Shown here: piece after piece, positions 1 through 64,000 of the stretch | Layout of the letters: each line of letters starts with the position of its first letter | Numbering within the stretch: the stretch's first letter is position 1 | IMG/VR virus record: IMGVR_UViG_3300042359_000853 | Coordinates: 124,001-188,000 of that record | Strand: one strand, 5' to 3' | Length of the DNA stretch: 64,000 bases | The notes under the pieces: model-generated | Told to the model about the DNA's origin: nothing | What the model saw: the letters and a program-made list of their open reading frames with translations, nothing else | The model's database searches: none | Translations under genes and position numbers: made by a program

Positions 1-1030
1 CTGATTTATCTAAGTGACGAACAAACCATCGGTGACCACCAGGTTTAAAAGTGATCTCACCAGTCGATTTATCTACTTCTTCTTTTCCTTGCGCAATACC
101 AATCTCTTGATAAAACTCTGGTCTACAGAAGGCATCTAGTCCTGTATAGGGATTCATACCGTGAATAAATGAGATCTCAAACTTGATTTTCTTAGGTTTA
201 GCTAGTCTGTTTTTAGCAGTTTTGAATGTTACAACTATACCAGATGCACCTAGGTCCATCTCGTCTTCTTCTTGAGTTTTCAGCTTTGCTTTACTCATCA
301 TGCCGATAACAGAACTTGAATAAACGAGTGCCTTTCCACCTTTCAAGATTTCTTGTGGATACATAGAACCCTGCTCTAAATAGACGTGATTGCACACAAC
401 CATCGGGATACCCAAGTATCCTAGATCAATATTGATGGATCTGAACATTGCAGCAAGTGCTTTAGCCCTGGTCATATCAACTTTGATGTTTCCAGAAATA
501 AGGTCTTCTTTTTCTTTGTTTGAGCTCATTTGCCCAACTGAATCGAGAACTATTAAGAAAGGCTCGATTTCACCACGCTTCATCTTTTCTTCTTTAAGAG
601 AATCAAGTAGCTGTGTGAGTAAGATGTTAATCTCTTCAACTTTATTACCGTTGATAAGTTTGAACTTCTCTGGTGAGTTATCGACACCATATTTTGGTAG
701 ATCGGCAAGTTCAATAGAATATTCAGTATCGATGTAGATAACACCCATACCTGATTTTTGTGCGTGACGAGCAATCGACAGTGCGATAAAAGATTTGCCG
801 GTTCCAGAATCACCAGCTACGGTGAAAATCTTTCCGTGCTGAATACCACCACCAAGCATATCTGCTGATAGAGCGGCGTTTAGTAAATAGACACCGGTTG
901 AGATAAACTTTTTTTCACGAATTTCACTCTGAATAATAACAGGAACGCTTTTTGTAATGTTTGATAAAATATCACCGATCTTGGTGAATGAAAATGAATT
1001 TTTTTCTTCTTTTTTTGTAGTTTTAGCCAT
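1..1030 (-). CDS. uvsX: UvsX/RecA-like recombinase (3' end runs off window; absent from ORF track)
   Basis: Manual translation from ATG at 1030: MAKTTKKEEK...ISTGVYLLNAALS...AGDSGTGKSF (Walker A)...IYIDTE...IVLDSVG (Walker B)...VCNHVY...KGGKALVYSSS...KNRL. Confidence 0.93.
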   Translation of the reverse strand, partial: MAKTTKKEEKNSFSFTKIGDILSNITKSVPVIIQSEIREKKFISTGVYLLNAALSADMLGGGIQHGKIFTVAGDSGTGKSFIALSIARHAQKSGMGVIYIDTEYSIELADLPKYGVDNSPEKFKLINGNKVEEINILLTQLLDSLKEEKMKRGEIEPFLIVLDSVGQMSSNKEKEDLISGNIKVDMTRAKALAAMFRSINIDLGYLGIPMVVCNHVYLEQGSMYPQEILKGGKALVYSSSVIGMMSKAKLKTQEEDEMDLGASGIVVTFKTAKNRLAKPKKIKFEISFIHGMNPYTGLDAFCRPEFYQEIGIAQGKEEVDKSTGEITFKPGGHRWFVRHLDKS

Positions 1031-1072
1031 GAAACTTTTTTTTGATATTATATCAAAAAAAAGGCTAAAAGA

Positions 1073-1486
1073 TTAAAATGTAAAGTGCCAATGAAAGTGA
1101 TTCATTACAATCAAAAACTGAGTAGTTGTAACAAATCCAGATCTTAGAAGATCAACAATAAGATTGTAAATACCACCTCTTTTAGTAGATCTCTCTAAGA
1201 AGGTTAGTAGTGCTAGACCAACTAAAGTTGATAAAAAGAACACCCATTGACTAGAGAGAAGACCAACGGTCAAGAAAATAAAATTAAGTGTATTTATTAG
1301 AGTCCAAAAACCAAGTAGATAAAAATCTTGAGGCTCTCTAAAACTTGAAATCTCTGGAAGTTTTTTAGTGACCGTAAAAAATCCTCTGAACCAATCTTTT
1401 ATTTTATAAATTTTTACAAAATGAAAGAGCAGAAAAAAATTAGCCTGTGATAAGAAAAATAGGATAAGATAGAATATACTGGTCAT
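1073..1486 (-). CDS. Hypothetical membrane protein
   Basis: 137 aa with several hydrophobic segments. Confidence 0.6.
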   Translation of the reverse strand: MTSIFYLILFFLSQANFFLLFHFVKIYKIKDWFRGFFTVTKKLPEISSFREPQDFYLLGFWTLINTLNFIFLTVGLLSSQWVFFLSTLVGLALLTFLERSTKRGGIYNLIVDLLRSGFVTTTQFLIVMNHFHWHFTF

Positions 1487-1584
1487 AAAATTTTTAGATT
1501 ATATCTAAAAGTGTTTTTTTGTTCTAAAAATCTATATCTGCCGAGGAGAATAATTTTAATATATAACCTTGATTTTCTAAAAAT

Positions 1585-4269
1585 ATGGCCCATACACCAC
1601 TCTACAAAAGACTTAAAAATCGGGGAACATCATTTTATGCTTTCCCTGGCGCTGCTGAAGATATTTCAGCTTCTTATCAGAATGAAAATTTTAGAATGTA
1701 TTTTTCTAATTATGTTCTATTAAATTTTCCTAAACAAAATCTCTCAGCTGATGGTGCTACTAACAGTATTTATTTCGATTTTGGAACTTTTTCAAAATCA
1801 GAACTTTCTTCACCAGCTGATGATTATAGTGATGGGCTTATAGAATCGTTACGAAACTACGTAGCTAATTTTGAGGTTGTTATGAAGTCTTCGAAGCTTA
1901 ATAATACTGAATTTTATTACGATCATAATGATACAACAACACCCACTGAGAAAATATTCTGGAAATGGTGTAAGAAACTCAATCTATTCGATCTTGAGAT
2001 AGCAAACGATGGAGACGAGTATTTTGGGAATCTTCAAGAGTTTGCAAGAAATAATCTTACTAACGATGAATACTTTAAGGAATATCTTTGGAGAGAAAGA
2101 GAAATTTTTGATTTTGAAACGGTAACCTTCTACCAGACCACCAACCCATCACACACTGGAAAACTTGAAATCGAGATAAAAGGTGCTACAAATCTAAAAG
2201 TAGGAGATATTATAGAATTTATCGAACCATCTAGTTACAGCTCGGGTGATTTAGCTCGTGATTCTGGATTAACTAATCTTCTTACTACACTTTCTAGTGC
2301 AAGATCTAAAGTAGTTTATAAGACTAGTTCGTCTGGTAATGATATTATTATTGTTGATCTATATGTTGCCGCAGCTTTAAATCCGAATCTTTCTTCTACT
2401 ATAAATTTGGTTTATCATCGATTAGTTCAGTATATAGGTAACGTCAATGGTGTAAATAATGTTCAAGAATCTGATAGATCTTATACTGAAGTTTGGGCAC
2501 ATATACCCGATAATACAGGTCAAACACCAGATGTTCTTTTTAGAACCCGTATTGATAAAAATTATAAACCTGGAGTGGGTTTTCCTATTTTACCAGCACA
2601 AATACAAAGTGAAATCGCTGGTGCCGAGAATTTCAAAAATCCTATTGTGAATTCTCCACAAGATTATCCAGGTAGTTATTTCGGTCAATTTGATAATAGT
2701 TTTTATACTTATCAAATATCTACTGGTGATTCACAAAGAAGAAGAGGAGATTTTTTTGGTATATCAGGTGACGTAAATAATTTCTCAGTTAGCTCATCTA
2801 AACTAGATGGTTTATCAATTGACTTTGATAGAGATCACTATGTTAAAATGAATTCTCGTAATCAAGAGATTACAACTTTTGACGAGTTTAATATGCTCAA
2901 TGTCAATGGTAATCCACCAAAAGATTTTGAATTCAACGCCATACTTTGGTATTACGACGTGATAGATTCAAATGGTAATATCTCAAAAAATCTTTACGGT
3001 ATTACTTTTTTGGATAATCCAAATAATAATCCACTACCAAATGAAGTTGGATATCGACTGCCTAGTTTTTCAAAACTTTGTGCCAACTCCAATCAAGATG
3101 GTGTTTCTTATGCGTTCAATCTTATCTTAAACTTTGCCATAACAAATGATAATCCACAAGATGCCTATAATCCTGACGCCATAAATTCTCTTTTTAACTT
3201 TAACCTTTTTAATGAAGCTATGAGAAAGCTTTCTATGGCCAATAAGTCATTTCTACAAATACTTATCGATCAGGGAAAAATTCAAGATGAAATATTAAAT
3301 CTAAAGACCTTACTCTATTCACAAACACAGATAGAAGAGATTAATCAAAAAATTAATTTTTTAGAAAATCTTTTAAGACTTTATTCTTCTAACCAGATTG
3401 TTGGTAGTAACACTATAAGTGTAAGAAGTGTTATTCAGAATGGTAATTCCTATATAACACTTGATTCAATCGATGGTAAATACAACCCAGTTGAAGTAGT
3501 TAGAACTACAGATTTGTTTAATGTTTCAGGACCAGTTTCGTATCTTATCAAACCTTCGCAAAATAAAGATTTTTTATTAAAAGTCATTAACGATGATATT
3601 AATCCACAATTTTTAGGACAAAATATACGTTTGAATTTAACGATTGATAGAGATCTCGATTTTGGTCAAACACTGGATATTATTGTTGATGGCACAGACA
3701 ACGCCACACAAAATAAACAACTTGATATTTTTATAAGAACAGATTCTACACTTACACCTTTAATTCAAGGTCTGAACTTACCTATTTACTACAATATATC
3801 AACCAACACAACAAACACAGCTAAAAAATTCAAAAATTTCAATTTCAATACAAATTTTAATCAAAATGTTCTTCTTTTTTCTGATTATAGTCTTCTGGTT
3901 CCTTTTCAAGAACCAAATAAGTTGATCAAAAAAACGATGAAAGTTGGTGATTATGTTCTTTTTGAGGATTTTGTAGTTGGTTCTGCTTCTACGGTTGATT
4001 TTTCAGGACAATACAGATTATTAAATATTGATTCGAATGATTCGAAAATGTGGTTTGATCTTTCCACAAATCCGGTGGTAACAAATTATGTTTTTGGATC
4101 GGGCGTTAGTTTTCCTATTTGTTTAGACAATTATCTGTGTAATGCTTTTAGTTTAAAATATAATAAAGGATACAAGATTTCTATAACAAGAATAGTCTCT
4201 ACACTCACTGGTAACATTTCAACGGATTATCAGATAATTTCACAAAAGTTTTACGAAGATACAATTTAA
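1585..4269 (+). CDS. Large putative virion structural protein (baseplate/tail-associated)
   Basis: 894 aa, Asn/Ser/Phe-rich beta character, central coiled coil, TTTTAATATATA upstream; no catalytic motifs seen. Confidence 0.5.
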   Translation: MAHTPLYKRLKNRGTSFYAFPGAAEDISASYQNENFRMYFSNYVLLNFPKQNLSADGATNSIYFDFGTFSKSELSSPADDYSDGLIESLRNYVANFEVVMKSSKLNNTEFYYDHNDTTTPTEKIFWKWCKKLNLFDLEIANDGDEYFGNLQEFARNNLTNDEYFKEYLWREREIFDFETVTFYQTTNPSHTGKLEIEIKGATNLKVGDIIEFIEPSSYSSGDLARDSGLTNLLTTLSSARSKVVYKTSSSGNDIIIVDLYVAAALNPNLSSTINLVYHRLVQYIGNVNGVNNVQESDRSYTEVWAHIPDNTGQTPDVLFRTRIDKNYKPGVGFPILPAQIQSEIAGAENFKNPIVNSPQDYPGSYFGQFDNSFYTYQISTGDSQRRRGDFFGISGDVNNFSVSSSKLDGLSIDFDRDHYVKMNSRNQEITTFDEFNMLNVNGNPPKDFEFNAILWYYDVIDSNGNISKNLYGITFLDNPNNNPLPNEVGYRLPSFSKLCANSNQDGVSYAFNLILNFAITNDNPQDAYNPDAINSLFNFNLFNEAMRKLSMANKSFLQILIDQGKIQDEILNLKTLLYSQTQIEEINQKINFLENLLRLYSSNQIVGSNTISVRSVIQNGNSYITLDSIDGKYNPVEVVRTTDLFNVSGPVSYLIKPSQNKDFLLKVINDDINPQFLGQNIRLNLTIDRDLDFGQTLDIIVDGTDNATQNKQLDIFIRTDSTLTPLIQGLNLPIYYNISTNTTNTAKKFKNFNFNTNFNQNVLLFSDYSLLVPFQEPNKLIKKTMKVGDYVLFEDFVVGSASTVDFSGQYRLLNIDSNDSKMWFDLSTNPVVTNYVFGSGVSFPICLDNYLCNAFSLKYNKGYKISITRIVSTLTGNISTDYQIISQKFYEDTI

Positions 4270-4317
4270 ATTAAATAGGATTGAAGATTTAATATATAGA
4301 TTAAAATATATATTTAA

Positions 4318-4740
4318 ATGGCAGTTTGTGAAAATAGTTTATTTGGTGAAGGTAGTAAATATCTAAAATTTCAAGCCGGTGATCTGATCGCTGTTGATGG
4401 TCAAAATACAGTTGAAAGACTAGTATTAAATGATTTAAATTTACCATACAAACAACTTACTAAATTTAAGGTAACTCTAGAGGCAGGACAAGAAGATTAT
4501 CTAGTAGATCAGTTTGATGATAAAACTACTTTTTTTGCTATAGTAGCTAGGTATAATGCCAAATCAAAAGTTGAAGATAAAAACTACCTTCGTTGGAACT
4601 GGATAGATAATTCAAGATCTCAATATTTTTCTAAACTTCTGATGATGCATACAAATTCAGCAAATCCATTTACTGGTATCTATCTTCACAATCCAAATTT
4701 AGACTACGGAGTTAATATAGATATTCTCATAGCTACTTAA
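4318..4740 (+). CDS. Hypothetical, probably structural
   Basis: ORF with late-type motif at 4288-4298. Confidence 0.5.
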   Translation: MAVCENSLFGEGSKYLKFQAGDLIAVDGQNTVERLVLNDLNLPYKQLTKFKVTLEAGQEDYLVDQFDDKTTFFAIVARYNAKSKVEDKNYLRWNWIDNSRSQYFSKLLMMHTNSANPFTGIYLHNPNLDYGVNIDILIAT

Positions 4741-4754
4741 ATCATACAAAAATT

Positions 4755-5402
4755 ATGACCTACTCATCAAAAATCGGAACCTATTTAGAAGATATCTCGA
4801 TATATCAACTAGAAAATACTTCAAAGAGTTTCAAGATTCTAGACAATTCGGGATCTAAAGTTAGTGCTCAGTTTCCTATATCAACTATAACTAGTGTAGT
4901 GAAGGAGGAATCTTCAGTGTTGGTTTATTCAACTTCAGAAGATTTGAGATTCGATTTTAGTAGCCAGAGTGTTGCAAATCAAGTTTATAGTTTGATTGGT
5001 TGGATTAAGGATGATCCTACAAGAAAAATAACAGATCTAGGAGCGACCTCCTCAAGAGAAGATTCAGAGGCACCTGTAATCTATTTCAATCCGGTTGTAA
5101 AACTAAACAACGTTACAGGAACATGGTCTTCTACCTATTCTGGAACTTTTTCAGCAACTTGGGTATATTCAGATATAATGTCAAAAAGAGATTTAATTAC
5201 CGATCTTGTTAGACAAACTTCAGATAATAGAGATGGTGTATTGACCCTCACAGAATCGAATATTTTTATCTATACCAATTCGACCTATAGTAACTATATT
5301 TCAGGTGTTGGTGCCTATGTTATAACTTTCGATGTATCCGATAGAGCTGGAAATAGTGTTGGACAAGGTCTTACGATAAGTCTAACCGTTACTTCATCTT
5401 AA
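4755..5402 (+). CDS. Protein with C-terminal Ig-like (DUF5011/HYR-like) domain
   Basis: DSEAPVI...DNRDG...GAYVITFDVSDRAGNS pattern. Confidence 0.5.
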   Translation: MTYSSKIGTYLEDISIYQLENTSKSFKILDNSGSKVSAQFPISTITSVVKEESSVLVYSTSEDLRFDFSSQSVANQVYSLIGWIKDDPTRKITDLGATSSREDSEAPVIYFNPVVKLNNVTGTWSSTYSGTFSATWVYSDIMSKRDLITDLVRQTSDNRDGVLTLTESNIFIYTNSTYSNYISGVGAYVITFDVSDRAGNSVGQGLTISLTVTSS

Positions 5403-5406
5403 AAAT

Positions 5407-6330
5407 ATGAATACTATCTATAATTTTAAGAACTGGATTTCAGAATCAAAGTTGATAAACTTTTCACTTTGGGTATCAAACTTAACCGAGAAGGATCCTT
5501 CACTTTTGGATATTATTGATGAATATATCGAGGATAAAGATCCTACAATTGGATTAGAAAATCTTCTAGATACATTGAATAGCAGCCAAAAAGAAAATCT
5601 TCGTAAAAGAATAGAGGATAAACTATCCAAAGATTCACCTAAGCAGGTTACTGCGTCCATTCAGTCTATAGATCCTATTAGGCAAAAAACACTCTTCAAA
5701 CTTTTCGTAAAAACACTATCTTTTATTGATGGTATTGAGGTAGAAAAAAAACCAAAGAGGGATTGGCTTGTTTATTTTACAACAAAAAAGATCTGGAGAG
5801 AAAAGTTATTAAATCTCTCTACTAGAATAACTTCTATCAATCAAGAAGTTGAAAAAATACCAGGAGATCAAAAATGGGTAAAAGCTTTCTGGGGAGTAAA
5901 AAATGACGGACTTTTTTGCTATGGTTTTTATACAAAATCTGAATTTTACCCTATACAAGAGGTAAAATTTACAGGAAATTTTTCTAGGTATATATCTTCG
6001 TTGGGTGCTAAAATACTCTGGGAAATAAAAAGAGATTTTATGGAGGTCACTCCCCAAAACCTACTTCTTCTTGGAAAAATTAAAACTTCAGTTGATGGGT
6101 TTGATTTTCCAAGTAGTGATAAGTTTTCTCTATGGGAGAAGCACCTTTTACATTTCGGTTGGTATGGACTAGGTGTTTGGAGTAGTAGAGAAATCGACCC
6201 TTCTTCATTTGAGAAAATAAAGGAAGAAATAAAGGAAAAATTGAGAAGTTATAGGTGGTCGAATAAGGTAAAGATCTCACTTAGAGCCGAAGAGTTTTGG
6301 ATACATCTTTACATTCAGATTAAACAATAA
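5407..6330 (+). CDS. Hypothetical protein with N-terminal capsid-targeting-like motif
   Basis: Begins MNTIYNFKNWISES. Confidence 0.55.
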   Translation: MNTIYNFKNWISESKLINFSLWVSNLTEKDPSLLDIIDEYIEDKDPTIGLENLLDTLNSSQKENLRKRIEDKLSKDSPKQVTASIQSIDPIRQKTLFKLFVKTLSFIDGIEVEKKPKRDWLVYFTTKKIWREKLLNLSTRITSINQEVEKIPGDQKWVKAFWGVKNDGLFCYGFYTKSEFYPIQEVKFTGNFSRYISSLGAKILWEIKRDFMEVTPQNLLLLGKIKTSVDGFDFPSSDKFSLWEKHLLHFGWYGLGVWSSREIDPSSFEKIKEEIKEKLRSYRWSNKVKISLRAEEFWIHLYIQIKQ

Positions 6331-6348
6331 CTTATTTTCCCATACAAG

Positions 6349-7122
6349 ATGATTATGGAACTAGTTCGTCTTATCAAAAGTCTTGTAAGAGGTAATAAAG
6401 ATCTAGATTTAGGTCAATTACCCTCCCGTGGTTTGTTTTATCCTGAAGATTTCTCGATTAAAATCAAAAGAGCATCTTCAGAGCAGATCGTTCACTATGA
6501 AACCAATTTCGTAGAAAAAGATATGTTTTCTATTATTGAGTCTATTAAACGTGTAGTAGAAGCAAACGCTGTTTTTCCAGAAAATTATAATTTCAGATAC
6601 CTTAAAGTTATTGATCTTATCTGGGTATTTTTGGAAATTGTTAAATTTACACAGGATAAAAAAATAAACATCAACTATTTTGATAGTGATTCGTCACTTG
6701 TAAAGGAAGTTGAGATCTCTAATGAAAGTTTCAACTACTTTAATTTTTCAAAATTTGAGAGTTTTTACAACGCTGAAGAAAAAATCTTCGAGATGCAGGG
6801 TTACCGATTTTCGTTACCTTCTATTGGCGTTGAATCAGATTTACTTAAATATCTTAACTCGAAAAGTGCAAAAAAATCCGGAAGAGATCTAACAGATATG
6901 AACTACAACTTCATTTTCTTTCTGGGTATGAAAGATAGTATTACAAAAAAAGAAATAGAAAATCTAATTACTATTTTCAATGATGATTTAGATAAAAAAG
7001 AGATGGAAAAAATCGAAGCAATTATCGAAGAGTTTTCCAAGTCTATTAAATATACCTTGAAAATAGGTAAAAAAGTAATCGATCTTCAGTCAAAGATTCA
7101 ACTCAAAGAAATATTCAGATGA
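6349..7122 (+). CDS. Putative baseplate hub assembly protein (T4 gp26/gp51-like)
   Basis: LPSRGLFYP motif near N-terminus and later FSLPSIG; size fits. Confidence 0.45.
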   Translation: MIMELVRLIKSLVRGNKDLDLGQLPSRGLFYPEDFSIKIKRASSEQIVHYETNFVEKDMFSIIESIKRVVEANAVFPENYNFRYLKVIDLIWVFLEIVKFTQDKKININYFDSDSSLVKEVEISNESFNYFNFSKFESFYNAEEKIFEMQGYRFSLPSIGVESDLLKYLNSKSAKKSGRDLTDMNYNFIFFLGMKDSITKKEIENLITIFNDDLDKKEMEKIEAIIEEFSKSIKYTLKIGKKVIDLQSKIQLKEIFR

Positions 7123-7182
7123 ACTATATAAATAAAATTAGAAAAGGCGGTTGAAGTTTTTTCTAATTTTATATATATCTTA

Positions 7183-10100
7183 ATGAATTTTACGATTGAG
7201 TGGTTTCAGTACATGACCTCAGATCTGGGTAATCCCAGAGTTTTTTCGATAAATAGTTTTCCGACTGCTAAAATCGCGGTCTCGATAGAAAGTAGCATCT
7301 TTCGTCTGTGGATAAATTCAGGCATTCGGTTTCAAGAGCCTGTTTCTCTAATACTTAACAATTGGACACACTTCGCTATTGTTTATACAAACGGTTCAAT
7401 AAAAATCTATAAAAACGGTCAAAAAATAGGAAATACCATTGAATATTATTCTGGTATGATCACTGATTATGATGATAAACTTTACATCGGAACTGATCTC
7501 GAAGAAGATTCTTATTTTTCTGGAAGATTATCAAATTTTAGATGGACGCAAGATGAAGTGTATTCATCAAACTTCAATCCATTGGCACAAAATTACGATG
7601 TATTAGCTGATACGATTTTATTATTGAAATTTGATGATATCAATGATTTTGTTTATGATAGCTCAGATACTGGCAAAGACACTTATGGATTCACTCTTTC
7701 TTGGAGCTCTACGAGTCCTATTGGTGGAAGTGGTTCAGTTGTTTTCAACGGTATTGATGGATATCTATATGTAGAACCGGTTGATGATTTTGATTTTTCT
7801 GCCGCTAGTATAACACCAACACAGACACCAACTCAAACCTTGACACCGACACCATCTCTAAGTATAGTTGCAACAAGTTCTACAACAACTACAACAACCA
7901 CGACTACTTCAACTTCTACTACTTCAACAACTACTTTAGAGCCAAGAGTAAATTATACAAGTAGAGTAAAATTTTTGTATAATAAAATAACTAAAATAGC
8001 TAGACGTGGTAAAGATTACTACTTCGAATGGGAACTGTTAGTTGATGAATCCTTAAAGCAAAAAGAATTAGGACTACTATCAGATGTTATGTTGAAATAC
8101 TTTGGTATAAACTGGGACAGATATCCGACCTTGGAAGATTTCAAGAAAAAATCTTGGCCACATATAAGATCTGTTACCGAAGGAGTGCAGAATGTTGAGC
8201 TTAAAAAAATATCAGATGCAAAAGGTGTTTACCAAATAGGTTGGGATTTCTATCTCGTATCTAACAACTATAGTATTGGACAAATCAAGGAACTTTTTGA
8301 GGATGGTAAGGAGATATTGAGAGTTTCTACACTTCTACAAATAGAAGATTTAACTTCAGCTACCTCAAGTATTTACGAAAAATATACCACTGGCATAGAT
8401 CTACTGAAATCAGATTATTTACTTATTTCACCTACACCCACCCCTACACAAACACCTACACCAACCGTAACGGTCACTCCTACAAAAACACCAACTAGAA
8501 CTCCAACACCAACTAGAACTATGACACCGACGGTCACTCAAACTCCAACAGTGACCGCAACACCAACTGTAACACCAACTGTAACATCAACTCTGACACC
8601 CACAGTTACACCATCTGTAACTGAAACGCCCACACAAACCTCAACTGTAACACCAACACAAACCGTAACACCAACCGAAACTTCTACTCAAACACCTACT
8701 CAAACACCAACTATTACACCTTCTGTGACTTCAACTATCACACCTACCGTTACATCAACACCAACAGAAACACCCACTCAAACATCGAGTGAGACTCCTA
8801 CCTCTACCGTTACACCTACTTTAACTGTTACACCGACTAGGACCGTAACACCGACCAATACACAAACACCTACAACCACACCAACTTCAACAATAACAGA
8901 AGGGTCGATAGCTTCGGGTGCTTTCTTCTACTTTGATCCAGGTAATACATCTTCTTATAGTGGCTCAGGAACTACTCTAAATGACATTAGTGGTAATGGT
9001 AATAACGGCTCTATATTCGGAAGTCCAGTTCATACATCTGGTGCGGGTGGATACTTCACCTTTGATGGTGTTAATGATTACATTTTGAGTCCAGACATTT
9101 ATTTCGGAGCTACCGAAACACATACTATTGAAGTTTGGATACGTCCTACCGCTGTGGATGATTGTATATGGTCCGATCTTGGACAGCCTACAATAAATGA
9201 TGGATATCATTTTGCCGGGGCACAAATATTACAAACAGGACCATTCAATCAAATCATTACTTCTTTGTGGAATGGAACTGCTGTAACTAGAGTAGTCAAT
9301 GGTGCGGGTAGTTATCTTAATACCTGGAAGCAAGTAGTTAGAGTGTATAACGGTAGTGTATTAACATCATATCTCGATGGGGTCATCGGTGGAACAATTT
9401 CAATTGCATATGATTCTCCACACAATGATGGAATCACCGATTGGTATTTAGCTTTTGGTGCTATTGATACGACTACTTACTTGGGCTCGGTTGCTGGTTA
9501 TTTTGCTGGTGGATATGGTATTATTCGATATTATAGAAGAGCTCTCTCTGCTAGTGAGGTTCTACAAAATTATAACTCAACGGTCTATAGCTACAACACC
9601 ACTACAACAACTACAACAACTATTGCACCTTCTTCAACACCAACTCCTACTCAAACACCTACTCAAACACCCACTTCTAGTCAAACACCAACCACCACAC
9701 CAACATCAAGTATAACAAACACACCAACTCAAACTCCTACAAATACTCCTTCTGTTACAACAACATCGGCTCCTGTTACTCTAGGGTTGGTTATTGAGTT
9801 GGATGCCTATGATTCTTCCAGCTATCCAGGGTCAGGAACAACAGTTTCTAACTTGCGGTCACCTGGAACCTACGATCATACGCTTACGGGCTCATCATTT
9901 ACAACTTTAAATGGTATCAAATGTTTTGACTGTTCATCAGGAACAAAGAGAGTTGTTGTAAATGGAACTGGTCCTCTCCTACCTACTACTGGATATACCT
10001 ATATTACTTGGGGTAGATTGAAAAACGATACCAGTGGATTTAGAACTTTACTTTACACAAATTCTCCTAAATATACACCAATAACTATCCCCGATGGTTC

Positions 10101-11112
10101 AAACACACTTGCGTATTGGGACACAGCACTCAGAAGTTCTGGATATGATGCGTCATCATCGGTAGAAGTTTGGGTTCAGTTTGCTGTCGTAGGTGACAGC
10201 TCATCCCAAACATTCTACATAAACGGATCTCAAGTTGGTAGTACAATTTCTTTCGGTGCTGGTGGAACTACACACTGGGGTTGGGGTAATAATGATATAG
10301 TTCCGCAATCTTTTGGTCATGTTGCCAATCTATATTTTTACAATAGAAAGTTATCACTAGCAGAAATCACACAACAATATGATTTCCTCTCTCCTAGATT
10401 TGTACAAGTAACACCAACACCAACTTCTACAACAACACCGACACCTACACCAACTCCTACTGTAACACCAAATAGTGATATGTTACTTAAATTAGACGCT
10501 AATCTTTCAGAGAGTTATCCAGGCTCAGGCACTACTTGGTATGATCTAGCAGGCACACAACAAAACATGACTCTTGTTGGTAATCCTACTTTTGTTTCTG
10601 GAACTATATCTTATTTCGATTTCAACGGATCAGGTCAATATGCGCAAGGATCGGGTCTTACTGTTCCAACAACGGTTTATACTAAGTCCGTCTGGTTCTG
10701 GGTAGATGTATATACTGATAACAACATAGTAAGTGGATTTGATGGTGTTGGTGGTCACTTCATGTATATGGGTAGCTCACCAAAAATACAAGTTGGTCAC
10801 CACAATCAAGGGGTTGTATTCAATACCTATCAATCTACTGGAACAATATCACTTAATACATGGTACAATGTAGTTGTAACTTTCAATACTTCGAATGGAT
10901 TTAAAATTTATATAAATGGTCAGTTCGACAGTTCTCACAATATGACATTAGCACATCTTGGTAGTGGAACTACAAATTTAGCTAGTTACGCTAATACGGG
11001 GGGTAATTATCTAAATGGAAGAATATCAAAAGTCTATACTTGGCAAAAAGTTTTATCTGATCAAGAAGTTCTTGATATGTATAATCTTGATAAATCTTAC
11101 TTTGGTCACTAA
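7183..11112 (+). CDS. Multi-LamG/ConA-like lectin-domain fiber/adhesin with Thr/Pro-rich linkers
   Basis: N-terminal LamG (WTHFAIVY..IYKNG) plus three modules starting D(P/A)xxSxSYxGSGTT with Y(L/I)(D/N)G cores, separated by (TP)n/(T)n tracts. Confidence 0.8.
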   Translation: MNFTIEWFQYMTSDLGNPRVFSINSFPTAKIAVSIESSIFRLWINSGIRFQEPVSLILNNWTHFAIVYTNGSIKIYKNGQKIGNTIEYYSGMITDYDDKLYIGTDLEEDSYFSGRLSNFRWTQDEVYSSNFNPLAQNYDVLADTILLLKFDDINDFVYDSSDTGKDTYGFTLSWSSTSPIGGSGSVVFNGIDGYLYVEPVDDFDFSAASITPTQTPTQTLTPTPSLSIVATSSTTTTTTTTTSTSTTSTTTLEPRVNYTSRVKFLYNKITKIARRGKDYYFEWELLVDESLKQKELGLLSDVMLKYFGINWDRYPTLEDFKKKSWPHIRSVTEGVQNVELKKISDAKGVYQIGWDFYLVSNNYSIGQIKELFEDGKEILRVSTLLQIEDLTSATSSIYEKYTTGIDLLKSDYLLISPTPTPTQTPTPTVTVTPTKTPTRTPTPTRTMTPTVTQTPTVTATPTVTPTVTSTLTPTVTPSVTETPTQTSTVTPTQTVTPTETSTQTPTQTPTITPSVTSTITPTVTSTPTETPTQTSSETPTSTVTPTLTVTPTRTVTPTNTQTPTTTPTSTITEGSIASGAFFYFDPGNTSSYSGSGTTLNDISGNGNNGSIFGSPVHTSGAGGYFTFDGVNDYILSPDIYFGATETHTIEVWIRPTAVDDCIWSDLGQPTINDGYHFAGAQILQTGPFNQIITSLWNGTAVTRVVNGAGSYLNTWKQVVRVYNGSVLTSYLDGVIGGTISIAYDSPHNDGITDWYLAFGAIDTTTYLGSVAGYFAGGYGIIRYYRRALSASEVLQNYNSTVYSYNTTTTTTTTIAPSSTPTPTQTPTQTPTSSQTPTTTPTSSITNTPTQTPTNTPSVTTTSAPVTLGLVIELDAYDSSSYPGSGTTVSNLRSPGTYDHTLTGSSFTTLNGIKCFDCSSGTKRVVVNGTGPLLPTTGYTYITWGRLKNDTSGFRTLLYTNSPKYTPITIPDGSNTLAYWDTALRSSGYDASSSVEVWVQFAVVGDSSSQTFYINGSQVGSTISFGAGGTTHWGWGNNDIVPQSFGHVANLYFYNRKLSLAEITQQYDFLSPRFVQVTPTPTSTTTPTPTPTPTVTPNSDMLLKLDANLSESYPGSGTTWYDLAGTQQNMTLVGNPTFVSGTISYFDFNGSGQYAQGSGLTVPTTVYTKSVWFWVDVYTDNNIVSGFDGVGGHFMYMGSSPKIQVGHHNQGVVFNTYQSTGTISLNTWYNVVVTFNTSNGFKIYINGQFDSSHNMTLAHLGSGTTNLASYANTGGNYLNGRISKVYTWQKVLSDQEVLDMYNLDKSYFGH
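8428..8895 (+). repeat. Low-complexity Thr-Pro coding repeat (mucin-like linker); smaller tracts near 7810-7935, 9595-9770, 10410-10470
   Basis: Degenerate ACNCCN codon runs encoding TPTQTPTxTPT. Confidence 0.9.
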
Positions 11113-11879
11113 CCGAATAAATCATCACTTTTACCGTAGAAATGTTCCCTCAAAATTGGTAGATAATCATGACATTTGTATATCTTAGCTTCGTCGCCCT
11201 CTGGTCCTAAATGAACGAGATATCCCGATGGTATGATAATACCTTTACCCTCTAGGATAAGACGGTAGAGTGAAATCTGAATCGAATATTCATTGAGGTG
11301 AGTTTTACACCAATCTTGGAAAGGAGGTAGGAGTTTTTCCCAACATTTTTCAGATTCATCTACACCAGTGAACTTTTTATTGGATTTCCAATCAATAATA
11401 AATGGTATATCACCTTTTAGAAAAATAGAATCAATCGTTCCAGCAAGACCAAGCTCACCAGAGAAAACTTTAAGTTCAAACACGACTGGCTCAAAGTTTT
11501 TTAGATACTTAGCCCAGAAAAGATTGAATTTGTTGATTCTACGAACAGCTTCAATATCTGTAGGTAGTTCTTGATAAATGCCGTTGTAGTAGTTCTCGAC
11601 CCACTTATGAACTGAAGTTCCAAGATCGGTGGATATTTTGGCACCAGTTTTCCATTCTAATAAAATCTCTTCTACTGGAACTCCAGTTTTTTCGCTCCGT
11701 TTTTTTGCCCAAAAATCTTCGTCGAATTTTTTATGAAATCTCGAGATATATTTAGTAACTGAAGTAAGTTCAGTATCTCTATAATAATATCGGTGAGCTG
11801 CCTCGTTAAAGACAAACTCTTTATCCTTGAAAACTTCTAATCTATCCTTGAGATTCTGGGTTGCTATCTTGTTCGTCAT
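11109..11879 (-). CDS. PD-(D/E)XK exonuclease (Cas4/YqaJ-like)
   Basis: TSVT..GTSVH..E..LAGTIDSI..IIDWKSN..YSIQISLY. Confidence 0.85.
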   Translation of the reverse strand: MTNKIATQNLKDRLEVFKDKEFVFNEAAHRYYYRDTELTSVTKYISRFHKKFDEDFWAKKRSEKTGVPVEEILLEWKTGAKISTDLGTSVHKWVENYYNGIYQELPTDIEAVRRINKFNLFWAKYLKNFEPVVFELKVFSGELGLAGTIDSIFLKGDIPFIIDWKSNKKFTGVDESEKCWEKLLPPFQDWCKTHLNEYSIQISLYRLILEGKGIIIPSGYLVHLGPEGDEAKIYKCHDYLPILREHFYGKSDDLFG

Positions 11880-13395
11880 CTGGATTATAGTCTAGAAGAG
11901 ATGATGGTGTCTCAATAAAAGTTTCCTCTCTGTTTCTAATCATATTTATAGAAACTCTGAGTTGAGAAGCTAATTCTTGTCTGAGTAATTCAGAATTTCT
12001 GAGTAATTCAGAACGGTCCCGGTCTACGACTATATCGGATCGGAGTCTTCGTGTATCCAAGTGCCCTGTAATATCGCCCATAGATTCCTCATATACAACC
12101 TGTTCAGATGGGTCTTCTGATACATTTATATCTACCGCTGCATTATTTTCATTACCTAGTTCGGGTTCGGGTCGTTGAATCTCGATCGTTTGTTGATGTA
12201 GAAATCTTCTGTAAGGATTTCTTTCAGTTAATAACTCTCTGAATTTCTCTACTTTTTTCATTTTCAGATCTGCTACATCTGAATTTTCAATATCACCGTT
12301 GAGCTCTTCCCATTTTCCTGAGAAAAGATGATCTTCAATTTTATCAGAATATCTACAATCATCAACATGAATCCATCGATTAAGAATATCAGATGAAACA
12401 ACACGGTTTCTATGAACTCTGATATCACGATAATCTAGATAGATTACATCTGAACTATTGTAGTAGTTCAAGTCCTCTTGACTTTGCTCAAGTGAACTAC
12501 TGGGATTAAAAGATCCACTAGAAGAGGTCATTACTACGATTCTCTCACTATTTTTTGGATGATAGTTGTAGAAAGTTTTACTATCCAGGTCAAAAAACTT
12601 GAACGTATCTAAATAGGGAAATCTACTAATATCGGTAGTATCAAGTTTTACCGAAAGTTCAAGGTATTGACGCTTTCCATCTACCATAAACCATAAAGAA
12701 GAGTTCCAACTCTGTTCAGCGCGGCAGTAGTATCCGTTTTCTGTAGCAAAGTCTTTAAAGAGTCCACGATACACAGAATCGTTGGTTGTGTAGATTCTAT
12801 CCATGATTTTCAGACCACCATCGACTTCCCAAAGAAGAGCTCTTCCTAAGAGTGTTCCGAAAATTTTATCACGAAGAATAAGTAGATCGATAGTTCCACT
12901 ATTTTTCGTGTAGAGATCAAAGAACTCCTGACAAGATTTATGCTTCATACAAGACGAGTTCAAGCTACCGTGTGTTCGCTTATCGTAACTTTCTTCATCA
13001 TACCACCATGTGATTTCCTCACCAGTGGCGATGGAAAACTGGGTATGTAGTTTAGATCCGTGAGATTTGATACTATCGATGAATATTTCCATTTCTTGAT
13101 AGTCAATTTTTCTAAAAATCTTAGAAATAACACCAGATGGTTTTGTTTGATAACGCTTTGATGAAGACCAAATCTCATCTTGAGAAATCTTCTCAAACCT
13201 ATCGTGTGTAAGGTAGGAAAGTTTTGAAGGATCAGAAATCGAAATGCCTAAGTAGTTGACAGGATCTTCTACGATTTCATCAAGAGGTATTCTACCCTCA
13301 AGAAGAATCCTCGCGTAGTAAGATTTAGAAGATATAGCTTCAAGAAGATTGTGAAGCTCGGGTGAGATTTCTGGTTTGAAATAAGTTGGTTCCAT
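11842..13395 (-). CDS. Conserved phage protein, SCM-RALLW-MDRIY family, copy 1
   Basis: SLNSSCMKH..GRALLW..IMDRIY..FPYLDTFKF; paralog of 46286..47707. Confidence 0.7.
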   Translation of the reverse strand: MEPTYFKPEISPELHNLLEAISSKSYYARILLEGRIPLDEIVEDPVNYLGISISDPSKLSYLTHDRFEKISQDEIWSSSKRYQTKPSGVISKIFRKIDYQEMEIFIDSIKSHGSKLHTQFSIATGEEITWWYDEESYDKRTHGSLNSSCMKHKSCQEFFDLYTKNSGTIDLLILRDKIFGTLLGRALLWEVDGGLKIMDRIYTTNDSVYRGLFKDFATENGYYCRAEQSWNSSLWFMVDGKRQYLELSVKLDTTDISRFPYLDTFKFFDLDSKTFYNYHPKNSERIVVMTSSSGSFNPSSSLEQSQEDLNYYNSSDVIYLDYRDIRVHRNRVVSSDILNRWIHVDDCRYSDKIEDHLFSGKWEELNGDIENSDVADLKMKKVEKFRELLTERNPYRRFLHQQTIEIQRPEPELGNENNAAVDINVSEDPSEQVVYEESMGDITGHLDTRRLRSDIVVDRDRSELLRNSELLRQELASQLRVSINMIRNREETFIETPSSLLDYNPDDEQDSNPESQG

Positions 13396-13403
13396 TTTTT
13401 TTA

Positions 13404-14276
13404 TTAAGTGGTTTGAAGAAGAAAGTCGAGTTTTTCGTTACGAATAAAACAAGTTGTCATACGCATAATTTTTTGTGCTTCTTTTTTTATAACGTGAGAA
13501 TCTTCGTTAGAAAATATCTGTAAATATAGTGTAAAAACATCAAACGCGTCTAGGCTAAAATCATTTTCTCTAGTGAAAATAATATCTTTACTCTGTGTAT
13601 ATAAAACTTGTTTTTGCGAAGGTGTTAAATCCTTTAGTATCCTACGACCAAAAATTAAAACTTTCTTAAAGGCATCAAACTTTTTGTGATCTGATTTATT
13701 ATCCTTTTCACAAAGAATACGCCTGATATTTGAAATCATAACTCTTTGACCAACCAAACTGTTGATAGCTGAGATTTGTTCTAAAAAAGTTTCACTTACT
13801 AGATTTGATGAAACTTTATCAGCCGCTCTTGTTACACCAGTCAAATGTTTCTTATAGAGGGAAAAGTTTCTATCTGAAAAAACGATTTGTTTATTGCTGT
13901 CTTGTGATTGTAGTCCGATATTCAGCTGGAGAGCTCTTGATTTATCAGAAGAAGACAGAATGTAAAAACTTTTGTTCCAAAAAGATCCAGCTACTTCAAC
14001 TTGATCTGAAAGTAGGGTTAAGGACTGAACACCACCACGAATTTGTAGTCGATAAAAACTAATAGTAAAATTTTGTTCGATTTCAAGAATCTTTTCTTTC
14101 ATGAAAGAAGTAATATCAAATATCTCGTATTTATCCGATACTTCCCTTGTTGAAATTACCCTGTCACCCCACTTGGTGACTACCGTATTTGAGACTTTAT
14201 GAATGGTGATTTTTTCGATTTGAGAAAAAAGTTTCTCTCTATCCCAGGCCTTAAAATTTGACATTATCCAATTCAT
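13404..14276 (-). CDS. DUF932-like protein
   Basis: ILSSSDKSRALQLNIGL and YKKHLTG resemble the DUF932 core. Confidence 0.4.
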   Translation of the reverse strand: MNWIMSNFKAWDREKLFSQIEKITIHKVSNTVVTKWGDRVISTREVSDKYEIFDITSFMKEKILEIEQNFTISFYRLQIRGGVQSLTLLSDQVEVAGSFWNKSFYILSSSDKSRALQLNIGLQSQDSNKQIVFSDRNFSLYKKHLTGVTRAADKVSSNLVSETFLEQISAINSLVGQRVMISNIRRILCEKDNKSDHKKFDAFKKVLIFGRRILKDLTPSQKQVLYTQSKDIIFTRENDFSLDAFDVFTLYLQIFSNEDSHVIKKEAQKIMRMTTCFIRNEKLDFLLQTT

Positions 14277-14298
14277 AAGTTTATTTTTATCTACTCAG

Positions 14299-14306
14299 CA
14301 AATATA
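14299..14306 (-). promoter_or_regulatory. Bacteroidota primary-sigma -7 element (TATATTTG)
   Basis: Matches TAnnTTTG, upstream of 13404..14276. Confidence 0.6.
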
Positions 14307-14336
14307 GAGAGGAATGAATGGAGTTGTATATTAAAT

Positions 14337-15203
14337 TTAGGTTAAGTTTGTGTAGTTCATCACCAAAACTTCGGTTGCTCGTGATTGTTTTTGTCCACTT
14401 TTAGCCATCGCTGCTTTTGCGAACTCTTGCTGAGTCCATCGGTAACTATCCTTAGGAAACCACTCTTCGAGCTCATTAAAGGGATAATAAGATAGTGAAA
14501 ATTTTCCCGAGATTGATTTTAGACAATTTGCTAGACGAAGATGGTCTCGAGAAGTAAAATCGTGATTGGAATAGTAGGATCCCTCACCGACTTTCCAATA
14601 GGGTGGATCGCAATAGAAATAAGTATCAGGTGAATCTAAGAGAGTAATGATCTGTTCAAAATCAAGCCGATAAACATCGGTTATTAGAGAAAACTTTTCG
14701 CACCATTTATCATTCTCTAGTTTATTGATAAAAGATTGAAACTTCGAGTGGTATTTACCCTTCAGATCAATATATCCTGAAGTCTTGGGATTTGCTCCTG
14801 AGAAGATATTAGAAAGAATCAGCGCGTGTTTGGCAGCTCTTTCGAGATTTGGGACTTCTTCTATTTTGGATTCATCACCATAGAGCTCTCGTTGAGATTG
14901 TAAAAAAAAGTTTTTAGTATCTAAAGATGAACCTACACCCTTTTTTTGATAGGGAAAACTTTTACATATTTCTAAAACACCTTTAGGATCTTGACGAAGA
15001 CTTAGAAAAAGATTGTAGTTCAAGGGGTTCAAATCGTTATAGACAATCCTTTCAAGGTGTGGGTAGTTATCCAAGTTCATTCCGAAATAAGTCCAGAACA
15101 TACCCGAGAAAGTTTCTACATAAGTTTTGATATTTTTTGGTATTTCGGGTATAATCAACTTTTTAGCTATTTGACTTTTACCACCGATATAGGGAAGGCA
15201 CAT
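14337..15203 (-). CDS. dam: DNA adenine methyltransferase (Dam/D12 class), copy 1
   Basis: PYIGGKS, ETFSG, YNDLN, CDPPY. Confidence 0.9.
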   Translation of the reverse strand: MCLPYIGGKSQIAKKLIIPEIPKNIKTYVETFSGMFWTYFGMNLDNYPHLERIVYNDLNPLNYNLFLSLRQDPKGVLEICKSFPYQKKGVGSSLDTKNFFLQSQRELYGDESKIEEVPNLERAAKHALILSNIFSGANPKTSGYIDLKGKYHSKFQSFINKLENDKWCEKFSLITDVYRLDFEQIITLLDSPDTYFYCDPPYWKVGEGSYYSNHDFTSRDHLRLANCLKSISGKFSLSYYPFNELEEWFPKDSYRWTQQEFAKAAMAKSGQKQSRATEVLVMNYTNLT

Positions 15204-15793
15204 TAATCTAGTTCTCCTTTCATTGCTTTTATTTTATCTCGGATCTGAGATGCGATCTCGTAGTCTTCTTCTTCGAGTGCTTTATCGAGCATTTTCTGAA
15301 GATTTTCTAAAGTTACTTTAGGAGAAGAGCCTTGTTTTTTTGGCTGTTGAGGTTCGGATGCCTCTTCATCTAGATCAGGGATCAACCCGTAGATTTCCAT
15401 TACTTCAGATGAAACATAAATAGGAAGTTCTAGTTTTGCTGCTAGACAAAGAGCATCTCCTACACCTACATTGATCTCAATTTCTCCTTCTTGTGAGTTT
15501 GTAATAACTTTAGTATAAAAAATTCCCTCGAAAACAGAGTGTAAATAAACCGCATCCATCGTAAAGTTGTGATTAGTTGAGAGCGATTCAAAAAGATCCC
15601 AAACAAAAACTTTTTGAGTTTCTATTTTTTCAAGTTGAAGTGCGATAAACTGAGCTTCTCTATCACGAACAATCACCGGTAGTTTTCTATCACCACTCTC
15701 TTCTTCAAGAACAACGATATAGTTATCACCCATCGATTGGGTCTGTGATAGACCGATTATATTACACTCTATTTTCTTTTGGAAATTTGACAT
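15203..15793 (-). CDS. Bifunctional nuclease (DUF151) with C-terminal UVR domain
   Basis: VLEEESGDRKLPVIV..EAQFIA..GDALCLA..PIYV; LDKALEEEDYEIASQIRDKI. Confidence 0.85.
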   Translation of the reverse strand: MSNFQKKIECNIIGLSQTQSMGDNYIVVLEEESGDRKLPVIVRDREAQFIALQLEKIETQKVFVWDLFESLSTNHNFTMDAVYLHSVFEGIFYTKVITNSQEGEIEINVGVGDALCLAAKLELPIYVSSEVMEIYGLIPDLDEEASEPQQPKKQGSSPKVTLENLQKMLDKALEEEDYEIASQIRDKIKAMKGELD

Positions 15794-15837
15794 TTGTTAT
15801 TTTATGATTTTATCTTAAAAGGTTGCGAACAAAAAAG

Positions 15838-15869
15838 AAAAAAAACCTGGACAGAATCCAGGTTTTTTT
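15838..15869. terminator. Intrinsic terminator hairpin (bidirectional geometry)
   Basis: AAAAAAAACCTGGA-CAGAA-TCCAGGTTTTTTT. Confidence 0.85.
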
Positions 15870-15870
15870 C

Positions 15871-17058
15871 TTACATTTTTACCTTACTCTCGGTAGTAGT
15901 TGGTGGTTTGTTGATCCGTTGAATGTTCAGTAGGACATCTTTGAAGGCGCTAAGGAATTTTTTCACCTTTGGGTTTGAGATTTGATCCGTTGGGTCGTCT
16001 AAAATCCATAGTAGATAAGCTGTGAGTTCATCATCACCAAGACGCTTTAGAAACTTTGTGAGGTTTGTTAGTTGCTTATCGGATAGATTACCAACAGCAA
16101 ATTCTGGTTCTTTTAAGGATTGAACAAGTTCAGAGTTCTTATCACGGTTGTATTTATCTAGTATTTCTGAAACCTCATCATACCTATTGAGAACGTCACG
16201 AATACTCACACTCATCATTTCTTCACAATATTGTAGAAAACGTTGAGCTCCATTTCCAACATACGAGTGGGAAACTTCTCGTAGATAATCAATGAACATA
16301 TTCACTGAAGATTCTTTACCGAAGTTCTGAACAATAAAATCACTCAAGAAAGTCCAAGAACGAGGTGTAGCGTATGCTTTTGTATTTTCGGTTGGATTCT
16401 GATACAGCTTATCAGGGTAAGCTTTAAGATAAGAGATAATCAAGGGGTGAACCCACTTTGACGCAAAGTCTGTTTGCCAATCGTTCGCAGAGAGTGAGTG
16501 AGACATATGAATAAGACGGTTGTTCAACGCATTGTCGAACTCTTCTACGTCTGTTCCATCTTCGTCACCAAGGTTACCAGAGGCCATCATTAAAACGTTA
16601 CTATTAAACTTGAAGTCACCAATCTCACGCTCAAGTAAGATCTGAAGAGCTGCGTTTCTTACAAATTGCGGAGCTCTGTTCAACTCTTCGAAGTGAATAA
16701 TGGTGGGTTGAGAGTTAGCTTTCAGAGCCCACTCTGGTGTAGAATATCCGTGACACTTCCTAGAGACACCATCGATATCTACTTCTTTAAGGTAGGGAAA
16801 CTTAAAGTCGGTTTCATCAGACATCGATAGACGTAAATCCATATACTGGAAATTCATCTTGTCTGCGATAGACCTGGCGATAGCTGATTTAGCGATACCA
16901 GGTTTTGAGGTAATATAAAGAACACCACTCTTAGGCCACATACACATAAAATATAAACGCTCTCTACGGGTGAGTTCCCGCATTCTTTGGGAGATCTCTT
17001 CGGGAAGAGCTGTGGTCACTGGAAGTGGATTTGGATTTTTTGGAGACATTTTAGCCAT
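15871..17058 (-). CDS. MoxR-like AAA+ ATPase
   Basis: SKPGIAKS (variant Walker A), IIHFEELNRA (Walker B), ASGN, DNALNNR, ATPRSW. Confidence 0.9.
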   Translation of the reverse strand: MAKMSPKNPNPLPVTTALPEEISQRMRELTRRERLYFMCMWPKSGVLYITSKPGIAKSAIARSIADKMNFQYMDLRLSMSDETDFKFPYLKEVDIDGVSRKCHGYSTPEWALKANSQPTIIHFEELNRAPQFVRNAALQILLEREIGDFKFNSNVLMMASGNLGDEDGTDVEEFDNALNNRLIHMSHSLSANDWQTDFASKWVHPLIISYLKAYPDKLYQNPTENTKAYATPRSWTFLSDFIVQNFGKESSVNMFIDYLREVSHSYVGNGAQRFLQYCEEMMSVSIRDVLNRYDEVSEILDKYNRDKNSELVQSLKEPEFAVGNLSDKQLTNLTKFLKRLGDDELTAYLLWILDDPTDQISNPKVKKFLSAFKDVLLNIQRINKPPTTTESKVKM

Positions 17059-17074
17059 AGTTCGTTTTTTTTTA

Positions 17075-17106
17075 CAAAGATAAGAAGATTTTTGGTAGAA
17101 AACAAA
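17075..17106 (-). promoter_or_regulatory. Bacteroidota primary-sigma promoter TTTG-N20-TATCTTTG
   Basis: Both elements with canonical spacing upstream of the MoxR gene. Confidence 0.75.
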
Positions 17107-17124
17107 TATTTAATGAAAATATTT

Positions 17125-17487
17125 TTAGAAAGGATATTGATTGGATTCTAACTTTACCGATCCAGAAATCAACTGGTCTAATACCCAGGCTAGATTATAG
17201 ACATCACAACTACCAAGATTGATATAATCCTCTTCTTGAGAGATAAGACAAACTTTATTATTGTGGTATCCTAAACTACAAATACTTAACGATTCAGTAT
17301 CATAGGCATCGTCGTATCCATTTACTAATCTATCTAAACGAAAAGAGGTTGGAAGATTAAGCCTGGAATCTTTGTCTTCGATTAAAAAACTTACCTTCTG
17401 TGCGATAAGGTTGATCATTTCTGATTGGAGATCTTGAATTTTTTGTCTAAACATCTTTTTTGTTTTTAGTCCAGCAAATATATCCAA
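17125..17487 (-). CDS. Hypothetical protein
   Basis: ORF in tight minus-strand operon. Confidence 0.55.
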   Translation of the reverse strand: MDIFAGLKTKKMFRQKIQDLQSEMINLIAQKVSFLIEDKDSRLNLPTSFRLDRLVNGYDDAYDTESLSICSLGYHNNKVCLISQEEDYINLGSCDVYNLAWVLDQLISGSVKLESNQYPF

Positions 17488-17493
17488 GATTTT

Positions 17494-18084
17494 CTAAATA
17501 TCCAAAGAATCTGAAAAGTTTTTTTCGACTTGTATGTTTTTTAGGGAGACAACAGGCTTGACACGCTCAAAAACCTTTTCAACCTGACCTAGATTGGATA
17601 GATTATCAATAGTTCCGGGTTTTATGGAATATTTGATAGTTTCTGTAAGTATTTTGGATTTGTCTTCTGGTGATATTTCATCTGACATTCCGATCATCTC
17701 TTGTAGTATAGGTAGATACTTCTCTACCATTTCAGAGGATATAGACCATTCGTGTGTTTCTTGAATAGCATCTCTACCAAGTTCAGATTCGACCAAAGAT
17801 TTAGTGGTCTCATTTAGAGAGATATACCTATCACTCGGAACGAAAAGAACACTTGAAACTTCACTTTCTCTTTGTGAATAAACTTTCAGAGAACCTGGAT
17901 TCATACGAGAATTTTCATACATCCGGCACCACTCGACTTTAGCTACTTCTTTGACTTGGTCGGTCAGAGTAGATACGATGTTCTCTCTTTCTTTGATCTC
18001 AAGATTGAGTTTATGTATTTGTGAAACCCTCGAAAAAAATAGTGGATCTTTAGTTTCTACGGATATTTGTAACTTTTTAGGCAT
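17494..18084 (-). CDS. Hypothetical protein
   Basis: ORF in operon, overlapping start/stop. Confidence 0.6.
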   Translation of the reverse strand: MPKKLQISVETKDPLFFSRVSQIHKLNLEIKERENIVSTLTDQVKEVAKVEWCRMYENSRMNPGSLKVYSQRESEVSSVLFVPSDRYISLNETTKSLVESELGRDAIQETHEWSISSEMVEKYLPILQEMIGMSDEISPEDKSKILTETIKYSIKPGTIDNLSNLGQVEKVFERVKPVVSLKNIQVEKNFSDSLDI

Positions 18085-18490
18085 ATTGTAACTCTTTGTA
18101 TTTTAATGATTTTACACTCTTTAGATTAGAGCAAAGATACGCTCTAAAAAAACGATTACCAAAATTAGTTCCTTGAATCTCAACTAGATAACTTTGGTCT
18201 GAAACTTTTTTAACTGAAATTTTAGTCTCGTTTGTATGCCAGTAAGGATACCTTACTACACCGGTGCTTCTTGTGTTTCGAAGTGTATTCTCAAATTGTA
18301 ACCGATCGACCTCTCCTTTTCCAAATAAGTTCTCAAAATATTCATCTAGATGCCTAGCTTCTGATTCATCAAAGTTCCAGAGTTTTTTGTCAGTCAATAG
18401 ATGTTCAATCTCTGATGATGTTATTGGCAGAGTATCTGATGAAAAGGTAGTAGAGAGAGTTGTGTAGTAATCTGATTGTGTTGAAAACAT
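18077..18490 (-). CDS. Hypothetical protein
   Basis: ORF in operon. Confidence 0.55.
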   Translation of the reverse strand: MFSTQSDYYTTLSTTFSSDTLPITSSEIEHLLTDKKLWNFDESEARHLDEYFENLFGKGEVDRLQFENTLRNTRSTGVVRYPYWHTNETKISVKKVSDQSYLVEIQGTNFGNRFFRAYLCSNLKSVKSLKYKELQYA

Positions 18491-18507
18491 AAATATTTTT
18501 TACAAGG

Positions 18508-19554
18508 TTAGGCGATATTCATTGTAGCTCCAGCTTGACCGATGAAACTCTTTTCTGCTATTTCAAGAGCTTCAGATATTACTCTTACAATACGATAGGG
18601 ATCAGCGTTCGAAGCTGGTCTTCTATCTTCAACATACCCACGCCAGTCTTTGGCTGTTTGTAGTGGAACACGAAGTGATGCGCCTCTATCAGAGACACCC
18701 CAACTAAACGTATCAATAGACTGGGTTTCGTGTTTACCGGTAAGACGAAGTTCATTAGAAGAGCCGTAGTTTGAGATATGCTCTTTGTGTCGTGTCTCAA
18801 AGGTGTTAAATAGTATATCAAAATAATCCTTACCACCAACTTCACGCATCATGGTATTAGAGAAGTTGCAGTGAAGACCACTGCCATTCCAATCACCAAC
18901 AACTGGTTTCGGGTGAAACTCAATTGAAAATCCCCACTTTTCTGAAAGTCTTTGTAGAAAATGACGAGCTACCCAAAGATCATCACTAGCGCGTCTGGAC
19001 GAAGTATTGAAAATCTGAAACTCCCACTGACCTAGGAGAACTTCAGCGTTGGTTCCTGTGATTTTAAGACCGGCATCCAAACAATGCTCTAAATGTTCAG
19101 ATACAAATTTTCTCCCGTGAACTTGATCACTACCAACACCGCAGTAATACTTACCTTGTGGTTGAGGATATCCATTCTGTGGAAAACCAAGAGGTCTTCC
19201 ATCGAGCATAATAGTATATTCTTGTTCGAAACCATACCAAGTATCATCCTTCTCGGGAGTTAAGTGTCGAGTATTACTCTCATGTGGTGTTCCATCTGGA
19301 TTATAAACTTCACAAAGAACTAAATAAGAGGTATAGTATCCGTAATCTACCGTGTTCGGGTAGAGTGATACTGGTTTTAAGATCCTATCAGAGTAATGAC
19401 CCTCTGCTTGTTGAGTAGATGAACCGTCGAAAGACCATTCTGGACAATCTTCAATAGAGAAGTTTTCTTCATCAATCTCTAAAATTTTTACCTTACTTCG
19501 AAGGTTTGGCTCTGGTCGATATCCATCTAGCCATACATATTCAAGTTTTATCAT
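18508..19554 (-). CDS. glnII: Glutamine synthetase type II
   Basis: KLEYVWLDG, WSFDGSST, GFEQEY, YYCGVG, NAEV..GQWEFQ, HPKP..GDWNGSGLHCNFS, RLTGKHET, DRGAS, EDRRPASN. Confidence 0.96.
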   Translation of the reverse strand: MIKLEYVWLDGYRPEPNLRSKVKILEIDEENFSIEDCPEWSFDGSSTQQAEGHYSDRILKPVSLYPNTVDYGYYTSYLVLCEVYNPDGTPHESNTRHLTPEKDDTWYGFEQEYTIMLDGRPLGFPQNGYPQPQGKYYCGVGSDQVHGRKFVSEHLEHCLDAGLKITGTNAEVLLGQWEFQIFNTSSRRASDDLWVARHFLQRLSEKWGFSIEFHPKPVVGDWNGSGLHCNFSNTMMREVGGKDYFDILFNTFETRHKEHISNYGSSNELRLTGKHETQSIDTFSWGVSDRGASLRVPLQTAKDWRGYVEDRRPASNADPYRIVRVISEALEIAEKSFIGQAGATMNIA

Positions 19555-19562
19555 ATATTTAG

Positions 19563-19868
19563 TTATTTTTTTGTAACATAAAAATCCTCAGCGCCTTCGT
19601 ATCGTTCAACAAGATTATTATCCAAAAGAAACTTCACTAGATGTGTAGTTTGAGTATCTGAAATTTTAAGAGTTCTTGAAATAAGATCTTTGTGACAGGG
19701 CCTTCTAAGCTTAGCAAGTATTTTATCAATAGATTTTTGATCGGGAATTGTTGAAATCACCTTTTGGTAACTATCTCTAGCTAAGTTCATTTTTTGATTG
19801 ACTAGAAGATTAATATCTTCTGAAGATTTTCCTAAAATTTCCTCTTCGGTAAGTGTTATTGATATCAT
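19563..19868 (-). CDS. Small protein, possible winged-helix C-terminus
   Basis: ISRTLKISDTQTTHLVKFLLDNNLVE. Confidence 0.45.
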   Translation of the reverse strand: MISITLTEEEILGKSSEDINLLVNQKMNLARDSYQKVISTIPDQKSIDKILAKLRRPCHKDLISRTLKISDTQTTHLVKFLLDNNLVERYEGAEDFYVTKK

Positions 19869-19879
19869 AATTTTTTTAT

Positions 19880-20215
19880 TTAAACTTCGTCGTCGTAGTC
19901 TGATTCACTCCACTCGTCACCGGAATCCCAGCTATCAAGTTCATCATCATTATCTTCGTTGTATTCGTCGTAAGATGCTAGATCTTCCGAAGCGTATTCG
20001 TATTCGGCTACATCGTTTTTAGAAAAAAGTGTAAGTAAAGATTTCAACTCAACTTCAGTCAGGGAAATATCTTTAATTCTAAAGGCGTCGTAAGAGCTAT
20101 TTTCGAGCATTTCATACTCAATTTTTTCACTATCTTGAAGTTTGTTGAGAGCATCGTAAATATCATCGTAGTTCACACAATCGTAAAGTGTATAGTATTT
20201 TGCTAGTTTAGCCAT
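19880..20215 (-). CDS. Small, highly acidic protein
   Basis: D/E-rich tail DEYNEDNDDELDSWDSGDEWSESDYDDEV. Confidence 0.6.
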   Translation of the reverse strand: MAKLAKYYTLYDCVNYDDIYDALNKLQDSEKIEYEMLENSSYDAFRIKDISLTEVELKSLLTLFSKNDVAEYEYASEDLASYDEYNEDNDDELDSWDSGDEWSESDYDDEV

Positions 20216-20945
20216 TTGTATTTATATTTTTTAGTTTTTTTTCTATTAATGTTTGCGCTAGGTAGGGAAGTTTTTTATTATCGACCCACTGAGCAACAAC
20301 TCTGAACTTATCATCAATAAGTGAAATCGTGAAGTAGTTGAAGTTATCATCTCTAAATGTAGCGGTTGTAGATTCTATTTTTATAGGATAAATATAATCG
20401 AACCTATCAAGATGGTAGTTCTCCACTGACTTGATAAACTCGAAATTTCCCTCTTTATAATAATTTTGTGATAAAAGTTTCAAGAATTTATCTACTTTTT
20501 CGAGCTTTGTAGACTTAAGCTGACTACTAACATCACGAGGATAGAAACCAAGATTAGCAAAAAGAGGTCGTTGATCCAAACCAAGGTAAGTTCGTATAGA
20601 TCCAAGTGTTTTCGAGTTACAAATAGCATAATAAGAAGTGTTTTCTCTGTGTTGTGAAAGGCCTAGACCTTCGATAAAAATATCTGTGACCTCAAAATCA
20701 GTAACTCTCTTTAACTTTTCAACATCTCTAGGTGAAAAGGATCGAACCTCGATATCATCAGCTACGATTATTAGATAACCCGGTCCTTCACTTTTTATAC
20801 GATTATCGACATATTTTTTATAATCTTCTTGGGAGAGTGATTCTTTCATTTGTTCAATAACCTGGGAAAGAGAACCTTCTTCTATACGAACAGCTAGAAT
20901 ATTGGTTCCGAAGGTATCGCGTATCCATTCAATTTTTCTAATCAT
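20208..20945 (-). CDS. 2H-phosphoesterase-like protein lacking catalytic histidines
   Basis: Scaffold YVDNR..G.Y-LIIV..GLG..N.SYYAIC.S..L..IR..LGL..FANLGF; the HxT motifs are replaced. Confidence 0.5.
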   Translation of the reverse strand: MIRKIEWIRDTFGTNILAVRIEEGSLSQVIEQMKESLSQEDYKKYVDNRIKSEGPGYLIIVADDIEVRSFSPRDVEKLKRVTDFEVTDIFIEGLGLSQHRENTSYYAICNSKTLGSIRTYLGLDQRPLFANLGFYPRDVSSQLKSTKLEKVDKFLKLLSQNYYKEGNFEFIKSVENYHLDRFDYIYPIKIESTTATFRDDNFNYFTISLIDDKFRVVAQWVDNKKLPYLAQTLIEKKLKNINTNG

Positions 20946-20950
20946 TTAAC

Positions 20951-22231
20951 TTAGTCATTTTCTTTGCCTTCGATAATGATTTGCTTGAGCTTACCATTAC
21001 TTCGAGCTATTGGGCATTCCCTATTTACAGAAATAATCAAAACTTTACCTTTTACTCTTGAAAGATCTAAATGATCGGTTTCACCATCAGTAAGAATAAC
21101 CGAGTTACAATCGTTGTGATTTTTTACAATATGATCGATCATCGGTTGTAGGCAAGTTCCACCAAGACCTTTGATAGGAATACTCTGAAGTTTTTTAGCA
21201 TTTTTGATATTCTGAACCCATTTAACTTCGGTATCAGATTCCATAAAGTTCATTTCGATATCGTTACGATTAACATATGAAAGAACCCGCTCAAAAGTTC
21301 CCTGACCACCCATTGAACCACTGGTATCTAAACCGACATTGATTCGGTTTTTCATTTTACGAACACCTTTGACACCTTGAATACTTCTGCGGTTAGGTCT
21401 TACGATAGTTTTGTTCTTGATAGTTCCAAAGATCAAATTTGAAATAGCTCTTTTGATATAGGATAGGTAATCTTTTCTTTTCTTACGAAGTTTATTGAGT
21501 GTTTTTTCTACGTTAAAACTACTAAGACCACGACTATGTAACCTATCAATAGCGTCTTTTACCATTGACTCTCTTTGCTCTTCTGAGATTTCATCAGTGA
21601 TGTGAACATCAAGATACTGACCAGAGTTTTTTTCTAGATTATCTAAGATACTATCTAATGAGTGTGTGTCAATGGTTCCACCAGGTGATTTAGGATCTTT
21701 ACCAAAAGGTCCATAACTACCACTATTCTGATCTTTACCACCATTTTTTTGACGCTCTTCTTGTTTATCACGAAGCCACTCGTAGAGCTCTTCAAAAATA
21801 AGATTACCTTCGTATTCTTTCGGAACAAAAAGTGCCATATTCTTACCCTCTTCGTCTTTGGGGATCTCAATGAAATCTGGCAGAATATCCTCTACGATAA
21901 TATGGTTGATGATCATGTCCTGTGCGATATTGGATAGTTTAGGATCGTATTGGCCAGTAATCGTTCTACGAGGATGGTTTAGAAGCAGGTGAAAATCTTC
22001 GTGAAGTGTAATAAAGTTGATCTCTCTTTGAGTGAGACGATTTAGAAAAGAACTAGAATAAAAGAAGTTCATACCCTTTGCTGTCATATTCACCGCACAG
22101 GTTCCGATATTTTCATCTTCTTTAAAGTTAATAAAAAGATTGAAGTTACCGTAAAAGGGTAAATTGACACGGCTATCAATCAGCATACTTTGAACCGATT
22201 CGAGAAGTTTCTCGTGTATGTTTTTAATCAT
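20951..22231 (-). CDS. DUF2201-like metallopeptidase + VWA-like protein (MoxR partner)
   Basis: LHEDFH (HExxH), NIAQDMIIN, RPNRR, LDTSGSM (MIDAS), GLGGT, LTDG. Confidence 0.88.
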   Translation of the reverse strand: MIKNIHEKLLESVQSMLIDSRVNLPFYGNFNLFINFKEDENIGTCAVNMTAKGMNFFYSSSFLNRLTQREINFITLHEDFHLLLNHPRRTITGQYDPKLSNIAQDMIINHIIVEDILPDFIEIPKDEEGKNMALFVPKEYEGNLIFEELYEWLRDKQEERQKNGGKDQNSGSYGPFGKDPKSPGGTIDTHSLDSILDNLEKNSGQYLDVHITDEISEEQRESMVKDAIDRLHSRGLSSFNVEKTLNKLRKKRKDYLSYIKRAISNLIFGTIKNKTIVRPNRRSIQGVKGVRKMKNRINVGLDTSGSMGGQGTFERVLSYVNRNDIEMNFMESDTEVKWVQNIKNAKKLQSIPIKGLGGTCLQPMIDHIVKNHNDCNSVILTDGETDHLDLSRVKGKVLIISVNRECPIARSNGKLKQIIIEGKEND

Positions 22232-22246
22232 TTTCTATTTTTTTTA

Positions 22247-22254
22247 CAAAGATA
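22247..22254 (-). promoter_or_regulatory. Bacteroidota -7 element (TATCTTTG)
   Basis: TAnnTTTG upstream of the VWA gene. Confidence 0.65.
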
Positions 22255-22282
22255 TGAATAAAAATACAAAGGTTCAAGTTTT

Positions 22283-22957
22283 TTAGTCTAAATGAACCGA
22301 TATTTTTTTACCCGAGAATACGACATATTCTACTCCTTCGAGACTTTTCAGTTTATCTTCAAGCTCGAAAGCTTTAGAAAAAGGTATTTGTTCGTCTGTA
22401 TTAAAGTGTAGTGTGGTTTTTCTTACTAAAGATTCGTTCAAGGGAGATGATACAACCTCTCTTTGTGAGTCAATCGAAACAACTTCAATGGATTCATTTA
22501 CGATCGATCCAACCTTATCGAGTAGTGTAAGATCTTTCTGCGCTACCGAAGACTCGTTTATTGGTGCAAAAACCTCTTTCAGCGAACGAACATACGATTC
22601 GTCTAGTTTATTTTTATAGACTATATCTAAAAGATCTTCTGAAAAACTATCAATCGTTGAGGATCTTTCTATCCAGCCAGCTTTTTCATTATCTGGATTT
22701 GAGGCGTAGAGCCATTCAATATTACCTCGATTGATACTTTCTTTTAGTATTTTTGATTTGATTTGGTAAGTTTTTGACCCACCTTGAGCGGTTCTAACCG
22801 TTTTTTGACAAGTTACATCAAAATAGAAGTTCGATCGGTGAGCGTTTTCGTGTATCTCAACCTTCTCAAAAGATTCTTTGAGGATTCTATCAATTTTGTT
22901 GATGTTTTGAATCATTAAATCTAGATTATACATATTTTTTATTTTTTTTTCAACCAA
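22283..22957 (-). CDS. Hypothetical protein
   Basis: ORF with several (L/I/V)NES sites. Confidence 0.6.
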   Translation of the reverse strand: MVEKKIKNMYNLDLMIQNINKIDRILKESFEKVEIHENAHRSNFYFDVTCQKTVRTAQGGSKTYQIKSKILKESINRGNIEWLYASNPDNEKAGWIERSSTIDSFSEDLLDIVYKNKLDESYVRSLKEVFAPINESSVAQKDLTLLDKVGSIVNESIEVVSIDSQREVVSSPLNESLVRKTTLHFNTDEQIPFSKAFELEDKLKSLEGVEYVVFSGKKISVHLD

Positions 22958-23196
22958 TCCTCTACTGATTTGTAGAGCTCTGGATCAAGAGAATCACCAA
23001 CTTGAAGAAGTATATCTTGTGTGAGTTCCAATTTTATCGAAGGATCACTCTCATTTTTTAGCATCTCAAGTTGAGATTTAATGATATTTTTACTATCATC
23101 ATCCAGTTCTGGTCTATTCTCGATCATTTCAAGAAATGATTCATCGTCCATTTCTTGATTTGATTCATTGAATTTATTAAAATTCACAATTTTCAT
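22939..23196 (-). CDS. Small acidic protein with capsid-targeting-like N-terminus
   Basis: MKIVNFNKFNES; late-type motif at 23202-23213. Confidence 0.65.
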   Translation of the reverse strand: MKIVNFNKFNESNQEMDDESFLEMIENRPELDDDSKNIIKSQLEMLKNESDPSIKLELTQDILLQVGDSLDPELYKSVEDWLKKK

Positions 23197-23230
23197 AAGA
23201 GTATATATTAAAAAAAGAAATACATTTCTT

Positions 23231-23353
23231 TCACCTTAAGACAACATCTTCTCTGGTAGCTGCTAAACCTAAAAAATAAACGAATAGAATAAACAATCCA
23301 GTTAGAACAAACCCTAAAATAAATAAAAAATCTGGGAAACTAATCTTTTTCAT
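23231..23353 (-). CDS. 40-aa single-pass membrane peptide (not in ORF track)
   Basis: MKKISFPDFLFILGFVLTGLFILFVYFLGLAATREDVVLR; start overlaps the upstream gene end. Confidence 0.55.
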   Translation of the reverse strand: MKKISFPDFLFILGFVLTGLFILFVYFLGLAATREDVVLR

Positions 23354-23756
23354 TATTGATAAGTTTTTGATAGATAATCTCTAATGAGTGTTTTACGTTC
23401 GAGTTTATCTCTTCTTCCATAAGTGACCGACGGGTTTCGACTTGATGATCAAAAATCTCAACTAACTTTCTATAAGTATCAAGAGTAATATCGAGATCAT
23501 ATTTATAGGAGTGGTTGATGATCGATAGTTTAGAATCACAAAAAACAACAAAAAGTCCGAGAGCTTCGTTACGAATAAACCGCTTATTAGAAAGAGGTGA
23601 GATAAGTAGAATGGAATCTTTTCGACGAATAAGGTTTCTACAAATCTTGGCTTTTTCAGATGAAAACTCAGGATTTTTTGTTTTGCTCTTCATCTGTAGA
23701 AGACGATAAGCATCAATACCAATCTTTTGGAAAAATCGTTTAGTTTTGTGTATCAT
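23340..23756 (-). CDS. Hypothetical protein
   Basis: ORF in operon. Confidence 0.6.
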   Translation of the reverse strand: MIHKTKRFFQKIGIDAYRLLQMKSKTKNPEFSSEKAKICRNLIRRKDSILLISPLSNKRFIRNEALGLFVVFCDSKLSIINHSYKYDLDITLDTYRKLVEIFDHQVETRRSLMEEEINSNVKHSLEIIYQKLINNEKD

Positions 23757-24885
23757 TTTTATGGTTTTGGTCTAGTTGTTGGTTGAAAGTTGCTGATTGC
23801 TTGAATCCGAGTTTTACAAGATGACTACATAGAGATCCCCAAGGTCGATTTCCCAAAAAAAGAATCTTCTCGTGTCGGTGAATAGCATCGGGTATATGTG
23901 TGAGTAAATCTTGGGGCATTTCTTGATAAGATATCTCAACTACCGTGCCATCCGCGGATTCTTTACCGAATTTGACAATGTAGTATCCAGTTTTGAGAAG
24001 TTCTTTCATTTTGTCAAGGTTCTCTGTAACTGGAAACCATTTTGACAACTTGAGAAGAACTTCATCTACTGCTCTTTCGTAGATGTTGTTGTCTAATCCT
24101 TCTGACGAAAGTTCTTTGTCGGTTAAGGGGGATACCCAAAAATAATAATCTAGAGATCCTTCTTTGGTTTCAAGATCTTCGATACGGGATCTGAGAACCT
24201 CTCTTTTGCTATCAAGATGATGAAGAGAAACTTTATAGGAAGCTATTTGACTATTTATTTTGAGATGCTCCTTGTTGAGATCTGAGAGCTCTTGGCGAAG
24301 ATTTTTGAGTTTCTCCTGGCGAACTTCTTGAAACTTCTCTAAAAGAGTTTCTCCAAGTATAGGATAGATACCTTGAGTATCTGTCATTAATGTGGGCTCT
24401 GGTATATCCTGTGAAATTTCATCTTCAGATTGGTCTTCTTCACCAAAAAGATCGGAGATTTTATCTAGAAGTTTCTGACCTACTGATAAATCTTCCTCGA
24501 AGATTTGTGAAAGCTTATCGATAGGTTTTTGAGATTGTATAGAAAGATACACTTTAACTTCACTACCCTCGAACTCAGATACAAACGGTAGAGCAGTGAT
24601 TATTTTCTTGTTACGAAGATTAACAAAGGTTTGATCTTGATACTTAATAGTATTCAGAAGTTCCAGTCGCCTTTCTCTGGATAGACGAATACCTTTGTTT
24701 AAGCATCGAAAATCACAAGTGCCGTCATCGTAGAGTTGGAGCTCGAAAGTGCAGTTTTCTAGTTCAAGACCCGATAGATATTTACCTGAGATTTGAGCTT
24801 TTTTAGTTGAAAAAGAAATATGAGAGCCACCACCAATAAAATCTTCAATAGGTAGAGGTTGAAAAAATTCGCCAGATGTATTCAT
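23740..24885 (-). CDS. Hypothetical protein with central coiled coil
   Basis: 381-aa ORF with heptad segment. Confidence 0.6.
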   Translation of the reverse strand: MNTSGEFFQPLPIEDFIGGGSHISFSTKKAQISGKYLSGLELENCTFELQLYDDGTCDFRCLNKGIRLSRERRLELLNTIKYQDQTFVNLRNKKIITALPFVSEFEGSEVKVYLSIQSQKPIDKLSQIFEEDLSVGQKLLDKISDLFGEEDQSEDEISQDIPEPTLMTDTQGIYPILGETLLEKFQEVRQEKLKNLRQELSDLNKEHLKINSQIASYKVSLHHLDSKREVLRSRIEDLETKEGSLDYYFWVSPLTDKELSSEGLDNNIYERAVDEVLLKLSKWFPVTENLDKMKELLKTGYYIVKFGKESADGTVVEISYQEMPQDLLTHIPDAIHRHEKILFLGNRPWGSLCSHLVKLGFKQSATFNQQLDQNHKNDTQN

Positions 24886-24890
24886 AAGTG

Positions 24891-24922
24891 CAAATATACA
24901 AAAGATTTCTTAATCAACCAAA
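24891..24922 (-). promoter_or_regulatory. Bacteroidota promoter TTTG-N20-TATATTTG, near-leaderless
   Basis: -7 element ends 5 nt before the ATG at 24885. Confidence 0.65.
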
Positions 24923-25338
24923 ATTTTTTCAATATTTATATCTCTTTTCATAACCATTATTTCTCTTTCGTCTATTAGTGGTTTTGGAAGTTGTCTACCA
25001 CGACCATCTACTAGATTTTCGATACTAATATAATCAAAGTTTGTAGTAGAACAAAGATATAGAAAATCACTATCTCTGATTGAAGAGGGACCATCGGTAA
25101 GTAGTTGATGAGTGATATTCACTATTTCTGTATCAAGACTAAAGTTTCTAAGAGAGGTCTCGTTGAAATCTGGATGTCTATCAACAACTAGAATATAGAG
25201 TAGAATTTTCTCAGCTCTTGGAAGAAGTCGAAATAGTTCTTCAATAGAAACTACATTGAAAAGCCTGTAGGCTTTCACGAAATTGTCGGAAACTTTTATT
25301 TTTCCAGTTTTTTGGTCTTGATTAAGTAGTGATGTCAT
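24910..25338 (-). CDS. Hypothetical protein with C-terminal RDxxIxxIL motif
   Basis: Ends KRDINIEKILVD. Confidence 0.6.
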   Translation of the reverse strand: MTSLLNQDQKTGKIKVSDNFVKAYRLFNVVSIEELFRLLPRAEKILLYILVVDRHPDFNETSLRNFSLDTEIVNITHQLLTDGPSSIRDSDFLYLCSTTNFDYISIENLVDGRGRQLPKPLIDEREIMVMKRDINIEKILVD

Positions 25339-25385
25339 AGTAGGGGGTGTGGTTGTTTATATATATTTCTAAAAAAAGTTTAATC

Positions 25386-26483
25386 GTGATTATAAGACAT
25401 AAAATTTCAAAAGACTTTCAGTTACTTACCGGTGATAAAAAAATCGTTATCCTTAAAGCCGGTTCGCTTCTTGAGAACTACAAATATACAACAAAAAACG
25501 ATCAAGTCAAAGTAGATCGTGATATTGTTGATTCCAATCCAGATTTTTTCTTACTACTAGATTGGAAAGTAGAACTAGTCAATGTAATGAAACAAAATAA
25601 AATCCAAACACCAGCGGTGATTGCTAAGAAAATCATACCTTTCTTAGAAGAGATTATTATGAGTTCGTCTGGCTCGGGATCTTCTGATCCATCAGAGGAG
25701 ATCGAAGCTTTACAAGAAGAACTCAAGGAAAAAAATAGAAAACTTCGTGAAAGAGAAATCGAACTAGAAACTACACAGGACAGAGTTCTAAGAAGGGAAA
25801 AACAAATAGAACTCGATCTCGAAGAGGCGAAAACTAGACTTGATAGAAGAGAAAGAGAAATCACAGATCTTTCATCAAATCTTGATCTCCTTACCCAGGG
25901 TAAAGAAAGAGAACTTGAGCTCAAATACCAAAAACGTGAAAATGCCTTAGCATCAGAATGGCAAGATAAGTTTGATGAACTAACGAGAAAAGAATCCCTG
26001 AACTCACAAAAACTTATTGAAGTTGAAGCTAAAGAATCTGGTTTTCTAAAAAAACTGAAAGAACTTCAACAAAAAGAAGAAAGTATCCGAGAGCTTGAAC
26101 TAGGTATTAAATCAAAAGAAATGAATATTGAAACTCTTATTATGGACTCTCAAAAAGATCTAGATAAGAAACAAAAAGAAATGCTCGAAAAACTAAAAAA
26201 TGATATGAAGGATCTATCTCAAAGAGAAAAAGACTTCGACCAAAAAATGAACCTTTTAGAAGAAAGAGAAAAAACTCTACTTACAAATGAAGAGAACTTC
26301 TTAGAAAAAATAAAATCTCTTGAATCTCAAATCGAGCAAAAACAACTAGTTCTAGACGAAAAAATAGTAGAGATTGCTAAAAAAGAAGAGGAACTTTCCC
26401 AAAAGAACGTAGATTTTCTTATTGACCAGGCTCTCACTCAATTTGAGAAGAAGATTCCTTGGCAATACCATAGAAGAAAGTAG
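25386..26483 (+). CDS. Long coiled-coil protein (probable start GTG 25386; ORF track starts 25347)
   Basis: E/K/L-rich heptads over most of its length; late motif at 25356-25365 lies inside the longer ORF call. Confidence 0.7.
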   Translation: MIIRHKISKDFQLLTGDKKIVILKAGSLLENYKYTTKNDQVKVDRDIVDSNPDFFLLLDWKVELVNVMKQNKIQTPAVIAKKIIPFLEEIIMSSSGSGSSDPSEEIEALQEELKEKNRKLREREIELETTQDRVLRREKQIELDLEEAKTRLDRREREITDLSSNLDLLTQGKERELELKYQKRENALASEWQDKFDELTRKESLNSQKLIEVEAKESGFLKKLKELQQKEESIRELELGIKSKEMNIETLIMDSQKDLDKKQKEMLEKLKNDMKDLSQREKDFDQKMNLLEEREKTLLTNEENFLEKIKSLESQIEQKQLVLDEKIVEIAKKEEELSQKNVDFLIDQALTQFEKKIPWQYHRRK

Positions 26484-26509
26484 AAATCTAGGTTTTTATA
26501 TATACCCCT

Positions 26510-27250
26510 GTGTCAAAGAAACTTTACGATAAAACACTTGAGTATTTAGGTAAAAAAGAAAAAATTCTTTTTATAACTACATCAAATAGATGGACAGATG
26601 AACTCCCTAAATCTACTCAACTAGCTAAAGCTCTCAGAGAAGAAGTAGGACCATCTAAAGTAGAGATTATCGATGCCTTCAAGCTTAATATTGTTCCGTG
26701 TGAAGGAAACGTTTCTACTAAAGAAGGTGGCAATCATTGTGGTAGTAAAGGTTCCCAACTAAAAGATTCAAGAAAAAATCCAAGTGGTCATCATAGATGC
26801 TGGGCAAATATCAACTCTCCTGAAGATGAACTTTGGAAAATATCAAGAGAACTTCTAGAAAGTGATGCGGTTGTGTTTTTTGGATCTATTCGGTGGGGTA
26901 AGGTAAATGCTACCTACGCTAAGCTTATTGAAAGACTTACCTGGCTAGAAAATCGTCATACTGCTCTTGGTGAATCAAACTTGGTAAAAAATATTGACGC
27001 AGGGGTAATTGCTCTAGGTCATAACTTTAATGTAGAACAAGCTGTGAAACTAGAAAAAGAAAATCTTACTTTTTTTGGATTCAAGGTTCCGGATGAACTT
27101 TCTTGGGGATGGCAGTGGTCTAAAAACTCTTCTGATGAAGGTCTTCGTGGATACAAAGAGGACATTAAAGATTTCACAGAAGAGTTCTCACTGGACGAGC
27201 ACATAGAAGAATGTGTAAAAAGATTTGGAGATTTCATAAAAAAGGGGTAG
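26510..27250 (+). CDS. Flavodoxin-like / NAD(P)H-dependent FMN reductase family protein
   Basis: ILFITTSNR..STQLA..LNIVPCEG..ESDAVVFFGSIRWG..LIERL. Confidence 0.8.
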   Translation: MSKKLYDKTLEYLGKKEKILFITTSNRWTDELPKSTQLAKALREEVGPSKVEIIDAFKLNIVPCEGNVSTKEGGNHCGSKGSQLKDSRKNPSGHHRCWANINSPEDELWKISRELLESDAVVFFGSIRWGKVNATYAKLIERLTWLENRHTALGESNLVKNIDAGVIALGHNFNVEQAVKLEKENLTFFGFKVPDELSWGWQWSKNSSDEGLRGYKEDIKDFTEEFSLDEHIEECVKRFGDFIKKG

Positions 27251-27330
27251 AATCTCTACTGAAACTCTACCCCTCGGGCATTTGGTCCTTTAGCTCCACC
27301 ACTATATTTTTATCTAAAACATAGAAAACT
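27240..27330 (-). ncRNA. Candidate small non-coding RNA with intrinsic terminator
   Basis: Minus-strand TATCATATATA upstream, GC-richer core AGTGGTGGAGCTAAAGGACCAAATGCCCG, 9-bp hairpin AGGGGTAGA/TCTACCCCT followed by a U-run; no convincing ORF. Confidence 0.4.
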
Positions 27331-27360
27331 TATCTTATATATGATATTTTAGGAAATGGT

Positions 27361-27391
27361 TTTGATATCTAGAACTTTTTATCTATATTTG
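27361..27391 (+). promoter_or_regulatory. Bacteroidota promoter TTTG-N19-TATATTTG
   Basis: Both elements upstream of the ABC transporter. Confidence 0.7.
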
Positions 27392-27404
27392 CTAAAAAAA
27401 ATAT

Positions 27405-29216
27405 ATGATAACCTCTTCAGATAAACAGATATTCTCGAGTATCTGGAAATTTTCAAAGCCTTTTAAACGTGATCTTAGCTCGGTCTTTCTTCTTATTGTT
27501 TTAGTTTCGGTCTTGGATGCGGTAAATCACTACTGCTTGAGTAAGGTATTTGACACAGCTGGCGTAAAATCAGGTCTAGAAAATTCGGTCTGGTGGCTCT
27601 TTTTAGCTGGATTTGCTATGATATCAAAGATATTTTTCTCAAAATGGCGAGAAAAGATTGAGATCCAAAAACTAGATGTGAATGTTTCTAACTTTCTAAA
27701 TAGCTATTCTATATCGAAGTTTTTTACTTTTTCTAACGGCCAACACCTAAACGAGCACTCGGGTATCAAGCAGAATATTATACAAACTGGTTTTGGATCC
27801 TTGAGAAATCAGATGAATGTGTTTATCTACAACCTTGTTCCTACCCTATCGCAGTTTGTAGTTGCTATTTTTATATTTTATTGGATAAATATTTGGATGG
27901 GTATTGGATATACCCTATTTTCTCTATTTTTTGGCTTTATTCTTTTTAGATTTCATAAGTTTTTAACGCCACAGGTTGAGAAGGTAAGAGAAGTTGAAGT
28001 ATCAAACTCAAGGCTAATCTCTGAACTTTATCGGTATGTTGTTCTTATTAAAAATGAAGTAGCCGAAGATAAATCTCTCGGGGATCTCGATACAGCTCAA
28101 ACAAAATACAAAAGCTCTTATAGTCAAACCTGGCTCTCGGCTATTGATAGACTTCTGATTATTCGGCTTTCATCACAGGTGTTCAGATTTTTAAGTATTC
28201 TTTTTTGTGTATATCTTATTTATCAAGACCAAATCACGATGGGATCTATATTTTTAGTTTATCTGTGGTCTGGAAACTACATCAATGCTATTTGGTCTAT
28301 TACCGATCTACAAAAGGGTTATATTACTGATAAAATAAATATACAAAAGTATTTTGATCTGATTGGCACTGAAAGTGATGTGGTTCAAGATAAAAATCCT
28401 ATAACTGAAGGTCTTGTTGGTGATATTGAGTTCAAGAGTGTTCATTTTGCCTATCCTAAAAGAGTTGATAAATATGAAGGTGAAAAGATTTCACCGGATG
28501 AAAAAAACAGTTTTGTTTTAGATGGTATTTCTTTTGTGATACCTAAGGGAAAAAAAGTTGCTTTTGTAGGTGAGTCTGGCTCTGGTAAATCAACAATCGC
28601 AAATCTTATTCGTAGATCTTTCGATCCACAGATGGGAGAGATTTGTGTGAATGGTAACCCCTTGAAAAAGATTGACATCAAAAAGTTTCTCAAAAAGATT
28701 GGTTCAGTTGATCAGGATATTATTCTTTTTGATAGATCACTTCGTGATAATATTTCTTTTGGAACCGGTAAGCGTCTCACTGATGAGGAGCTCTCTAAAG
28801 TTGCTAAGCTATCGGGTATTGATAACTTTTTCACGAAGCTAGAGTTTGGTTGGGATACGATTATCGGTGAGAGAGGAGCTAAACTCTCTGGTGGGGAGCG
28901 TCAAAGAATAGGCATCGCAAGAGCACTTGCTAAAGAACCAGAGATCCTGATTTTTGATGAAGCGACCTCAGCACTTGACTCAAAAAATGAAAAACAAGTA
29001 TCTAAGGCTATTGAAAAATCCTCTTTTGGAAAAACCTCGATTATTATTACACACCGACTTTCAACTGCTCTTGCTTGTGATAAAATATTTGTAATGAGAC
29101 TTGGTAGAATTTTAGACTCTGGTTCTCACGCTGAACTTTTAGAACGGTGTGAATACTACCGAGAACTTGTTAAAAATCAACTCAATCCAAAAAGCGAAAC
29201 AAAAACTGAAGTCTAA
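27405..29216 (+). CDS. ABC exporter, fused TMD + ATPase (MsbA-like)
   Basis: TM N-half; GESGSGKS, LSGGERQR, ILIFDEATSALD, ITHRLST. Confidence 0.95.
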   Translation: MITSSDKQIFSSIWKFSKPFKRDLSSVFLLIVLVSVLDAVNHYCLSKVFDTAGVKSGLENSVWWLFLAGFAMISKIFFSKWREKIEIQKLDVNVSNFLNSYSISKFFTFSNGQHLNEHSGIKQNIIQTGFGSLRNQMNVFIYNLVPTLSQFVVAIFIFYWINIWMGIGYTLFSLFFGFILFRFHKFLTPQVEKVREVEVSNSRLISELYRYVVLIKNEVAEDKSLGDLDTAQTKYKSSYSQTWLSAIDRLLIIRLSSQVFRFLSILFCVYLIYQDQITMGSIFLVYLWSGNYINAIWSITDLQKGYITDKINIQKYFDLIGTESDVVQDKNPITEGLVGDIEFKSVHFAYPKRVDKYEGEKISPDEKNSFVLDGISFVIPKGKKVAFVGESGSGKSTIANLIRRSFDPQMGEICVNGNPLKKIDIKKFLKKIGSVDQDIILFDRSLRDNISFGTGKRLTDEELSKVAKLSGIDNFFTKLEFGWDTIIGERGAKLSGGERQRIGIARALAKEPEILIFDEATSALDSKNEKQVSKAIEKSSFGKTSIIITHRLSTALACDKIFVMRLGRILDSGSHAELLERCEYYRELVKNQLNPKSETKTEV

Positions 29217-29221
29217 AAATC

Positions 29222-29518
29222 ATGAGAGAAGAAGCCATCCACAAAAGTTGTCGTAGAACTATCCGCCAAAAATTTGAAGAGCTCAGAGTAGGTCAATTTA
29301 GTATTGATATACTAGCTCATTTTTTACAAAACAAATCTAAAAAACTTCGTGATATTGAACGGGAAACACCTTACAAAAAGATTTATTTAGAAGAAGCACA
29401 AAGAATGATTTCGCTTGTCCATAAAGCTAAACGAGTATCTAAAACATTTAATATTCGTAGTAATGACCATAAAAAGAGGTGGAAACTTCTAGATATTTTA
29501 GAAAGATTAGAAAAATAA
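29222..29518 (+). CDS. Small basic hypothetical protein
   Basis: ORF directly after the ABC gene. Confidence 0.5.
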   Translation: MREEAIHKSCRRTIRQKFEELRVGQFSIDILAHFLQNKSKKLRDIERETPYKKIYLEEAQRMISLVHKAKRVSKTFNIRSNDHKKRWKLLDILERLEK

Positions 29519-29566
29519 TATATAGTTAGACTACATGGCCAGTAGATATAAAAAAATTCAGTCATT

Positions 29567-29737
29567 ATGAATACAATCAACAAAGAGCAGTTTATGGGTC
29601 TAATCAGACACGCGCTCACATTCGTAGGTGGTGTCTTGGTTATGCGTGGAGATCTCGACGCAGTAGGTCAAGAGCAACTTATCGGTTCAGTGATGACCCT
29701 AGCCGGACTTGTCTGGTCTTACTGGGTGAAAAGATAA
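29567..29737 (+). CDS. Putative small holin, 56 aa, 2 TM (not in ORF track)
   Basis: MNTINKEQFMGLIRHALTFVGGVLVMRGDLDAVGQEQLIGSVMTLAGLVWSYWVKR; IRHxLTxxGG..G..WS pattern of small phage holin-like proteins. Confidence 0.7.
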   Translation: MNTINKEQFMGLIRHALTFVGGVLVMRGDLDAVGQEQLIGSVMTLAGLVWSYWVKR

Positions 29738-29757
29738 AGAAAATCTTTCAAGTTACT

Positions 29758-29790
29758 AAAGACCTACACAAAAAATGTAGGTCTTTTTTT
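29758..29790 (+). terminator. Intrinsic terminator
   Basis: AAAGACCTACA-loop-TGTAGGTCTTTTTTT. Confidence 0.85.
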
Positions 29791-29816
29791 ATACATACAA
29801 AAAAATAGAATATTTA

Positions 29817-31940
29817 ATGAGACCAAGATCTATTGACGAAGTATGGCGGCAAATGCAAGTAGAAAAGCAACTACAAGAGCAGAGAAGATTCGAACAAGAA
29901 AGAAAAATGTGGGAACAAAGAGAAAGGCAAAGACAAGAATATCTCTTATCCATAAAAATGAATGAGAAGCTAGCACCGACAGTTCCTACTTCAGCAGCTG
30001 CTTCTGCTGGAGGAACAGTTCAGACGATTCAAGATCAAGACTTTCCTACTCTTTTTGGTGAAACACACATGATCACTTGGGCTGATGTATCAACAGATAC
30101 TTGGAAATACATCGTTCATAACTTCAATACTGGTGAGCTTTCTGAAATATTTGATACAGAATTGATATACGATAGTGGCAACGAATGGTATCTTTATGAT
30201 GAATGGCTGGCGGTTTCTGAAAAGGGGCATTCTGTTGTTTTCAGAAAGTCAGGAACCAATTTATATAAGATTTATTTTTTCAACGTAAATGGAGAACTCG
30301 TTGGTCAAAAAGATCTAGAAAGTCGCAAAGATTTTCAATATACCGAAAACGCACAGATATATGTGGGAGATTTGAACGGTCTAGGCACTGTTTATCATTT
30401 TGATGGTGATAATGTAAGAACTCATACGTTTGAGGGTCTGAGTGCATCTTCTATCGAAGTTGATGATTTTGGTGAAGATGATGTAACAAAAGATGGTAGC
30501 GTCATAATTGAGGCGCCAGATAATAGTAAAACATTCATAGCCAGGCCTAGTGGTGAGTTAGTAGAGATAACCTCTGATATCCAAGGTGCAAATCAAGTTT
30601 TATTAGATTATAACACAGATTTTTTATTTGCAGTAGATCAAGATCTTTGGGTAAAGTCGATTTCACAAGGGGGAGAGCTAAAAAATACGATGGATTTATC
30701 ACCTTATAATATAGAGAATTGGAATGAGATTTCTCTGTATGGTGATAACTGTGCTTACGTGCTTCTCACTTCGTATGATAGCTACAGAATGCTTGTTTCT
30801 TATGATGGTGATTCTAATCAGTTTGTTTCTATTACTTTTTCTGATTCTCTGATATATGATATCAGCTATCACGAAAGAAGCTGGCAATCGCCAAGACCTT
30901 ACTTCGGTAAAACTTTGATACTGACTACCTATCAGAGTAGAGCAGATAACTATATAAGTGGATTTGAGGGTTCAGGAGTAGAAATCAGTTGGTTACTGAA
31001 AAGTGCAGATGAATTTCAATCCTATATGTTTAGTGGAACTGTTTCATTTTTTGAAAGTGGTGGCAACTGGGTTGGTGATCGAACTTTTGCTATAGGTGAA
31101 AATCCAATGGTTATGTTCGCATACACACAAAGTGTTATTCAGGCAGGGTTTCTTCTATCTTCTGGATTTTTCACACAATCAACAGGCGTTACCTTGTCTC
31201 TCTGCTCAAATATTTGGGGAAAACCGATTGGCGATCATTCGTTTGCTGTTTTTGATGTTTTGGATGATAGAGTTTGGCAGGTCTATGATCAAAACTCTAT
31301 TGTTTCACAAACATCTTCTAGTTCTGCTTGGTCGTGGGGAACTAGTAACTGGGATGTCAATCGTTATGGAACACTTTTAGTTTTAGGTGGTGGTGGTAAT
31401 AATTTTGCTTACACAACAGAAATTGGATTGACTTCGGCACCAAGTGATATAAATATTATTTATAATAATGTGAATTGGGGCGACAGAACTGGTATTTCTA
31501 CTGAATATCAAATAGGCGTTCGTTATATTCCAGGTCAAGAGGGAAATGCTTACGTAGCTGGATTTTATGTTTTATCTAGGTCTGGTTTTTCTTCTTATGA
31601 AGAGTTCCCCTTTACTGGTCTTTCTCCTAGTATCCCACACACAATTTCTGGGATTGAAATAGGAACCGAAATTGTTTCTTTTAATTTGATAAATCAGGAT
31701 AATTCGAACTTAAGATGTATTGTTTATGACCTTTCTACACTTGGATTAATTGATGATTATGATACCGAACAATCTACCGATGTTTATATCCAATCTTGGA
31801 AAAACAGAGTAGCTGTTATTAAACAAAATGCTAATGAAAGACAGATTAAATTCATAGGAAAACACGGAATACAAACAAAAAAGGTTGATGCGAATAGTTT
31901 TTCAGATGAATCCAACGATCCAAGAGACAATGATGATTAA
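29817..31940 (+). CDS. Beta-rich (propeller-like) putative virion protein with N-terminal charged helix
   Basis: R/Q/E helix, SAAASAGG linker, then aromatic-rich beta strands. Confidence 0.55.
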   Translation: MRPRSIDEVWRQMQVEKQLQEQRRFEQERKMWEQRERQRQEYLLSIKMNEKLAPTVPTSAAASAGGTVQTIQDQDFPTLFGETHMITWADVSTDTWKYIVHNFNTGELSEIFDTELIYDSGNEWYLYDEWLAVSEKGHSVVFRKSGTNLYKIYFFNVNGELVGQKDLESRKDFQYTENAQIYVGDLNGLGTVYHFDGDNVRTHTFEGLSASSIEVDDFGEDDVTKDGSVIIEAPDNSKTFIARPSGELVEITSDIQGANQVLLDYNTDFLFAVDQDLWVKSISQGGELKNTMDLSPYNIENWNEISLYGDNCAYVLLTSYDSYRMLVSYDGDSNQFVSITFSDSLIYDISYHERSWQSPRPYFGKTLILTTYQSRADNYISGFEGSGVEISWLLKSADEFQSYMFSGTVSFFESGGNWVGDRTFAIGENPMVMFAYTQSVIQAGFLLSSGFFTQSTGVTLSLCSNIWGKPIGDHSFAVFDVLDDRVWQVYDQNSIVSQTSSSSAWSWGTSNWDVNRYGTLLVLGGGGNNFAYTTEIGLTSAPSDINIIYNNVNWGDRTGISTEYQIGVRYIPGQEGNAYVAGFYVLSRSGFSSYEEFPFTGLSPSIPHTISGIEIGTEIVSFNLINQDNSNLRCIVYDLSTLGLIDDYDTEQSTDVYIQSWKNRVAVIKQNANERQIKFIGKHGIQTKKVDANSFSDESNDPRDNDD

Positions 31941-32665
31941 GGAGTCGCTACCCCTTTTTTAGAAACTACTAGAGCAGACATTTCGTTGGCAAATCCAATC
32001 GATGATATAACATCTCCTGTTTTTAGATATTCTATAGAAAAACTAGCTAAAAAAGTATCACCTGCGCCTGAAACATCGATAGTTTCTAGAGGGTTCTTTT
32101 GAGGAAATATAACACCTCTATACCTACTGCCACGAGAGCCTAGTGTTATAATCAGGTTATTATCATCTAGATGTTTGTTGATATCTCTTTCACTATCGTT
32201 TAGCTTAATAAAGGTGAATAGACTAGCTAGTTGCTGATCTAACTTTTTCTTTGTATCAAGTATAGATATCTTAGAACTTCTAGCTATAAGCTCTAGAATT
32301 TGGGAATTCAGAAATCCCTTATTGTAATCAGAAACTATCACTAGATCGAAAGTTGATAAATCTGGTAAGTTTTCAAGAGTCTTACAGGGATTATTTTCAC
32401 CTTCATCAATTCTCAAAAACATATGGTTTGATTTTTTATCAACATATCTTGTCTTAGTAATCAAATCTTCTTGATGTAGGGAAAAAATATCAACTTCTTT
32501 ACTCAATGCTTCTAAATTTTTAGCAACATTTCCGGCCATTCCTGGATTTTCTATGATCTCTACCGGTTTTACAACTGGAACAGGCGCCTCTGGTGATAAT
32601 CTTGATGATGAGCAGTAGATAAATCTATCCAAACAAATCTCACCAATCACTGCTATTTTCTTCAC
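31937..32665 (-). CDS. rfaE: D-glycero-D-manno-heptose-7-phosphate kinase (HldE/RfaE domain I, PfkB family)
   Basis: IGEICLD..RLSPEAPVPVV..GMAGNVA..VSDYNKG..DVSGAGDT. Confidence 0.9.
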   Translation of the reverse strand: MKKIAVIGEICLDRFIYCSSSRLSPEAPVPVVKPVEIIENPGMAGNVAKNLEALSKEVDIFSLHQEDLITKTRYVDKKSNHMFLRIDEGENNPCKTLENLPDLSTFDLVIVSDYNKGFLNSQILELIARSSKISILDTKKKLDQQLASLFTFIKLNDSERDINKHLDDNNLIITLGSRGSRYRGVIFPQKNPLETIDVSGAGDTFLASFSIEYLKTGDVISSIGFANEMSALVVSKKGVATP

Positions 32666-32921
32666 CTAAAATATAGTTTATTTTTTTATCTCTAAACTTC
32701 TTTTTACCATTTTTTATAGGTAGAATATAATGATTCCAACTTTGGAGAGATATCCAGTTAGATTTTGATACATCTATTTTTTCACCTTTACAAAATATCT
32801 GAAACTTATTATCATTGCTGCTACTTAAAATAATATCATGACCTTGAGGTAGAGTAACATCTCTATCACCATCTCTAAAGGTAACATCTCTCCAAACATG
32901 ATAGTAGCTGGTGTGATCCAT
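32640..32921 (-). CDS. Small hypothetical with C-terminal RDKKINYIL motif
   Basis: ORF in operon. Confidence 0.6.
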   Translation of the reverse strand: MDHTSYYHVWRDVTFRDGDRDVTLPQGHDIILSSSNDNKFQIFCKGEKIDVSKSNWISLQSWNHYILPIKNGKKKFRDKKINYILGEENSSDW

Positions 32922-32922
32922 A

Positions 32923-33216
32923 TTATTCTTCTATTATTTTAGAGATTTGTTTATCTCTTGTATAGCTCGTGAACCAATCTAAACGAATACATCTTTTATC
33001 ATTATCTAAACGAAAGATATGACCTTCTCTCGATCCAGTCTCGATGATTGATATTGTTTCTGGTTTTGCGTCTGAGAGTTTAATCCAATTCATCCAATCT
33101 AAATTAACAAAATCAAATTTTTGACCCTTTTTCAGAGGAATCTCTAGAAAAGCTCTTGGATCGATTGTTGGAAACGAAAGAGTAAAATCTTCAAGTGCTA
33201 TATAAGTAATCGTCAT
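32923..33216 (-). CDS. Small hypothetical with C-terminal RDKQISKII motif
   Basis: ORF in operon. Confidence 0.6.
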   Translation of the reverse strand: MTITYIALEDFTLSFPTIDPRAFLEIPLKKGQKFDFVNLDWMNWIKLSDAKPETISIIETGSREGHIFRLDNDKRCIRLDWFTSYTRDKQISKIIEE

Positions 33217-33217
33217 T

Positions 33218-34570
33218 CTAAATCTCTGATAAAAGTTTTTTTAGTTTTTGTAAATCTTGTAAATATAGAGATTTTATTTCTTTTTGAGATAAAGTTTTTA
33301 GCTCTTCTTTCTTATCTTCTAGGTCTTTCAATATCTTTTCGTAGATCTCTTTTACTAGAGATGAAATAGGCATACGAAGTAGATATTCGTAAGAAGAATC
33401 AACTTTTGTGAAATTTAGTTCTTGAAGTCTTTGTGTTAGGTCTTTTTTTGGAATATTCATCACTAAGATTTCTTTTTCAATAACACCTTTAATAAATCTA
33501 GCCCGGTTGGATAGAATTAAAATTTCCTGTTCAAGATTTTTTATCAATAAATCTTTTCTTTTTTGATAAAATTGAAGTCTGAAATTTGTAAAATAATCAA
33601 GAATCTGTGTATCTGACTCAAAGACTTTCAGTTTTCCGAACTCATCAAGAGTAGTAAAGATCTCTGTAGAGTATTCCTCAAGTTTTAGAAGTTTGATGAT
33701 TTGCTCATCATCAAGAGTTCCCATAACTGATTTATCCCACCTCACCGTATAGTTGATGTCTTCTTTGCAGTTATCATCCCAAGAAGAGATAATACCACGA
33801 GCTTGAAGATCATCCAAAACTTCTTCGTATTTTTCCCAGGTAAACGAGGGTGGTATTTCTAAAATTTGAGTTGAAATTTTATTGATGTTCTTGAAGACAC
33901 CACGAATAATCCATCTTTTATCGTTGGCTGCGTCAGGTATAAACTCACCACGAAAACCAGCAATTTGTGGTATGAGTTTTTTTGGACTCTTACCACCTAG
34001 TATATCAATAACAGAATTAACAACATCTAAAGGATTTCTATTTAAGATATTCGATGAGAATCCAACCGCAATACCTGAGCCACCGTTTATTAAAATAGTC
34101 GGAACTATAGGTAAGAAATATTTAGGCTCTATTTGTTGGCCTTCTTCCCAGAGGTATTCAAGTAGCTCTTCATCTTTATACAGATGAAAAAATATCGAAG
34201 AAAGTTTAGTAGCTATGTATCTTGGAGCAGAAGCCTCAGGAGCTCTAAGTGATCCAAACTGACCATGCTCTTCTAAAAGAGGTAGATTATTCTTAAACTT
34301 TTGAGCCATTTGAGTGATAGCTCCATCTAGTGATGATGAACCGTGATGATAGAAGCTTTCAGAGGAAACTTTTCCTGAAAGTTGAAAGATTTTGAGTGGT
34401 TTGGCAGATGGTGTTTTCCAAATGGAAGAAGCTGTGTGAATAATCTTTCTTGCTACCGGTTTAAATCCATCAACAACCGACGCGATAGCTCTATTTTCAA
34501 TAGAATATAGAGCGAAAGCTTTGTATTCATTATCTAGAAATTGAGAGATTGTTTTTTGTCCAGGTTTCAA
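33218..34570 (-). CDS. DNA topoisomerase II medium subunit (T4 gp52-like)
   Basis: RAI..VDGFKP, YHHGSSSL, GQFGS..SAPRYI (catalytic Tyr), GIAVGFS. Confidence 0.95.
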   Translation of the reverse strand: MKPGQKTISQFLDNEYKAFALYSIENRAIASVVDGFKPVARKIIHTASSIWKTPSAKPLKIFQLSGKVSSESFYHHGSSSLDGAITQMAQKFKNNLPLLEEHGQFGSLRAPEASAPRYIATKLSSIFFHLYKDEELLEYLWEEGQQIEPKYFLPIVPTILINGGSGIAVGFSSNILNRNPLDVVNSVIDILGGKSPKKLIPQIAGFRGEFIPDAANDKRWIIRGVFKNINKISTQILEIPPSFTWEKYEEVLDDLQARGIISSWDDNCKEDINYTVRWDKSVMGTLDDEQIIKLLKLEEYSTEIFTTLDEFGKLKVFESDTQILDYFTNFRLQFYQKRKDLLIKNLEQEILILSNRARFIKGVIEKEILVMNIPKKDLTQRLQELNFTKVDSSYEYLLRMPISSLVKEIYEKILKDLEDKKEELKTLSQKEIKSLYLQDLQKLKKLLSEI

Positions 34571-34619
34571 GAAGTTTTTTCTTTTGGTATGAGTAAGTTC
34601 GTAAAAAGTTGTAAATAGA

Positions 34620-34814
34620 TTAGATCTGCTCTAACCATTCACTGAATCTTAAAACCTTCCTCTCTGATACCTTTTGTGGAAGTTCTCTGTAATCTACGTC
34701 AGTCCATTCCTTATCGAAAACCCAGTGGTATTTCTTGGGAGCTTTCTTTTTAGAACCCCACTTATTTCTAAGAGCCCAGATAAGTTTATATTGTTTTTTT
34801 GATGTTGCTGGCAT
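34620..34814 (-). CDS. Small basic protein, probable internal/core protein
   Basis: MPATSKKQ..., C-terminal KVLRFSEWLE motif. Confidence 0.6.
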   Translation of the reverse strand: MPATSKKQYKLIWALRNKWGSKKKAPKKYHWVFDKEWTDVDYRELPQKVSERKVLRFSEWLEQI

Positions 34815-34844
34815 GACTTATTGTTTTTTTGGTATATATAAAAT

Positions 34845-36701
34845 ATGGCAAAAGAAAAAAAGATAGAAGAAAAGTATGTTGTCCTTGATCATATAGAGCA
34901 CATACTACTTAGACCACAAACCTACATCGGAGCAAATAAACCACATACTCAAAAAAGATGGATACCCCAGGGATCCAAGATGATACAAGAGGAACTCACT
35001 TATGTTCCGAGTTTTCTAAAAATATTTGATGAGATTATCTCAAACTCAGTTGATGAAAGTAAAAGAAATAAAAAACTTAACCGAATAGATGTAAATATTG
35101 ATAAAAAGACCGGCGAAATATCAGTTTCTGATAACGGTGGAATACCGGTGGTCATTCATAAAACTCATAATCAAATGGTTCCCGAGGTTATTTTTGGAAA
35201 TCTTATGTCTGGCTCAAACTACGATGATACAGAAGAAAGAGTAGTGATGGGTCTCAATGGATTAGGATCGAAACTCACCAACGTTTTTTCTAAAAAGTTT
35301 GTAGTTCAAACCTGTGATGGTAAAAATGGATTTCTTCAAGTTTTTTCCCAGAATATGAGAGAAAGAACACAACCCACTATAACAAAAGGAGGCACACCAG
35401 GAACGAAGATCACTTATCTTCCTGATCTAGATAGGTTTGGTCTAAAAAAACTCGATACAGCTCATTACAATCTATTACATAAACGAGTGGTTGATATTGC
35501 TGGATGTAATCCATCAGTCAAGATTTTTTTCTGTGGTAGTGAAATCAAATGTAAATCTTTCGAGGATTATGTAAGGTGGTATCGTCAAGATTATTACTAC
35601 GAAAAATCAACCGACGGTCTTTGGTCAGTGGCTGTTGCTCCTTCTAGTGAAGGTTTTTCCCAGGTAAGTTTTGTCAATGGATCAGACACTTATGATGGTG
35701 GATCACATGTTGATTATATAACAAGTGGTATTATTCAACCACTCAGAGATTACTTCATGAAAAAATTCAAAGTAGATGTAAAACCTTCAGAGATCAAAAA
35801 TCACTTTCAGATTTTTCTTTCTTCAACAATTGTGAATCCTAGTTTTTCCTCTCAAACAAAAGAAAAACTTATTACTGAACCTAAAGATTGGGGTTATACT
35901 TTTACTATTTCACCTAAAATGATAGGTTGGATACTAAGATCCGAAATTGTAAAATCTATATCTGATTGGATCATTCAGAAAAAAGCAGCTGATCAAAATA
36001 AAATGCAACGACAGCTCAATAAACAAGTTGATAATCTTAAAGTTGAAAAGTTAGTTGATGCCAAGGCTAAAGATAGATGGAGGTGTTCGCTCGGTATTTT
36101 TGAGGGAGATTCGGCTAGTAACTCGTTTAGAAAATACAGAGATCCACAAACACAAGGATCTTTTTCTCTCAAAGGTAAGTTTATAAATGTAAGCGATTTA
36201 GCTCTTCAGAAAATGACTGATAATAAAGAGCTTGTAAATCTTATGTCAGCTATTGGCCTAAAACTTGGGCAAAAAGCAACCTTGAAAACCTTGAGATGGG
36301 GTCGTATTATATTCTACGCCGATCAAGACCCCGATGGTAACTCTATTGTAGCTCTTCTTCTGAACTTTTTCTATAAGTTTTGGCCTGAACTTTTTGATAT
36401 GAACTTCGTTTTCAAAGCAGAGACACCTCTCATGGTTGTGAAATCATCGAAACTTACAGAAGATCTATGGTTCTATTCTATGCAAGAGTTTGATAAATGG
36501 TCTGGTGGCAAAAGCTTGAAAGATTATACGATTACCTATAAAAAAGGACTTGGTGCTCTCGAAGATGATGAATATAAGAAGATTATAAAAACACCCAACT
36601 TAGTTAAAATTTCAAGTGATGAACTTTCTACTAAAAAACTAGATATTTGGTTTGGAAAAAACTCAGCTCTTAGAAAAGAGGAGTTATTTGATGTGGTTTG
36701 A
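34845..36701 (+). CDS. DNA topoisomerase II large subunit (gp39+gp60 fused; GHKL + TOPRIM)
   Basis: EHILLRPQTYIG, EIISNSVDE, DNGGIP, GLNGLGSK, EGDSA, LKGK, DQDPDG, YKKGLG. Confidence 0.96.
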   Translation: MAKEKKIEEKYVVLDHIEHILLRPQTYIGANKPHTQKRWIPQGSKMIQEELTYVPSFLKIFDEIISNSVDESKRNKKLNRIDVNIDKKTGEISVSDNGGIPVVIHKTHNQMVPEVIFGNLMSGSNYDDTEERVVMGLNGLGSKLTNVFSKKFVVQTCDGKNGFLQVFSQNMRERTQPTITKGGTPGTKITYLPDLDRFGLKKLDTAHYNLLHKRVVDIAGCNPSVKIFFCGSEIKCKSFEDYVRWYRQDYYYEKSTDGLWSVAVAPSSEGFSQVSFVNGSDTYDGGSHVDYITSGIIQPLRDYFMKKFKVDVKPSEIKNHFQIFLSSTIVNPSFSSQTKEKLITEPKDWGYTFTISPKMIGWILRSEIVKSISDWIIQKKAADQNKMQRQLNKQVDNLKVEKLVDAKAKDRWRCSLGIFEGDSASNSFRKYRDPQTQGSFSLKGKFINVSDLALQKMTDNKELVNLMSAIGLKLGQKATLKTLRWGRIIFYADQDPDGNSIVALLLNFFYKFWPELFDMNFVFKAETPLMVVKSSKLTEDLWFYSMQEFDKWSGGKSLKDYTITYKKGLGALEDDEYKKIIKTPNLVKISSDELSTKKLDIWFGKNSALRKEELFDVV

Positions 36702-37592
36702 TCCAAGTAAGTAGTTACTAGAATCTCCGGCAAAGAGTGTAGTATAACCTAGTTTCTCTTCTAGGAATGTTTTAGTTTGACCGGTAAAATCTTCAATCCA
36801 AATGTGTGGTCTATGATTCACGATAGTATTTATAGATCCTCTAATAAGTTCTAACTCGTGACCTTCTACATCTATTTTCATAAAAGAAATATTATCAAAA
36901 CCAAAATCATCCAAAATTGAGCTCTGAACAAGCTCACCACTTTCGGATATAGCAGTTGAACCCCTATTCCATGATGCTGGATTTTCCATAAATAAAGTTC
37001 CTCTTTTAGAAGAGAGAGCGGTCTTGAATGTATGAATATTTTTTATTTTTTTCGTGTTTGTTAGAAGAAGTTCGTAATTTGCGCTACTTGGTTCAAAAGA
37101 ATAGATATTACTTTCTGGAAAATATTTATGAAACATCAAGCTATGATTTCCAATATTGGCACCACAATCTATAATGTTTTTAATATTATTCAGATATGGT
37201 AGAAATTGAAAGAAAAGATCAGATTCCCAAAATTTATTGAATTTTACGATATACTCAGAAATCAAATCGCCGGCATGTAACGTCAAATCGAATGATTCTA
37301 AACGAAAAGTTTTTTTATTTTTATCCTCTTCAAAATAAATTGCCTCTTCTAGTAGGATATTTCCCTCAGAAACAATACTGACAAAAACACCCTCTATTTT
37401 TGTATTTTCAAATATTTCTTTATTGAGATTAATTTCAACATTCCCGTTAGTAGGTATCCAGATCCATCCAGAATAAAATAGATCAATTTTATTCAGATTA
37501 AATACCGTAATATCTGAAGTAATAGGTTGGGTATTTATATTGTTAATTATAAGTTTGTGATTGATATAGTCTATTGTTGTTAGAAGTATCAT
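36684..37592 (-). CDS. FkbM-family methyltransferase
   Basis: IDCGANIGNHS, SFEP, FMKIDVEGHE. Confidence 0.9.
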   Translation of the reverse strand: MILLTTIDYINHKLIINNINTQPITSDITVFNLNKIDLFYSGWIWIPTNGNVEINLNKEIFENTKIEGVFVSIVSEGNILLEEAIYFEEDKNKKTFRLESFDLTLHAGDLISEYIVKFNKFWESDLFFQFLPYLNNIKNIIDCGANIGNHSLMFHKYFPESNIYSFEPSSANYELLLTNTKKIKNIHTFKTALSSKRGTLFMENPASWNRGSTAISESGELVQSSILDDFGFDNISFMKIDVEGHELELIRGSINTIVNHRPHIWIEDFTGQTKTFLEEKLGYTTLFAGDSSNYLLGSNHIK

Positions 37593-37661
37593 ATAAAAGG
37601 ATTGTTCGTAATTTAAGAATATTGGATTTAATATCTAGTTATTTTTATATATAGGATTTAT

Positions 37662-39773
37662 ATGTTTATTATAGAAAAGGTCTCTAAATTTCTAGAAAAT
37701 ATAGAATATTATTCACAGGATATGCTAAAAGATTTTTATTCTAAATCTTCTGATATTAATACAATTGGATCTTTTGAACTGTATAGAAAATATCTTTCTA
37801 CTATATTTGAAGATTTTCGTATTGAATATCGTGGAGATATCTCGGGACTAGAGGAATTTAGATATTCTAATTCTGTTATTGATAGAGATGGAAAATCAGA
37901 TGTTCGTCATAAAATGGGTTCAGGGGTTTATACCACACCCAATCTTTATCAAGCTCAACAATATGCAGATCAGGTTTTGGGTAAAATATATTTTGTTTTA
38001 ATCAATCAAACCGATGAACTTAGATATTCATCAAAACTTTATTTTTATAGAGATGTCGCTAGTTTTGTAGGGAACCCGAATAGACCACCAAATGGATTTG
38101 ATATAGATAGATTTACAAGACACATGCAAAAACTTGGTAGATCTATTCATGTGAAAAAAATATCAACACAAGATGAAACCGTTCACCCTGTAGAAAATAC
38201 CTGGATACTTGGATCTAAAAAAGATATTTTAGGATTTTCTAGGTTTCTCGATAGTCAAACTCAAAACTTGATTGAAAGAAATATTACTTTTAATGATCTT
38301 GATAAAACAAGCTCGGGTCAAAAAAGAGGTGACATTTTGCTCGGTAAAATAGTTCGAGGTGAAGAAATACCACTCAAACCCGAAGGTGAATCAGGAGTTG
38401 TAATCAAAAGAATTTCAGATATTATCAATAAGAACACCCAAGATATAACTTCAAGAAATTTAATAGCTCCTAAATATACACCCTATGATTCTGTAAAGAT
38501 GAGAGATGTGTTCCTAAAAAGACCAGATTATAAAAAATATACGAATAGTCTAAGGGCCGAAGATGGTGAAGAATATAAATTGAACGATATTGTAAAAACT
38601 TCGGATTTTGGATCTTCCGGTGGAAGTTCATTGGGAACAGAATCTACAATTAAAGTTGAAAGTATTTATTGTTTTTATTTTGCTATTCGACAATTTTTAA
38701 ATAGAGATATTTCAATAACTGATGATATTTCCTACTTTCTTACTTCACCTTCTGTTTTGGATTTTATCAAAACACCTATTCAAGTTACACAAGAAATGCT
38801 GGATAGATTTAGTCAATGGGAAAGTAGTTTTATAGAAACCGTGAATGGTATTAACAGAACAGATAAATACCTTGTTAAAGATAGAAAAAACAATAGTGTT
38901 CTTGATAGTAATAAAAAATATTCCTTTCATCAAATAAACTCTAGAGATGATCTTATTACTTCGTTATCAGACAAATACCGTAGTTTCAATTTAGGTATTC
39001 CAATATCTAAATGGACACCTTCCGATATTTGGTCAGTTGATGTAGAAAGAAAGGATCATATTATTGGTCTTATTAGGGCCTGTAGATCACTCCAAGATCT
39101 CAATAGAATTGTAAATAATTCATTTGATAGATCTGAACTTGTTGGAATTTCTATTAAAAAAATTAAAAGTGGCCAAAATAACTTTAAGATCATTATCAAT
39201 AATGAATCCCCTAAGCCACAATACACTTTCTCGAAAGTCATCATACTTGATAATCCTTTAGAAACACTTAACACTACAATTGTTGTAAATAGAAAATCCG
39301 AAGTATATGGTGATGGTGAAGAGAAAATTGATTTTAGAACCTACGACTCGAATATAAGAAATATAGTAGGAGAAGTTCAGGGTAGTGAAGCTAAATTTGG
39401 AAAAATATCACTAGGTCAAATCAATAAAATGTTGAAAGATTTAGAGATTGGAGAAGTTCCGAACTACGTCGAATTGATGAATCTCGATGAAAAAGATTTA
39501 AGGGAAAAAATTCTAGATATAAATAATAAAATTCTACAAAATTCATCACTCAGTGACTATATTAGGATAAGTAGAGTTCGTTCTGATTCAAAACCTCAGA
39601 CAAAAAGAAGACTTATATCTAAATATCAAGGTCTTTTCCTAGTTTCTACTCTATTAGACAAGTTGTTGGTTAGTAAAGAATCTGTGGATAATGTTCTTCA
39701 AAAAATATTCTATTACGCTCTTGCTATTGAAAATCAAGAATATGAATGCCCTAAATACATTCGTATTATATGA
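37662..39773 (+). CDS. Two-domain protein: N-terminal ADP-ribosyltransferase-like, C-terminal PD-(D/E)XK-like
   Basis: YRG..F..GSGVYTT..A..YA..GKIYFVLI; KWTPSDIW..LVGISIKK. Confidence 0.5.
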   Translation: MFIIEKVSKFLENIEYYSQDMLKDFYSKSSDINTIGSFELYRKYLSTIFEDFRIEYRGDISGLEEFRYSNSVIDRDGKSDVRHKMGSGVYTTPNLYQAQQYADQVLGKIYFVLINQTDELRYSSKLYFYRDVASFVGNPNRPPNGFDIDRFTRHMQKLGRSIHVKKISTQDETVHPVENTWILGSKKDILGFSRFLDSQTQNLIERNITFNDLDKTSSGQKRGDILLGKIVRGEEIPLKPEGESGVVIKRISDIINKNTQDITSRNLIAPKYTPYDSVKMRDVFLKRPDYKKYTNSLRAEDGEEYKLNDIVKTSDFGSSGGSSLGTESTIKVESIYCFYFAIRQFLNRDISITDDISYFLTSPSVLDFIKTPIQVTQEMLDRFSQWESSFIETVNGINRTDKYLVKDRKNNSVLDSNKKYSFHQINSRDDLITSLSDKYRSFNLGIPISKWTPSDIWSVDVERKDHIIGLIRACRSLQDLNRIVNNSFDRSELVGISIKKIKSGQNNFKIIINNESPKPQYTFSKVIILDNPLETLNTTIVVNRKSEVYGDGEEKIDFRTYDSNIRNIVGEVQGSEAKFGKISLGQINKMLKDLEIGEVPNYVELMNLDEKDLREKILDINNKILQNSSLSDYIRISRVRSDSKPQTKRRLISKYQGLFLVSTLLDKLLVSKESVDNVLQKIFYYALAIENQEYECPKYIRII

Positions 39774-39801
39774 AAAAACCCAGATTTCTCTGGGTTTTTT
39801 T
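39773..39801. terminator. Bidirectional intrinsic terminator between convergent genes
   Basis: AAAAAACCCAGA-TTTC-TCTGGGTTTTTTT. Confidence 0.9.
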
Positions 39802-39825
39802 GTGCTGAAAAATAAAAAAAAGTAA

Positions 39826-40452
39826 TTAAGAAACATAAACTTGTGGTGGTTGAATAGTAAATCCACCGTCAATATACTCATCAATGAAGTAATCCCAAAC
39901 AAAAGTAGCATCGATACTGTTGATGATACCTGGTGTTGCCCAATCAAAATCAGCATAAGTCAAAGTTTGAAGTTGGCAATTTTGGTAAGTTACTCTTCTA
40001 AGCACATATCCTTTTTTATCATGTTGATTAACAATTATTGTTCCGATAAGATCAGATTTATAATGAAGAGAACCGTTTTGAGAGTTCCAAGCTAGATCAT
40101 ACCAAGCTTTGAGTGTAGTGAAGGTTTCCATATTCAATTGCTCATTAACATTCACGTTGAATGGAATTGTGATTGTTCCAGAGGTTGTTTGTGGAGTATT
40201 CAAAAATTCACGAGTTGAGTATTTAAATCTTTGCGTTGAGTTTTGAAGGTTTCTAGTGAGCTGTGTTTGATTTATCGGAGCTTTAAGACCTTGTTGAAGA
40301 AGAAGAACTGGATCTCTTCCTTGTGCTTGTAAAATTACCGGTAGAAGAAAAGTAATCTCAAAGAGATTGGTATATACCGGTTCTTGTGGCTTGGTTCCAG
40401 GACCACCCGGAGAACCAGTCATATAAAGTTGTGTGAAATGTGGTAGAGGCAT
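39826..40452 (-). CDS. Tail tube protein (T4 gp19-like)
   Basis: PVYTNLFEITF, W..L..N..G..K.D..GTIIV.Q.DKKG..R..Y.NC, DW, F.WDY; late motif upstream. Confidence 0.75.
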   Translation of the reverse strand: MPLPHFTQLYMTGSPGGPGTKPQEPVYTNLFEITFLLPVILQAQGRDPVLLLQQGLKAPINQTQLTRNLQNSTQRFKYSTREFLNTPQTTSGTITIPFNVNVNEQLNMETFTTLKAWYDLAWNSQNGSLHYKSDLIGTIIVNQHDKKGYVLRRVTYQNCQLQTLTYADFDWATPGIINSIDATFVWDYFIDEYIDGGFTIQPPQVYVS

Positions 40453-40536
40453 ATTTCTAAAGTTTTTTTTAGTTATATATTAAAGTTTTTTTTTCTCTAT
40501 TCCTAACATTTTCATAAAAAATATTATAATTAGATT

Positions 40537-41661
40537 ATGAGTAAAATATTTTTAGTAGGTGATATACACCTAGGTATGGGTTGGCCTAATAGTTATACTA
40601 AATGGTCAAAGGTCCATCAAGATTATTTTTCCGATTTTCTATTTCCACTTCTTGAAAGTCAGTTAAGTAGCCAAGATATTATTGTATTACTTGGTGATTT
40701 TTTTGATAATCGTGAAGTGATACCTATAGATACCTTAAATTATGGAAAAAGTGTTATAGAAAGATTATCTCGGTTAGCTCCAACACACATCATCGTTGGA
40801 AATCACGATCTTTGGACTAGAAGTTCATCCGAGATCAATTCAGTCAATATTTTTGGATGGATACCGAATGTTTCTATTTATCAAAAAACTTCCCAAATCC
40901 AATATAGAGATAAGAAGATTTGTATGATGCCCTATATTCACCATAAAGAAGAACAAATCAAAGAAATCGAAAAATTTAGAGATAGTAACTATTTATTTTG
41001 TCATTCAGATCTGAATGGATGTAAAATGCACTTAACATCGACAGCGCATAGAAACTCGGATAAAATTGATCTAGATGAGTTCAGGTCTTTTGAAAAAGTA
41101 AGATCAGGTCATATTCACATTCGTCAAGAGACAGGTATATTCAAGTTTGTTGGTTCTATTTTTCAAATGGATAGAGCTGATATGGGAGACCAGAAAGGTA
41201 TTTGGATTATTGATACTGATGATGATTCCGAGGTTTTCATCCCCAACACGAAATCTCCTATTTTCGAAAAGGTTTATGTTAAAACTCCTGAAGATGTTGA
41301 AGATTTATCTAACCTAAAAGATTCTAAAAACTGGATAGATCTCTATATCTCAAACTCACTTCTTATCAACAACAGAAAACTCAGAAGAAAGTTGGAGATT
41401 CTTTTAGAAACAATTAACTTTTTATCGGTAAGTTATATTGATGATATTCAAGTTTTAGAAAAATTAGAAGGTCAAAATGAGTCAGGAGTCTTGGACGAAG
41501 AGGTCATAGCAAGAGCTATCAATCTTGAACTCGAATATACAGAAGTTATTAAAAACTATATAGAAGAACAAAAGTGGGAATCAAAAAAGATCAAATCTGG
41601 TATTCTTACTGAGTTTGACGAAATTAGTAGAATATATCAAGATGGATTTCAAAAAAATTAA
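40537..41661 (+). CDS. Recombination nuclease (T4 gp47 / Mre11-SbcD-like)
   Basis: GDIHLG, LGDFFDNR, VGNHD, FCH, SGHIH. Confidence 0.92.
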   Translation: MSKIFLVGDIHLGMGWPNSYTKWSKVHQDYFSDFLFPLLESQLSSQDIIVLLGDFFDNREVIPIDTLNYGKSVIERLSRLAPTHIIVGNHDLWTRSSSEINSVNIFGWIPNVSIYQKTSQIQYRDKKICMMPYIHHKEEQIKEIEKFRDSNYLFCHSDLNGCKMHLTSTAHRNSDKIDLDEFRSFEKVRSGHIHIRQETGIFKFVGSIFQMDRADMGDQKGIWIIDTDDDSEVFIPNTKSPIFEKVYVKTPEDVEDLSNLKDSKNWIDLYISNSLLINNRKLRRKLEILLETINFLSVSYIDDIQVLEKLEGQNESGVLDEEVIARAINLELEYTEVIKNYIEEQKWESKKIKSGILTEFDEISRIYQDGFQKN

Positions 41662-41664
41662 ACT

Positions 41665-42471
41665 ATGATACTTGTTACTGGATACAAAGGATTTATTGGT
41701 AAAAACCTATTTGATAAACTCATACAACTCAACTACTCCATCACAGGTTTAGATAGTGAATATTTTCTAGAAGAAGATTGGCAAGGTTGGCTAAAAAAGT
41801 ACTTGAATGATAAATCACCAAGTTTCGTATTTCATGTAGGTGCGTGCTCCGATACACTAGAGACTGATGTAAATTATATGCTTACTAGAAACTATGAATC
41901 TACTAGAATCATTTCTTCTTGGTGCGAAAGAAACGGTGTGGGTTTGGTTTATTCTTCCTCGGCTGCTAACTATGGATCGACTGGTCATCTTCCTACAAAT
42001 CTTTATGGATGGAGTAAAAAAATAGCTGAAGATTTTGTATTATTAAAAGGTGGGGTTGCTCTTCGATATTTCAATGCCTTCGGACCTGGTGAAGAAGGTA
42101 AAGGTAAAATGGCTTCTGTAGCCTATCAATCATGGATTAGAAATAAAGTGGGTGAGAAGATTAAACTCTTTCCAGGCCGTCCAACTCGAGATTTTATCTA
42201 TATAAGAGATATTGTAGAGGCGAATATATCTGCTATGAAAAACTACAGATCTATTTTTGGTAATTACTATGATATAGGAACTGGAGTTTCATCACCATTT
42301 GAAGATGTTTTAGAAAATTTAGATATACCTTTCACCTATACCGATAGTCTAGAAATACCAAAAGGATATCAATTTTTCACACAAGCTAATTCATCGAAAT
42401 TTCTAAGAGGTTGGGAACCCAGATGGACTCTCTCAACTGCTCTAGCCGATTATAGAAAATATTTAGATTAA
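41665..42471 (+). CDS. hldD: ADP-L-glycero-D-manno-heptose 6-epimerase-like
   Basis: TGYKGFIG, FHVGACSDT, YSSSAANYG, YGWSK, LRYFN, GKGKMASV, RDFIY. Confidence 0.85.
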   Translation: MILVTGYKGFIGKNLFDKLIQLNYSITGLDSEYFLEEDWQGWLKKYLNDKSPSFVFHVGACSDTLETDVNYMLTRNYESTRIISSWCERNGVGLVYSSSAANYGSTGHLPTNLYGWSKKIAEDFVLLKGGVALRYFNAFGPGEEGKGKMASVAYQSWIRNKVGEKIKLFPGRPTRDFIYIRDIVEANISAMKNYRSIFGNYYDIGTGVSSPFEDVLENLDIPFTYTDSLEIPKGYQFFTQANSSKFLRGWEPRWTLSTALADYRKYLD

Positions 42472-43409
42472 GCAAATATCTTATTCGCGTAGTTTCTGGT
42501 TTCTCTGCTCAATTGGTCCTGTATTTCTACAAAAGGAATTCCATCTTCTAGAGCTTTTTTATAAATATCTAGATTAGGACCACTGTTGTATCCAGCAACA
42601 GCTAGGTCAAGTCTTTTCGGAAACCTATTTAGATGATCATTCATCATTTTTATATAGATTCTTAAAGATTCTTCTGAATTAGTTCTTAGACCACGACCAC
42701 CATAGGAGTTCCAAGTTCCTATCAAAAACTGACACAGACCCACAGCTCCTGCACTAGATCTTGCCCTAGGATTAAAGTTAGATTCAGTGTAGATTTGTCT
42801 TAGCGCTATAATATAGGGAAGACCTATTGAATTACAATCCCCCTCGAATTTTTTTGCTACTTCTTGGCCTACCACTTCTACGAATTTATTCTTCAAGCTC
42901 TCATCATCAGGTAAAGGATCTCTAGAAGGGGCTTTAGCACCATCAAAAGTGGGAATACCCCCTTTCAGTGGAAGATCAAACTGTCTATTTAATACTGGTG
43001 ATTCAGACTCCTTGCGAACAGGTCCTTCTGGTGGCATTTCAGTTGAGGGTTTTTTTGTAGTAGTAGAAGTTGTTGTTGCTTCTTTGGTTGTAGTTGTTGG
43101 TGTAGTATCTTGTTCTTTTGGTGTTCCGGCTGGTGTTTTCCAGGCCTGAGCTCTAGTTATCACTTTTTTTGGTGAGCCATCTTCTCTTTCATCTGGAAAT
43201 TCAGTATCTAATATGTCGATTGATCTTTGATAAGAGTCTTTGAAATCTTTTCCAGTTATTTGATACCATTTCGTTGAACCCTTTCGTCTTGAGAGCCAAT
43301 GTCCACCTTCTACCTTGTACTCAAAAGGATCGCCAGATCGTGTTTTAATTTCACCTACAGATTCGGTCAGATAGCTATAAAATTGTTCCCAATTATGAAG
43401 TCTTCTCAT
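42468..43409 (-). CDS. Lytic transglycosylase (SLT domain) with T/P linker
   Basis: TESNFNPRARSSAGAVGLCQF, AGYNSGP, ETRNY. Confidence 0.9.
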   Translation of the reverse strand: MRRLHNWEQFYSYLTESVGEIKTRSGDPFEYKVEGGHWLSRRKGSTKWYQITGKDFKDSYQRSIDILDTEFPDEREDGSPKKVITRAQAWKTPAGTPKEQDTTPTTTTKEATTTSTTTKKPSTEMPPEGPVRKESESPVLNRQFDLPLKGGIPTFDGAKAPSRDPLPDDESLKNKFVEVVGQEVAKKFEGDCNSIGLPYIIALRQIYTESNFNPRARSSAGAVGLCQFLIGTWNSYGGRGLRTNSEESLRIYIKMMNDHLNRFPKRLDLAVAGYNSGPNLDIYKKALEDGIPFVEIQDQLSRETRNYANKIFA

Positions 43410-43423
43410 AGATTTGTTTTTTT

Positions 43424-43990
43424 TTATCTAGAATAGTTAGGTGTTCTAGGCCCCTTTTTGCCCTCTTTTTCAACCTTTCTTTTACGAGCAACAGATGCCT
43501 TTTTTTGTTTTTTTGTCATTTTAGCTGCTACTCTTACCTTACGACATTTTGGATATCCACCCCTCGACGCATCATCTCTACCACATGGTGGATGTGATCC
43601 ATCTGGATTTGTTTTAGAAATATCAACCCACTTTTCTTTAAACCACTTATCTAGACCACCGTGAGTATCTGAATAAGACCGTTTTTTTTCAAAGAACTGA
43701 GAATAGGATAGAATGTTATCTATAGATTCCTGTGTATTTTCTATTTGTTCTAGTTTATCGTAGTATTTCGGATCTTCCATCAGATGATCAGTAGCTATTT
43801 CTCTAGCAATACTCTGGTCATCGGTGTGCTCCATTTCAACAGAAATACCCCTTTCTAGTTGCTTGTCGATCGTCTGATCTTCAATAGGAAGATTGTGTTT
43901 CTTCTTGATATCTGCTAGAGTTTTACCATCGGATAGACCACCTGGTATTTTATCTTCTAAAAAAGATTGATATTTTAGAACGTCTTTCAT
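43424..43990 (-). CDS. DUF5661-like domain + basic C-terminal domain
   Basis: GISVEMEHT..AREIATDHLMEDPKYYDKL; GLDKWFKEKWVDI..PCGR..YPKCR. Confidence 0.7.
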   Translation of the reverse strand: MKDVLKYQSFLEDKIPGGLSDGKTLADIKKKHNLPIEDQTIDKQLERGISVEMEHTDDQSIAREIATDHLMEDPKYYDKLEQIENTQESIDNILSYSQFFEKKRSYSDTHGGLDKWFKEKWVDISKTNPDGSHPPCGRDDASRGGYPKCRKVRVAAKMTKKQKKASVARKRKVEKEGKKGPRTPNYSR

Positions 43991-44778
43991 TTTTTGGATC
44001 TTGATTTTTTCTTACCCTTTTTCCAGCGACCACCCTTTTCTTTGTATCTTTTAGCTGCTGCTCCTACAGCATAGGCTGAAGGCCAAACTTCGTATCTTGA
44101 TTTGGCCCAACTCTTACAAGAAGCCCAAAGAGATGGATTGAGAGGTATGTTTTTCTCTAATAAAAAACTATATCCAACACTTTCATTATGTTGTATGTAA
44201 AGTTTCAGCTCATCTTGAATAAACCCAACCGCCTCTTCTATTCCAGAAAAGTATAACTCTTCAAATTCATCGTCTAAGTCTTCGAGATTAGTAGAGAATA
44301 GTTTATGTATTCTCACTAGACCTTCTTCACGATTTTCATCTATGTTGATAACCCACTCATAATAATAATCAAGATCGAGTTCATCGCTAGTATATCTAAC
44401 TTTCACAACAATATCATCATCTTGCATTTCCCAATCGAATTTAGATTCAAGCCCTGAAAAAAGTTCAGAAAATTCAATCATTTTTTCTTTTAGATAATTA
44501 ATATCTTGAGATATATCTTCATTTATTTGATAAAATTGAGAAAATTTGTAAACAATACCCTCTTCTATCTGTGATTGAACTTGGGTATCTAAAATTTCAT
44601 ATTCATCTATATCGGGAAGAAGAGCTAATTTACTACCAGAATCCCAATCTACAAAAATACTTCCCATATCATCAATATAACTTATTTTTCCCTCATCACC
44701 ACTTCTAAGTTTAGTATAGGGATCTTCCAGTCGTATAATTCTTACTCTTTTTCCTATTAAATTGTCTTTTTCTTTCAT
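43987..44778 (-). CDS. DUF4314-like N-terminus + acidic middle + basic WPSAYA domain
   Basis: LEDPY..GDEG..IDDMGSIFVDWDSGSKLAL; AKSRYEVWPSAYA..YKEKGG. Confidence 0.7.
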   Translation of the reverse strand: MKEKDNLIGKRVRIIRLEDPYTKLRSGDEGKISYIDDMGSIFVDWDSGSKLALLPDIDEYEILDTQVQSQIEEGIVYKFSQFYQINEDISQDINYLKEKMIEFSELFSGLESKFDWEMQDDDIVVKVRYTSDELDLDYYYEWVINIDENREEGLVRIHKLFSTNLEDLDDEFEELYFSGIEEAVGFIQDELKLYIQHNESVGYSFLLEKNIPLNPSLWASCKSWAKSRYEVWPSAYAVGAAAKRYKEKGGRWKKGKKKSRSKK

Positions 44779-44831
44779 ATCTGTATGTATATATATATTT
44801 TTTGAAAAATAGTAATTTTATATATAAACAA

Positions 44832-45518
44832 ATGATTACTACAAAAGATTTAGAAACAACATTCAAGGAAATATTCGAAACTGAAAAGGGGTTAGTTCAA
44901 TCCATAGAAACTGTATTCGAATTATCAAGGGATAAAAGTTTTTACAAACTCGTAATTTCTATACATGGACTTTCTATCGAAGATACACTTATTATTCATA
45001 CTAAATTTATCTTCAAAACAAATTTAGAAAAAAACAAATTAATCGAAAACTCGTTTATCTATCTCTACGATATAAATTGTGAATATCACAAAGTAGATTT
45101 TAGAAATATTATTGATCTTAGAAAAAAGATAGAAGATATTATTGAATCAAATGAGTTCGGAACAGATCTTCAAATACTCTCTGATTTTATCGAGGCACCA
45201 TCGATGTTCTTGAACTATTATCTTAAAAGAGCTAGAATAACAAACTACTCAATTTATGATGTTAAATATGATCCGAAATTTAAGACACTACCTTGTAGTC
45301 AAATAACATTTGATTTCAAGATAAATGTTAATAACGCTTATGATATTTCAGTTTCTATTCAGAAAAAAGAAAAAGAAGAGGTTGATGATATAGTGAGGTA
45401 TAAATTCAGATTTCAATTTTTAGATAAAATCTTTAATAGAGAAACCGACACACTAACAAACATTCACTTTTTTATTGGATCAAATATAGCAAAAACGCTC
45501 GATAAAATGATTAAATAA
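44832..45518 (+). CDS. Conserved hypothetical (probable start ATG 44832)
   Basis: Late motif at 44816-44826 directly upstream. Confidence 0.6.
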   Translation: MITTKDLETTFKEIFETEKGLVQSIETVFELSRDKSFYKLVISIHGLSIEDTLIIHTKFIFKTNLEKNKLIENSFIYLYDINCEYHKVDFRNIIDLRKKIEDIIESNEFGTDLQILSDFIEAPSMFLNYYLKRARITNYSIYDVKYDPKFKTLPCSQITFDFKINVNNAYDISVSIQKKEKEEVDDIVRYKFRFQFLDKIFNRETDTLTNIHFFIGSNIAKTLDKMIK

Positions 45519-45550
45519 TTTATATATACATAAAAATAAAAACTTCTACT

Positions 45551-46282
45551 ATGTTCAAACCAAATACCAATAACTATAGAACAAAATATTCTAAAATATC
45601 TCAATTTCATGATTTTACTGATAACATCTCATCTGAAAAAGATGATTTAGAAAGTGTAAAAAGAAGTTATGATCAAGATCATGATTCAGATTATGAGCTA
45701 CCTAATCTCTTCAAGTATAAATACAACCGTGTAACTCGAAAGATAGATGATAAAACGAAAGCTGAAGTTTTAGATGAGTTAGAAGAGATGCCAAATCCAA
45801 AAAAAGAAAAAGAATATACATTAGAACTTGAAAATTTAACTTCATTTGAGGATTTCGCAGATACACCGTCAAATGAAGTGAATGAAGGACCAACTTCCTA
45901 TATGTTTTTCAATAATCTTAAACTTATTCATAAACTTGTTAACGAAATGCTTACTTACGACCAAGAAGTAGTAAACTCTATTTTAGATCACGGTCACAAC
46001 TGGGCCGAAGATCATATGTCAGTAGCAAAAGAAGCTATTTCTCATGTAAGAAACTATTTTGTTGGTGAAGTTGATGCTATCTCCGAATCTTACGAAGGTA
46101 ACTATATGTTTTTCGGAAATCTAGTTTGTATTTCTGATATGATTGAAGAGATTATGGATAGAGATCCAAATAAAATTGACGTAGAGCTTAAAGAAAAACA
46201 CGACTGGGCTGAAGATCATGTCTCAGCCGCTAAAGAAAATGTTACACAAGTTTATGATTTTCTAAAAAATGAAATTAAATAA
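45551..46282 (+). CDS. Protein with tandem HxWAEDH helical repeat
   Basis: Two copies of YMFFxNL...HxWAEDHxSxAKE. Confidence 0.7.
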   Translation: MFKPNTNNYRTKYSKISQFHDFTDNISSEKDDLESVKRSYDQDHDSDYELPNLFKYKYNRVTRKIDDKTKAEVLDELEEMPNPKKEKEYTLELENLTSFEDFADTPSNEVNEGPTSYMFFNNLKLIHKLVNEMLTYDQEVVNSILDHGHNWAEDHMSVAKEAISHVRNYFVGEVDAISESYEGNYMFFGNLVCISDMIEEIMDRDPNKIDVELKEKHDWAEDHVSAAKENVTQVYDFLKNEIK

Positions 46283-46285
46283 GAT

Positions 46286-47707
46286 ATGATTGATAAATAT
46301 TCCCAGTTTTTAGCACAAAAACTCTTATTAGAATCTGAAATCAAATATTCTGATGGTTTTAGAAAGATATTATCTGATATTGGTGACCCAGTAAGTAAAA
46401 CACTATCTTCTCTGGAAAATCAAGATATTAAAACGAATGTTAATTTTATTGATATTCTCAAAGATGATAAAGAGCAATTATCGTTTATTCAAGATAAAAA
46501 AGCTTCAACTCTTTTAAGTAAACTCAAAAATGAAATAGATGTAACTTGGAATGGACAGGGTGGAATACTCAAGAACAACGCGGATAATGAAGATGTTTTT
46601 TCAGCTCTTGGATATGTTAGACCTGAATCCGGTAATCTTCCAAGACCAGCTTCTACACAAACCAGAGGAAAATTATTGAGAGATACGATTTCACCTAAAA
46701 GTGGTAAAATCTATGTTCTTGTAAAGTTTGGTGATATGGAAACAGTTCTCAATAAAGAGTTCTTAAATTTTGTTGATAGATCCGATGAGATCTGGACCCA
46801 ATCAGTTAGACAACCCATGCGTGTAGGAAGAGCAGTGACTGCTCTATTACAAAATGCACCTGTGAAACACACTTCGGTTGAAATTGCTGATTTTGTAAAT
46901 AGATATAAAACAAAAGTTGATGAACTAAATGACGTATTTAGATTTATAGAAGTTGTAAGTGGTGATGATATAGCTAAGTGGTATCATGTAGAAAACTATG
47001 AAGAAAAATCGGGTGGTTCAGAACTTCACCGATCATGTATGGCAAGAAAATCAGCAGGTGTCTTTGAAATCTATACCAAGAATCCAGAAGTTTGTCAGTT
47101 AATTATTCAAAAAAGTGAGAGTGATCCCGACAAAATATCCGCTAGAGCTCTTCTGTGGACTTTGAATAGTGGAAAAAAGTTTATGGATAGAGTTTATTTT
47201 AATGATCCTCAGTCTATTGAGTTATTTAGAAGTTATTGTAAAGAAAATAATATATGGGCTAAATATAATAATAATAGCGGAGCTTTTTCATCTGCTATTA
47301 ATCCCGAAAATGGATCTAGAGAAGAGATCGAAATAGAAGTGGTTCTTGAATCGAGGAAGTACCGTCAGTTTCCCTATATGGATACACTGAAGTTTTTTCA
47401 TCCGAAAAAAGCAATTCTAGACAACTCACATGAGGATGATCCGAACTGGTATAAATTAGAAGACACCGCTGGTGATTATATAAGTCAAGAAGATCAGGGG
47501 TGTGATAGGTGCTACGGTGAAGATTATGTTGATTGTTGGGAATGTGATGGAACGGCTTATTCTAGTTGTGATAATTGTGACGGAGACGGTAAAGTTGAAG
47601 ATGAAGATGGAACAAAAGTTGAATGTGATGTATGCAATGGTAGTGGCAGAATCAATTGTGATACTTGTGATGGGGATGGAAGACTTACTTGTCCTGAATG
47701 TGGTTAA
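46286..47707 (+). CDS. SCM-RALLW-MDRVY family protein, copy 2, with C-terminal DnaJ-type zinc finger
   Basis: RSCMARK..ARALLW..FMDRVY..FPYMDTLKF; five CxxCxG repeats plus a terminal CPEC. Confidence 0.75.
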   Translation: MIDKYSQFLAQKLLLESEIKYSDGFRKILSDIGDPVSKTLSSLENQDIKTNVNFIDILKDDKEQLSFIQDKKASTLLSKLKNEIDVTWNGQGGILKNNADNEDVFSALGYVRPESGNLPRPASTQTRGKLLRDTISPKSGKIYVLVKFGDMETVLNKEFLNFVDRSDEIWTQSVRQPMRVGRAVTALLQNAPVKHTSVEIADFVNRYKTKVDELNDVFRFIEVVSGDDIAKWYHVENYEEKSGGSELHRSCMARKSAGVFEIYTKNPEVCQLIIQKSESDPDKISARALLWTLNSGKKFMDRVYFNDPQSIELFRSYCKENNIWAKYNNNSGAFSSAINPENGSREEIEIEVVLESRKYRQFPYMDTLKFFHPKKAILDNSHEDDPNWYKLEDTAGDYISQEDQGCDRCYGEDYVDCWECDGTAYSSCDNCDGDGKVEDEDGTKVECDVCNGSGRINCDTCDGDGRLTCPECG

Positions 47708-47709
47708 GA

Positions 47710-48651
47710 TTAAATCTTGATTCCTGTCACTGGATCGTAGTTTAAAATAAGAATCTCACGACCTTTTTCTTGTGGTTTTTTTGTTGATGCGTTATTTCCA
47801 CCTGAGGCAGAGGATCGATTAACTTCTTTTTCATACCACACATATTTATCTTTCGGAAGAAGCTCTTCAAGTAATGGAAAGTAATAATAAGATAGAGACC
47901 ACCTTGAAGATGTAGTTTTAAGAAGTTCTAATAACCTTCTATGTGAAGCGGGACCGAATACACCTTCAGAATCTGCACCATACCAAAATAATCTTTTAGC
48001 ATCATCTTCACCCTTTTCATTTGGTCTAAAATAAGGTGGATCTAGATATAGATAAGTTGTTGGGCTATCCCATTTTCTAATCAGAACCTCGAAATCTAGA
48101 TTATTAAATTCAGTGATTGAATTTAACTTCTGCTCATATTTGCCCTCTTTAAGTTTTTTTAGAAGTGTAAGAAGTTTTAGTCGGTCTTTATCTTTTTTGT
48201 AACCATTAAACCCAGCTCCTCTTGGATAAACCGAATTGTGAGAAGATGTGATTAAAAACGCGTAGATTGCTGCTCTCTTTAGGTCAGGAATCTCGAAATC
48301 TGTAATATCCAAGAAATCATTCTTGGTATATTTGTGGTAGATAGATTTGTAAAAATCCCATTTTTTTAAGGGGTCAGTTTCTGTCGTTCTTAGAGGACCA
48401 GATAAGAACTTTTCTAGAACATCTACGAATGCATCTTTTTGAGAAGCACATTTGAAGAGATTGACTTGGTGTCTGTTTTTATCATTGAAGATGACTTTGT
48501 CAAAGACCAACTCTGGATCATCCATGTAAGTGGCAAAGCTACCACTGAATGGTTCAATATAACAATCTATACCGGTTTTGGGAATTTTTTTATTGATAAA
48601 TTCCATAAAAACATTCGAACTCTTGCCGCCAAAAAAACTGATAATTGACAT
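47710..48651 (-). CDS. dam: DNA adenine methyltransferase (Dam/D12 class), copy 2
   Basis: SFFGGKS, EPFSGS, FNDKN, LDPPY. Confidence 0.9.
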   Translation of the reverse strand: MSIISFFGGKSSNVFMEFINKKIPKTGIDCYIEPFSGSFATYMDDPELVFDKVIFNDKNRHQVNLFKCASQKDAFVDVLEKFLSGPLRTTETDPLKKWDFYKSIYHKYTKNDFLDITDFEIPDLKRAAIYAFLITSSHNSVYPRGAGFNGYKKDKDRLKLLTLLKKLKEGKYEQKLNSITEFNNLDFEVLIRKWDSPTTYLYLDPPYFRPNEKGEDDAKRLFWYGADSEGVFGPASHRRLLELLKTTSSRWSLSYYYFPLLEELLPKDKYVWYEKEVNRSSASGGNNASTKKPQEKGREILILNYDPVTGIKI

Positions 48652-48720
48652 TTTACTTTCTATATTTAATTTTTGTCTTAGTTATAGATACTACTCCATC
48701 GAAAGTTTCACTACTTTCAT

Positions 48721-48750
48721 AAAAAAACCCAACTCTTCTGGAGTTGGGTT
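48721..48750 (-). terminator. Intrinsic terminator after tmRNA
   Basis: Minus strand AACCCAACTC-CAGAA-GAGTTGGGTTTTTTT. Confidence 0.9.
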
Positions 48751-48753
48751 ACT

Positions 48754-49103
48754 TGGTGGAGGTGCTGGGATTCGAACCCAGGTTTCTACATTTACCTAAA
48801 TAATCAATCATTCACAAGCTTAGAACTCTTTTCTAAGAGAACCAACTATCGGATTTTATCGAAGAACCTTCCGAAAAAACTTTTGAGGCTATTTATAGAG
48901 TTACCTCATTCTCGGAAACGTCTAGGCTACGGCCAATCTGTTTGCCTTTAGGATGTTGTTGCGTAGGGCGAATACTAAGTCTTCAACGCTTCCTACTTCA
49001 TTCGTGTTGCCACTTAAAGTTTTCATACAACTTATGAATCGGTGAGTATGATCCGATGCTTGCTTGATTACCCGAATAAATGAGTCAAAAGCCATTCACC
49101 CCC
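48754..49103 (-). ncRNA. ssrA: tmRNA
   Basis: 5' GGGGGTGAATGGCTTTTGAC, 3' GGGTTCGAATCCCAGCACCTCCACCA; 7-bp acceptor stem with G3.U wobble and encoded CCA; internal tag ORF 48922-49011 ending LAVA*. Confidence 0.93.
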
Positions 49104-49110
49104 GAGTGTT

Positions 49111-49123
49111 GATATATATAAAA
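49111..49123 (-). promoter_or_regulatory. Representative phage late-type promoter motif TTT(T/A)ATATATA
   Basis: Sits about 8 nt upstream of the tmRNA 5' end; about 20 further copies upstream of genes in the window. Confidence 0.65.
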
Positions 49124-49138
49124 TCGAAAAGATAAGTT

Positions 49139-49435
49139 TTAATCAAAATTGAAAAAAACTTGAATGAATGGTTCACCAACTCCATCCTCAAGACACATTT
49201 CTAAAACCCCATCGTATTTAGGAAAAAATCTCATCTCAATTTCATCTAGAAAATCTGTGATTTCAATAAGACGACTTATATCCTTTAATCCTGGATCATC
49301 CAAGAAGCACTGCATATAGAAACCCTCGTCTTCCCACCATACTGAATAGTTGCATATAGCGAACTCTTCAAGATAGGCTTCGAGCTCTGATAAGATCGCT
49401 TCTCTTTCAACTTCTTCCTTTTCACTCAAGGCCAT
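49139..49435 (-). CDS. Small acidic protein
   Basis: 98 aa, E/D-rich. Confidence 0.6.
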   Translation of the reverse strand: MALSEKEEVEREAILSELEAYLEEFAICNYSVWWEDEGFYMQCFLDDPGLKDISRLIEITDFLDEIEMRFFPKYDGVLEMCLEDGVGEPFIQVFFNFD

Positions 49436-49440
49436 ATTGT

Positions 49441-51099
49441 TTAGTCAAATTTGAATTTTATAGTGCCGGTCTCAAATACAATAGTAGGTTTGAAACCCGT
49501 ATCGTCAAAAAGTTTTTTGTAGGTTTCAAGCTCTCTTTTCACCGTTAGGATAGGAGTTTCATCTACTGGAAGCAATAGATAGAAGTTTTCATCATCGGTA
49601 TAAACCTTTTTTGAGTTGAATAACCTTTGTCTTTTCATCTTCATAATCAGTGAGCCATATTTAGCTGAGATAGATGGATCTAGACCTACTTTTCTAGCTA
49701 TACGAAGATTATTCCAATTTACACCGAGAGTTGCTCTTGCTAATCTTTCGAGAAAAGAAATGTTTTGCATTTCAGTATGTGTATGCTCTGAGAAATATCC
49801 AACAGAGATGTTTGTACATTCTGGTATAAGATCCATAAATGATGCTGAATCGGTGAACACACCGGTGTTATCTAACCTCATCTGCATACCATTCGCGTTA
49901 AGTTCATCACATAGACTTTGAGCAAAGACGTTTGAGCAACAAGTTTGAGAAAGTTGAGAAGTGATTACTGAGAAATAGTTTCTTCTATCAAAAGAAATAC
50001 ATTTTTTCATACCTCTAAGATGTTGTATAGTATCAAAGTTTTCAGCTACTTTACTAGATCCAATAGCCCCGCGCTCTTCACCAATAAAGAAGTAATACAC
50101 ACCAGGTATTCTGTTAGCAATCATATAAAGAAGTATAGTAACACCAGCCTTATCATCAGCTCCAAGTATAGATGTTCCATCAGTTACAAAAATTTCATCT
50201 CCGTTCTCGGTATAGGAAAGAACTCTAACTGCACTTTTAGTTCTTGATGCTGTGTCAGTGTGACAAGTAAACATGGTATCAGAATTTCCGATGACTAAGT
50301 AGTAGTTTCCCCACTGGTCCTTTTGTAGACCAGGAACAGGTAGATATTCCATGACTTCTTCTTCGTGTCCATGTGGATAAGTCTCAGTTGTAAGAGATAA
50401 GAAAGTAGATCGAACGTCTTTTGGATCATATTGAAATGGACGAACCGTTACTGGATCCCCTTTAGCTACTGAATAATATTTACTACCATAACTAGATCCG
50501 TAACCATAAGATGTTCCGGTTCCCCAACTTTTGTTGCCACTTTTAGATGACCACGAACCCGAACCACCATACAATTCAACATCTGAACCATCGTAATAAT
50601 CATAATCATCATCACGAGCACCTTTAGAAGTAGAAGTTGATCCAGAAGTTTTGCTCAAACTAGGAATAAGAGGTTTTTTCTGAACCCAACGATTATAATA
50701 GATCAAAAAGTTCTGAACAAGGGAGTCTAATTGTTTTTTGGTGTATTTAGAAGAAAAATCCGGATTTTTACCCATGAAATATTTTAGAAGAGCACTCACA
50801 CCAATCACACCGGTCTTTTCTCCAAGTACGACATCAAAATAATCAGGTGAAGTAGAGCAGTCTAAAGTTTTCAGATTTATCTTGTTTTCATACTTATCAT
50901 TTTGGTGTAGATCGAAGAAAAACTCACAAACAACAATTGTTTCATCCAACGACTTTGATGTTTTATCATTAACTTTGGCTTTATCATAGGATAAATCTGA
51001 TAGATCGCCGAGCATCACCCAAAATCCATCTGTGAAATTAATTAGTGGCCCGGATTCTCCACCTTCTAACATTTCTATTTTTTCTTTTTCTTTTTGCAT
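49441..51099 (-). CDS. M28/M20-like zinc hydrolase, copy 1, with extra N-terminal domain
   Basis: YPHGHE, FTCHTDT, LGADDKAG, GEERG, SFDRR, FTDS, PECTNISVGY..EH. Confidence 0.85.
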   Translation of the reverse strand: MQKEKEKIEMLEGGESGPLINFTDGFWVMLGDLSDLSYDKAKVNDKTSKSLDETIVVCEFFFDLHQNDKYENKINLKTLDCSTSPDYFDVVLGEKTGVIGVSALLKYFMGKNPDFSSKYTKKQLDSLVQNFLIYYNRWVQKKPLIPSLSKTSGSTSTSKGARDDDYDYYDGSDVELYGGSGSWSSKSGNKSWGTGTSYGYGSSYGSKYYSVAKGDPVTVRPFQYDPKDVRSTFLSLTTETYPHGHEEEVMEYLPVPGLQKDQWGNYYLVIGNSDTMFTCHTDTASRTKSAVRVLSYTENGDEIFVTDGTSILGADDKAGVTILLYMIANRIPGVYYFFIGEERGAIGSSKVAENFDTIQHLRGMKKCISFDRRNYFSVITSQLSQTCCSNVFAQSLCDELNANGMQMRLDNTGVFTDSASFMDLIPECTNISVGYFSEHTHTEMQNISFLERLARATLGVNWNNLRIARKVGLDPSISAKYGSLIMKMKRQRLFNSKKVYTDDENFYLLLPVDETPILTVKRELETYKKLFDDTGFKPTIVFETGTIKFKFD

Positions 51100-51107
51100 G
51101 GTTTTAT

Positions 51108-51605
51108 TTATTTTTGATTGGTATAGTTTTTAAAACTTAATATTTTTGATTCGTTTTTGGGTGTCTCTTCAACTGATATTTTAATAATACTTGGAAGATT
51201 TTTATACATATCGCAAAATTGATCTAGGCTATCAAAGTAGCAAAATATATATTTATGGATATCAATCTCGTCGAGAATGTATCTCACACCACCATGAAGA
51301 AGGTAACCACCCACATTCCTTCTTTTCAATAGATAACCTTTGAAATAAATTCTCTCCTTACCAAAACCACCATATCCACGTGAAAAATCATAGTGGGTAA
51401 AAGTTTTAGAAGGTTCTCCAAACTCAATACCTTTAAGATCTCCAGTAAGTAGATTTAGTTTATTTATTTCATCTTTTTCAAAGTGAGCCCTATATCTTGA
51501 TTGATTAAGAAAATCAGTTATCTCAATCTCGTTGGGAAGTTCTAAAATTGTTGCATTTTTAGAGTCTTTTATCGACAAACGTTCTAAAGTAGAAATATTT
51601 TTCAT
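51108..51605 (-). CDS. Hypothetical protein
   Basis: ORF; C-terminal NESKILSFKNY motif. Confidence 0.6.
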   Translation of the reverse strand: MKNISTLERLSIKDSKNATILELPNEIEITDFLNQSRYRAHFEKDEINKLNLLTGDLKGIEFGEPSKTFTHYDFSRGYGGFGKERIYFKGYLLKRRNVGGYLLHGGVRYILDEIDIHKYIFCYFDSLDQFCDMYKNLPSIIKISVEETPKNESKILSFKNYTNQK

Positions 51606-51630
51606 ACAGGGTATATATTATTTTCAAAAC

Positions 51631-51960
51631 TTATAAAAGTCTATTTAGTTGAGATAAACCCTGATAAATATCAATAACTCGTAGTTTTAGAACAGATTGA
51701 GTTGATGGTGATGTCATCGATTGACCTTCTCTACGAATAAAGGCAGTTATATAAACAACATCCCCTCTTTTTACTTCTTTGTTAGCTAAATCTGTATTTA
51801 CTGCTATTAAGTTTTCATTGGCACCAGAAGTAGATTCTTTTTCAGGTTCTACGAAAATATCAACAATAGATTCTATTTCGATTTTACCAGAAATCTCGTC
51901 AGAATCGAGATTTAATTTTTTATCTTCTACGTCAGAAGAGAGATTTGTAAATTTCTTCAT
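51631..51960 (-). CDS. Hypothetical protein
   Basis: ORF with late motif upstream. Confidence 0.6.
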   Translation of the reverse strand: MKKFTNLSSDVEDKKLNLDSDEISGKIEIESIVDIFVEPEKESTSGANENLIAVNTDLANKEVKRGDVVYITAFIRREGQSMTSPSTQSVLKLRVIDIYQGLSQLNRLL

Positions 51961-52005
51961 TAAACAATCGGTTTTTAATATATATATAAAATTTAAAGGA
52001 ATAAA

Positions 52006-53322
52006 ATGTCAAAATTAGTAAACTTGAACACAATCAGTGATTCAGACCAAATCGATAAGATCTTGGATTCTGATCTGATGATATTTGAAGATGTTCAAGG
52101 ATCAAAAATATTAGTTCAATGGGATGGTGAAAAATTCACGATAAAACCAAAATCTTTATCTTCAGAACCTATCAACCTAGTTGATTTAGCTATGCAGAAC
52201 TATTATAACGCGGCTTTTGACTACCTTAATTCGTTAGATAAAAGAGTGAAAACATTACTCAATAAAAAGTGGTGGTATGTTTTTGAGTATTTCTCTGATA
52301 ATCAACCTGCTAATATAGCTTACACAAGAACCCCAAAAAACGGATTAGTTCTAACATCCATCATTAAAGGTCGTGATTATAACTATACTATCGAGGAGCT
52401 TGATGAATATTCCAGACTTTTCAATGTTGATCCTCTGCCGATTATTTTTCGGGGAAGACTTTCACAAAAAACAAGAGAAGCTATTAAATATTTTCTCAAC
52501 ACCTCTGAGAAAGATTTAGAATATGTTTTTGGTGAAAAATCTTTTGCTTTTTTCTTTTACAAAATACTTAACCCTAACACACAAAACTCTTTTCTGATGG
52601 AAGATGAGTTTCAAAATAATCTAGAAAAACTGATTATTAAAACACCAGATACCGAAACAACATTTGCTATCTTAAATCCACTCTATAAAAAAATATCTGA
52701 TAATGGATCTACTGAATTTGTTGAAGTATATACTCTTATTTTAGTTAACTTTTTGAGTTTTTGTCAATCCGTGGATCTGAAACGTATAAAGTTGGATGCC
52801 ACCAATCGTGAAGAAGCCTATATTAGCCTAATATGTAAACTATTTAATGTGTATATGACCGAGGTTAAATCTGATGTTTTAGATTTTGAGTTTACGATAC
52901 CTCATTTTTTCAATAAAGATAAGTTTAAAATAAATCGTGAGCTTATTTCTGATGTAGCTACAAAGAATATTATCTCACAAGATCCGAAAATAGAATATAT
53001 CTTCAAAGTGGTCCTGGGATCATTCAACAGAAAAAAGAAAAAACCGATTGGTGTTTTTAATAATAATACCTTAAATCTTTTCAATAATTTTGTAGATACT
53101 TTAGAAGCTCGTGTTGATGAGTATCTTAACAAAAAATCAGAAATAGAACTCACCAAAAAGGGTCTTCTAGATTTTAGTGATTATTTTGATATTAAATATG
53201 ATACTGATTCACAAGGTCAAGTTTATCCAGATGTCTATAAAGAGTTTGAGAAGGGAGCTGATGAGAAATCTAAAAAAGATAAATCACCAAAAGGATTCTC
53301 AATTCCAGAAAAAAAACCTTGA
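52006..53322 (+). CDS. RNA-ligase (Rnl2-like) fold protein lacking catalytic lysines
   Basis: IFEDVQGS at motif I position, VFEYF (III), PIIFRG, EKLIIK (IV), FAILNP (V). Confidence 0.5.
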   Translation: MSKLVNLNTISDSDQIDKILDSDLMIFEDVQGSKILVQWDGEKFTIKPKSLSSEPINLVDLAMQNYYNAAFDYLNSLDKRVKTLLNKKWWYVFEYFSDNQPANIAYTRTPKNGLVLTSIIKGRDYNYTIEELDEYSRLFNVDPLPIIFRGRLSQKTREAIKYFLNTSEKDLEYVFGEKSFAFFFYKILNPNTQNSFLMEDEFQNNLEKLIIKTPDTETTFAILNPLYKKISDNGSTEFVEVYTLILVNFLSFCQSVDLKRIKLDATNREEAYISLICKLFNVYMTEVKSDVLDFEFTIPHFFNKDKFKINRELISDVATKNIISQDPKIEYIFKVVLGSFNRKKKKPIGVFNNNTLNLFNNFVDTLEARVDEYLNKKSEIELTKKGLLDFSDYFDIKYDTDSQGQVYPDVYKEFEKGADEKSKKDKSPKGFSIPEKKP

Positions 53323-53345
53323 ACTTTTAATCTATAATATCATAC
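53322..53345 (+). promoter_or_regulatory. Representative putative middle promoter AACTTTT-N12-CATAC
   Basis: Same 19-nt AAC-to-CATA offset as the motifs at 55182-55204 and upstream of gp52 (34587-34610, minus). Confidence 0.5.
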
Positions 53346-53444
53346 CTATTAGGTATTATAAATAATTATATTTTTTATAGTAAAATATAGAAAAAAAGTT
53401 GAAAAAATACTACTTTACAGATTTATATTTTAATATATAGATCT

Positions 53445-54014
53445 ATGAAATATAAAGTAAGTGAATATGCTAAATTGAAAAACGTTACCTACCGAACCGT
53501 TTGGAACTGGATAAAATCAAATAAGATAGACTATCAAACTACAAACACCGGTGGTCTGGTTATAGTTGAAGAAGATCCCAATTCAAATAAAGAGGTAGCA
53601 GTTTATGCTCGTGTTTCTTCATCAGAGAATAAAGATAATCTAGAAAGACAGAAAAATAGATTATTGGACTATTGTGCTTCTAGAGGATATAAAGTTTCTA
53701 GTATAGTAACAGAGATTGGATCTGGATTGAACGATAAAAGACCAAAATTAGAAAAAATTCTAACAAATAGATCTATAAGTATAATTGTAGTTGAACATCG
53801 GGATAGATTATCAAGATTTGGATTTAATTATATAGAAAAACTATTAAATTCAAATGATAGAAGGATAGAGGTAATAAATGAGCCTCTTAATGAAAAAGAA
53901 GATTTAATACAAGACTTTGTATCTATAATTACTAGTTTTACCGCTAGATTGTATGGACAAAGAAGAAGTAAAAGAAGAACCGAATTTCTTATAAAAAATC
54001 TACAAAGTGAATGA
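53445..54014 (+). CDS. tnpA: IS607 transposase (MerR-like HTH + serine recombinase)
   Basis: VTYRTVWNW; VYARVSS..LERQ; EIGSGLN; EHRDRLSRFG; ARLYG. Confidence 0.95.
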   Translation: MKYKVSEYAKLKNVTYRTVWNWIKSNKIDYQTTNTGGLVIVEEDPNSNKEVAVYARVSSSENKDNLERQKNRLLDYCASRGYKVSSIVTEIGSGLNDKRPKLEKILTNRSISIIVVEHRDRLSRFGFNYIEKLLNSNDRRIEVINEPLNEKEDLIQDFVSIITSFTARLYGQRRSKRRTEFLIKNLQSE

Positions 54015-55180
54015 TCCTAGTTGAAAAGCACATAATTAGATCAGGTAAATATTTCAATCAACTAATGGAAGTTACTAGATTGAGTAAAAATCTTTATAAT
54101 TCTGGTTTGTATGCTGTGAGGCAGCACTATTTTGAATACAAGAAGTTCTTAAATTATGTAAATCTTAATAATATGTTTGTTGAACAGAAACAACAAGATT
54201 ATTACAAACTACCAGCAAAGGTTAGCCAACAAACACTGAAAATGGTGGAACAAAATTTCAAATCATTTTTTGGATTACTAAAATCTGAAAAAACTAAAAA
54301 GGTAAAAATACCTAAATATCTGGATAAAAATTCCAGTTTTTTAACAATTTGGACAAATCAAGCAGTTTCTCTCAAAAAGAAGGGTTACTTAAAGCTATCA
54401 GGAACTGATGTCTATATCAAAACAGATATTGATCATATCAATCAAGTTAGAGTTGTTCCTAGAAATAATGAGTTAGTAGTAGAGATATTATATGAAGTCC
54501 GGGAAAATGATTTAAAGAAAGATAACGGAAAATATTCATCTATAGATCTTGGCATCAATAATCTCATGACTTTATCGGGAAACACAACAAAACCTATTAT
54601 AGTCAATGGGAAACCACTAAAATCTATTAATCAGTATTACAACAAGAAAAAATCCGAAATTCAGGGTAAATTAGAAACAATCAACAAAACAAAAAAGAGC
54701 AAAAAATTAAATAAACTAACAAACAAAAGAAACAACAAAATAAATGATTATCTACACAAATCAAGTAAAATAATTATCAATCATTTAGTTTCCAAAGATA
54801 TATGTACTTTAATAGTTGGATACAATCAATACTGGAAACAAGAGATAAATATTGGAAAAAAGAATAATCAGAATTTTGTTTCAATTCCCTATCTAAAATT
54901 ATTAAATATGTTAGAATACAAATGTAAAAAAGAAGGCATTAACTTTGTCAAAAACGAGGAGAGTTATACATCCAAGTGCTCGTTTATAGATGGTGAGGAA
55001 ATTAAAAAACATACAAAATATTTAGGTAAAAGAATAAAAAGAGGATTATTCGAGAGCGCGTCTGGTAAATTGATAAATGCGGATTTGAATGGATCTCTAA
55101 ATATTCTCAAAAAAGTAGTTGGGGAATTTCAGTACCCAATAGAGGTGTGTAGCACGCCAAAAGTTATTAATTTAGCTTAG
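54011..55180 (+). CDS. tnpB: TnpB RNA-guided endonuclease
   Basis: SKNLYN, SIDLGINN (RuvC-I), DYLHKSS, EESYTSKC, NADLNGSLNI (RuvC-III). Confidence 0.95.
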   Translation: MILVEKHIIRSGKYFNQLMEVTRLSKNLYNSGLYAVRQHYFEYKKFLNYVNLNNMFVEQKQQDYYKLPAKVSQQTLKMVEQNFKSFFGLLKSEKTKKVKIPKYLDKNSSFLTIWTNQAVSLKKKGYLKLSGTDVYIKTDIDHINQVRVVPRNNELVVEILYEVRENDLKKDNGKYSSIDLGINNLMTLSGNTTKPIIVNGKPLKSINQYYNKKKSEIQGKLETINKTKKSKKLNKLTNKRNNKINDYLHKSSKIIINHLVSKDICTLIVGYNQYWKQEINIGKKNNQNFVSIPYLKLLNMLEYKCKKEGINFVKNEESYTSKCSFIDGEEIKKHTKYLGKRIKRGLFESASGKLINADLNGSLNILKKVVGEFQYPIEVCSTPKVINLA

Positions 55181-55216
55181 AAACTTTTTCTATGGATTTC
55201 CATAAAATTAGTAGCT

Positions 55217-56374
55217 ATGAACAAGGATTATTTACTTCACCATTATCCAACCTATTTAGATAGATATTTTTCTGGGAAAACTATAAAATTTCGAGATCAA
55301 ATTTTGAAGCGTGATTATTTTGTTCATCTGATCTCTTCGCTACTTACTAAATATTATTACACTAAAGAGAACGAGTTCAAGTTGAATGCTACTATCTTAA
55401 GAGAAACTTATGGTAAGTGGTATAACTATTATATGGAATATTTAGTTCATAACGGTATTCTTATTGTTTATAAAAATCATCAAAGGGGTAGGCGGTCAAG
55501 AATCTACCAGCTCTCTATCTCTATCTTAACGAGTCCTGTAAGTAGATATCTGAATGGTGATGAGATTTTGTTGAAAAAAAGAAAAAAATGGACAGATTAT
55601 AATCTCAAATCAAGTGAATCACCTATTTGTATGGAGATAAGACAAAGGTTGATAGAAGATTTATATAGCGTTCAAATACAATATGATAAGGCTTGTTTTG
55701 AACTCTTATCAAAAGAACACCTCTCTCGAGTTGAACTTGAAAGAAATAACTTCGCGGTGGAATGTATTCGTGAAGGCGAAATCTATTTTCACTTTGATGA
55801 TTATGGAAGATTTCACACACCTTTCACTATACTTCCCAAAAACGTTAGAAATAACTGCCTTACTATTCAAAATAGTGATATCACAGAGATTGATATACCA
55901 AACTCACAGCCACTATTCCTTCTAAAACTCATTCAGATGAATAGGCACATTCCGATAGAAGAGGTAGAGTATGAACTATTCTCAGAATTAGTTAGAGATG
56001 GAGTTTTCTATAAACATCTTTCTAAAATCTCTGGAAATAAAAATGTTAAAGAAGTGAAAAAAAATGTTTTTGAGATCTTTTTCGGACATAATAATCAAAA
56101 CTCTACATCTAGATTATTTTCTGGTTTTTTTCCAAGTATCTTTAATTTTCTAAGGGTCATTAAAAGGGAACGTGGTGATTACCGATGGGTTTCCCATCAA
56201 CTACAAAGATTAGAATCAGATTTTATTTTCAATAAAGTTATTAAAAAAATCTATAGTAGAGATCCCAATATCAAACTATTCACGGTTCATGATAGTATTT
56301 TTTGTAGAAAAGATAGGGTTGGGTTTGTAGATAACATCTTTATTTCAGAAATAAAAAAAGAGTTTGATTTCTAA
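55217..56374 (+). CDS. Compact family-A polymerase-palm-like protein
   Basis: GRFHT, EIDIPNSQP (motif A), KEVKKNVFEIFFG (motif B-like), LQRLES, TVHDSI (motif C). Confidence 0.6.
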   Translation: MNKDYLLHHYPTYLDRYFSGKTIKFRDQILKRDYFVHLISSLLTKYYYTKENEFKLNATILRETYGKWYNYYMEYLVHNGILIVYKNHQRGRRSRIYQLSISILTSPVSRYLNGDEILLKKRKKWTDYNLKSSESPICMEIRQRLIEDLYSVQIQYDKACFELLSKEHLSRVELERNNFAVECIREGEIYFHFDDYGRFHTPFTILPKNVRNNCLTIQNSDITEIDIPNSQPLFLLKLIQMNRHIPIEEVEYELFSELVRDGVFYKHLSKISGNKNVKEVKKNVFEIFFGHNNQNSTSRLFSGFFPSIFNFLRVIKRERGDYRWVSHQLQRLESDFIFNKVIKKIYSRDPNIKLFTVHDSIFCRKDRVGFVDNIFISEIKKEFDF

Positions 56375-56398
56375 TCTTCTTTTTTAATATATACCTTC

Positions 56399-56938
56399 AT
56401 GTTTGATTCTCTACATCAGTCAAGTTTTATTATCTTTTTCGATTATGATCACGCTCAAAAATCTATTATAGAATCCATTCTTTATTCAAGAAATTGGTTT
56501 ATTCGTAATATATCTAAAGTGGACGATACACTTACAAGTGAAGCTCTTTTTTGCTACACACTTGATGATGTAAACTTGAAATCTGAAGCTCTGTATCTTT
56601 TACAAAAAACAGGCCTTCGTCACTGCGTTGTTTCTATTGAAAACTCTCTATTCATACTGACTCGTTCGAATGAATCTATAAAAATTTCTAGAGTAGTAGA
56701 TGAGAACGATATCGAGCCGGTGATATTATACTTTATCATTCAAAATATGCCCTATAGATTTGTAAGAGAAAAAACTTATAATCTGGTTTCTATGAAAGAA
56801 GATTTAGAAAATGGAACCCAAGTTCAAGTTTTAGACGGTAAGGTGTGGATTGACATGGTTGTAGAAGATTTAGATAGTGAATGGAAAAACCTCTACGGAA
56901 TCCTATCTAAATACGGCAGGGTTCGTATTCAAAGATAA
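56399..56938 (+). CDS. Hypothetical protein
   Basis: ORF with late motif upstream. Confidence 0.6.
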   Translation: MFDSLHQSSFIIFFDYDHAQKSIIESILYSRNWFIRNISKVDDTLTSEALFCYTLDDVNLKSEALYLLQKTGLRHCVVSIENSLFILTRSNESIKISRVVDENDIEPVILYFIIQNMPYRFVREKTYNLVSMKEDLENGTQVQVLDGKVWIDMVVEDLDSEWKNLYGILSKYGRVRIQR

Positions 56939-56945
56939 AAAATAT

Positions 56946-57692
56946 TTAGGCCAATCGATTAGAAAGGCCTATTTTAGGTCTCGAGTTGTTGATATAAGCC
57001 TCTAAGTTCTTATCATCGATCATCCTGAATTGATTGAATAGTTGAAGATTTTTCTGGTAGAGTTCCATATCGGGTTGGCCTCTGTGGTGCCAAAAATGAA
57101 ATGCTCGATAGGGCATTTGGTGGTTAGATAGAAGACGAGATACTTTAACACTCTGCGCATCGTCTTCGGCTCCCCAACCGATATATTCTTCAGGCCATCC
57201 GGCAATTCTTTCGATAGCAGGTCTTCTAAAAATAGTAATACCTCCACAGAAAGGAACTTTTTGATGATCGTTTTCACCTCTACCTGGACGGTTGATTCCT
57301 AAAATTTGATTGAAATCAAGATTATTCTCCCACTCCTCTAGATCAACTACTGATTTGTAGGGATTCACTACATCGTAGAACTGCGTTTGATTGAGTGAAT
57401 CAATTAGTTCATTTGGATTCATAATCACATCGGCATCTCCAAAGACCACAACCTGACTAGTTGAGTGTTTAAGACCTACGTTATAGGCTAAAGATTTAAT
57501 GAAAGGCCCGTCGTTATACATAAAAATATGTTTACCTGGTAGGTTTAGATGATCGATTTTGGTGTTTCTATCTTGTTCTACTACAATAATTTCAACACCC
57601 TGAAAACCGGACACCCATTCAAGGACTTTTCTTAGGTTCATAATCCTATCTTGTGAAAATCTGAAAGCTATAATAAATGAGAATGGAGGCAC
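56946..57692 (-). CDS. GT-A glycosyltransferase (GT2/GT7 galactosyltransferase-like)
   Basis: IVVEQD, YNVG, FGDADV (DxD), GG, GWGAEDD, HFWH. Confidence 0.88.
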   Translation of the reverse strand: MPPFSFIIAFRFSQDRIMNLRKVLEWVSGFQGVEIIVVEQDRNTKIDHLNLPGKHIFMYNDGPFIKSLAYNVGLKHSTSQVVVFGDADVIMNPNELIDSLNQTQFYDVVNPYKSVVDLEEWENNLDFNQILGINRPGRGENDHQKVPFCGGITIFRRPAIERIAGWPEEYIGWGAEDDAQSVKVSRLLSNHQMPYRAFHFWHHRGQPDMELYQKNLQLFNQFRMIDDKNLEAYINNSRPKIGLSNRLA

Positions 57693-57778
57693 TTTATGTT
57701 ATTTTTTCTTTTTATAGTTTTTTTTAGACTATAAGTTTTTTTTTCATAGAATATAGCTGGAAATTAAAAAATATTCCG

Positions 57779-57786
57779 TAACTTTG
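57779..57786 (+). promoter_or_regulatory. Bacteroidota -7 element TAACTTTG, near-leaderless
   Basis: Ends 5 nt before the ATG at 57792. Confidence 0.55.
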
Positions 57787-57791
57787 CTATT

Positions 57792-58883
57792 ATGAAAATT
57801 ATAGACACTTTTTTAGAGCTGACCTCTCAAACTTATCCACACGGTCACGAACGGGAACTTGAACGATTTTTACCGAAAGGTATTTGTATCGATGAGTTTG
57901 GAAACTATTTTATGTATGTTGGAGATAAAACAACTACGACAATGTTTACTTGTCACTTAGATACCGCATCGTATGAAAAATCAAGAGTAACACATGTTAT
58001 TCGTGATGATAAAATTTTTACCGATGGTCGAACCATTCTCGGAGCTGACGATAAATCTGGTATGACTATCCTTCTTTGGATGATTCATAAAGGTGTTCAA
58101 GGTCTTTATTATTTTTTTCTAGGTGAAGAAAGAGGTTGTGTTGGTTCGGGAAAACTTAAAAGAGTATTTACCGAAATGTATCCACTGATTACGAAAATAA
58201 TTTCTTTCGATAGACGAGGCACACACTCGGTGATTACACACCAATCTTACGGAAGAACAGCCTCAGACGAGTTCGCTAGAGATCTATCAAGGCGACTAAA
58301 CGAAACCGGTTATGGTTTTAGGTATGAGCCGGATCCCACGGGTATTTACACCGATTCCAATCAGTTTGCCTCGATAGTTCCAGAATGCACAAATATTTCA
58401 GTAGGTTACCGAGACGAGCACTCAACTTATGAATCTCAAATTATTTCACACCTTGAAAATCTTTGCTACGCAGTTACTCAAATTGATTGGGAATCAGTAG
58501 TAGTAGCTAGAGACCCTAAGGTAAAAGATAGTGGTTGGGGATACGACTATGGATATTGGGGGAGGAGCCAAAGCTATACTGAACGAGATGAATGGTTCGA
58601 TGATTACTTTAGTCAATCGGATAGTTCTACCTATTCTCACGGGAAAACTTACTATGACGGAATAACGATAGACGAATTCGGTGATCCCGTTGATAGTAAT
58701 GACGAAATTTCACTTGAAGATATTAAGATGGTCCTCGATAAAATGGAAGTCGAATACCAAAAAATCCACTGGAATGGTGAAGAATGTTATGTTGAAATTG
58801 ATGGTTCTATGCAGTATTTTGCCGATAGAGAAAACTTAGTTGATTTTATCGATTATTATCAACACTTCTCTAACCAAGAATAA
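57792..58883 (+). CDS. M28/M20-like zinc hydrolase, copy 2
   Basis: YPHGHE, FTCHLDT, LGADDKSG, GEERG, SFDRR, YTDS, PECTNISVGY..EH. Confidence 0.85.
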   Translation: MKIIDTFLELTSQTYPHGHERELERFLPKGICIDEFGNYFMYVGDKTTTTMFTCHLDTASYEKSRVTHVIRDDKIFTDGRTILGADDKSGMTILLWMIHKGVQGLYYFFLGEERGCVGSGKLKRVFTEMYPLITKIISFDRRGTHSVITHQSYGRTASDEFARDLSRRLNETGYGFRYEPDPTGIYTDSNQFASIVPECTNISVGYRDEHSTYESQIISHLENLCYAVTQIDWESVVVARDPKVKDSGWGYDYGYWGRSQSYTERDEWFDDYFSQSDSSTYSHGKTYYDGITIDEFGDPVDSNDEISLEDIKMVLDKMEVEYQKIHWNGEECYVEIDGSMQYFADRENLVDFIDYYQHFSNQE

Positions 58884-59055
58884 GTCCTGGGTTCTTGTAT
58901 TCTCTGTTTTGAGAAATCTCTAAAAGTTGCTCGGTAGATAAATTTTCGGGGTTCCAACCTTTGTCTCTACAATACTGGTGAATAAATCTTTCTCTTAGTA
59001 GAGAGATTTCTTCTTTTTTGAGTCCTGTTTCTGATTTGATTAGTTGGTCTTTCAT
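58870..59055 (-). CDS. Small conserved hypothetical protein
   Basis: RERFIHQYCRDKGWNPENLSTEQLLEI. Confidence 0.6.
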   Translation of the reverse strand: MKDQLIKSETGLKKEEISLLRERFIHQYCRDKGWNPENLSTEQLLEISQNREYKNPGLILG

Positions 59056-59107
59056 AGTGGTTTTTTATTTTTTCTGGGAATAATCCTTTTCATATATATA
59101 AAAATAT

Positions 59108-59479
59108 ATGATCATCACAAAAGAAATACGGGTAAAAATTACCGAGCAAAATATAAATCACTTTGAGAATCTCGGATATGAAACAGCACTGGGAGAAGAA
59201 ATATCCATACCGGTTGAACTACTTACTTCGGGAAGTCATCATAGAATTCGTTGTAAGTGTGATAGTTGTGGTATAGAAAAAGATGTTATTTACAAGAACT
59301 ATATCAAATACGATAATAACTGGGGAGAATATAAGTGTAGAAAGTGCTCTGAGTCAAAAAGAAAAGAATCACTAAAGAAATCTTTAGGTGTTGAATATCC
59401 AATACAAAACATTGAGATAAAAAAAAGAATATTATCTCGTTCAAGTGGCACGAAAGTCACTTCTAAACAACTAGATTAA
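59108..59479 (+). CDS. Zinc-ribbon protein resembling a homing-endonuclease DNA-binding N-terminus
   Basis: CDSC, CRKC, GVEYPIQNIEIKKRI. Confidence 0.65.
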   Translation: MIITKEIRVKITEQNINHFENLGYETALGEEISIPVELLTSGSHHRIRCKCDSCGIEKDVIYKNYIKYDNNWGEYKCRKCSESKRKESLKKSLGVEYPIQNIEIKKRILSRSSGTKVTSKQLD

Positions 59480-61182
59480 AACTCAAACTCTGTTCCGGGC
59501 TCTGGTGGAGTCTCAGTTCCACCTTGTGCTGGTGGTCCTTGTGCTGGTGGTCCTTGTGCTGGTGGCTCCTCTGTACCTGGTTCTGCTGGTGGCGTCTCTG
59601 CACCGGGTTCAGTAGCTCCACCCTCGGGAACACCACCCATATCCGGTGTTGCTTCTGATGAACCTTCTACTTTTTTATTTAACCAATATCTTTCATTTTC
59701 ATTTCTTTCTTCTTGAGAAAGACCATAGATATGTTCCATAAGATAATCAATATGGAAATAAGTTCTATCGTCTTTCATAAGAGAAAGAAGATTAGTAACA
59801 ATAGATACTTTTTTATCCATATTTGACAGCTTTCTCCAATTCTCAAAAATTTGATTTACATTAAAAACAATATCACACTCATTTAAGAAAACTTCATCAT
59901 CTTTGAGCTCGGGAAACTCCATACACATCTGAAGTCTTATGGGCTTAACGATGAGTTCTTTATAGATTGCACGAAGACGACCGATAAAATTTCCAAATAC
60001 AACTTCATCACGAGTCATCGAAGATATTTCTTCATAAATAGTTCCACCACCAGAGGTTTCATCAAATCTCTGAAAAGGAATTTTAGAAGCTGATTGAAGA
60101 GCTTTCTTAAAGTATCCAAGAATAACATCCTCGTTTAAGTTGTGACCTTGGGGTTGTTTAATTTCCATGGTAGGAGTTCCAGCATCACTATCAGGAAACC
60201 AATATTGTTTGTTGTAGGGTAGATGTTTCGATCCACTAATCTGAAGAGTTCCTAGTGTATCATCCCATTCAACTTCTTCAGAGTAGTCAGAAATAAGTTG
60301 ACCGATTTGCTCCTCTGCTCTTTGACGAGGAAGACCTTTCACAGGAATCGTAAATTGTTGATAAAGTGTAGCATTGATAACATTGAACATTATTCTTGCT
60401 TGTTCAATAACTTTCAACTGGTTGTAAGGCTTGATAAGACCCTCAAGATAAGAAATCTCTGTGTAGTCGTTTTGTGTTGAATAAGAGATGAAGATTATCT
60501 GTGAATCAAGAAAAATTCTTCTTAGTTGTGGATCTTCGGGAAATTGAATCCAAAGATTTCCAATATTTGGTTCATAAGCTGGAACTAATGTTTCCGGCTT
60601 TAATCTGTTGAAATGAACAACGTTTTGTTTTTTATCATCCCAAACAATTTCCATGGCTATGTAACCATCTATCAAAAAATCTTTCATTAGATTGAAAGCT
60701 GTTATGCCATCATTAAATCCGTATTTGTTATATATTTTCTCGAAAAACTCTTGATATTTATCTCTAATTTCTTGTGAATACGAGGCGGATATGTTTTTTG
60801 GTGTACAAAAATCTTTCTCACTATAAATAATTGCCTCTTCGGCTACTCTTGAAACATAATCTCTCAGGTAATCTTTGATCGAATATTCACGAAGTATTCT
60901 TCTTTTATCAATATAAGCTCTATCAAGATAAGGTATTGATTTTTTGTTTAATACACTAGCAACTGCTCTTTGTGAGAAAAAATCATAATACGATCCATCT
61001 TTTTGAGAATATGGATCCTCATTCATATTTACACCCACGGTGTTTCTTAAGATCATATCGTCGTATTTCATACCCCATGAACTCAAATTTCTTAAAAGTC
61101 GTGAGAAAAGACCACGATTTTCGACTGATGAACTCATTATCAGTCCAGAGCCTTCTCTATTTTGAGGATTGTATGATGCCAT
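59476..61182 (-). CDS. Portal protein (T4 gp20-like)
   Basis: FLIDG, SYLE..IKPYNQL..IE, YWFP, YFKKALQSASKIPFQRF, TRDEVVF..FI.RLR. Confidence 0.9.
   Translation of the reverse strand: MASYNPQNREGSGLIMSSSVENRGLFSRLLRNLSSWGMKYDDMILRNTVGVNMNEDPYSQKDGSYYDFFSQRAVASVLNKKSIPYLDRAYIDKRRILREYSIKDYLRDYVSRVAEEAIIYSEKDFCTPKNISASYSQEIRDKYQEFFEKIYNKYGFNDGITAFNLMKDFLIDGYIAMEIVWDDKKQNVVHFNRLKPETLVPAYEPNIGNLWIQFPEDPQLRRIFLDSQIIFISYSTQNDYTEISYLEGLIKPYNQLKVIEQARIMFNVINATLYQQFTIPVKGLPRQRAEEQIGQLISDYSEEVEWDDTLGTLQISGSKHLPYNKQYWFPDSDAGTPTMEIKQPQGHNLNEDVILGYFKKALQSASKIPFQRFDETSGGGTIYEEISSMTRDEVVFGNFIGRLRAIYKELIVKPIRLQMCMEFPELKDDEVFLNECDIVFNVNQIFENWRKLSNMDKKVSIVTNLLSLMKDDRTYFHIDYLMEHIYGLSQEERNENERYWLNKKVEGSSEATPDMGGVPEGGATEPGAETPPAEPGTEEPPAQGPPAQGPPAQGGTETPPEPGTEFEF
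59522..59565. repeat. 15-bp tandem repeat x3 (PPAQG) in portal C-terminal tail
   Basis: CCTTGTGCTGGTGGT repeated. Confidence 0.9.
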
Positions 61183-61222
61183 TAAAACTTTTAATCTTTA
61201 TTTTTATATATTAAAATTTTGG

Positions 61223-61915
61223 TTATTGGTTGAACTTTTCTAAGTTTCTCTGGATTCTATCGTATCTTTCTTTTAACTCAACTGGAGTAAAGTTCTTACC
61301 CTCGGCTTCTTTATAGAGCTGCTCAAGAGATAACCTTTTCATTTCTGCGTCTCTTTGTTGTTGTTTATCTTTCTTGGCGAGCATAATCTCGTATAATTTT
61401 TTTGGATCATATTTATTGATAGGGTGACCAGCGTATAGAAATCTTGGAACTAGATTGGTATTGATTCTGTGAGATTGAGTGAGCTGTGCCATATTATACT
61501 CCATGAGGCTATATTCAAATCCTATTTGTAAAAGTTTATTGTAGATGCCTTGAAAATCGACCGGTAGATCACGATTTTTTGTAAAATCATCCTCTATCAT
61601 ATAATCATCAAATATTCTCGCACGAAACTCTAGTGGTATAAAATTCAAGTTCAGAGCTAGTATAACAATTTTATTCTCAAATTTCTTGAACTCTACCGTA
61701 AATACCGGTGAATAACTCATCCAATTAGATTCATCTCGATAATGAAAAAAATAAAAACCACCGAAACTAATCTCACGAAAGGGAATGTTCTGGACCTCTT
61801 TATCACTACCTCGATATTTATTATAAAAAAATACAGAATTATTTTTATAGGCATCTGCGGTAGATACCTTTTTTAGATTATTATCTGATTGAACTTTATC
61901 TAGAAGAATTCCCAT
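61223..61915 (-). CDS. DNA end protector-like protein (T4 gp2-like); probable start ATG 61915
   Basis: GGFYFFHY..YSPVF..ALNLNFIP..R; divergent from gp4-like gene. Confidence 0.6.
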   Translation of the reverse strand: MGILLDKVQSDNNLKKVSTADAYKNNSVFFYNKYRGSDKEVQNIPFREISFGGFYFFHYRDESNWMSYSPVFTVEFKKFENKIVILALNLNFIPLEFRARIFDDYMIEDDFTKNRDLPVDFQGIYNKLLQIGFEYSLMEYNMAQLTQSHRINTNLVPRFLYAGHPINKYDPKKLYEIMLAKKDKQQQRDAEMKRLSLEQLYKEAEGKNFTPVELKERYDRIQRNLEKFNQ

Positions 61916-61934
61916 TTCTTCTATATATAAAGAT

Positions 61935-62441
61935 ATGTTAAACCAAAAACCTACTAACACACAGAAATACCATCAAGGATTGTATATTCCACAGAATCGT
62001 GATAAACTCATTAAAGCTAACAACGAAGGTGGCGTCTATTATAGAAGTGGTCTTGAGAAAAAAATGATGATCTATCTAGATCTTAATGATAAAATTTCAA
62101 GGTGGTGCTCAGAATATATTAAAATACCTTATGAGAAAACCGAATGGAGTTCTGTAAGAAAAGATTTTGAGACAACCCAACATACTTATTATCCTGATTT
62201 TTACTATGAACTTTATAAATCAGACGGTAGTCTTTCTAAAGTTGTAGCAGAGGTTAAACCACGCTCAGAAACAATTGAGCCAGTAATCAAGGAAAACATG
62301 ACCTCGAAACAGATAAGAAATCTCGAATACAGCTTAAAAACATATAATAAAAACCTACAAAAGTGGAAGTATATGATAGAATATTGTCAGAGAAAAGGGT
62401 TCGAGTTCATTATTATCACCGAAGAACATTTAGGAAATTGA
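61935..62441 (+). CDS. Head completion nuclease (T4 gp4 / TnsA-like)
   Basis: YRSGLE, W.SE..IPY, HTYYPDF, EVKP, KW, F.IITE. Confidence 0.9.
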   Translation: MLNQKPTNTQKYHQGLYIPQNRDKLIKANNEGGVYYRSGLEKKMMIYLDLNDKISRWCSEYIKIPYEKTEWSSVRKDFETTQHTYYPDFYYELYKSDGSLSKVVAEVKPRSETIEPVIKENMTSKQIRNLEYSLKTYNKNLQKWKYMIEYCQRKGFEFIIITEEHLGN

Positions 62442-63947
62442 GGGTCTTTTCCAGATCCATTTATCTTGACCACATCCCCAAATTCTATAATAATTTTGTG
62501 AATGCATGATTTGAACTTCAGTAAGTGTTGAATCATGGCCTAGACTAACTAATTTTCTTTTATTGTAACCAAACCGATGTTTTCTCAAACCATCGACCAC
62601 CCACCAGTAGTTCAATCCACTATTCTTATCAAAAATGAATCCGAGTCTAGAATATACTTCACCAGAATATAGGGAAAGATCTGCGTAGGTTTTGATCTCT
62701 TCAATATTTGTGTTATTTCTGATAAAATATTCGAACAATCTAGATGCCGAACCAGTGACCTGATAATCAATACCGTTACAAAATCTTAGAAGTTCATATT
62801 CTTTTTTTCCATTGATCCAACGAAAGCCAAAAGTCATTAAGCTTACTAATCTATCTTCATAAAAAAGACCCAACGCTGTTGAATAGTTGGAATAACCTTG
62901 TATATGATTATCATTTAAAAACTTAGAAACTATTTCTCTTTGAGTTACCCCTTTAATTTGGCATTTTCTAGCAAATATTCTATTTTTAGATTTTTTACAT
63001 CTATTTAATAAAATAGATTTAAGAACTTCTTTTCTATTTTTCCAGTCATCCTCCCAGATATGTATAAGTTGAACGCCTCTTTCTTTACATAAGTTTGTTT
63101 TCGTGAGATGATAGTTTTTATCTTTTTTAAATTCACTATGCCAATAAAGTCTGTTGAACTCAATAGCGAGATTGTGATCTGGTATATAAATATCAAGAAG
63201 TAGAGGTGAAATAAGATCTCTTTCACTAATTTTATGGTTGATTTCTTTTTCGTTTAGAAAAGAAGAAATTTCATCTTCAAATTTACTTCTATTGTATGAT
63301 TTTATATTATCTCTTGAATGTTTTGTGTTCAAGTATGTTTCAACTCCGTATTTTATGAGGCAAGTTTGTTTTATTTTTTCTTTGACCTGGTCGAGTTCTA
63401 GCTGGTGATTGACGCCCCATCTTTCTAAGTAATATTTTTTTGTTTTCAATTTAAATTCTTCAGTCTTAAAGTAATGATCTGTTCCCCATTTTTCAAGTGC
63501 CGTTTTCTTGTATTTTTCTTGTATTTCTGGGTTTTGAAAACTAGATTTATGACCCCATCTCTCTAGGTTAGTTTCTTCCTGTCTTTTTTTGATGGTATCT
63601 GACTTAGAAACGTTATCCACACCCCACTTTTCTATCGAGGTATTCATTCTCTTCTCTTTTGTAGATTGATCTGTGGCTGAACATTTTGCTGAACAAAAGT
63701 CCCTATATCCATCTCTCCAGTTACGGTGAAAAGAGGTTTTACTCCCACACTTACAAGTATAATACTTCGGTTGGTTCGATACCCAATGCCAAATTTTCTG
63801 GATAAAGGGTAAGTCTTCAATATTTTTACAAAAACTTACGATCTCTTTGTATAGATCAGAGAAATTATTTCTGAGGAAATTTTCTCGTAATCTAACAGAG
63901 TGACCTTGTGTGACTTCATTTATCTTATTTAATCTTAGTTCATCCAT
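62430..63947 (-). CDS. Homing endonuclease (Hef/Vsr-like EDxHD type) with N-terminal repeats
   Basis: CKC, FCSAKC, repeated (K/R)WGxD/(K)YGVE units, LDIYIP..AIEFNRLYWHS, IHIWEDDW, RIFARKC..NHIQG..ELLRFC. Confidence 0.8.
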   Translation of the reverse strand: MDELRLNKINEVTQGHSVRLRENFLRNNFSDLYKEIVSFCKNIEDLPFIQKIWHWVSNQPKYYTCKCGSKTSFHRNWRDGYRDFCSAKCSATDQSTKEKRMNTSIEKWGVDNVSKSDTIKKRQEETNLERWGHKSSFQNPEIQEKYKKTALEKWGTDHYFKTEEFKLKTKKYYLERWGVNHQLELDQVKEKIKQTCLIKYGVETYLNTKHSRDNIKSYNRSKFEDEISSFLNEKEINHKISERDLISPLLLDIYIPDHNLAIEFNRLYWHSEFKKDKNYHLTKTNLCKERGVQLIHIWEDDWKNRKEVLKSILLNRCKKSKNRIFARKCQIKGVTQREIVSKFLNDNHIQGYSNYSTALGLFYEDRLVSLMTFGFRWINGKKEYELLRFCNGIDYQVTGSASRLFEYFIRNNTNIEEIKTYADLSLYSGEVYSRLGFIFDKNSGLNYWWVVDGLRKHRFGYNKRKLVSLGHDSTLTEVQIMHSQNYYRIWGCGQDKWIWKRPSIS

Positions 63948-64000
63948 AGACGAGGAGCGAATGTTTCATATTATATATATAGAAATAAAAAAAGTCCCTC

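What the first reader, a model, noticed from the sequence alone, without database searches (positions are those of the whole stretch)
27240..27346. Candidate ~90-nt small RNA with its own promoter and terminator
The U-tailed hairpin at the end of the flavodoxin gene is oriented for a minus-strand transcript, yet no minus-strand gene ends here. A TATCATATATA late-like motif lies about 90 nt upstream on that strand. The interval has a GC-richer core (AGUGGUGGAGCUAAAGGACCAAAUGCCCG) and no convincing ORF. This reads as a self-contained non-coding transcription unit.
Basis: partly seen in the sequence, partly recalled or inferred. Interest (0 to 1): 0.6.

Follow-up and report, generated by a model that had tools for sequence, protein, structure and literature searches.

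The report
Conserved small RNA unit in phage
Between two forward-strand genes of an uncultured T4-like lake phage lies a conserved reverse-strand unit of about 92 bases (phage promoter motif, stem-loop, invariant UAGUGGUGGAG, terminator) that is most likely a non-coding RNA and resembles one module of the cyanophage wcaG RNA motif, but no transcript has been seen.

Summary
A 13-15 bp hairpin (27244-27273) overlaps the stop codon of the 246-aa WrbA/flavodoxin-like gene and has a U-run only on the minus strand. No minus-strand gene ends there. The motif ATATATA (27342->27336, minus) lies about 90 nt upstream.

That motif is the genome's main promoter signal: 161 of 177 copies are intergenic, it is oriented, and it also precedes the portal and tmRNA genes. 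Here it reads only on the minus strand and has no ORF behind it.

Thirteen sequence variants from three related phage lineages (81-99% WrbA identity) keep the same layout: a -10-like hexamer, GUUU(U)C 7-9 nt later, an AU-rich hairpin, the invariant UAGUGGUGGAG, a variable linker, then the terminator and U-run. In one relative a foreign gene sits directly beside the block, so the block is a discrete unit.

No ORF is conserved. Metatranscriptome contigs do not cover the site, so expression is unproven.

A model built only from real cyanophage wcaG modules finds this site as its only hit in the genome (20.8 bits, E about 0.002). The full Rfam wcaG model scores 16-19 bits against a cut-off of 42, so membership is not shown.

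Verdict: a probable stand-alone phage ncRNA, a single-module wcaG-like variant of unknown function.

The parts
27336..27342 (-). ATATATA promoter motif (hexamer TATATA 27341->27336 preceded by A27342), present only in the minus orientation.
   Evidence: The genome-wide motif is 21x enriched upstream of genes. A occupies position -1 in 70 of 74 sites. 161 of 177 copies are intergenic. The + strand here reads T-TATATA-T, and T at -1 occurs in only 3 of 74 sites. At the homologous place relatives carry TATATA, TATAAT or TATAAA.
27328..27330 (-). Predicted transcription start, 6-8 nt after the hexamer. The RNA would begin (A)GUUUUC.
   Evidence: Inferred from the hexamer-to-ATG spacing of 11-13 nt in the leaderless class of genes and from the tmRNA gene's geometry. 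The G of GUUU(U)C lies 7-9 nt after the hexamer in every lineage. Not measured.
27302..27324 (-). Hairpin 1: CUAUGUUUU (27324->27316), loop AGAUA, AAAAUAUAG (27310->27302), preceded by the conserved GUUUU (27329->27325).
   Evidence: Present in the MFE and centroid folds. 95% of alignment cells are paired, with one pair changed on both sides. Within-lineage differences fall in the loop (L113, L142). A G-U pair makes the hairpin form on the minus strand only in the window's lineage: -4.4 against -0.5 kcal/mol.
27294..27304 (-). Invariant 11-mer UAGUGGUGGAG. UGGUGGAGC (27301->27293) is unpaired in most predicted folds.
   Evidence: Identical in all 13 distinct variants. It is unique in the genome's intergenic DNA. 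It aligns with the GUGGYG flank of wcaG modules.
27276..27293 (-). Variable linker, 19-37 nt in relatives.
   Evidence: Not conserved in sequence or length between lineages.
27238..27275 (-). Intrinsic terminator: stem 27273->27244 (core GGGGUAGA/UCUACCCC plus an upper stem containing G-U pairs), U6 at 27243->27238. Predicted RNA 3' end about 27238-27240, giving an RNA of about 92 nt.
   Evidence: The stem is kept in all lineages, with 98% of cells paired and 2 pairs changed on both sides. Folding is -20.1 (minus) against -13.4 (plus) kcal/mol. A U-run of 5-7 is on the minus strand in every variant; a T-run on the + strand occurs only in the L003 type.
26510..27250 (+). Convergent WrbA/flavodoxin-like gene, 246 aa, GTG start, own ATATATA promoter at 26498-26504. 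Its last codons AAA AAG GGG TAG form the A-run and left arm of the terminator.
   Evidence: More distant homologues end ...DFIK* with no hairpin, so KKG* is an extension into the terminator.
27362..27404 (+). Promoter region of the downstream ABC-transporter gene (27405-29216): TTGATA-16-TATATT, with TATATTTG at 27384-27391. It is outside the RNA unit.
   Evidence: In L087 this stretch stays with the ABC gene while the RNA block stays with the WrbA-like gene, the two being separated by an inserted 422-aa gene.

Best explanation
The interval holds a self-contained minus-strand transcription unit in a T4-like phage. The phage's own -10-type promoter (ATATATA, no -35 needed) would start an RNA at about 27329. 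The RNA runs about 92 nt and stops at the intrinsic terminator whose stem overlaps the stop codon of the convergent WrbA-like gene.

The RNA does not code for protein. Its functional core is a 5' module: GUUUUC, a 9-bp hairpin closed by C-G, then the invariant single-stranded UGGUGGAG. This has the same plan as one module of the two-module wcaG RNA motif of T4-like cyanophages.

Because a terminator and only the antisense of a gene follow it, it cannot be a leader for a downstream ORF. It would act as a free small RNA. Most likely the exposed UGGUGGAG binds a partner that is conserved across hosts, either an RNA or a protein.

What is shown: the motif, its orientation, its conservation, the conserved structure and the absence of a conserved ORF. 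What is inferred: transcription, the RNA ends, any action in trans and the partner.
For: Promoter.
- ATATATA is the genome's main promoter signal. It occurs in 68 of 123 upstream regions (21x), 161 of 177 copies lie in the 8% of DNA that is intergenic, and A occupies -1 in 70 of 74 sites.
- It precedes the T4-type portal gene and the tmRNA gene, so it can drive a non-coding RNA.
- Here it exists only in the minus orientation, and it is effectively the only non-palindromic site without an ORF behind it.

Terminator.
- It is the only one-way terminator in the record with no same-strand gene before it.

Conservation.
- 13 distinct variants from three lineages share hexamer, GUUU(U)C at +7-9, hairpin, UAGUGGUGGAG, terminator and U-run, while spacers and linker differ.
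- 96.8% of cells are paired, against 40-64% when the partners are slid.
- In L087 an inserted gene ends 18 nt from the hexamer and the block is intact, which fits a promoter that needs no upstream element.

Strand.
- In all 7 variants of the window's lineage the minus strand folds 6.6-10 kcal/mol better than the plus strand, because of G-U pairs.
- By parsimony over the three lineages, a minus-only U-run is the ancestral state.

wcaG likeness.
- The Rfam wcaG model hits the same strand and place in all four spacer types at 15.8-19.0 bits. It is the best wcaG hit in the genome (E 0.07).
- A one-module model made only from 11 real modules of six Synechococcus phages finds this site as its single hit in 227.6 kb (20.8 bits, E 0.002). 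It is also the top hit in 327 kb of related phage DNA and the top hit in each relative's locus.
- In two of the six real wcaG loci examined (S-SM2, DSL-LC03) the motif is also followed by an intrinsic terminator.
Against: - No transcript evidence. Two metatranscriptome runs hold parts of neighbouring genes, but no contig covers 27092-27855, and contigs carry no strand.
- The hexamer is TATAAT in one lineage and TATAAA in another. Genes of those same phages use TATATA, so the promoter is not strictly kept.
- The U-tail template AAAAAG also encodes Lys-Lys.
- In the L003 lineage the hairpin is a symmetric A7/T7 two-way terminator, like most terminators of this genome. In that lineage hairpin 1 folds better on the + strand.
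- Covariation is thin: 3 pairs from four lineages.
- wcaG scores are far below the Rfam cut-off of 42 bits. The reverse search (our model against cyanophage loci) gives only 12.6 bits, E 0.1. The E-values come from a shortened calibration.
- No phage target for the exposed motif stands out above shuffled controls.
Confidence: 0.6

Rival explanations
1. There is no separate RNA. The hairpin is the usually two-way terminator or insulator of the WrbA-like gene. The conserved block is + strand 3'-UTR or intercistronic sequence of a WrbA-ABC transcript, or a DNA site. The minus-strand U-run persists only because it encodes Lys-Lys, and the ATATATA is a stray or back-side copy.
For: - Most terminators in this genome are symmetric A-run/hairpin/T-run, and the L003 lineage has exactly that here.
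- The A-run is coding.
- In the L003 type, hairpin 1 and the whole interval fold slightly better on the + strand.
- The + strand reads ...GCUCCACCA, a motif that could have a + strand meaning.
Against: - Three of the four spacer types have no T-run on the + strand, so the hairpin is a poor + strand terminator there.
- The KKG* tail is an extension that more distant homologues lack, so the ORF appears to have run into a pre-existing terminator rather than the reverse.
- ATATATA is almost never idle: 2 of 161 intergenic copies.
- The spacing from hexamer to GUUUC is kept while the spacer sequence changes.
- In the window's lineage G-U pairs favour the minus strand by 7-10 kcal/mol.
- No tRNA-like or terminator-like fold explains the 11-mer on the + strand.
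Confidence: 0.2
2. The block is the 3' UTR and terminator of a minus-strand protein gene that the window's phage has lost (or that L087 has gained). Any small RNA is a 3'-UTR-derived by-product.
For: In L087 a 422-aa minus-strand ORF ends 18 nt upstream of the hexamer, and its transcript would run through the block to the same terminator.
Against: - Only 1 of 13 variants has that gene. All the others, including the two outgroup lineages, have the ABC gene's promoter there instead, so an insertion in L087 is the simpler history.
- The block keeps its own promoter motif in L087.
Confidence: 0.07
3. The unit encodes a micro-protein, for example the 11-codon frame GUG GUG GAG ... UAG, which would explain conservation of GUGGUGGAG.
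For: A GTG-started frame MVELKDQMPEG* exists in the window, and a similar one, MVELVDRMPEG*, exists in L086.
Against: - In the L003 and L109/L110 lineages the frame has a different length and sequence and runs on into the antisense of the gene.
- No start context of the kind seen at this phage's genes is present.
- Conservation stops right after GGAG.
Confidence: 0.03
4. The short transcript primes or marks a replication origin, as proposed for short origin transcripts in T4.
For: The idea rests only on my own knowledge of T4 origins and on the phage being T4-like. A switch in gene orientation lies 2 kb away, at 25338/25347.
Against: There is no GC-skew turning point near genome position 151 kb. 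There are no iterons and no repeats. A strong terminator would end an R-loop primer after 92 nt.
Confidence: 0.03

Closest known systems
wcaG RNA motif (Rfam RF01761; Weinberg et al. 2010, PMC2864571)
   Same: - Both occur in T4-like phages.
- One module has the same plan: GUUUC, a hairpin whose first pair is C-G, then GUGG(U/C)G on the 3' side. Compare real module 1, GGUUUC-UUGCUU...AAGCAA-GUGGUGCGG, with GUUUUC-UAUGUUUU...AAAAUAUA-GUGGUGGAGC here.
- A model of real single modules picks this site alone in the genome.
- Some real copies are followed by an intrinsic terminator.
   Different: - Here there is one module, not two, and no central CGGAUGGG...CCCGCC hairpin.
- The stem is AU-only and 9 bp long rather than 7.
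- The loop lacks the conserved CAGUCAAAGA.
- The Rfam score is 16-19 bits against a cut-off of 42.
- The source is a freshwater, 33% G+C phage of unknown host, not a marine cyanophage.
- No downstream gene lies on its strand, whereas wcaG was described as a likely cis-regulatory or riboswitch candidate in front of exopolysaccharide and high-light genes.
Small RNAs of bacteria and phages that carry their own promoter and an intrinsic terminator (generic trans-acting sRNA layout)
   Same: It has its own promoter, a length of about 90 nt, a 5' hairpin, a conserved unpaired stretch, a Rho-independent terminator with a U-tail, and no conserved ORF.
   Different: No transcript, target or chaperone is known. 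The promoter is a phage-specific -10-only motif. The RNA is also fully antisense to the 3' end of a convergent gene, so a cis-antisense role is possible.
The tmRNA gene of the same phage (window 48754-49103, minus)
   Same: It has the same transcription-unit design: ATATATA, a few nucleotides, a structured RNA, then a hairpin and U-run. Its 3' end, CUCCACCA, is the exact complement of the candidate's UGGUGGAG.
   Different: tmRNA is a recognised family (65.3 bits). The candidate has no tRNA-like or mRNA-like part. The 8-nt complementarity is no better than chance in energy terms.

Membership tests
wcaG RNA (RF01761) | Score at or above the curated gathering threshold (42 bits) of the Rfam covariance model | tested here: not met
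   17.7 bits (window), 19.0 (L003), 16.2 (L110) and 15.8 (L086), all on the minus strand at the homologous place. Genome-wide E is 0.07. Control genomes also give sub-threshold hits.
wcaG RNA (RF01761) | Two tandem hairpin modules with a central GC-rich hairpin between them | tested here: not met
   Only one module is present. The model's first hairpin aligns to the promoter region or is deleted. No second module lies upstream.
wcaG RNA (RF01761) | Single-module consensus: GUUUC, a hairpin closed by C-G, then GUGGYG | tested here: met
   Model R2, built from 11 real modules, scores 20.8 bits (E 0.002) and gives one hit in 227.6 kb. That hit is the top one in 327 kb of other phage DNA, where the next scores 16.2 bits with its hairpin deleted. 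The pattern scan finds the longest stem here, 9 pairs. E-values are rough.
wcaG RNA (RF01761) | Carried by T4-like phages | tested here: met
   Portal_T4 (gp20) at E 4.8e-50 and a type II topoisomerase subunit in the window. The described family is marine or cyanophage; this phage comes from lake water and its host is unknown.
wcaG RNA (RF01761) | Lies in the 5' UTR of a same-strand gene (exopolysaccharide or high-light genes) | tested here: not met
   On its strand it is followed by a terminator and then by the antisense of the WrbA-like gene.
Independently transcribed small non-coding RNA | Own promoter in the right orientation | tested here: met
   By motif only: an oriented ATATATA on the minus strand alone. 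Weaker variants TATAAT and TATAAA occur in two lineages.
Independently transcribed small non-coding RNA | Own terminator on the same strand | tested here: met
   A U-run of 5-7 is kept in all 13 variants.
Independently transcribed small non-coding RNA | No conserved ORF | tested here: met
Independently transcribed small non-coding RNA | A transcript of the predicted strand and ends is detected | tested here: inconclusive
   RNA runs X18 and X19 give contigs over neighbouring genes only, with none over 27092-27855 and no strand information.
T4-type late transcription unit | A -10-only late promoter (TATAAATA in T4, from my own knowledge) read by a phage late sigma factor | not tested
   The motif here is ATATATA and it precedes the portal gene. 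I did not search for gp55 or gp33 homologues and there are no timing data.

The most novel reading that the evidence does not exclude
The invariant unpaired UGGUGGAG(C) would be a docking site for CCA-3' acceptor ends. It is the exact complement of CUCCACCA-3', the 3' end of the phage's own tmRNA, and, with the C, of the GCUCCACCA-3' typical of tRNA-Ala and bacterial tmRNA. Real wcaG modules carry GUGGUG or GUGGCG at the same position.

On this reading, wcaG-type modules in T4-like phages would be free RNAs that bind tRNA or tmRNA 3' ends, in the manner of the T-box UGGN bulge. They would sense or block charging or trans-translation, rather than acting as metabolite riboswitches.
Probability: 0.06. 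Interest if true: 0.85.

Novelty: new variant of a known kind. Interest (0 to 1): 0.5.

Why it matters
Few small RNAs are known from T4-like phages, and none from this uncultured freshwater group with large genomes. This one is defined well enough to be tested: promoter, ends, structure and an invariant 11-mer.

If the link to wcaG is real, it shows two things. The conserved unit of that orphan 'riboswitch candidate' would be a single module. That module can also exist as a free, terminated RNA with no gene to regulate in cis, which argues for a partner acting in trans and narrows the search for what wcaG RNAs do.

The work also gives this phage group a usable promoter model: an oriented ATATATA, spaced for leaderless mRNAs.

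Tried and rejected
- Rfam at gathering thresholds finds nothing in the interval, only the tmRNA elsewhere.
- tRNA or permuted tmRNA on the + strand, suggested by ...GCUCCACCA: ARAGORN finds none in the window or the genome. A hand-built acceptor pairing works only in one lineage, so I rejected it.
- Paralogues: none by BLAST, and none with model R1 in the genome, in 47 other loci or in five large related viral records.
- The GenBank phage collection has no similar DNA. IMG/VR holds only the same phage. Homologues of the WrbA-like gene at 65% identity or less have other neighbours and no such block.
- Expression: a single read-laying run on 5,701 bases (within the 6,000 limit) with three RNA runs and one DNA run gave no contig over the site, so it is uninformative.
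- Target search: duplex energies of the core against 222 phage start regions (best -19.9 kcal/mol) and against tmRNA (-22.2) are no better than shuffled cores (mean best -21.0).
- Replication-origin idea: the GC skew is flat.
- Sigma-70-type promoter on the minus strand: none in the scan. The Bacteroidota-type TAnnTTTG is absent from the minus strand here and is present only in front of the ABC gene.
- The tmRNA of the relatives could not be fetched to test co-variation with the 11-mer, because those records are not held.
- The 12-mer shared with the tmRNA upstream region (AAAACTTATCTT) is one of many chance 12-mers in this AT-rich genome.

Full report
**What the window is.** The window is bases 124001-188000 of a 227,583-bp viral record with 33.5% G+C. 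An identical stretch is in IMG/VR. The phage is T4-like: the window encodes a T4-type portal (Portal_T4, E 4.8e-50) and a type II topoisomerase subunit. It also carries a tmRNA gene. CheckV rates the record 39% complete. Near-identical DNA is present in about 17 lake-water metagenome runs.

**Check of the observation.** The interval 27251-27404 lies between two + strand genes. The first is a 246-aa gene (26510-27250) whose homologues JGI names 'multimeric flavodoxin WrbA'; it has no Pfam hit itself. The second is a 603-aa ABC transporter gene (27405-29216).
- The terminator scan calls a 15-pair hairpin at 27275->27242 on the minus strand, followed by TTTTTT. On the + strand the stem is followed by TCGGGCATTTGG.
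- The stop codon TAG (27248-27250) is inside the stem.
- ATATATA lies at 27342->27336 on the minus strand.
- No minus-strand gene ends here and no ORF is credible.
- The strand folds at -32.8 kcal/mol, against -19.8 +/- 3.4 for shuffles.

**Is the motif a promoter?** I made a crude gene map (222 ORFs, 92% coding) and looked for words enriched upstream of genes.
- ATATATA/TATATAT is present in 68 of 123 upstream regions, 21 times the expectation.
- The hexamer start lies mostly 11-13 nt before the ATG, which is the spacing of leaderless mRNAs. A second group lies at 22-30 nt.
- The motif is oriented: A precedes TATATA in 70 of 74 sites, whereas T follows it in only 10.
- Of 177 oriented copies, 161 lie in the 8% of the genome that is intergenic.
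- It precedes the portal gene, the WrbA-like gene itself (26498-26504) and the tmRNA gene, where it sits 9 nt before the mature 5' end. So it can drive a non-coding RNA.

At the finding the full motif exists only on the minus strand. The + strand has T at -1, which is seen in 3 of 74 sites. Among the 161 intergenic copies, 17 have no ORF of 25 aa or more starting within 70 nt. Fifteen of those are the back side of palindromic sites that serve a gene on the other strand. Only two are non-palindromic orphans: this one, and one inside what looks like an uncalled gene.

**Is the terminator meaningful?** A strict scan of the whole record gives 30 terminators. Those that do not follow a same-strand gene are of three kinds:
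- the reverse reading of symmetric A-run/hairpin/T-run terminators;
- terminators that follow the tmRNA or the small holin gene, neither of which is in my gene map;
- the hairpin at 27244-27273.

So this is the only one-way terminator in the record that follows no same-strand gene.

One caveat applies. Its A-run on the + strand is the codons AAA AAG. But more distant homologues of the protein end ...DFIK* and have no hairpin, while this clade ends ...FIKKG*. The ORF therefore appears to have been extended into the terminator rather than the terminator arising from the coding sequence.

**Relatives.** Homologues of the protein at 81-99% identity were traced to contigs. They give 13 distinct versions of the spacer, from three lineages, falling into four spacer types:
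- the window type, together with L086/L087;
- the L003/L141 type;
- the L109/L110/L137 type.

Homologues at 65% identity or less lie in other contexts without the block.

All 13 versions keep the same order on the minus strand:
- a -10-like hexamer (TATATA, TATAAT or TATAAA);
- the G of GUUU(U)C 7-9 nt later;
- an AU-rich hairpin that begins CUA and ends UAG;
- the invariant UAGUGGUGGAG;
- a linker of 19-37 nt with no conservation;
- the hairpin GGGUAGA.../...UCUACCC and a run of 5-7 U.

For the two helices, 96.8% of cells pair, against 40-64% when the partners are slid. Three pairs change on both sides. Differences within a lineage fall in loops and upstream of the hexamer.

In L087 a 422-aa minus-strand ORF with no Pfam hit is inserted between the block and the ABC gene. 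It ends 18 nt from the hexamer. The block is intact, and the ABC gene keeps its own TATATTTG region. This has two consequences. The block, from the stop codon to about +105, is a discrete unit. Its ATATATA is also not the ABC promoter.

**Which strand?**
- In the seven variants of the window's lineage, G-U pairs in both helices make the minus strand fold 6.6-10 kcal/mol better than the plus strand.
- In the L109/L110 lineage the two strands are equal.
- In the L003 lineage the plus strand is slightly better and the terminator is symmetric (A7/T7).
- A T-run on the + side occurs only in the L003 lineage. With the 81% lineage as outgroup, a minus-only terminator is the simpler ancestral state.

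Strand evidence therefore favours minus, but not in every lineage.

**Expression.** One search found two metatranscriptome runs with small shares of the region. They give contigs over parts of the ABC gene, the holin gene and the upstream gene, but none over 27092-27855, and contigs carry no strand. This neither supports nor refutes a transcript.

**What it resembles.** A permissive Rfam scan of 301 bases gave a weak hit to the wcaG RNA motif on the minus strand (17.7 bits, E 0.42). The same family hits the same place and strand in the three other spacer types, at 19.0, 16.2 and 15.8 bits. It is the best wcaG hit in the whole record (E 0.07). All these scores are far below the cut-off of 42 bits.

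wcaG was described from marine metagenomes and T4-like cyanophages as a riboswitch candidate (PMC2864571). I fetched real copies from six Synechococcus phages. They consist of two modules, GUUUC-hairpin-GUGGUGCGG and GUUUC-hairpin-GUGGCGAGCC, with a GC-rich hairpin between them. The candidate has one such module: GUUUUC-hairpin-GUGGUGGAGC.

I tested the resemblance in four ways:
- A simple pattern (TTTC, a hairpin closed by C-G, GTGG[CT]G) recovers all five modules in three cyanophage loci with no false hits. It gives four hits in this genome, against 0.97 in shuffles, and the candidate has the longest stem.
- A covariance model built only from 11 real modules finds the candidate as its single hit in the 227.6-kb record (20.8 bits, E 0.002).
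- The same model ranks the candidate first in 327 kb of other AT-rich phage DNA, where the next hit scores 16.2 bits with its hairpin deleted. It is also the top hit in each relative's locus.
- The reverse search is weak: 12.6 bits, E 0.1, although its top hit is a real module.

In S-SM2 and DSL-LC03 the real motif is also followed by an intrinsic terminator, and then by a -10-like box before the next gene.

I conclude that the core works like, and may be related to, one wcaG module. It is not a member of the family as defined: the score is below threshold, there is one module instead of two, there is no central hairpin, and no downstream gene lies on its strand.

**Function.** Nothing here shows what the RNA does. 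The RNA ends at a terminator and faces only the antisense of a gene, so it cannot regulate a downstream ORF in cis.

The strict invariance of an unpaired 8-9 nt stretch next to a hairpin, in lineages where the rest has drifted, together with its counterpart in cyanophage modules, points to a partner shared across hosts.

UGGUGGAG is the exact complement of CUCCACCA-3', the end of the phage's tmRNA. With the following C it complements the usual GCUCCACCA-3' of tRNA-Ala and tmRNA (my own knowledge). However, duplex energies against tmRNA and against all phage start regions are no better than for shuffled cores. I keep this only as the novel reading.

A cis-antisense effect on read-through from the WrbA-like gene into the ABC gene is also possible, and is compatible with the main explanation.

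**Verdict.** Expression is still unproven. The nearest known thing is a single module of the wcaG motif; I put true relatedness at about 0.4. The main rival, at about 0.2, is that the hairpin is just a terminator for the convergent gene and the conserved block serves the + strand.

Noticed in passing
window 48754-49103 (minus): A phage-borne tmRNA gene (65.3 bits) with an unusually long 29-residue tag, GNTNEVGSVEDLVFALRNNILKANRLAVA. It has its own ATATATA promoter 9 nt before the 5' GGGGG and its own terminator. The 227.6-kb record contains no tRNA genes.
   Followed up: partly
whole record; for example window 26498-26504, 61200-61215, 49113-49119: ATATATA is a genome-wide oriented promoter motif. 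The hexamer start usually lies 11-13 nt before the start codon, which implies many leaderless mRNAs. A second class lies at 22-30 nt. Palindromic copies serve two divergent genes.
   Followed up: yes
for example window 15846-15862, 63989-64017; genome 39096, 47713, 193737: Most intrinsic terminators of this phage are symmetric A-run/hairpin/T-run, so they can act in both directions.
   Followed up: partly
window 26510-27250 (+): The WrbA/flavodoxin-like protein has no Pfam hit, yet 2,458 relatives were found and 581 matching stretches occur in IMG/VR viral contigs. It is a widespread phage auxiliary gene. One cluster member is filed at NCBI under 'Candidatus Elulimicrobium humile' (NBP57343.1), which suggests that a phage contig was binned into a genome assembled from a metagenome.
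   Followed up: no
window 27405-29216 (+), 29567-29737 (+), 31937-32665 (-): A full ABC transporter (permease plus ATPase, 603 aa), a Pam3-gp28-type holin and a PfkB sugar kinase lie together in a T4-like phage.
   Followed up: no
L087 3851-5119 (minus): A relative carries an extra 422-aa ORF with no Pfam hit, inserted between the RNA block and the ABC gene, together with a new divergent TATATATAT promoter region.
   Followed up: partly
window 27384-27391 and a few other gene fronts: TAnnTTTG, the -7 box typical of Bacteroidota promoters (my own knowledge), lies 12-33 nt before about 15 genes, and no Shine-Dalgarno sequences are evident. This is only a hint about the host.
   Followed up: no
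whole record: CheckV completeness is 39%, and the identical WrbA-like protein sits on contigs of up to 335 kb, so the true genome is probably much larger than 227 kb.
   Followed up: no
L121 (S-SM2) 630-800; L133 (DSL-LC03) 120-330: In two cyanophages the genuine wcaG RNA is followed by a strong intrinsic terminator and then by a TATAAT-like box before the next gene. That fits a free RNA at least as well as a riboswitch leader.
   Followed up: partly
window 7183-11112 (+): A 1,309-aa protein with four Laminin_G_3 (concanavalin-like lectin) repeats, probably a fibre or adhesin.
   Followed up: no

What the first reader, a model, noticed from the sequence alone, without database searches (positions are those of the whole stretch)
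31937..57692. Dispersed ADP-heptose and glycan-modification toolkit
HldE kinase domain (31937), HldD epimerase (41665), FkbM methyltransferase (36684) and a GT7-like transferase (56946) are scattered. HldE is co-oriented downstream of gp52 and HldD follows gp47, so both are embedded in DNA-metabolism operons. Many Bacteroidota LPS cores lack heptose, so the sugar may be for phage use: heptosylation of Thr-rich virion proteins, DNA hypermodification, or receptor masking. GmhA, GmhB and the adenylyltransferase are not in this window.
Basis: partly seen in the sequence, partly recalled or inferred. Interest (0 to 1): 0.7.

Follow-up and report, generated by a model that had tools for sequence, protein, structure and literature searches.

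The report
Lake megaphage heptose and protein-glycosylation kit
A huge freshwater phage carries scattered genes for making activated heptose sugar, and elsewhere in its genome an enzyme of the kind that bacteria use to attach heptose to proteins, so it probably sugar-coats proteins, a modification not yet described for phages.

Summary
All four flagged genes are real and sit exactly where stated. The kinase (w31937-32665) and the epimerase (w41665-42471) are short, virus-type relatives of the heptose-7-phosphate kinase HldE-I/HldA and of HldD. Both score below the curated equivalog cut-offs but keep every catalytic motif.

In 12 of 12 other viral loci these two genes are adjacent, in a cassette known from T4-like cyanophages. 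Here they lie 9 kb apart, at the ends of the gp52 and gp47 operons of a Mahaphage-like lake megaphage. The record is a 227-kb fragment, about 39% complete.

No GmhA, GmhB or cytidylyltransferase-type adenylyltransferase occurs in the fragment. The toolkit is much larger than the window, with at least 16 glycan genes. The key one lies about 93 kb upstream of the window: a 772-aa fusion of a GT4 domain with a complete TibC-like protein O-heptosyltransferase (profile E 5e-73, TM 0.8; catalytic Asp and all four iron-finger Cys kept).

It does not support DNA modification. The premise that Bacteroidota lack heptose is weak: 77 of 121 sampled genomes carry the kinase. The target protein and the nucleotidyl-transfer step remain unknown.

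The parts
31937..32665 (-). Short (242 aa) virus-type HldE-domain-I/HldA-like sugar-phosphate kinase, the last gene of the gp52 operon.
   Evidence: PfkB 62.8 bits. rfaE_dom_I is the best NCBIfam model, at 124 bits against a cut-off of 345. phrog_8133 2.7e-70. HldA is the only PDB sequence hit. An AF2 model at pLDDT 78.7 has HldA as its top 7 Foldseek hits. The invariant motifs RxSPEAPVP, GMAGNVAKN, KxNxxE and DVxGAGDT are kept. 45% identical to the S-SM2 kinase.
32640..33216 (-). Two small ORFs (93 aa and 97 aa) of unknown function between gp52 and the kinase.
   Evidence: No Pfam, NCBIfam or PHROG match. Tightly packed with their neighbours. Metatranscriptome contigs bridge both junctions.
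33218..34570 (-). gp52-like topoisomerase II subunit (context: the operon that carries the kinase).
   Evidence: DNA_topoisoIV 276 bits. 54-56% identical to the 634-642 kb huge phages LR745206 and LR756502. In those relatives no kinase follows gp52.
36684..37592 (-). FkbM-family methyltransferase, probably a sugar O-methyltransferase.
   Evidence: TIGR01444 84.7 bits, phrog_8156. Homologs lie within 10 kb of the TibC-like gene in 13 of 80 viral loci.
40537..41661 (+). gp47-like Mre11-type phosphoesterase (context: the operon that carries the epimerase).
   Evidence: Metallophos 39.7 bits. The epimerase starts 3 nt after its stop.
41665..42471 (+). Short (268 aa) HldD-like ADP-heptose 6-epimerase homolog.
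   Evidence: TIGR02197 164 bits against a cut-off of 274.6. The top four PDB sequence hits are all HldD/AGME, at 1e-27 to 6e-21; the next hit is at 5e-12. The FHxGACSxTxExD, YxxxK and K178 equivalents are kept. 31.9% identical to the S-SM2 epimerase and 30.6% to the P-SSM2 epimerase.
56946..57692 (-). GT-A glycosyltransferase (GT2 / GT7C-like), near the portal gene.
   Evidence: Glyco_transf_7C 34.5 bits, GT2 28.1 bits, phrog_1721. T4-type portal at w59476-61182.
7183..11112 (+). 1309-aa protein with four Laminin_G_3 lectin-like domains and a Thr/Pro-rich linker. It is a candidate glycan acceptor (inferred).
   Evidence: Laminin_G_3 166 bits. 63% Ser+Thr over 60 residues, with a TPTQTPT-type linker.

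Best explanation
The window lies in a 227-kb fragment of a freshwater-lake, Mahaphage-like megaphage. Its host is probably in the Bacteroidota.

The kinase and the epimerase are the virus-specific short forms of the heptose-7-phosphate kinase (HldE-I/HldA) and of the ADP-heptose 6-epimerase (HldD). They belong to a cassette that is contiguous in T4-like cyanophages and other aquatic phages. In this phage the cassette has been split, and the two genes sit at the 3' ends of the gp52 and gp47 replication/recombination operons.

The two genes are one arm of a genome-wide glycan toolkit of at least 16 genes. The toolkit has three parts:
- the two in-window genes plus the in-window FkbM methyltransferase and GT-A transferase;
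- a 16-kb nucleotide-sugar and glycosyltransferase cluster at genome 56971-72474;
- a two-gene module at genome 29271-34654, made of a 1018-aa GT1+FkbM protein and a 772-aa GT4 + TibC-like protein O-heptosyltransferase.

Proposed mechanism (inferred):
1. Host sedoheptulose-7-P and the host isomerase supply heptose-7-P.
2. The phage kinase makes the 1,7-bisphosphate.
3. A phosphatase removes the 7-phosphate. This could be the host GmhB or the phage's minimal HAD enzyme at genome 62142-62447.
4. A nucleotidyltransferase activates the sugar. It was not found in the fragment and could be a host enzyme, lie in the missing ~60% of the genome, or be the tandem NTP_transferase.
5. The HldD-like enzyme converts D,D-heptose to L,D-heptose.
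6. The TibC-like domain transfers heptose to hydroxyl residues of proteins. It has Ser at the site that makes AAH accept both heptose epimers.
7. The fused or adjacent GT4/GT1/GT-A transferases and the FkbM methyltransferases extend and O-methylate the glycan.

The most likely acceptors are the phage's own large fibre- or adhesin-like proteins.

Shown: gene identities, motif conservation, folds, contexts and co-occurrence. Inferred: substrates, the order of steps and the acceptor.
For: Kinase and epimerase identity
- Homologs form a conserved cassette. In 12 of 12 IMG/VR loci the epimerase directly follows the kinase. In most loci a cupin, a 2OG oxygenase and a CTP_transf_like nucleotidyltransferase precede the kinase. 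The same cassette occurs in S-SM2 and P-SSM2.
- Viral heptose enzymes have been reported to make ADP-heptose in vitro (Tang et al. 2024, as summarised in PMC11461863 and PMC11573728).

Link to the out-of-window cluster
- In S-SM2 the kinase and epimerase sit inside one glycan cluster. Seven further genes of that cluster have homologs in this phage's out-of-window 16-kb cluster. The six clearest are the tandem nucleotidyltransferase (45%), a GT61-like transferase (41%), a class II aldolase (43%), the HAD enzyme (62%), SSM2_208 (44%) and a capsule-biosynthesis domain (23%).

TibC-like heptosyltransferase
- Single-sequence search gives E 5e-33 against TibC. A three-sequence profile gives 5e-73 over TibC residues 62-385 of 406, and TibC is the only PDB family hit.
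- In the AF2 model the top 21 Foldseek hits are all TibC, with TM by target 0.77-0.81.
- The equivalents of D110, T226, K230, W305 and all four iron-finger Cys are invariant in 13-14 viral homologs (residue roles from PMC4358343).
- The residue equivalent to TibC P300 is Ser, as in AAH, which accepts L,D-heptose. This fits the presence of an HldD-like gene.

Co-occurrence
- The TibC-like gene and a heptose-type kinase occur together in this phage and in the complete 735-kb LR756501 genome, which also conserves the 1018-aa + 772-aa gene pair. They also occur together in 5 of 35 large viral records that carry a TibC-like gene. One of those records has the full NT-kinase-epimerase cassette.

Candidate acceptors
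- At least six large proteins have Thr/Pro-rich linkers, and two of these carry lectin-like or DUF285 domains.

The arrangement is real
- A near-identical second contig shows the same gene order, and at least 20 lake-water runs hold w31900-36700 (kinase to gp39) at 0.89-1.00 of sampled words.
Against: - No GmhA, GmhB or cytidylyltransferase-type adenylyltransferase is in the 227 kb, so the pathway cannot be closed on the phage side.
- The kinase and the epimerase score well below the equivalog cut-offs and are about 25% and 15% shorter than the bacterial enzymes.
- One of TibC's four sugar-binding residues, R286, is Val here and varies across the viral family. Donor specificity is therefore not assured.
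- The kinase-TibC link is only partial. GenBank cyanophages that carry the cassette have no TibC-like hit. Thirty of 35 large TibC-positive viral records lack the kinase, although most of these are fragments.
- TibC modifies Ser in autotransporter beta-helices, not Thr. No autotransporter-like acceptor lies next to the gene.
- No direct evidence identifies the acceptor.
- Transcription evidence is weak: a few 163-280-nt metatranscriptome contigs lie on the kinase region and none on the epimerase.
Confidence: 0.45

Rival explanations
1. Host-surface remodelling. The toolkit changes the infected cell's envelope rather than the virion. It could act on LPS core or O-antigen, on capsule, or on host surface proteins or adhesins through the TibC-like enzyme. 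The effect would be to mask receptors and exclude superinfecting phages.
For: - This is the long-standing hypothesis for the homologous 'LPS' gene clusters of P-SSM2 (PMC1079782).
- In bacteria, BAHT enzymes modify cell-surface autotransporters (PMC4358343).
- An MsbA/PglK-type ABC exporter lies at w27405-29216, 2.7 kb from the kinase.
- The kinase and epimerase sit in replication/recombination operons, which in T4 are expressed before the late genes. That timing would suit host takeover (this expression timing is assumed from T4 and was not tested here).
- The host phylum commonly has the heptose kinase itself, so heptose-bearing host structures probably exist.
Against: - No Wzx/Wzy-type, lipid-carrier priming, or GT9 LPS heptosyltransferase genes were found in the parts of the record that were scanned. 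The only GT9-like signal is the TibC-like domain.
- In a lytic megaphage the benefit of receptor masking is short-lived.
- In Microcystis phage Mel-JY01 the TibC-like fusion sits beside a structural protein and near the terminase.
Confidence: 0.3
2. Non-heptose chemistry. The short PfkB kinase and the SDR act on a different sugar phosphate or nucleotide sugar, and the TibC-like domain uses another donor. On this reading 'ADP-heptose' is a homology label only.
For: - Both enzymes score far below the equivalog cut-offs.
- The canonical adenylyltransferase, isomerase and phosphatase are missing.
- The R286 equivalent is not conserved.
- The co-conserved S-SM2-type genes hint at other sugars or polyol-phosphates. 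They include a tandem NTP_transferase with an IspD-like half, a class II aldolase, a PRK-like kinase and a protein with a GDPD-like fold.
Against: - The kinase keeps the HldE-specific lid motif RxSPEAPVPV. HldA is its only PDB sequence hit and its top 7 structural hits.
- The epimerase's four best PDB hits are all HldD, about 15 orders of magnitude better in E-value than the next hit.
- Related viral heptose enzymes were reported active in making ADP-heptose.
Confidence: 0.15
3. DNA hypermodification. Because the two genes sit in DNA-metabolism operons, the heptose (or another sugar) is attached to phage DNA bases.
For: - Operon context with the gp52 and gp47 homologs.
- Phage glycosyltransferases that modify DNA are known (cited in PMC12619734).
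Against: - No thymidylate-synthase-type hydroxymethylase is in the record, and no DNA-glucosyltransferase-type family turned up in the scans.
- The relatives LR756502 and LR745206 share the same topoisomerase genes without the kinase.
- In all 12 other viral loci the kinase-epimerase pair lies in sugar cassettes, not replication modules.
- The record is only about 39% complete, so the absence of such genes is not conclusive.
Confidence: 0.05
4. Decaying remnants. The cassette was broken up by rearrangement, and the scattered kinase and epimerase are no longer functional.
For: - The adjacency that is universal elsewhere is lost here, and the nucleotidyltransferase partner is missing.
Against: - Both ORFs are intact and keep all family-invariant catalytic residues.
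- The gene order of the kinase-to-epimerase stretch is the same in a near-identical second contig, and w31900-36700 (kinase to gp39) is held by at least 20 lake metagenome runs from 2020-2025.
- Metatranscriptome contigs at 100% identity cover the kinase.
Confidence: 0.05

Closest known systems
T4-like cyanophage heptose / 'LPS' cassette (T4-GC 304-308 of P-SSM2, S-SM2, S-CAM1/3 and others)
   Same: The kinase (36-45% identical), the epimerase (about 31%) and the small HAD protein (41-62%) are orthologous. Five further S-SM2 cluster genes are shared.
   Different: In the cyanophages the genes are contiguous and include a cytidylyltransferase-type nucleotidyltransferase and a cupin. Here the kinase and epimerase are 9 kb apart inside replication operons, and the nucleotidyltransferase and cupin were not found. 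The host and phage lineage also differ: a Mahaphage-like megaphage, probably on Bacteroidota. GenBank cyanophages gave no TibC-like hit.
[quoted passage not shown]
   Same: The kinase and epimerase steps are represented by clear homologs with intact catalytic motifs.
   Different: Both enzymes are shortened and fall below the equivalog cut-offs. GmhA, GmhB and HldC/HldE-II were not found in the 227 kb. The only phage candidate for the phosphatase step is a 101-aa capless HAD protein.
BAHT family: TibC and AAH autotransporter O-heptosyltransferases of E. coli (PDB 4RAP, 4RB4)
   Same: The whole protomer fold matches (TM 0.8). The catalytic Asp, three of four sugar-binding residues and the four-Cys iron finger are conserved.
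   Different: The phage enzyme is fused to an N-terminal GT4 domain and paired with a GT1+FkbM giant protein. No autotransporter lies next to it. The R286 equivalent is Val. The P300 equivalent is Ser, as in AAH. The enzyme is encoded by a virus, and 378 IMG/VR stretches carry relatives.
Mycobacteriophage virion glycosylation (Freeman et al. 2023, cited in PMC12619734)
   Same: Phage-encoded glycosyltransferases proposed to decorate the phage's own structural proteins.
   Different: The enzyme families and the sugar differ. Here the phage also encodes steps of nucleotide-sugar synthesis, and there is no experimental evidence.

Membership tests
HldE domain I / HldA heptose-7-phosphate kinase (TIGR02198) | PfkB/ribokinase fold | tested here: met
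   Pfam PfkB 62.8 bits. AF2 model at pLDDT 78.7, with HldA as the top 7 Foldseek PDB hits.
HldE domain I / HldA heptose-7-phosphate kinase (TIGR02198) | N-terminal lid motif (RxSPEAPVPV), plus the NxxE motif and the DxxGAGD catalytic / anion-hole motif | tested here: met
   All are present, and all are invariant in 8 viral homologs.
HldE domain I / HldA heptose-7-phosphate kinase (TIGR02198) | Score above the curated equivalog cut-off, with full length of about 315 aa | tested here: not met
   124 bits against a cut-off of 345. The protein is 242 aa, with internal deletions.
HldE domain I / HldA heptose-7-phosphate kinase (TIGR02198) | [quoted passage not shown] | not testable with these tools
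   Needs an enzyme assay.
HldD ADP-heptose 6-epimerase (TIGR02197) | SDR fold with a GxxGxxG motif, the catalytic Tyr-x3-Lys pair, and the second base Lys178 | tested here: met
   VTGYKGFIG, YGWSK and the GKGK Lys all align with E. coli and Burkholderia HldD.
HldD ADP-heptose 6-epimerase (TIGR02197) | Score above the curated equivalog cut-off | tested here: not met
   164.4 bits against a cut-off of 274.6. About 17 residues of the N-terminal cofactor region are missing. Even so, the top four PDB hits are all HldD.
Complete ADP-heptose pathway encoded by the phage | GmhA isomerase, GmhB phosphatase and HldC/HldE-II adenylyltransferase all present | tested here: not met
   No SIS_2, GmhB_yaeD, rfaE_dom_II or CTP_transf_like match in the 227-kb record. 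The record is only about 39% complete. A 101-aa HAD phosphatase and a tandem NTP_transferase are possible substitutes.
BAHT (TibC/AAH) protein O-heptosyltransferase; out-of-window gene at genome 29271-31589 | GT-B catalytic domain with an N-terminal beta-barrel (whole-protomer fold) | tested here: met
   The profile hits TibC residues 62-385 at 5e-73. Foldseek TM by target is 0.77-0.81 over 457-475 alignment columns.
BAHT (TibC/AAH) protein O-heptosyltransferase; out-of-window gene at genome 29271-31589 | Catalytic base Asp110 and iron-finger Cys339/342/358/370 | tested here: met
   D504, C721, C724, C741 and C753 are invariant in the viral family (residue roles from PMC4358343).
BAHT (TibC/AAH) protein O-heptosyltransferase; out-of-window gene at genome 29271-31589 | All four ADP-heptose-binding residues (T226, K230, R286, W305) | tested here: inconclusive
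   The T226, K230 and W305 equivalents are kept. The R286 equivalent is Val here, Arg in LR756501 and Ile in Mel-JY01.
BAHT (TibC/AAH) protein O-heptosyltransferase; out-of-window gene at genome 29271-31589 | Iron-bound dodecamer; paired with an autotransporter substrate | not testable with these tools
   The oligomeric state and metal content need biochemistry. No autotransporter gene is adjacent; the conserved neighbour is instead a GT1+FkbM protein.
FkbM methyltransferase (TIGR01444) | FkbM domain above the cut-off | tested here: met
   84.7 bits against a cut-off of 37.7.
GT7 (beta-1,4-galactosyltransferase-like) | GT7 catalytic region over its full length | tested here: inconclusive
   Only a 38-residue Glyco_transf_7C stretch matches (34.5 bits), plus GT2 at 28 bits. 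The protein is best called a generic GT-A transferase.

The most novel reading that the evidence does not exclude
Aquatic phages, including this megaphage, run a virus-encoded protein O-heptosylation system. A TibC-like iron-finger heptosyltransferase is fused or paired with GT4/GT1 and FkbM domains, and in some lineages it is fed by the phage's own heptose kinase and epimerase. The system would coat the phage's own fibre or adhesin proteins with (methyl-)heptose glycans. This would be the first viral protein heptosylation. It would also be widespread (378 IMG/VR stretches) and would give the unexplained viral NDP-heptose genes a physiological role.
Probability: 0.35. Interest if true: 0.8.

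Novelty: new variant of a known kind. Interest (0 to 1): 0.62.

Why it matters
The authors who showed that viral enzymes can make NDP-heptose state that the reason viruses make it is unknown (PMC11573728). For twenty years, cyanophage 'LPS genes' have been explained only by speculation about changes to the cell surface.

A phage genome that holds the heptose kinase and epimerase together with a complete TibC-like protein heptosyltransferase offers a concrete and testable use for the sugar: glycosylation of proteins. The transferase family proved abundant in viral contigs, and my literature searches linked it to no phage.

If virion proteins are the target, phage glycan coats would extend beyond mycobacteriophages and would involve a sugar that is also an innate-immune agonist.

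The work also corrects an annotation. The cyanophage 'phosphoheptose isomerase' T4-GC 306 is a minimal HAD phosphatase. That makes it a candidate for the phosphatase step that was reported as absent from viruses.

Tried and rejected
- Near-identity DNA search of w31000-43500 against GenBank phages: no match.
- Searches of the whole record for rfaE_dom_II, SIS_2, GmhB, CTP_transf_like and thymidylate synthase: nothing usable.
- The weak rfaE_dom_II signal at genome 144933-145097 (13 bits, with stop codons inside) was rejected as noise.
- The sigma-70 promoter and terminator scan of w31000-43600 did not exceed shuffled controls and says nothing about the operons.
- RNA evidence is too sparse to claim expression. 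Four metatranscriptome runs gave one short contig each on the kinase/gp52 stretch and none on the epimerase.
- I considered that P-SSM2's 'phosphoheptose isomerase' homolog could be the missing GmhA. I rejected this because it carries HAD motifs I-IV and has no SIS match.
- I considered the marginal GT9 Pfam hit (20.7-22.7 bits) as evidence for an LPS heptosyltransferase. The PDB profile search hit only TibC and not WaaC/WaaF, so the domain is filed as BAHT-like.
I dropped that row and did not resend it.
- The Tang et al. 2024 Science paper itself is not in the library. Only two commentaries on it could be read.

Full report
**1. Observation**

- w31937-32665(-) encodes a 242-aa PfkB-family kinase. 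Its best curated model is rfaE_dom_I, the heptose-7-phosphate kinase, at 124 bits against a cut-off of 345. It matches the function-unknown phage family phrog_8133 at 2.7e-70.
- w41665-42471(+) encodes a 268-aa SDR. Its best model is heptose_epim (HldD), at 164 bits against a cut-off of 274.6.
- w36684-37592(-) is an FkbM methyltransferase.
- w56946-57692(-) is a GT-A transferase with a short GT7C-like stretch.

The operon statements are correct. On the minus strand the order is the gp52-like topoisomerase subunit, two small ORFs, then the kinase, with 1-nt gaps or overlaps. On the plus strand the epimerase starts 3 nt after the gp47-like phosphoesterase.

**2. How good are the kinase and epimerase calls?**

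Kinase:
- It keeps the HldE-specific lid motif (RLSPEAPVPV), the NxxE motif and the DVSGAGDT catalytic motif. All are invariant in eight viral homologs.
- Its only PDB sequence hit is Burkholderia HldA.
- An AlphaFold model (pLDDT 78.7) has HldA as its top seven structural hits, ahead of ribokinases.

Epimerase:
- Its four best PDB hits are all HldD, at 1e-27 to 6e-21. The next hit is at 5e-12.
- The Tyr-x3-Lys pair and the second catalytic Lys (E. coli K178) are conserved.

Both enzymes are therefore specific relatives of the heptose enzymes. Both are also shortened and fall below the equivalog thresholds, so their activity is inferred, not shown.

**3. What the genome is**

The window is G000:C1:124001-188000 of a 227,583-bp IMG/VR virus record that CheckV estimates to be 39% complete.

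The topoisomerase subunits are 54-56% identical to the 634-642-kb huge phages LR745206 and LR756502. These belong to the Mahaphage clade, whose largest members were predicted to infect Bacteroidetes (PMC7162821).

The phage's ClpB-like gene finds Flavobacteriales and Bacteroidia MAGs as its best cellular hits, including a lake bin. At least 20 lake-water metagenome runs from 2020-2025 hold w31900-36700, and a second near-identical contig has the same gene order from the kinase to the epimerase. The arrangement is therefore real and recurrent.

**4. Relation to known phage heptose genes**

The kinase family is the T4-like cyanophage cluster T4-GC 305, and the epimerase is T4-GC 308. In all 12 other IMG/VR loci recovered with the kinase, the epimerase follows it directly. 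In most of them a cupin, a 2OG oxygenase and a 133-aa CTP_transf_like nucleotidyltransferase precede it.

The cassette is known from earlier work:
- It was annotated as LPS or heptose genes in cyanophages (PMC1079782, PMC7378029).
- Viral heptose enzymes were reported to synthesise ADP-heptose in vitro, with the phosphatase step said to be absent from viruses and the physiological role unknown (PMC11461863, PMC11573728).
- PfkB kinases and NAD epimerases are also noted as widespread in aquatic huge phages (bioRxiv 10.64898/2026.10.24.761521).

What differs here is the architecture. The pair is split by 9 kb and attached to two replication/recombination operons. The relatives LR756502 and LR745206 have the same topoisomerase pair without the kinase.

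**5.

No SIS/GmhA, GmhB, rfaE domain II or any CTP_transf_like protein occurs in the 227 kb. Absence from a record that is 39% complete is weak evidence. Complete relatives carry several small cytidylyltransferase-like ORFs elsewhere in their genomes.

Two possible substitutes were found outside the window.

The first is a 101-aa ORF at genome 62142-62447. It is 41-62% identical to the proteins that cyanophage records call 'phosphoheptose isomerase' (T4-GC 306). In fact it carries HAD motifs I-IV (DIDET, TAR, K..P, FIDDK) and weakly matches a capsule-biosynthesis phosphatase family. It is a phosphatase, not an isomerase, and is a candidate for the GmhB step. In S-SM2 and in this phage it sits beside a class II aldolase, so it may instead belong to another branch of sugar metabolism.

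The second is a 524-aa tandem NTP_transferase, 45% identical to S-SM2's 'dN-sugar pyrophosphorylase'.

**6. The toolkit is far larger than the window**

Genome 56971-72474(-) is a co-oriented cluster. It contains:
- the tandem nucleotidyltransferase;
- TylF-like and FkbM methyltransferases;
- the HAD protein;
- a class II aldolase;
- a PRK-like kinase fusion;
- GT61-like, GT2 (two copies) and GT10 fucosyltransferase-like enzymes;
- several unknown ORFs, one of which has a GDPD-like fold.

In S-SM2 the kinase and epimerase lie inside one contiguous cluster, together with seven genes that have homologs here. Five of those seven are 41-62% identical. The other two matches are weak: a capsule-biosynthesis domain at 23% and a transferase at 28%. 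This argues that the two in-window genes belong functionally with this out-of-window cluster.

**7. The key finding outside the window**

A scan for GT9 heptosyltransferases gave a marginal hit in a 772-aa ORF at genome 29271-31589. The evidence that its C-terminal part is TibC-like is strong:
- Its C-terminal 298 residues match TibC, the E. coli autotransporter protein O-heptosyltransferase, at 5e-33.
- A three-sequence viral profile matches TibC residues 62-385 of 406 at 5e-73, with no other PDB family hit.
- An AlphaFold model (pLDDT 71) places a GT4-type GT-B domain at residues 1-315 and a whole TibC-like protomer at about 340-772. The top 21 Foldseek hits are all TibC, with TM by target 0.77-0.81.

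Residues, compared with those defined for TibC (PMC4358343):
- The catalytic Asp110, and T226, K230 and W305, are conserved, as are the four iron-finger cysteines. All are invariant in 13-14 viral homologs.
- R286 is Val here and varies across the family. This is a caveat for donor specificity.
- The stereoselectivity position is Pro300 in TibC, which makes it specific for D,D-heptose. It is Ser in AAH, which accepts D,D- and L,D-heptose. It is Ser here, which fits a phage that also encodes an HldD-like epimerase.

The upstream neighbour is a 1018-aa GT1+FkbM protein. The two-gene module is conserved in the complete 735-kb LR756501 genome.

**8. How general is the TibC-like enzyme, and is it linked to heptose synthesis?**

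- IMG/VR holds 378 stretches that encode TibC-like relatives. Among the best 80 loci, the domain is usually part of a 700-1450-aa multidomain ORF. In 62 of the 80, a homolog of the 1018-aa partner lies within 10 kb. In 13 of the 80, a homolog of the window's FkbM does.
- In GenBank phages, only LR756501/3, LR756504 and Microcystis phage Mel-JY01 have the domain. In Mel-JY01 it is fused to FkbM, sits beside a structural protein, and is annotated only as a methyltransferase.
- Two literature searches found no paper linking TibC or heptosylation to phage-encoded enzymes.
- A heptose-type kinase co-occurs with the TibC-like gene in this phage, in LR756501 (a full-length kinase, 306 bits) and in 5 of 35 viral records of at least 70 kb that carry a TibC-like gene. 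Two of those five records have an adjacent nucleotidyltransferase, and one has the full NT-kinase-epimerase cassette.
- LR756502 and LR745206 have neither the kinase nor the TibC-like gene.

The link is only partial. Cyanophages that carry the cassette gave no TibC-like hit, and most TibC-positive records lack the kinase, although most of those records are fragments.

**9. Host premise**

All five Bacteroidota MAGs nearest to the phage's ClpB-like gene carry a roughly 335-aa rfaE_dom_I kinase scoring 320-341 bits. In an even sample of 121 genomes of that phylum, 77 have a match at E <= 1e-60 and 60 pass the curated cut-off.

So the statement that Bacteroidota lack heptose holds for only a third to a half of the sampled genomes. 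It cannot carry the argument that the sugar must be for phage use. The phage genes may instead boost or redirect a host pathway.

**10. Candidate acceptors and other targets**

Six large proteins in the record have linkers in which Ser+Thr make up 57-65% of a 60-residue window. One is in the window (w7183-11112) and has four Laminin_G_3 domains. Another has DUF285 repeats. These look like fibres or adhesins, and glycosylation of such linkers is plausible. However, TibC modifies Ser in beta-helices, so the acceptor is unknown.

For DNA modification I found no support: there is no hydroxymethylase-type enzyme in the record.

For host-envelope remodelling, the MsbA-like ABC exporter at w27405-29216 is suggestive.

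**11. Verdict**

The flagged genes are a rearranged copy of a known aquatic-phage heptose cassette. Taken alone, they would be a new member of a known kind. Combined with a virus-encoded TibC-like protein heptosyltransferase module, they point to a phage protein-heptosylation system that appears to be undescribed, which makes this a new variant of known kinds. Substrates, acceptor and the nucleotidyl-transfer step all remain to be shown.

Noticed in passing
G000:C1:29271-34654 (outside the window; L022:13271-18654): A two-gene module: a 1018-aa GT1+FkbM protein and a 772-aa fusion of GT4 with a TibC-like protein O-heptosyltransferase. It is conserved in the 735-kb phage LR756501, and 378 IMG/VR stretches carry relatives of the TibC-like domain.
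   Followed up: yes
G000:C1:62142-62447 (L003:6142-6447:-); also P-SSM2 PSSM2_311 and S-SM2 SSM2_207/210: The cyanophage family T4-GC 306 is annotated 'phosphoheptose isomerase'. It is really a minimal (~100-aa) capless HAD phosphatase with motifs DIDxT, TAR, K..P and FIDDK. It is a candidate for the viral GmhB step, or a partner of the adjacent class II aldolase.
   Followed up: partly
G000:C1:56971-72474 (L003): A 16-kb co-oriented glycan cluster. It holds a tandem NTP_transferase, TylF-like and FkbM methyltransferases, a class II aldolase, a PRK-like kinase fusion, GT61-like, GT2 (two copies) and GT10 fucosyltransferase-like genes, and a virus-specific 165-aa protein with a GDPD-like fold. 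It probably makes a second activated sugar or polyol-phosphate of unknown identity.
   Followed up: partly
window 27405-29216 (+): A phage-encoded half-size ABC exporter with at least 4 TM segments plus a nucleotide-binding domain. Its best match is MsbA (lipid A flippase), at 266 bits against a cut-off of 602; PglK and glucan exporters also match. It lies 2.7 kb from the kinase.
   Followed up: partly
window 48754-49103 (-): A tmRNA gene (Rfam RF00023, 65 bits; also found by ARAGORN) with an unusually long predicted tag peptide. tmRNA genes are typical of huge phages.
   Followed up: partly
window 53445-55180 (+): An IS607-like pair inside the phage genome: a serine resolvase (189 aa) followed by an OrfB/TnpB protein with a Cas12f-like TNB domain (389 aa).
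   Followed up: no
window 47710-48651 (-): A D12-class N6-adenine DNA methyltransferase (Dam-like), next to the tmRNA gene.
   Followed up: no
G000:C1:72471-74600 (L003:16471-18600:-): A phage-encoded ClpB-type double-AAA chaperone (709 aa). Its best cellular hits are Flavobacteriales and Bacteroidia MAGs at 55-63% identity. It was used here as a clue to the host.
   Followed up: partly
L036 (IMGVR_UViG_GVMAG-M-3300009155-74_000001): A contig labelled as a giant-virus MAG encodes a 1322-aa ORF containing a TibC-like domain. A cytidylyltransferase-type nucleotidyltransferase homolog lies on the same 6.9-kb contig.
   Followed up: no
LR756501.1 209213-210175 (W01): The complete 735-kb phage has a full-length, Bacteroidota-like rfaE_dom_I kinase (306 bits) standing alone. 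It has no rfaE_dom_II, so heptose genes are dispersed in that genome too. Its glycan region at 308-326 kb shares a split transketolase-like gene with S-SM2 (44-54% identical).
   Followed up: partly
window 32347-33256: Short contigs (163-280 nt; three at 100% identity, one about 98.6%) from four freshwater metatranscriptome runs lie on the kinase and bridge the kinase/93-aa ORF and 97-aa ORF/gp52 junctions. No such contig lies on the epimerase. This is too sparse to prove transcription.
   Followed up: partly

Follow-up and report, generated by a model that had tools for sequence, protein, structure and literature searches.

Enzymes that travel in the phage head and act before phage gene expression, such as Alt and the internal proteins of T4, are hard to spot in uncultured phages. 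One open reading frame in the stretch of viral DNA analysed here (64,000 nt, referred to as the window) raises the question whether its 703-aa product is such an enzyme, and what its two halves would do. The window is part of a 227-kb contig (CheckV completeness 39%) from a very large, distantly T4-like myovirus, in which the head-maturation protease gene (phrog_207, 2.6e-29; Pfam S77, 8.4e-5) is fused to a long C-terminal part. An earlier note, made from the sequence alone, had read the frame as a packaged polyprotein of an ADP-ribosyltransferase (ART) and a nuclease, possibly an Alt-like factor injected into the host. Injection of ARTs and polyvalent effectors together with DNA is an established principle, which the present case extends without adding a new category.

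Two modules in one reading frame

The ORF listing gives a single frame of 703 aa with an ATG start at 37662-39773 on the + strand, and a Shine-Dalgarno sequence (AGGA, 37653-37656, +) can be read directly from the sequence 5 nt 5′ of the ATG. Full-length homologues occur in independent metagenomes (86-97% identity, plus one at 47%), which rules out a chance frame. Behind a short leader, the protein combines two modules that are independent of each other. Residues ~20-200 (37719-38261, +), with an ART fold, match separate proteins of ~200 aa or the C-termini of 340-372-aa proteins, and residues ~200-703 match a stand-alone family of ~500 aa, phrog_1462, with 346 representatives at E<=1e-3. The two-domain split proposed in the earlier note is thereby borne out, since separate families match each half. 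All the strings that it quoted are present, and its motif residues turned out to be the conserved ones in both family alignments. Searches of Pfam, NCBIfam, PADLOC and the PDB sequences gave no significant match, whether made with the complete protein, with either half or with the profiles of the two families. The homologue search restricted the ART fusion to five sequence clusters. The combination of domains is new, and it is of a kind already known, that of an Alt-like or polyvalent injected effector.

The ART domain is placed exactly between the N-terminal leader and the body of the phrog_1462 family, as can be seen at the inter-domain motif ILGFSRFLDSQTQNLIE (aa 189-205), which had been regarded as capsid-targeting-like. 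Its first part is the conserved helix at the C-terminus of ART-family proteins, where stand-alone ARTs end. Only its last part, E205, corresponds to a leader: the equivalent residue is the near-invariant Glu (>=90%) that closes the N-terminal leader of stand-alone phrog_1462 proteins. Both predicted models have low confidence at this junction (aa 199-206, ...NLIE|R...; 38256-38279, +), and E205 is a candidate site for the prohead protease. This protease may cut after the leader and after E205, which would release two proteins.

The phrog_1462 module and its putative active centre

The C-terminal module (aa 206-703; 38277-39770, +) belongs to a virus-only family of ~500 aa; the match to phrog_1462 has an E-value of 2.1e-24 over aa 283-686, and aa 200-703 are 35-40% identical to many proteins of 490-530 aa. 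A pattern scan of the GTDB representatives found no member of the family in cellular genomes. The phrog_1462 proteins and the cyanophage proteins named 'T4-like GC 533' have the same invariant motifs as the module described here, but stand alone (440-550 aa). In an alignment of 94 sequences, E333, K450, P453, D455, S497, K499 and G580 were invariant (residue numbers are those of the alignment plus 200). The first conserved segment is a glycine-rich loop, K312-x3-F-G-S-S-G-G, with the helix that carries E333 (38595-38660, +; helix 125-146 of the model); its conserved residues are K112, F116, G117 and E133 in alignment numbering. It is followed by KWTPSDIW at aa 450-457, in which K450-W-T-P-S-D455 (39009-39026, +) lies immediately before strand 256-260 of the model and has its K, P and D invariant in all 94 sequences, and by GISIKK at aa 495-500 (39144-39161, +), with S497 and K499 invariant, where the next strand (293-297) ends. 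A hairpin with the pattern G-E571-V-x-G ... F-G580-K (39369-39404, +) is near-invariant.

An AF2 model of the module reached a pLDDT of 91. Structure comparison with this model yielded no significant fold match; the structural relatives were only viral hypothetical proteins, many of them from cyanomyoviruses, and the family has no solved structural relative. The earlier note had assigned a PD-(D/E)xK-like signature to this half, and structure comparison gave no significant match to that fold. The residues of such a signature are present and invariant, but two helices separate the two motif strands. As in type IIP enzymes (HpaII, MspI, HaeIII and the D...SxK arrangement of the Cfr10I/NgoMIV type), there is an E in a helix, a D before a strand and an S-x-K on the next strand. 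HpaII (PF09561), MspI (PF09208) and HaeIII (PF09556) were the best named leads of the feature search, none with a significant match, and MspI gave the longest structural alignment to the module, likewise not significant. In contrast to the type IIP enzymes, the module has helices between the motif strands (two in the model), a conserved methyltransferase partner is absent, and its family was not found in the cellular genomes scanned. Helices at this place are unusual for PD-(D/E)xK folds.

The module may cut nucleic acid via the invariant E...D...SxK centre, and this is the weakest link of our explanation. We give nearly an even chance to the alternative that the module is not a nuclease. It could serve as a capsid carrier or as a domain that binds the internal core, much as MuF gets its fused effectors into the capsid, or it could be a new-fold enzyme belonging to a different class, its glycine-rich loop and Lys, Asp and Ser residues acting, for example, on nucleotides or NAD-derived molecules.

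The leader, the gene neighbourhood and probable delivery with the virion

The first 15 residues of the 703-aa protein (MFIIEKVSKFLEN...; 37662-37706, +) form a candidate capsid-targeting propeptide, with a pLDDT below 50 for aa 1-13. Nine of the first 11 residues are common to this leader and the N-terminus of a close relative that lacks the ART (P0005), and a second ART-less relative (P0006) begins similarly; the leader has been retained ahead of the inserted ART. At least 36 family members have the pattern aromatic-x-x-F-[L/I/F]-E at their N-termini. The same type of pattern is found in the capsid-targeting sequences (CTS) of T4 IPII and IPIII, as read from NC_000866. Targeting by these T4 sequences depends on residues 4 and 7, and their processing on residues 8 and 10 (PMC9026906). 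Like the CTS of IPI, IPII and IPIII, the family leader is short and N-terminal, combines an aromatic residue, a Phe at +3, an aliphatic residue and a Glu, and stands on otherwise unrelated proteins of a single genome. It differs in that its aromatic residue is at position 5-7 and not 4, and in that the Glu often comes one residue earlier.

When the N-termini of 71 T4 ORFs were scored with a PSSM of the family leader, IPIII and IPII ranked first. The same PSSM matched eight ORF N-termini in the 227-kb genome, where 0.31 were expected; the tail sheath is among them, and we take it for a chance match. A regular expression for the core of the leader was enriched 5-7 fold in the genome (p about 1e-3 to 1e-4). 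Altogether, about 8-12 unrelated ORFs of this genome begin with a CTS-like leader, and those tested had neither a known function nor similarity to each other. Strong leaders were seen in an 85-aa ORF (22939-23196, -; PSSM 18.1) and in a 188-aa ORF without an assigned function (43424-43990, -; PSSM 16.1), and a leader-like N-terminus in an SLT lytic transglycosylase ORF (42468-43409, -), whose SLT domain was seen in its counterpart at a related locus, L006. At locus L001, adjacent unrelated genes have a near-identical leader. A 377-aa gene that follows the stand-alone ART at this locus was considered as a short member of the phrog_1462 family and rejected, as only the leader aligns.

Two findings speak against packaging by means of this leader. 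The 703-aa protein itself scored only -1.2 with the leader PSSM, having Val instead of the aromatic residue, and the cyanophage family members have no obvious leader, the virion-annotated one included. This latter member, ORF90 of cyanophage S-SCSM1, is labelled 'virion protein' in its record. The report on S-SCSM1 describes mass spectrometry on CsCl-purified virions, in which 45 proteins were detected (PMC9602691). ORF90 is a distant homologue, whose virion status we read from the record labels; in an hhalign comparison with the family profile it was matched with a probability of 99.9% (E 2e-33, 344 columns) and kept all motifs. It lies within a run of five virion-annotated genes in the replication-side block of S-SCSM1. 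The virion-annotated NMNAT of this phage begins with MKSFLQFLKEA. Packaged ARTs have been described as common in myoviruses (PMC9503650). Because a family member is virion-annotated in a related cyanophage with a proteome determined by mass spectrometry, the ART fused to the phrog_1462 protein is, by analogy, probably an enzyme cargo that enters the host with the DNA. The packaging suggested in the earlier note has indirect support from this relative, from the CTS-like leader that family members and unrelated ORFs of the genome have in common, and from the place of the ART directly behind that leader. If confirmed, members of a large, uncharacterised virus-only family with an enzyme-like invariant centre would get into the particles of at least one cyanophage in culture, and a simple motif at the N-terminus might help to recognise cargo proteins of huge phages and related viruses.

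Our preferred reading, to which we assign about an even chance, is that of a two-module effector. Through its leader, the fusion protein would be taken up into the prohead core; it would travel in the capsid and enter the cell along with the DNA, and the ART would act early in the host, as T4 Alt does. Loading, carriage and entry are proposed because a CTS-like leader is present and the ART is inserted between this leader and the family body.

The gene neighbourhood raises a different explanation, in which the protein is an unpackaged cytoplasmic enzyme of the early or middle phase. The ART would then work once it has been made during infection, like ModA and ModB of T4, the C-terminal module would take part in DNA metabolism together with topoisomerase II and the replication or repair genes, and the leader would be just a structural helix or an expression signal. 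The gene lies directly 3′ of the gene for the topoisomerase II large subunit (gp39/60-like, assigned by Pfam; 34845-36701, +), which is a conserved upstream neighbour of the family: the same order is found at loci L005, L006 and L020. At L005 and L020 a 5′-3′ exonuclease gene follows, and the cyanophage members sit in the gp43-uvsX-gp41-mazG block. Such a position, beside genes for topoisomerase II and replication at four related loci, looks like early or middle rather than late expression, and the T4 late-promoter box TATAAATA was absent upstream of the fusion gene. Over the whole window the box has 16 matches where 8.5 are expected, a weak enrichment, so that its occurrence is uninformative. 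The leader score of the 703-aa protein also fits this explanation. Against it, the five-gene virion-annotated run of S-SCSM1 sits in just such a replication block, so that this position is compatible with packaging. Also against it, the leader is found on unrelated ORFs and on the virion-annotated NMNAT, and its PSSM places the T4 CTS first. We judge the cytoplasmic enzyme to be rather unlikely.

A wider version of the effector reading, which we put forward tentatively and regard as doubtful, is that the T4-type leader works far beyond the T-even phages and that phrog_1462 is a virion-delivered enzyme of new fold that serves as a platform for effectors. If so, the leader would extend to huge phages of ~600 kb and their relatives and to cyanomyoviruses, and N-termini alone could suffice to list the proteins that uncultured phages inject. 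The phrog_1462 family, possibly a restriction-like nuclease, would then be conserved from cyanophages to huge phages, and effectors such as the ART described here would have been spliced onto it and be released by the prohead protease.

The ADP-ribosyltransferase domain and its relation to known systems

The assignment of the N-terminal domain to the ART fold, made earlier from motifs, was supported by structure prediction and by the Pfam matches of its relatives. The AF2 model of the domain (pLDDT 81) contains the split beta-sheet of ARTs, and the top Foldseek matches were all ARTs, with probabilities of 0.97-1.0. The characteristic strings are EYRGD (aa 55-59), MGSGVYTT (aa 85-92) and AQQYA (aa 98-102), and G86, G88, Y90, A102 and Y110 are invariant in the ART-family alignment. 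R57 and E172 are retained in every family member that covers them. R57, in Y-R-G-D (37830-37832, +), is on strand 1 (52-59) at the site of the His or Arg of ART motif I; in a structural alignment of residues 50-184 of the model with residues 14-163 of diphtheria toxin (DT) it came near toxin residue 21. On strand 2 (88-92), Y90-T-T ... Y101-A102 (37929-37964, +) contributes the strand-2 Tyr and a Y-x10-aromatic pair, with Y or F in every member at position 101, eleven residues after Y90. Such a spacing characterises NAD pockets of the DT/PARP type. The candidate catalytic Glu, E172 (38175-38177, +), begins a late strand (172-175) and is a Glu in all eight members that reach this site. According to the model, the domain plausibly has an intact NAD site, with a pocket of the DT/PARP type in which Arg replaces the strand-1 His. 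If confirmed, this Arg-containing pocket would make it an unusual ART family.

Pfam ART-PolyVal (PF18760) was matched by five of nine ART-family members at E<=1, and DUF3990, which also belongs to the ART clan (PMC7955679), by two of the nine. The best PF18760 match among the relatives (P0157) had 28.6 bits and an E-value of 2.7e-6, the gathering cut-off being 31.2; neither the 703-aa protein nor the six-frame translation of the genome was matched by PF18760. A word-based homologue search with the N-terminal domain alone found nothing, and with the domain alignment it returned only two sequences, both already known. ART-family members occur alone, fused to a phrog_1462 protein, or between giant ORFs that resemble internal proteins. 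A 421-aa ORF at locus L005 (...ESKIEY-like start) was considered as a further ART and rejected.

ART-PolyVal has an H-Y-D active site and Alt an R-S-E site (PMC5512222). The family described here has R-Y-E, lacking the H-Y-D configuration, and its Arg and Tyr thus fit neither of the two, which counts against our explanation. The most likely activity predicted is that of a transferase which moves ADP-ribose from NAD+ onto some macromolecule of the host. That the domain instead hydrolyses NAD+ as a glycohydrolase, or is an inactive ART-fold module that only binds, seems quite unlikely. In favour of this alternative, the strand-1 Arg in an otherwise DT/PARP-like pocket is an unusual mix, and among the structural neighbours are MbcT, a toxin of the RES family by which NAD+ is degraded and protein is not modified, and ParT, whose ADP-ribosylation target is the enzyme Prs. 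Against it, all motif positions hold catalytic-type residues that are the best conserved of the family, and ART-PolyVal, the nearest Pfam family of the relatives, is predicted to modify proteins.

ART-PolyVal polyvalent proteins (Iyer et al. 2017, PMC5512222) likewise join an ART to a domain of unrelated predicted activity, are found in phages and are predicted to be delivered with the DNA; this family is the one nearest to the relatives of our domain, with all matches below the cut-off. Compared with these proteins, the fusion has two modules only; MuF, a zincin peptidase and an RNAP module of the N4 type are all absent. T4 Alt is similar in its length of ~700 aa, its ART fold, its origin in a T4-like myovirus and its place beside and convergent with a gene of baseplate or tail-tube type, and the capsid loading and action at entry predicted for the fusion protein would also be shared. 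In Alt itself, the prohead protease removes a piece from either terminus (PMC9026906). The Alt-like relationship suggested previously could nevertheless not be upheld at the sequence level: the best BLASTP E-value was 3.1, hhalign with the family profile gave a probability of 0.3%, and the Alt PHROG did not match the 703-aa protein. Alt and VIP2 combine R-S-E with S-T-S on strand 2, whereas the fusion protein has G-V-Y-T-T on strand 2 and a DT/PARP-like pocket with Arg. Unlike in Alt, the ART is N-terminal and fused to an unrelated family of 500 aa.

In T4 it is gene 54 that adjoins alt, and here the convergent neighbour of the fusion gene (39826-40452, -; phrog_32623) encodes a 208-aa baseplate-subunit-like product of a late structural gene. 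The baseplate link comes from the annotation of Tenacibaculum phage PTm1, in which tblastn matched a 'baseplate subunit' (E 1e-6); a relation to T4 gp54 was considered and was not significant (E 0.58). In the huge phage LR745206, the slot by the baseplate-like gene holds unrelated genes. The 208-aa protein is 65% identical to its counterpart in uncultured huge phages of 630 kb, and at locus L006 the fusion gene with 47% identity has the same neighbour.

Gene and domain architecture

In the ORF listing of the window, the gene is a single uninterrupted ORF (37662-39773, + strand) with an ATG start codon, encoding 703 amino acids, and an AGGA ribosome-binding site is found in the sequence upstream of the ATG (37653-37656, + strand). 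All strings quoted in the earlier note, which had proposed a packaged ADP-ribosyltransferase (ART)-nuclease polyprotein, were recovered from this ORF where the note had put them. Full-length homologues with 86-97% identity occur in independent metagenomes, so that the gene and its fusion are real and not an assembly accident; a further full-length homologue, P0007 on the 174-kb contig L006, is 47% identical.

An exhaustive HMMER search yielded 346 representatives related to the protein. Nearly all of them are stand-alone proteins, 490-550 residues long, that match residues ~200-703; their family corresponds to phrog_1462 (function not assigned; aa 283-686 in the PHROGs search) and is called module 2 here. 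A small separate group matches residues ~20-200, comprising proteins of ~200 residues (P0154, P0164, P0179 and P0130) and two proteins of 340-372 residues (P0144 and P0157), which match via their C-terminal part. In the nearest ART-less relatives of the C-terminal part, P0005 (74% identical) and P0006 (65%), a short N-terminal leader is followed directly by the family body. P0005 and the window protein have nine of the first eleven residues in common, and the start of P0006 is similar. The ART domain therefore lies exactly between a retained leader and the module-2 body.

The ART-fold domain

The window sequence itself gave no match in any profile library searched. Five of the nine ART-family members matched Pfam ART-PolyVal (PF18760; best match 2.7e-6, 28.6 bits versus a cut-off of 31.2), and two of the nine matched DUF3990, which also belongs to the ART clan. 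An AlphaFold2 model of the domain, built from the nine-sequence alignment, reached a mean pLDDT of 81, and Foldseek searches of this model against the PDB returned the catalytic domains of tankyrase and PARPs, cholix toxin and AcrIF11, an ADP-ribosylating anti-CRISPR protein (probability 0.97-1.0, with low TM-scores). On the basis of the relatives' Pfam matches, the model and the structural matches, the N-domain is an ART-fold domain, of a divergent diphtheria toxin/PARP-like lineage; the earlier note had also read it as ART-like.

Strand 1 carries Y56-R57-G at the position of the His or Arg of ARTs. Strand 2 carries G-x-G-V-Y90-T-T, and the aromatic Y101 follows Y90 by eleven residues, as in diphtheria toxin and PARPs. 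According to the model and alignment, E172 is at the start of a late strand. These motif positions (R57, Y90, Y101 and E172) are the best conserved of the ART family, and the domain is probably an active ART. Its Arg, Tyr, Tyr, Glu set differs both from the H-Y-D active site of ART-PolyVal and from the R-S-E of the T4 Alt and Mod proteins (PMC5512222). Neither BLASTP nor profile comparison detected sequence similarity to T4 Alt. The description 'Alt-like' thus fails as a statement of clade membership and survives as an analogy, in that the action of the domain may at most be comparable to that of Alt.

Proposed packaging and processing

In a relaxed tblastn search, module 2 matched ORF90 (444 aa) of Synechococcus phage S-SCSM1, which is annotated as 'virion protein'. 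This gene sits in a run of five genes labelled virion protein (NC_070962; 1794-7272 of locus L023), including an NMNAT with the same note, inside a replication-side block. Mass spectrometry of CsCl-purified S-SCSM1 particles had detected 45 proteins, and the virion set marked on the genome map includes NMNAT as well as 13 proteins without known function (PMC9602691). When the module-2 family profile was compared to ORF90 by hhalign, a probability of 99.9% was obtained (E 2e-33, 344 columns), and every invariant module-2 motif is kept. Together, the record label, the sole source for the detection of ORF90, the mass spectrometry and the profile match show that a true member of the family reaches the virion of a cultured T4-like cyanophage. 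After the family gene, cyanophages MED4-213 and S-SSM5 carry a KxDG (ligase-like) gene and cytidylyltransferases; these neighbours and the S-SCSM1 run may represent a co-packaged set of NAD- or nucleotide-related enzymes.

Stand-alone family members open with the leader M-K-I-x-K-[FYW]-x-x-F-[LIF]-E. The capsid-targeting sequence (CTS) of T4 IPII and IPIII, as read from the T4 genome, is MKTYQEFIAE. In T4 the first ten residues are enough for targeting, which requires residues 4 and 7, and processing requires residues 8 and 10 (PMC9026906). A position matrix from 36 family leaders ranked IPIII and IPII highest among 71 ORF N-termini of two T4 loci. In the source genome, eight ORF N-termini scored at least 8, compared to 0.31 expected from internal windows; one of the eight, the tail sheath, was taken as a chance match. 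The core regular expression was enriched 5-7 fold at N-termini (p about 1e-3 to 1e-4).

The aromatic-x-x-F-[LIF]-E leader opens about 8-12 otherwise unrelated ORFs of this genome. Examples in the window lie at 22939-23196 (-), 43424-43990 (-), 42468-43409 (-) and 46286-47707 (+), and elsewhere at genome positions 89220-89603, 115018-116421, 16322-17611, 206625-207179 and 225027-225608 (all -). Most are of unknown function, and only the SLT (lytic) transglycosylase at 42468-43409 has a known one. Judged by their leaders, these ORFs are a candidate set of capsid-packaged proteins. On locus L001, the stand-alone ART P0154 and the next, unrelated gene carry almost identical leaders, and the NMNAT of S-SCSM1 starts with the T4-CTS-like MKSFLQFLKEA.

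Several observations count against packaging. In the window protein Val replaces the leader aromatic (matrix score -1.2), and no obvious leader was seen in the cyanophage module-2 members. Moreover, four related loci have the family next to topoisomerase II and replication genes, and in cyanophages it lies within the gp43-uvsX-gp41 block. The S-SCSM1 case, however, shows that a replication-side position is compatible with virion association. In favour of packaging, the gene is convergent with a gene (39826-40452, -) for a 208-aa protein resembling a baseplate subunit of Tenacibaculum phage PTm1, an arrangement like that of alt and gene 54 in T4.

The genome also carries a head-maturation protease gene at positions 189773-191902 (-; phrog_207 2.6e-29, Pfam S77 weak). 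Its 709-aa ORF comprises the protease domain (aa 4-252) and about 450 more residues, possibly a scaffold. The T4 prohead protease cuts at Glu with Leu, Ile or Phe two residues before, and LIE fits its cleavage logo (PMC9026906). The inter-domain string that the earlier note called capsid-targeting-like proved to be composite. It begins with the conserved final helix of the ART family, where stand-alone ARTs terminate, and finishes with L-I-E205, which aligns with the near-invariant Glu at the close of the leader in stand-alone module-2 members. This region is poorly defined in both AlphaFold2 models. If the leader of stand-alone members is removed at its closing Glu, the same cut at E205 would part the ART from module 2; the sequence is consistent with such cleavage, which is purely an inference.

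In function, the window protein comes closest to T4 Alt and to polyvalent multi-domain effectors delivered with the virion, whose commonest enzymatic domain is ART (PMC5512222); packaged ARTs are reported to be frequent in myoviruses (PMC9503650). By membership, it falls within both the ART superfamily and phrog_1462 and outside the Alt clade; it does not reach the Pfam cut-off of ART-PolyVal and lacks the H-Y-D site by which that family is defined. Within a known strategy, its domain combination is new and its ART is an unusual variant. More novel are the virion-associated, uncharacterised module-2 family, for which no structural relative has been solved, and a T4-type targeting leader that possibly reaches into huge phages.

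On L003, an 84.9-kb metagenome scaffold, a block at 731-12227 has the 372-aa P0144, with its C-terminal ART domain, flanked by ORFs of 1755 and 1533 residues and followed by an M15 peptidase. This layout, a further point of context for packaging, looks like the internal/ejection-protein module of a podovirus.

Module 2 and the source phage

In an alignment of 94 module-2 sequences (residue numbers are those of the alignment plus 200), E333, K450, P453, D455, S497, K499 and G580 are invariant, and K312, F316, G317, W386, K500, N513, E571, G574, S653 and Q656 nearly so. AlphaFold2 modelled this part with confidence (pLDDT 91, pTM 0.88). No solved structure resembling the model was found in the PDB (best Foldseek E 0.04), and matches in ESM Atlas and BFVD were viral hypothetical proteins only, including many from cyanomyoviruses (P-HM1, S-RIM44, S-RIM8, P-SSM3 and P-TIM68).

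The earlier note had pointed out a PD-(D/E)xK-like signature in this part. The residue order is nuclease-like, with a helix Glu, an Asp right before a strand and Ser-x-Lys in the next strand, and the best named leads from two language-model feature searches were the HpaII, HaeIII and MspI restriction-enzyme families, at scores (0.82-0.88) under the trusted level of the tool. Against a nuclease, two helices separate the two motif strands in the model, profile searches of Pfam, PADLOC and PDB sequences gave no matches, and no relatives turned up in a pattern scan of cellular genomes. We consider module 2 a tentative nuclease candidate, somewhat short of an even chance, and membership of the PD-(D/E)xK group is unproven.

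The window (bases 124001-188000) is part of a 227,583-bp virus contig with about 33% G+C, which encodes both topoisomerase II subunits, a gp47/SbcD-like nuclease, portal, major head protein, the protease with its long fused C-terminal part, a 1239-aa tail sheath and an endolysin. The source is a large, distantly T4-like myovirus. Since CheckV completeness is 39%, the contig probably represents a piece of a ~600-kb phage; uncultured huge phages with genomes of 630-735 kb (LR745206, LR756502 and others) encode homologues 65% identical to the 208-aa neighbour.

An FkbM-family methyltransferase gene (36684-37592, -) is inserted between topoisomerase II and the fusion gene and is missing at the same position in L006. 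Public databases label L006 as 'bacterium' or Candidatus Elulimicrobium (Patescibacteria group). It carries the genes of a phage (topoisomerase II, SbcD-like nuclease, holin and SLT) and is therefore probably a mis-binned phage contig. Around the major head protein and protease, the head module is interrupted by two large homing/HNH endonuclease genes of phrog_3339, encoding 505 aa (window 62430-63947, -) and 568 aa (genome 191980-193686, -), and a third HNH gene is found at 20951-22231 (-). An ABC-ATPase gene (27405-29216, +), by length and family possibly a Rad50/gp46-like partner, lies ~11 kb from the SbcD/gp47-like nuclease gene (40537-41661, +) and is not adjacent to it.
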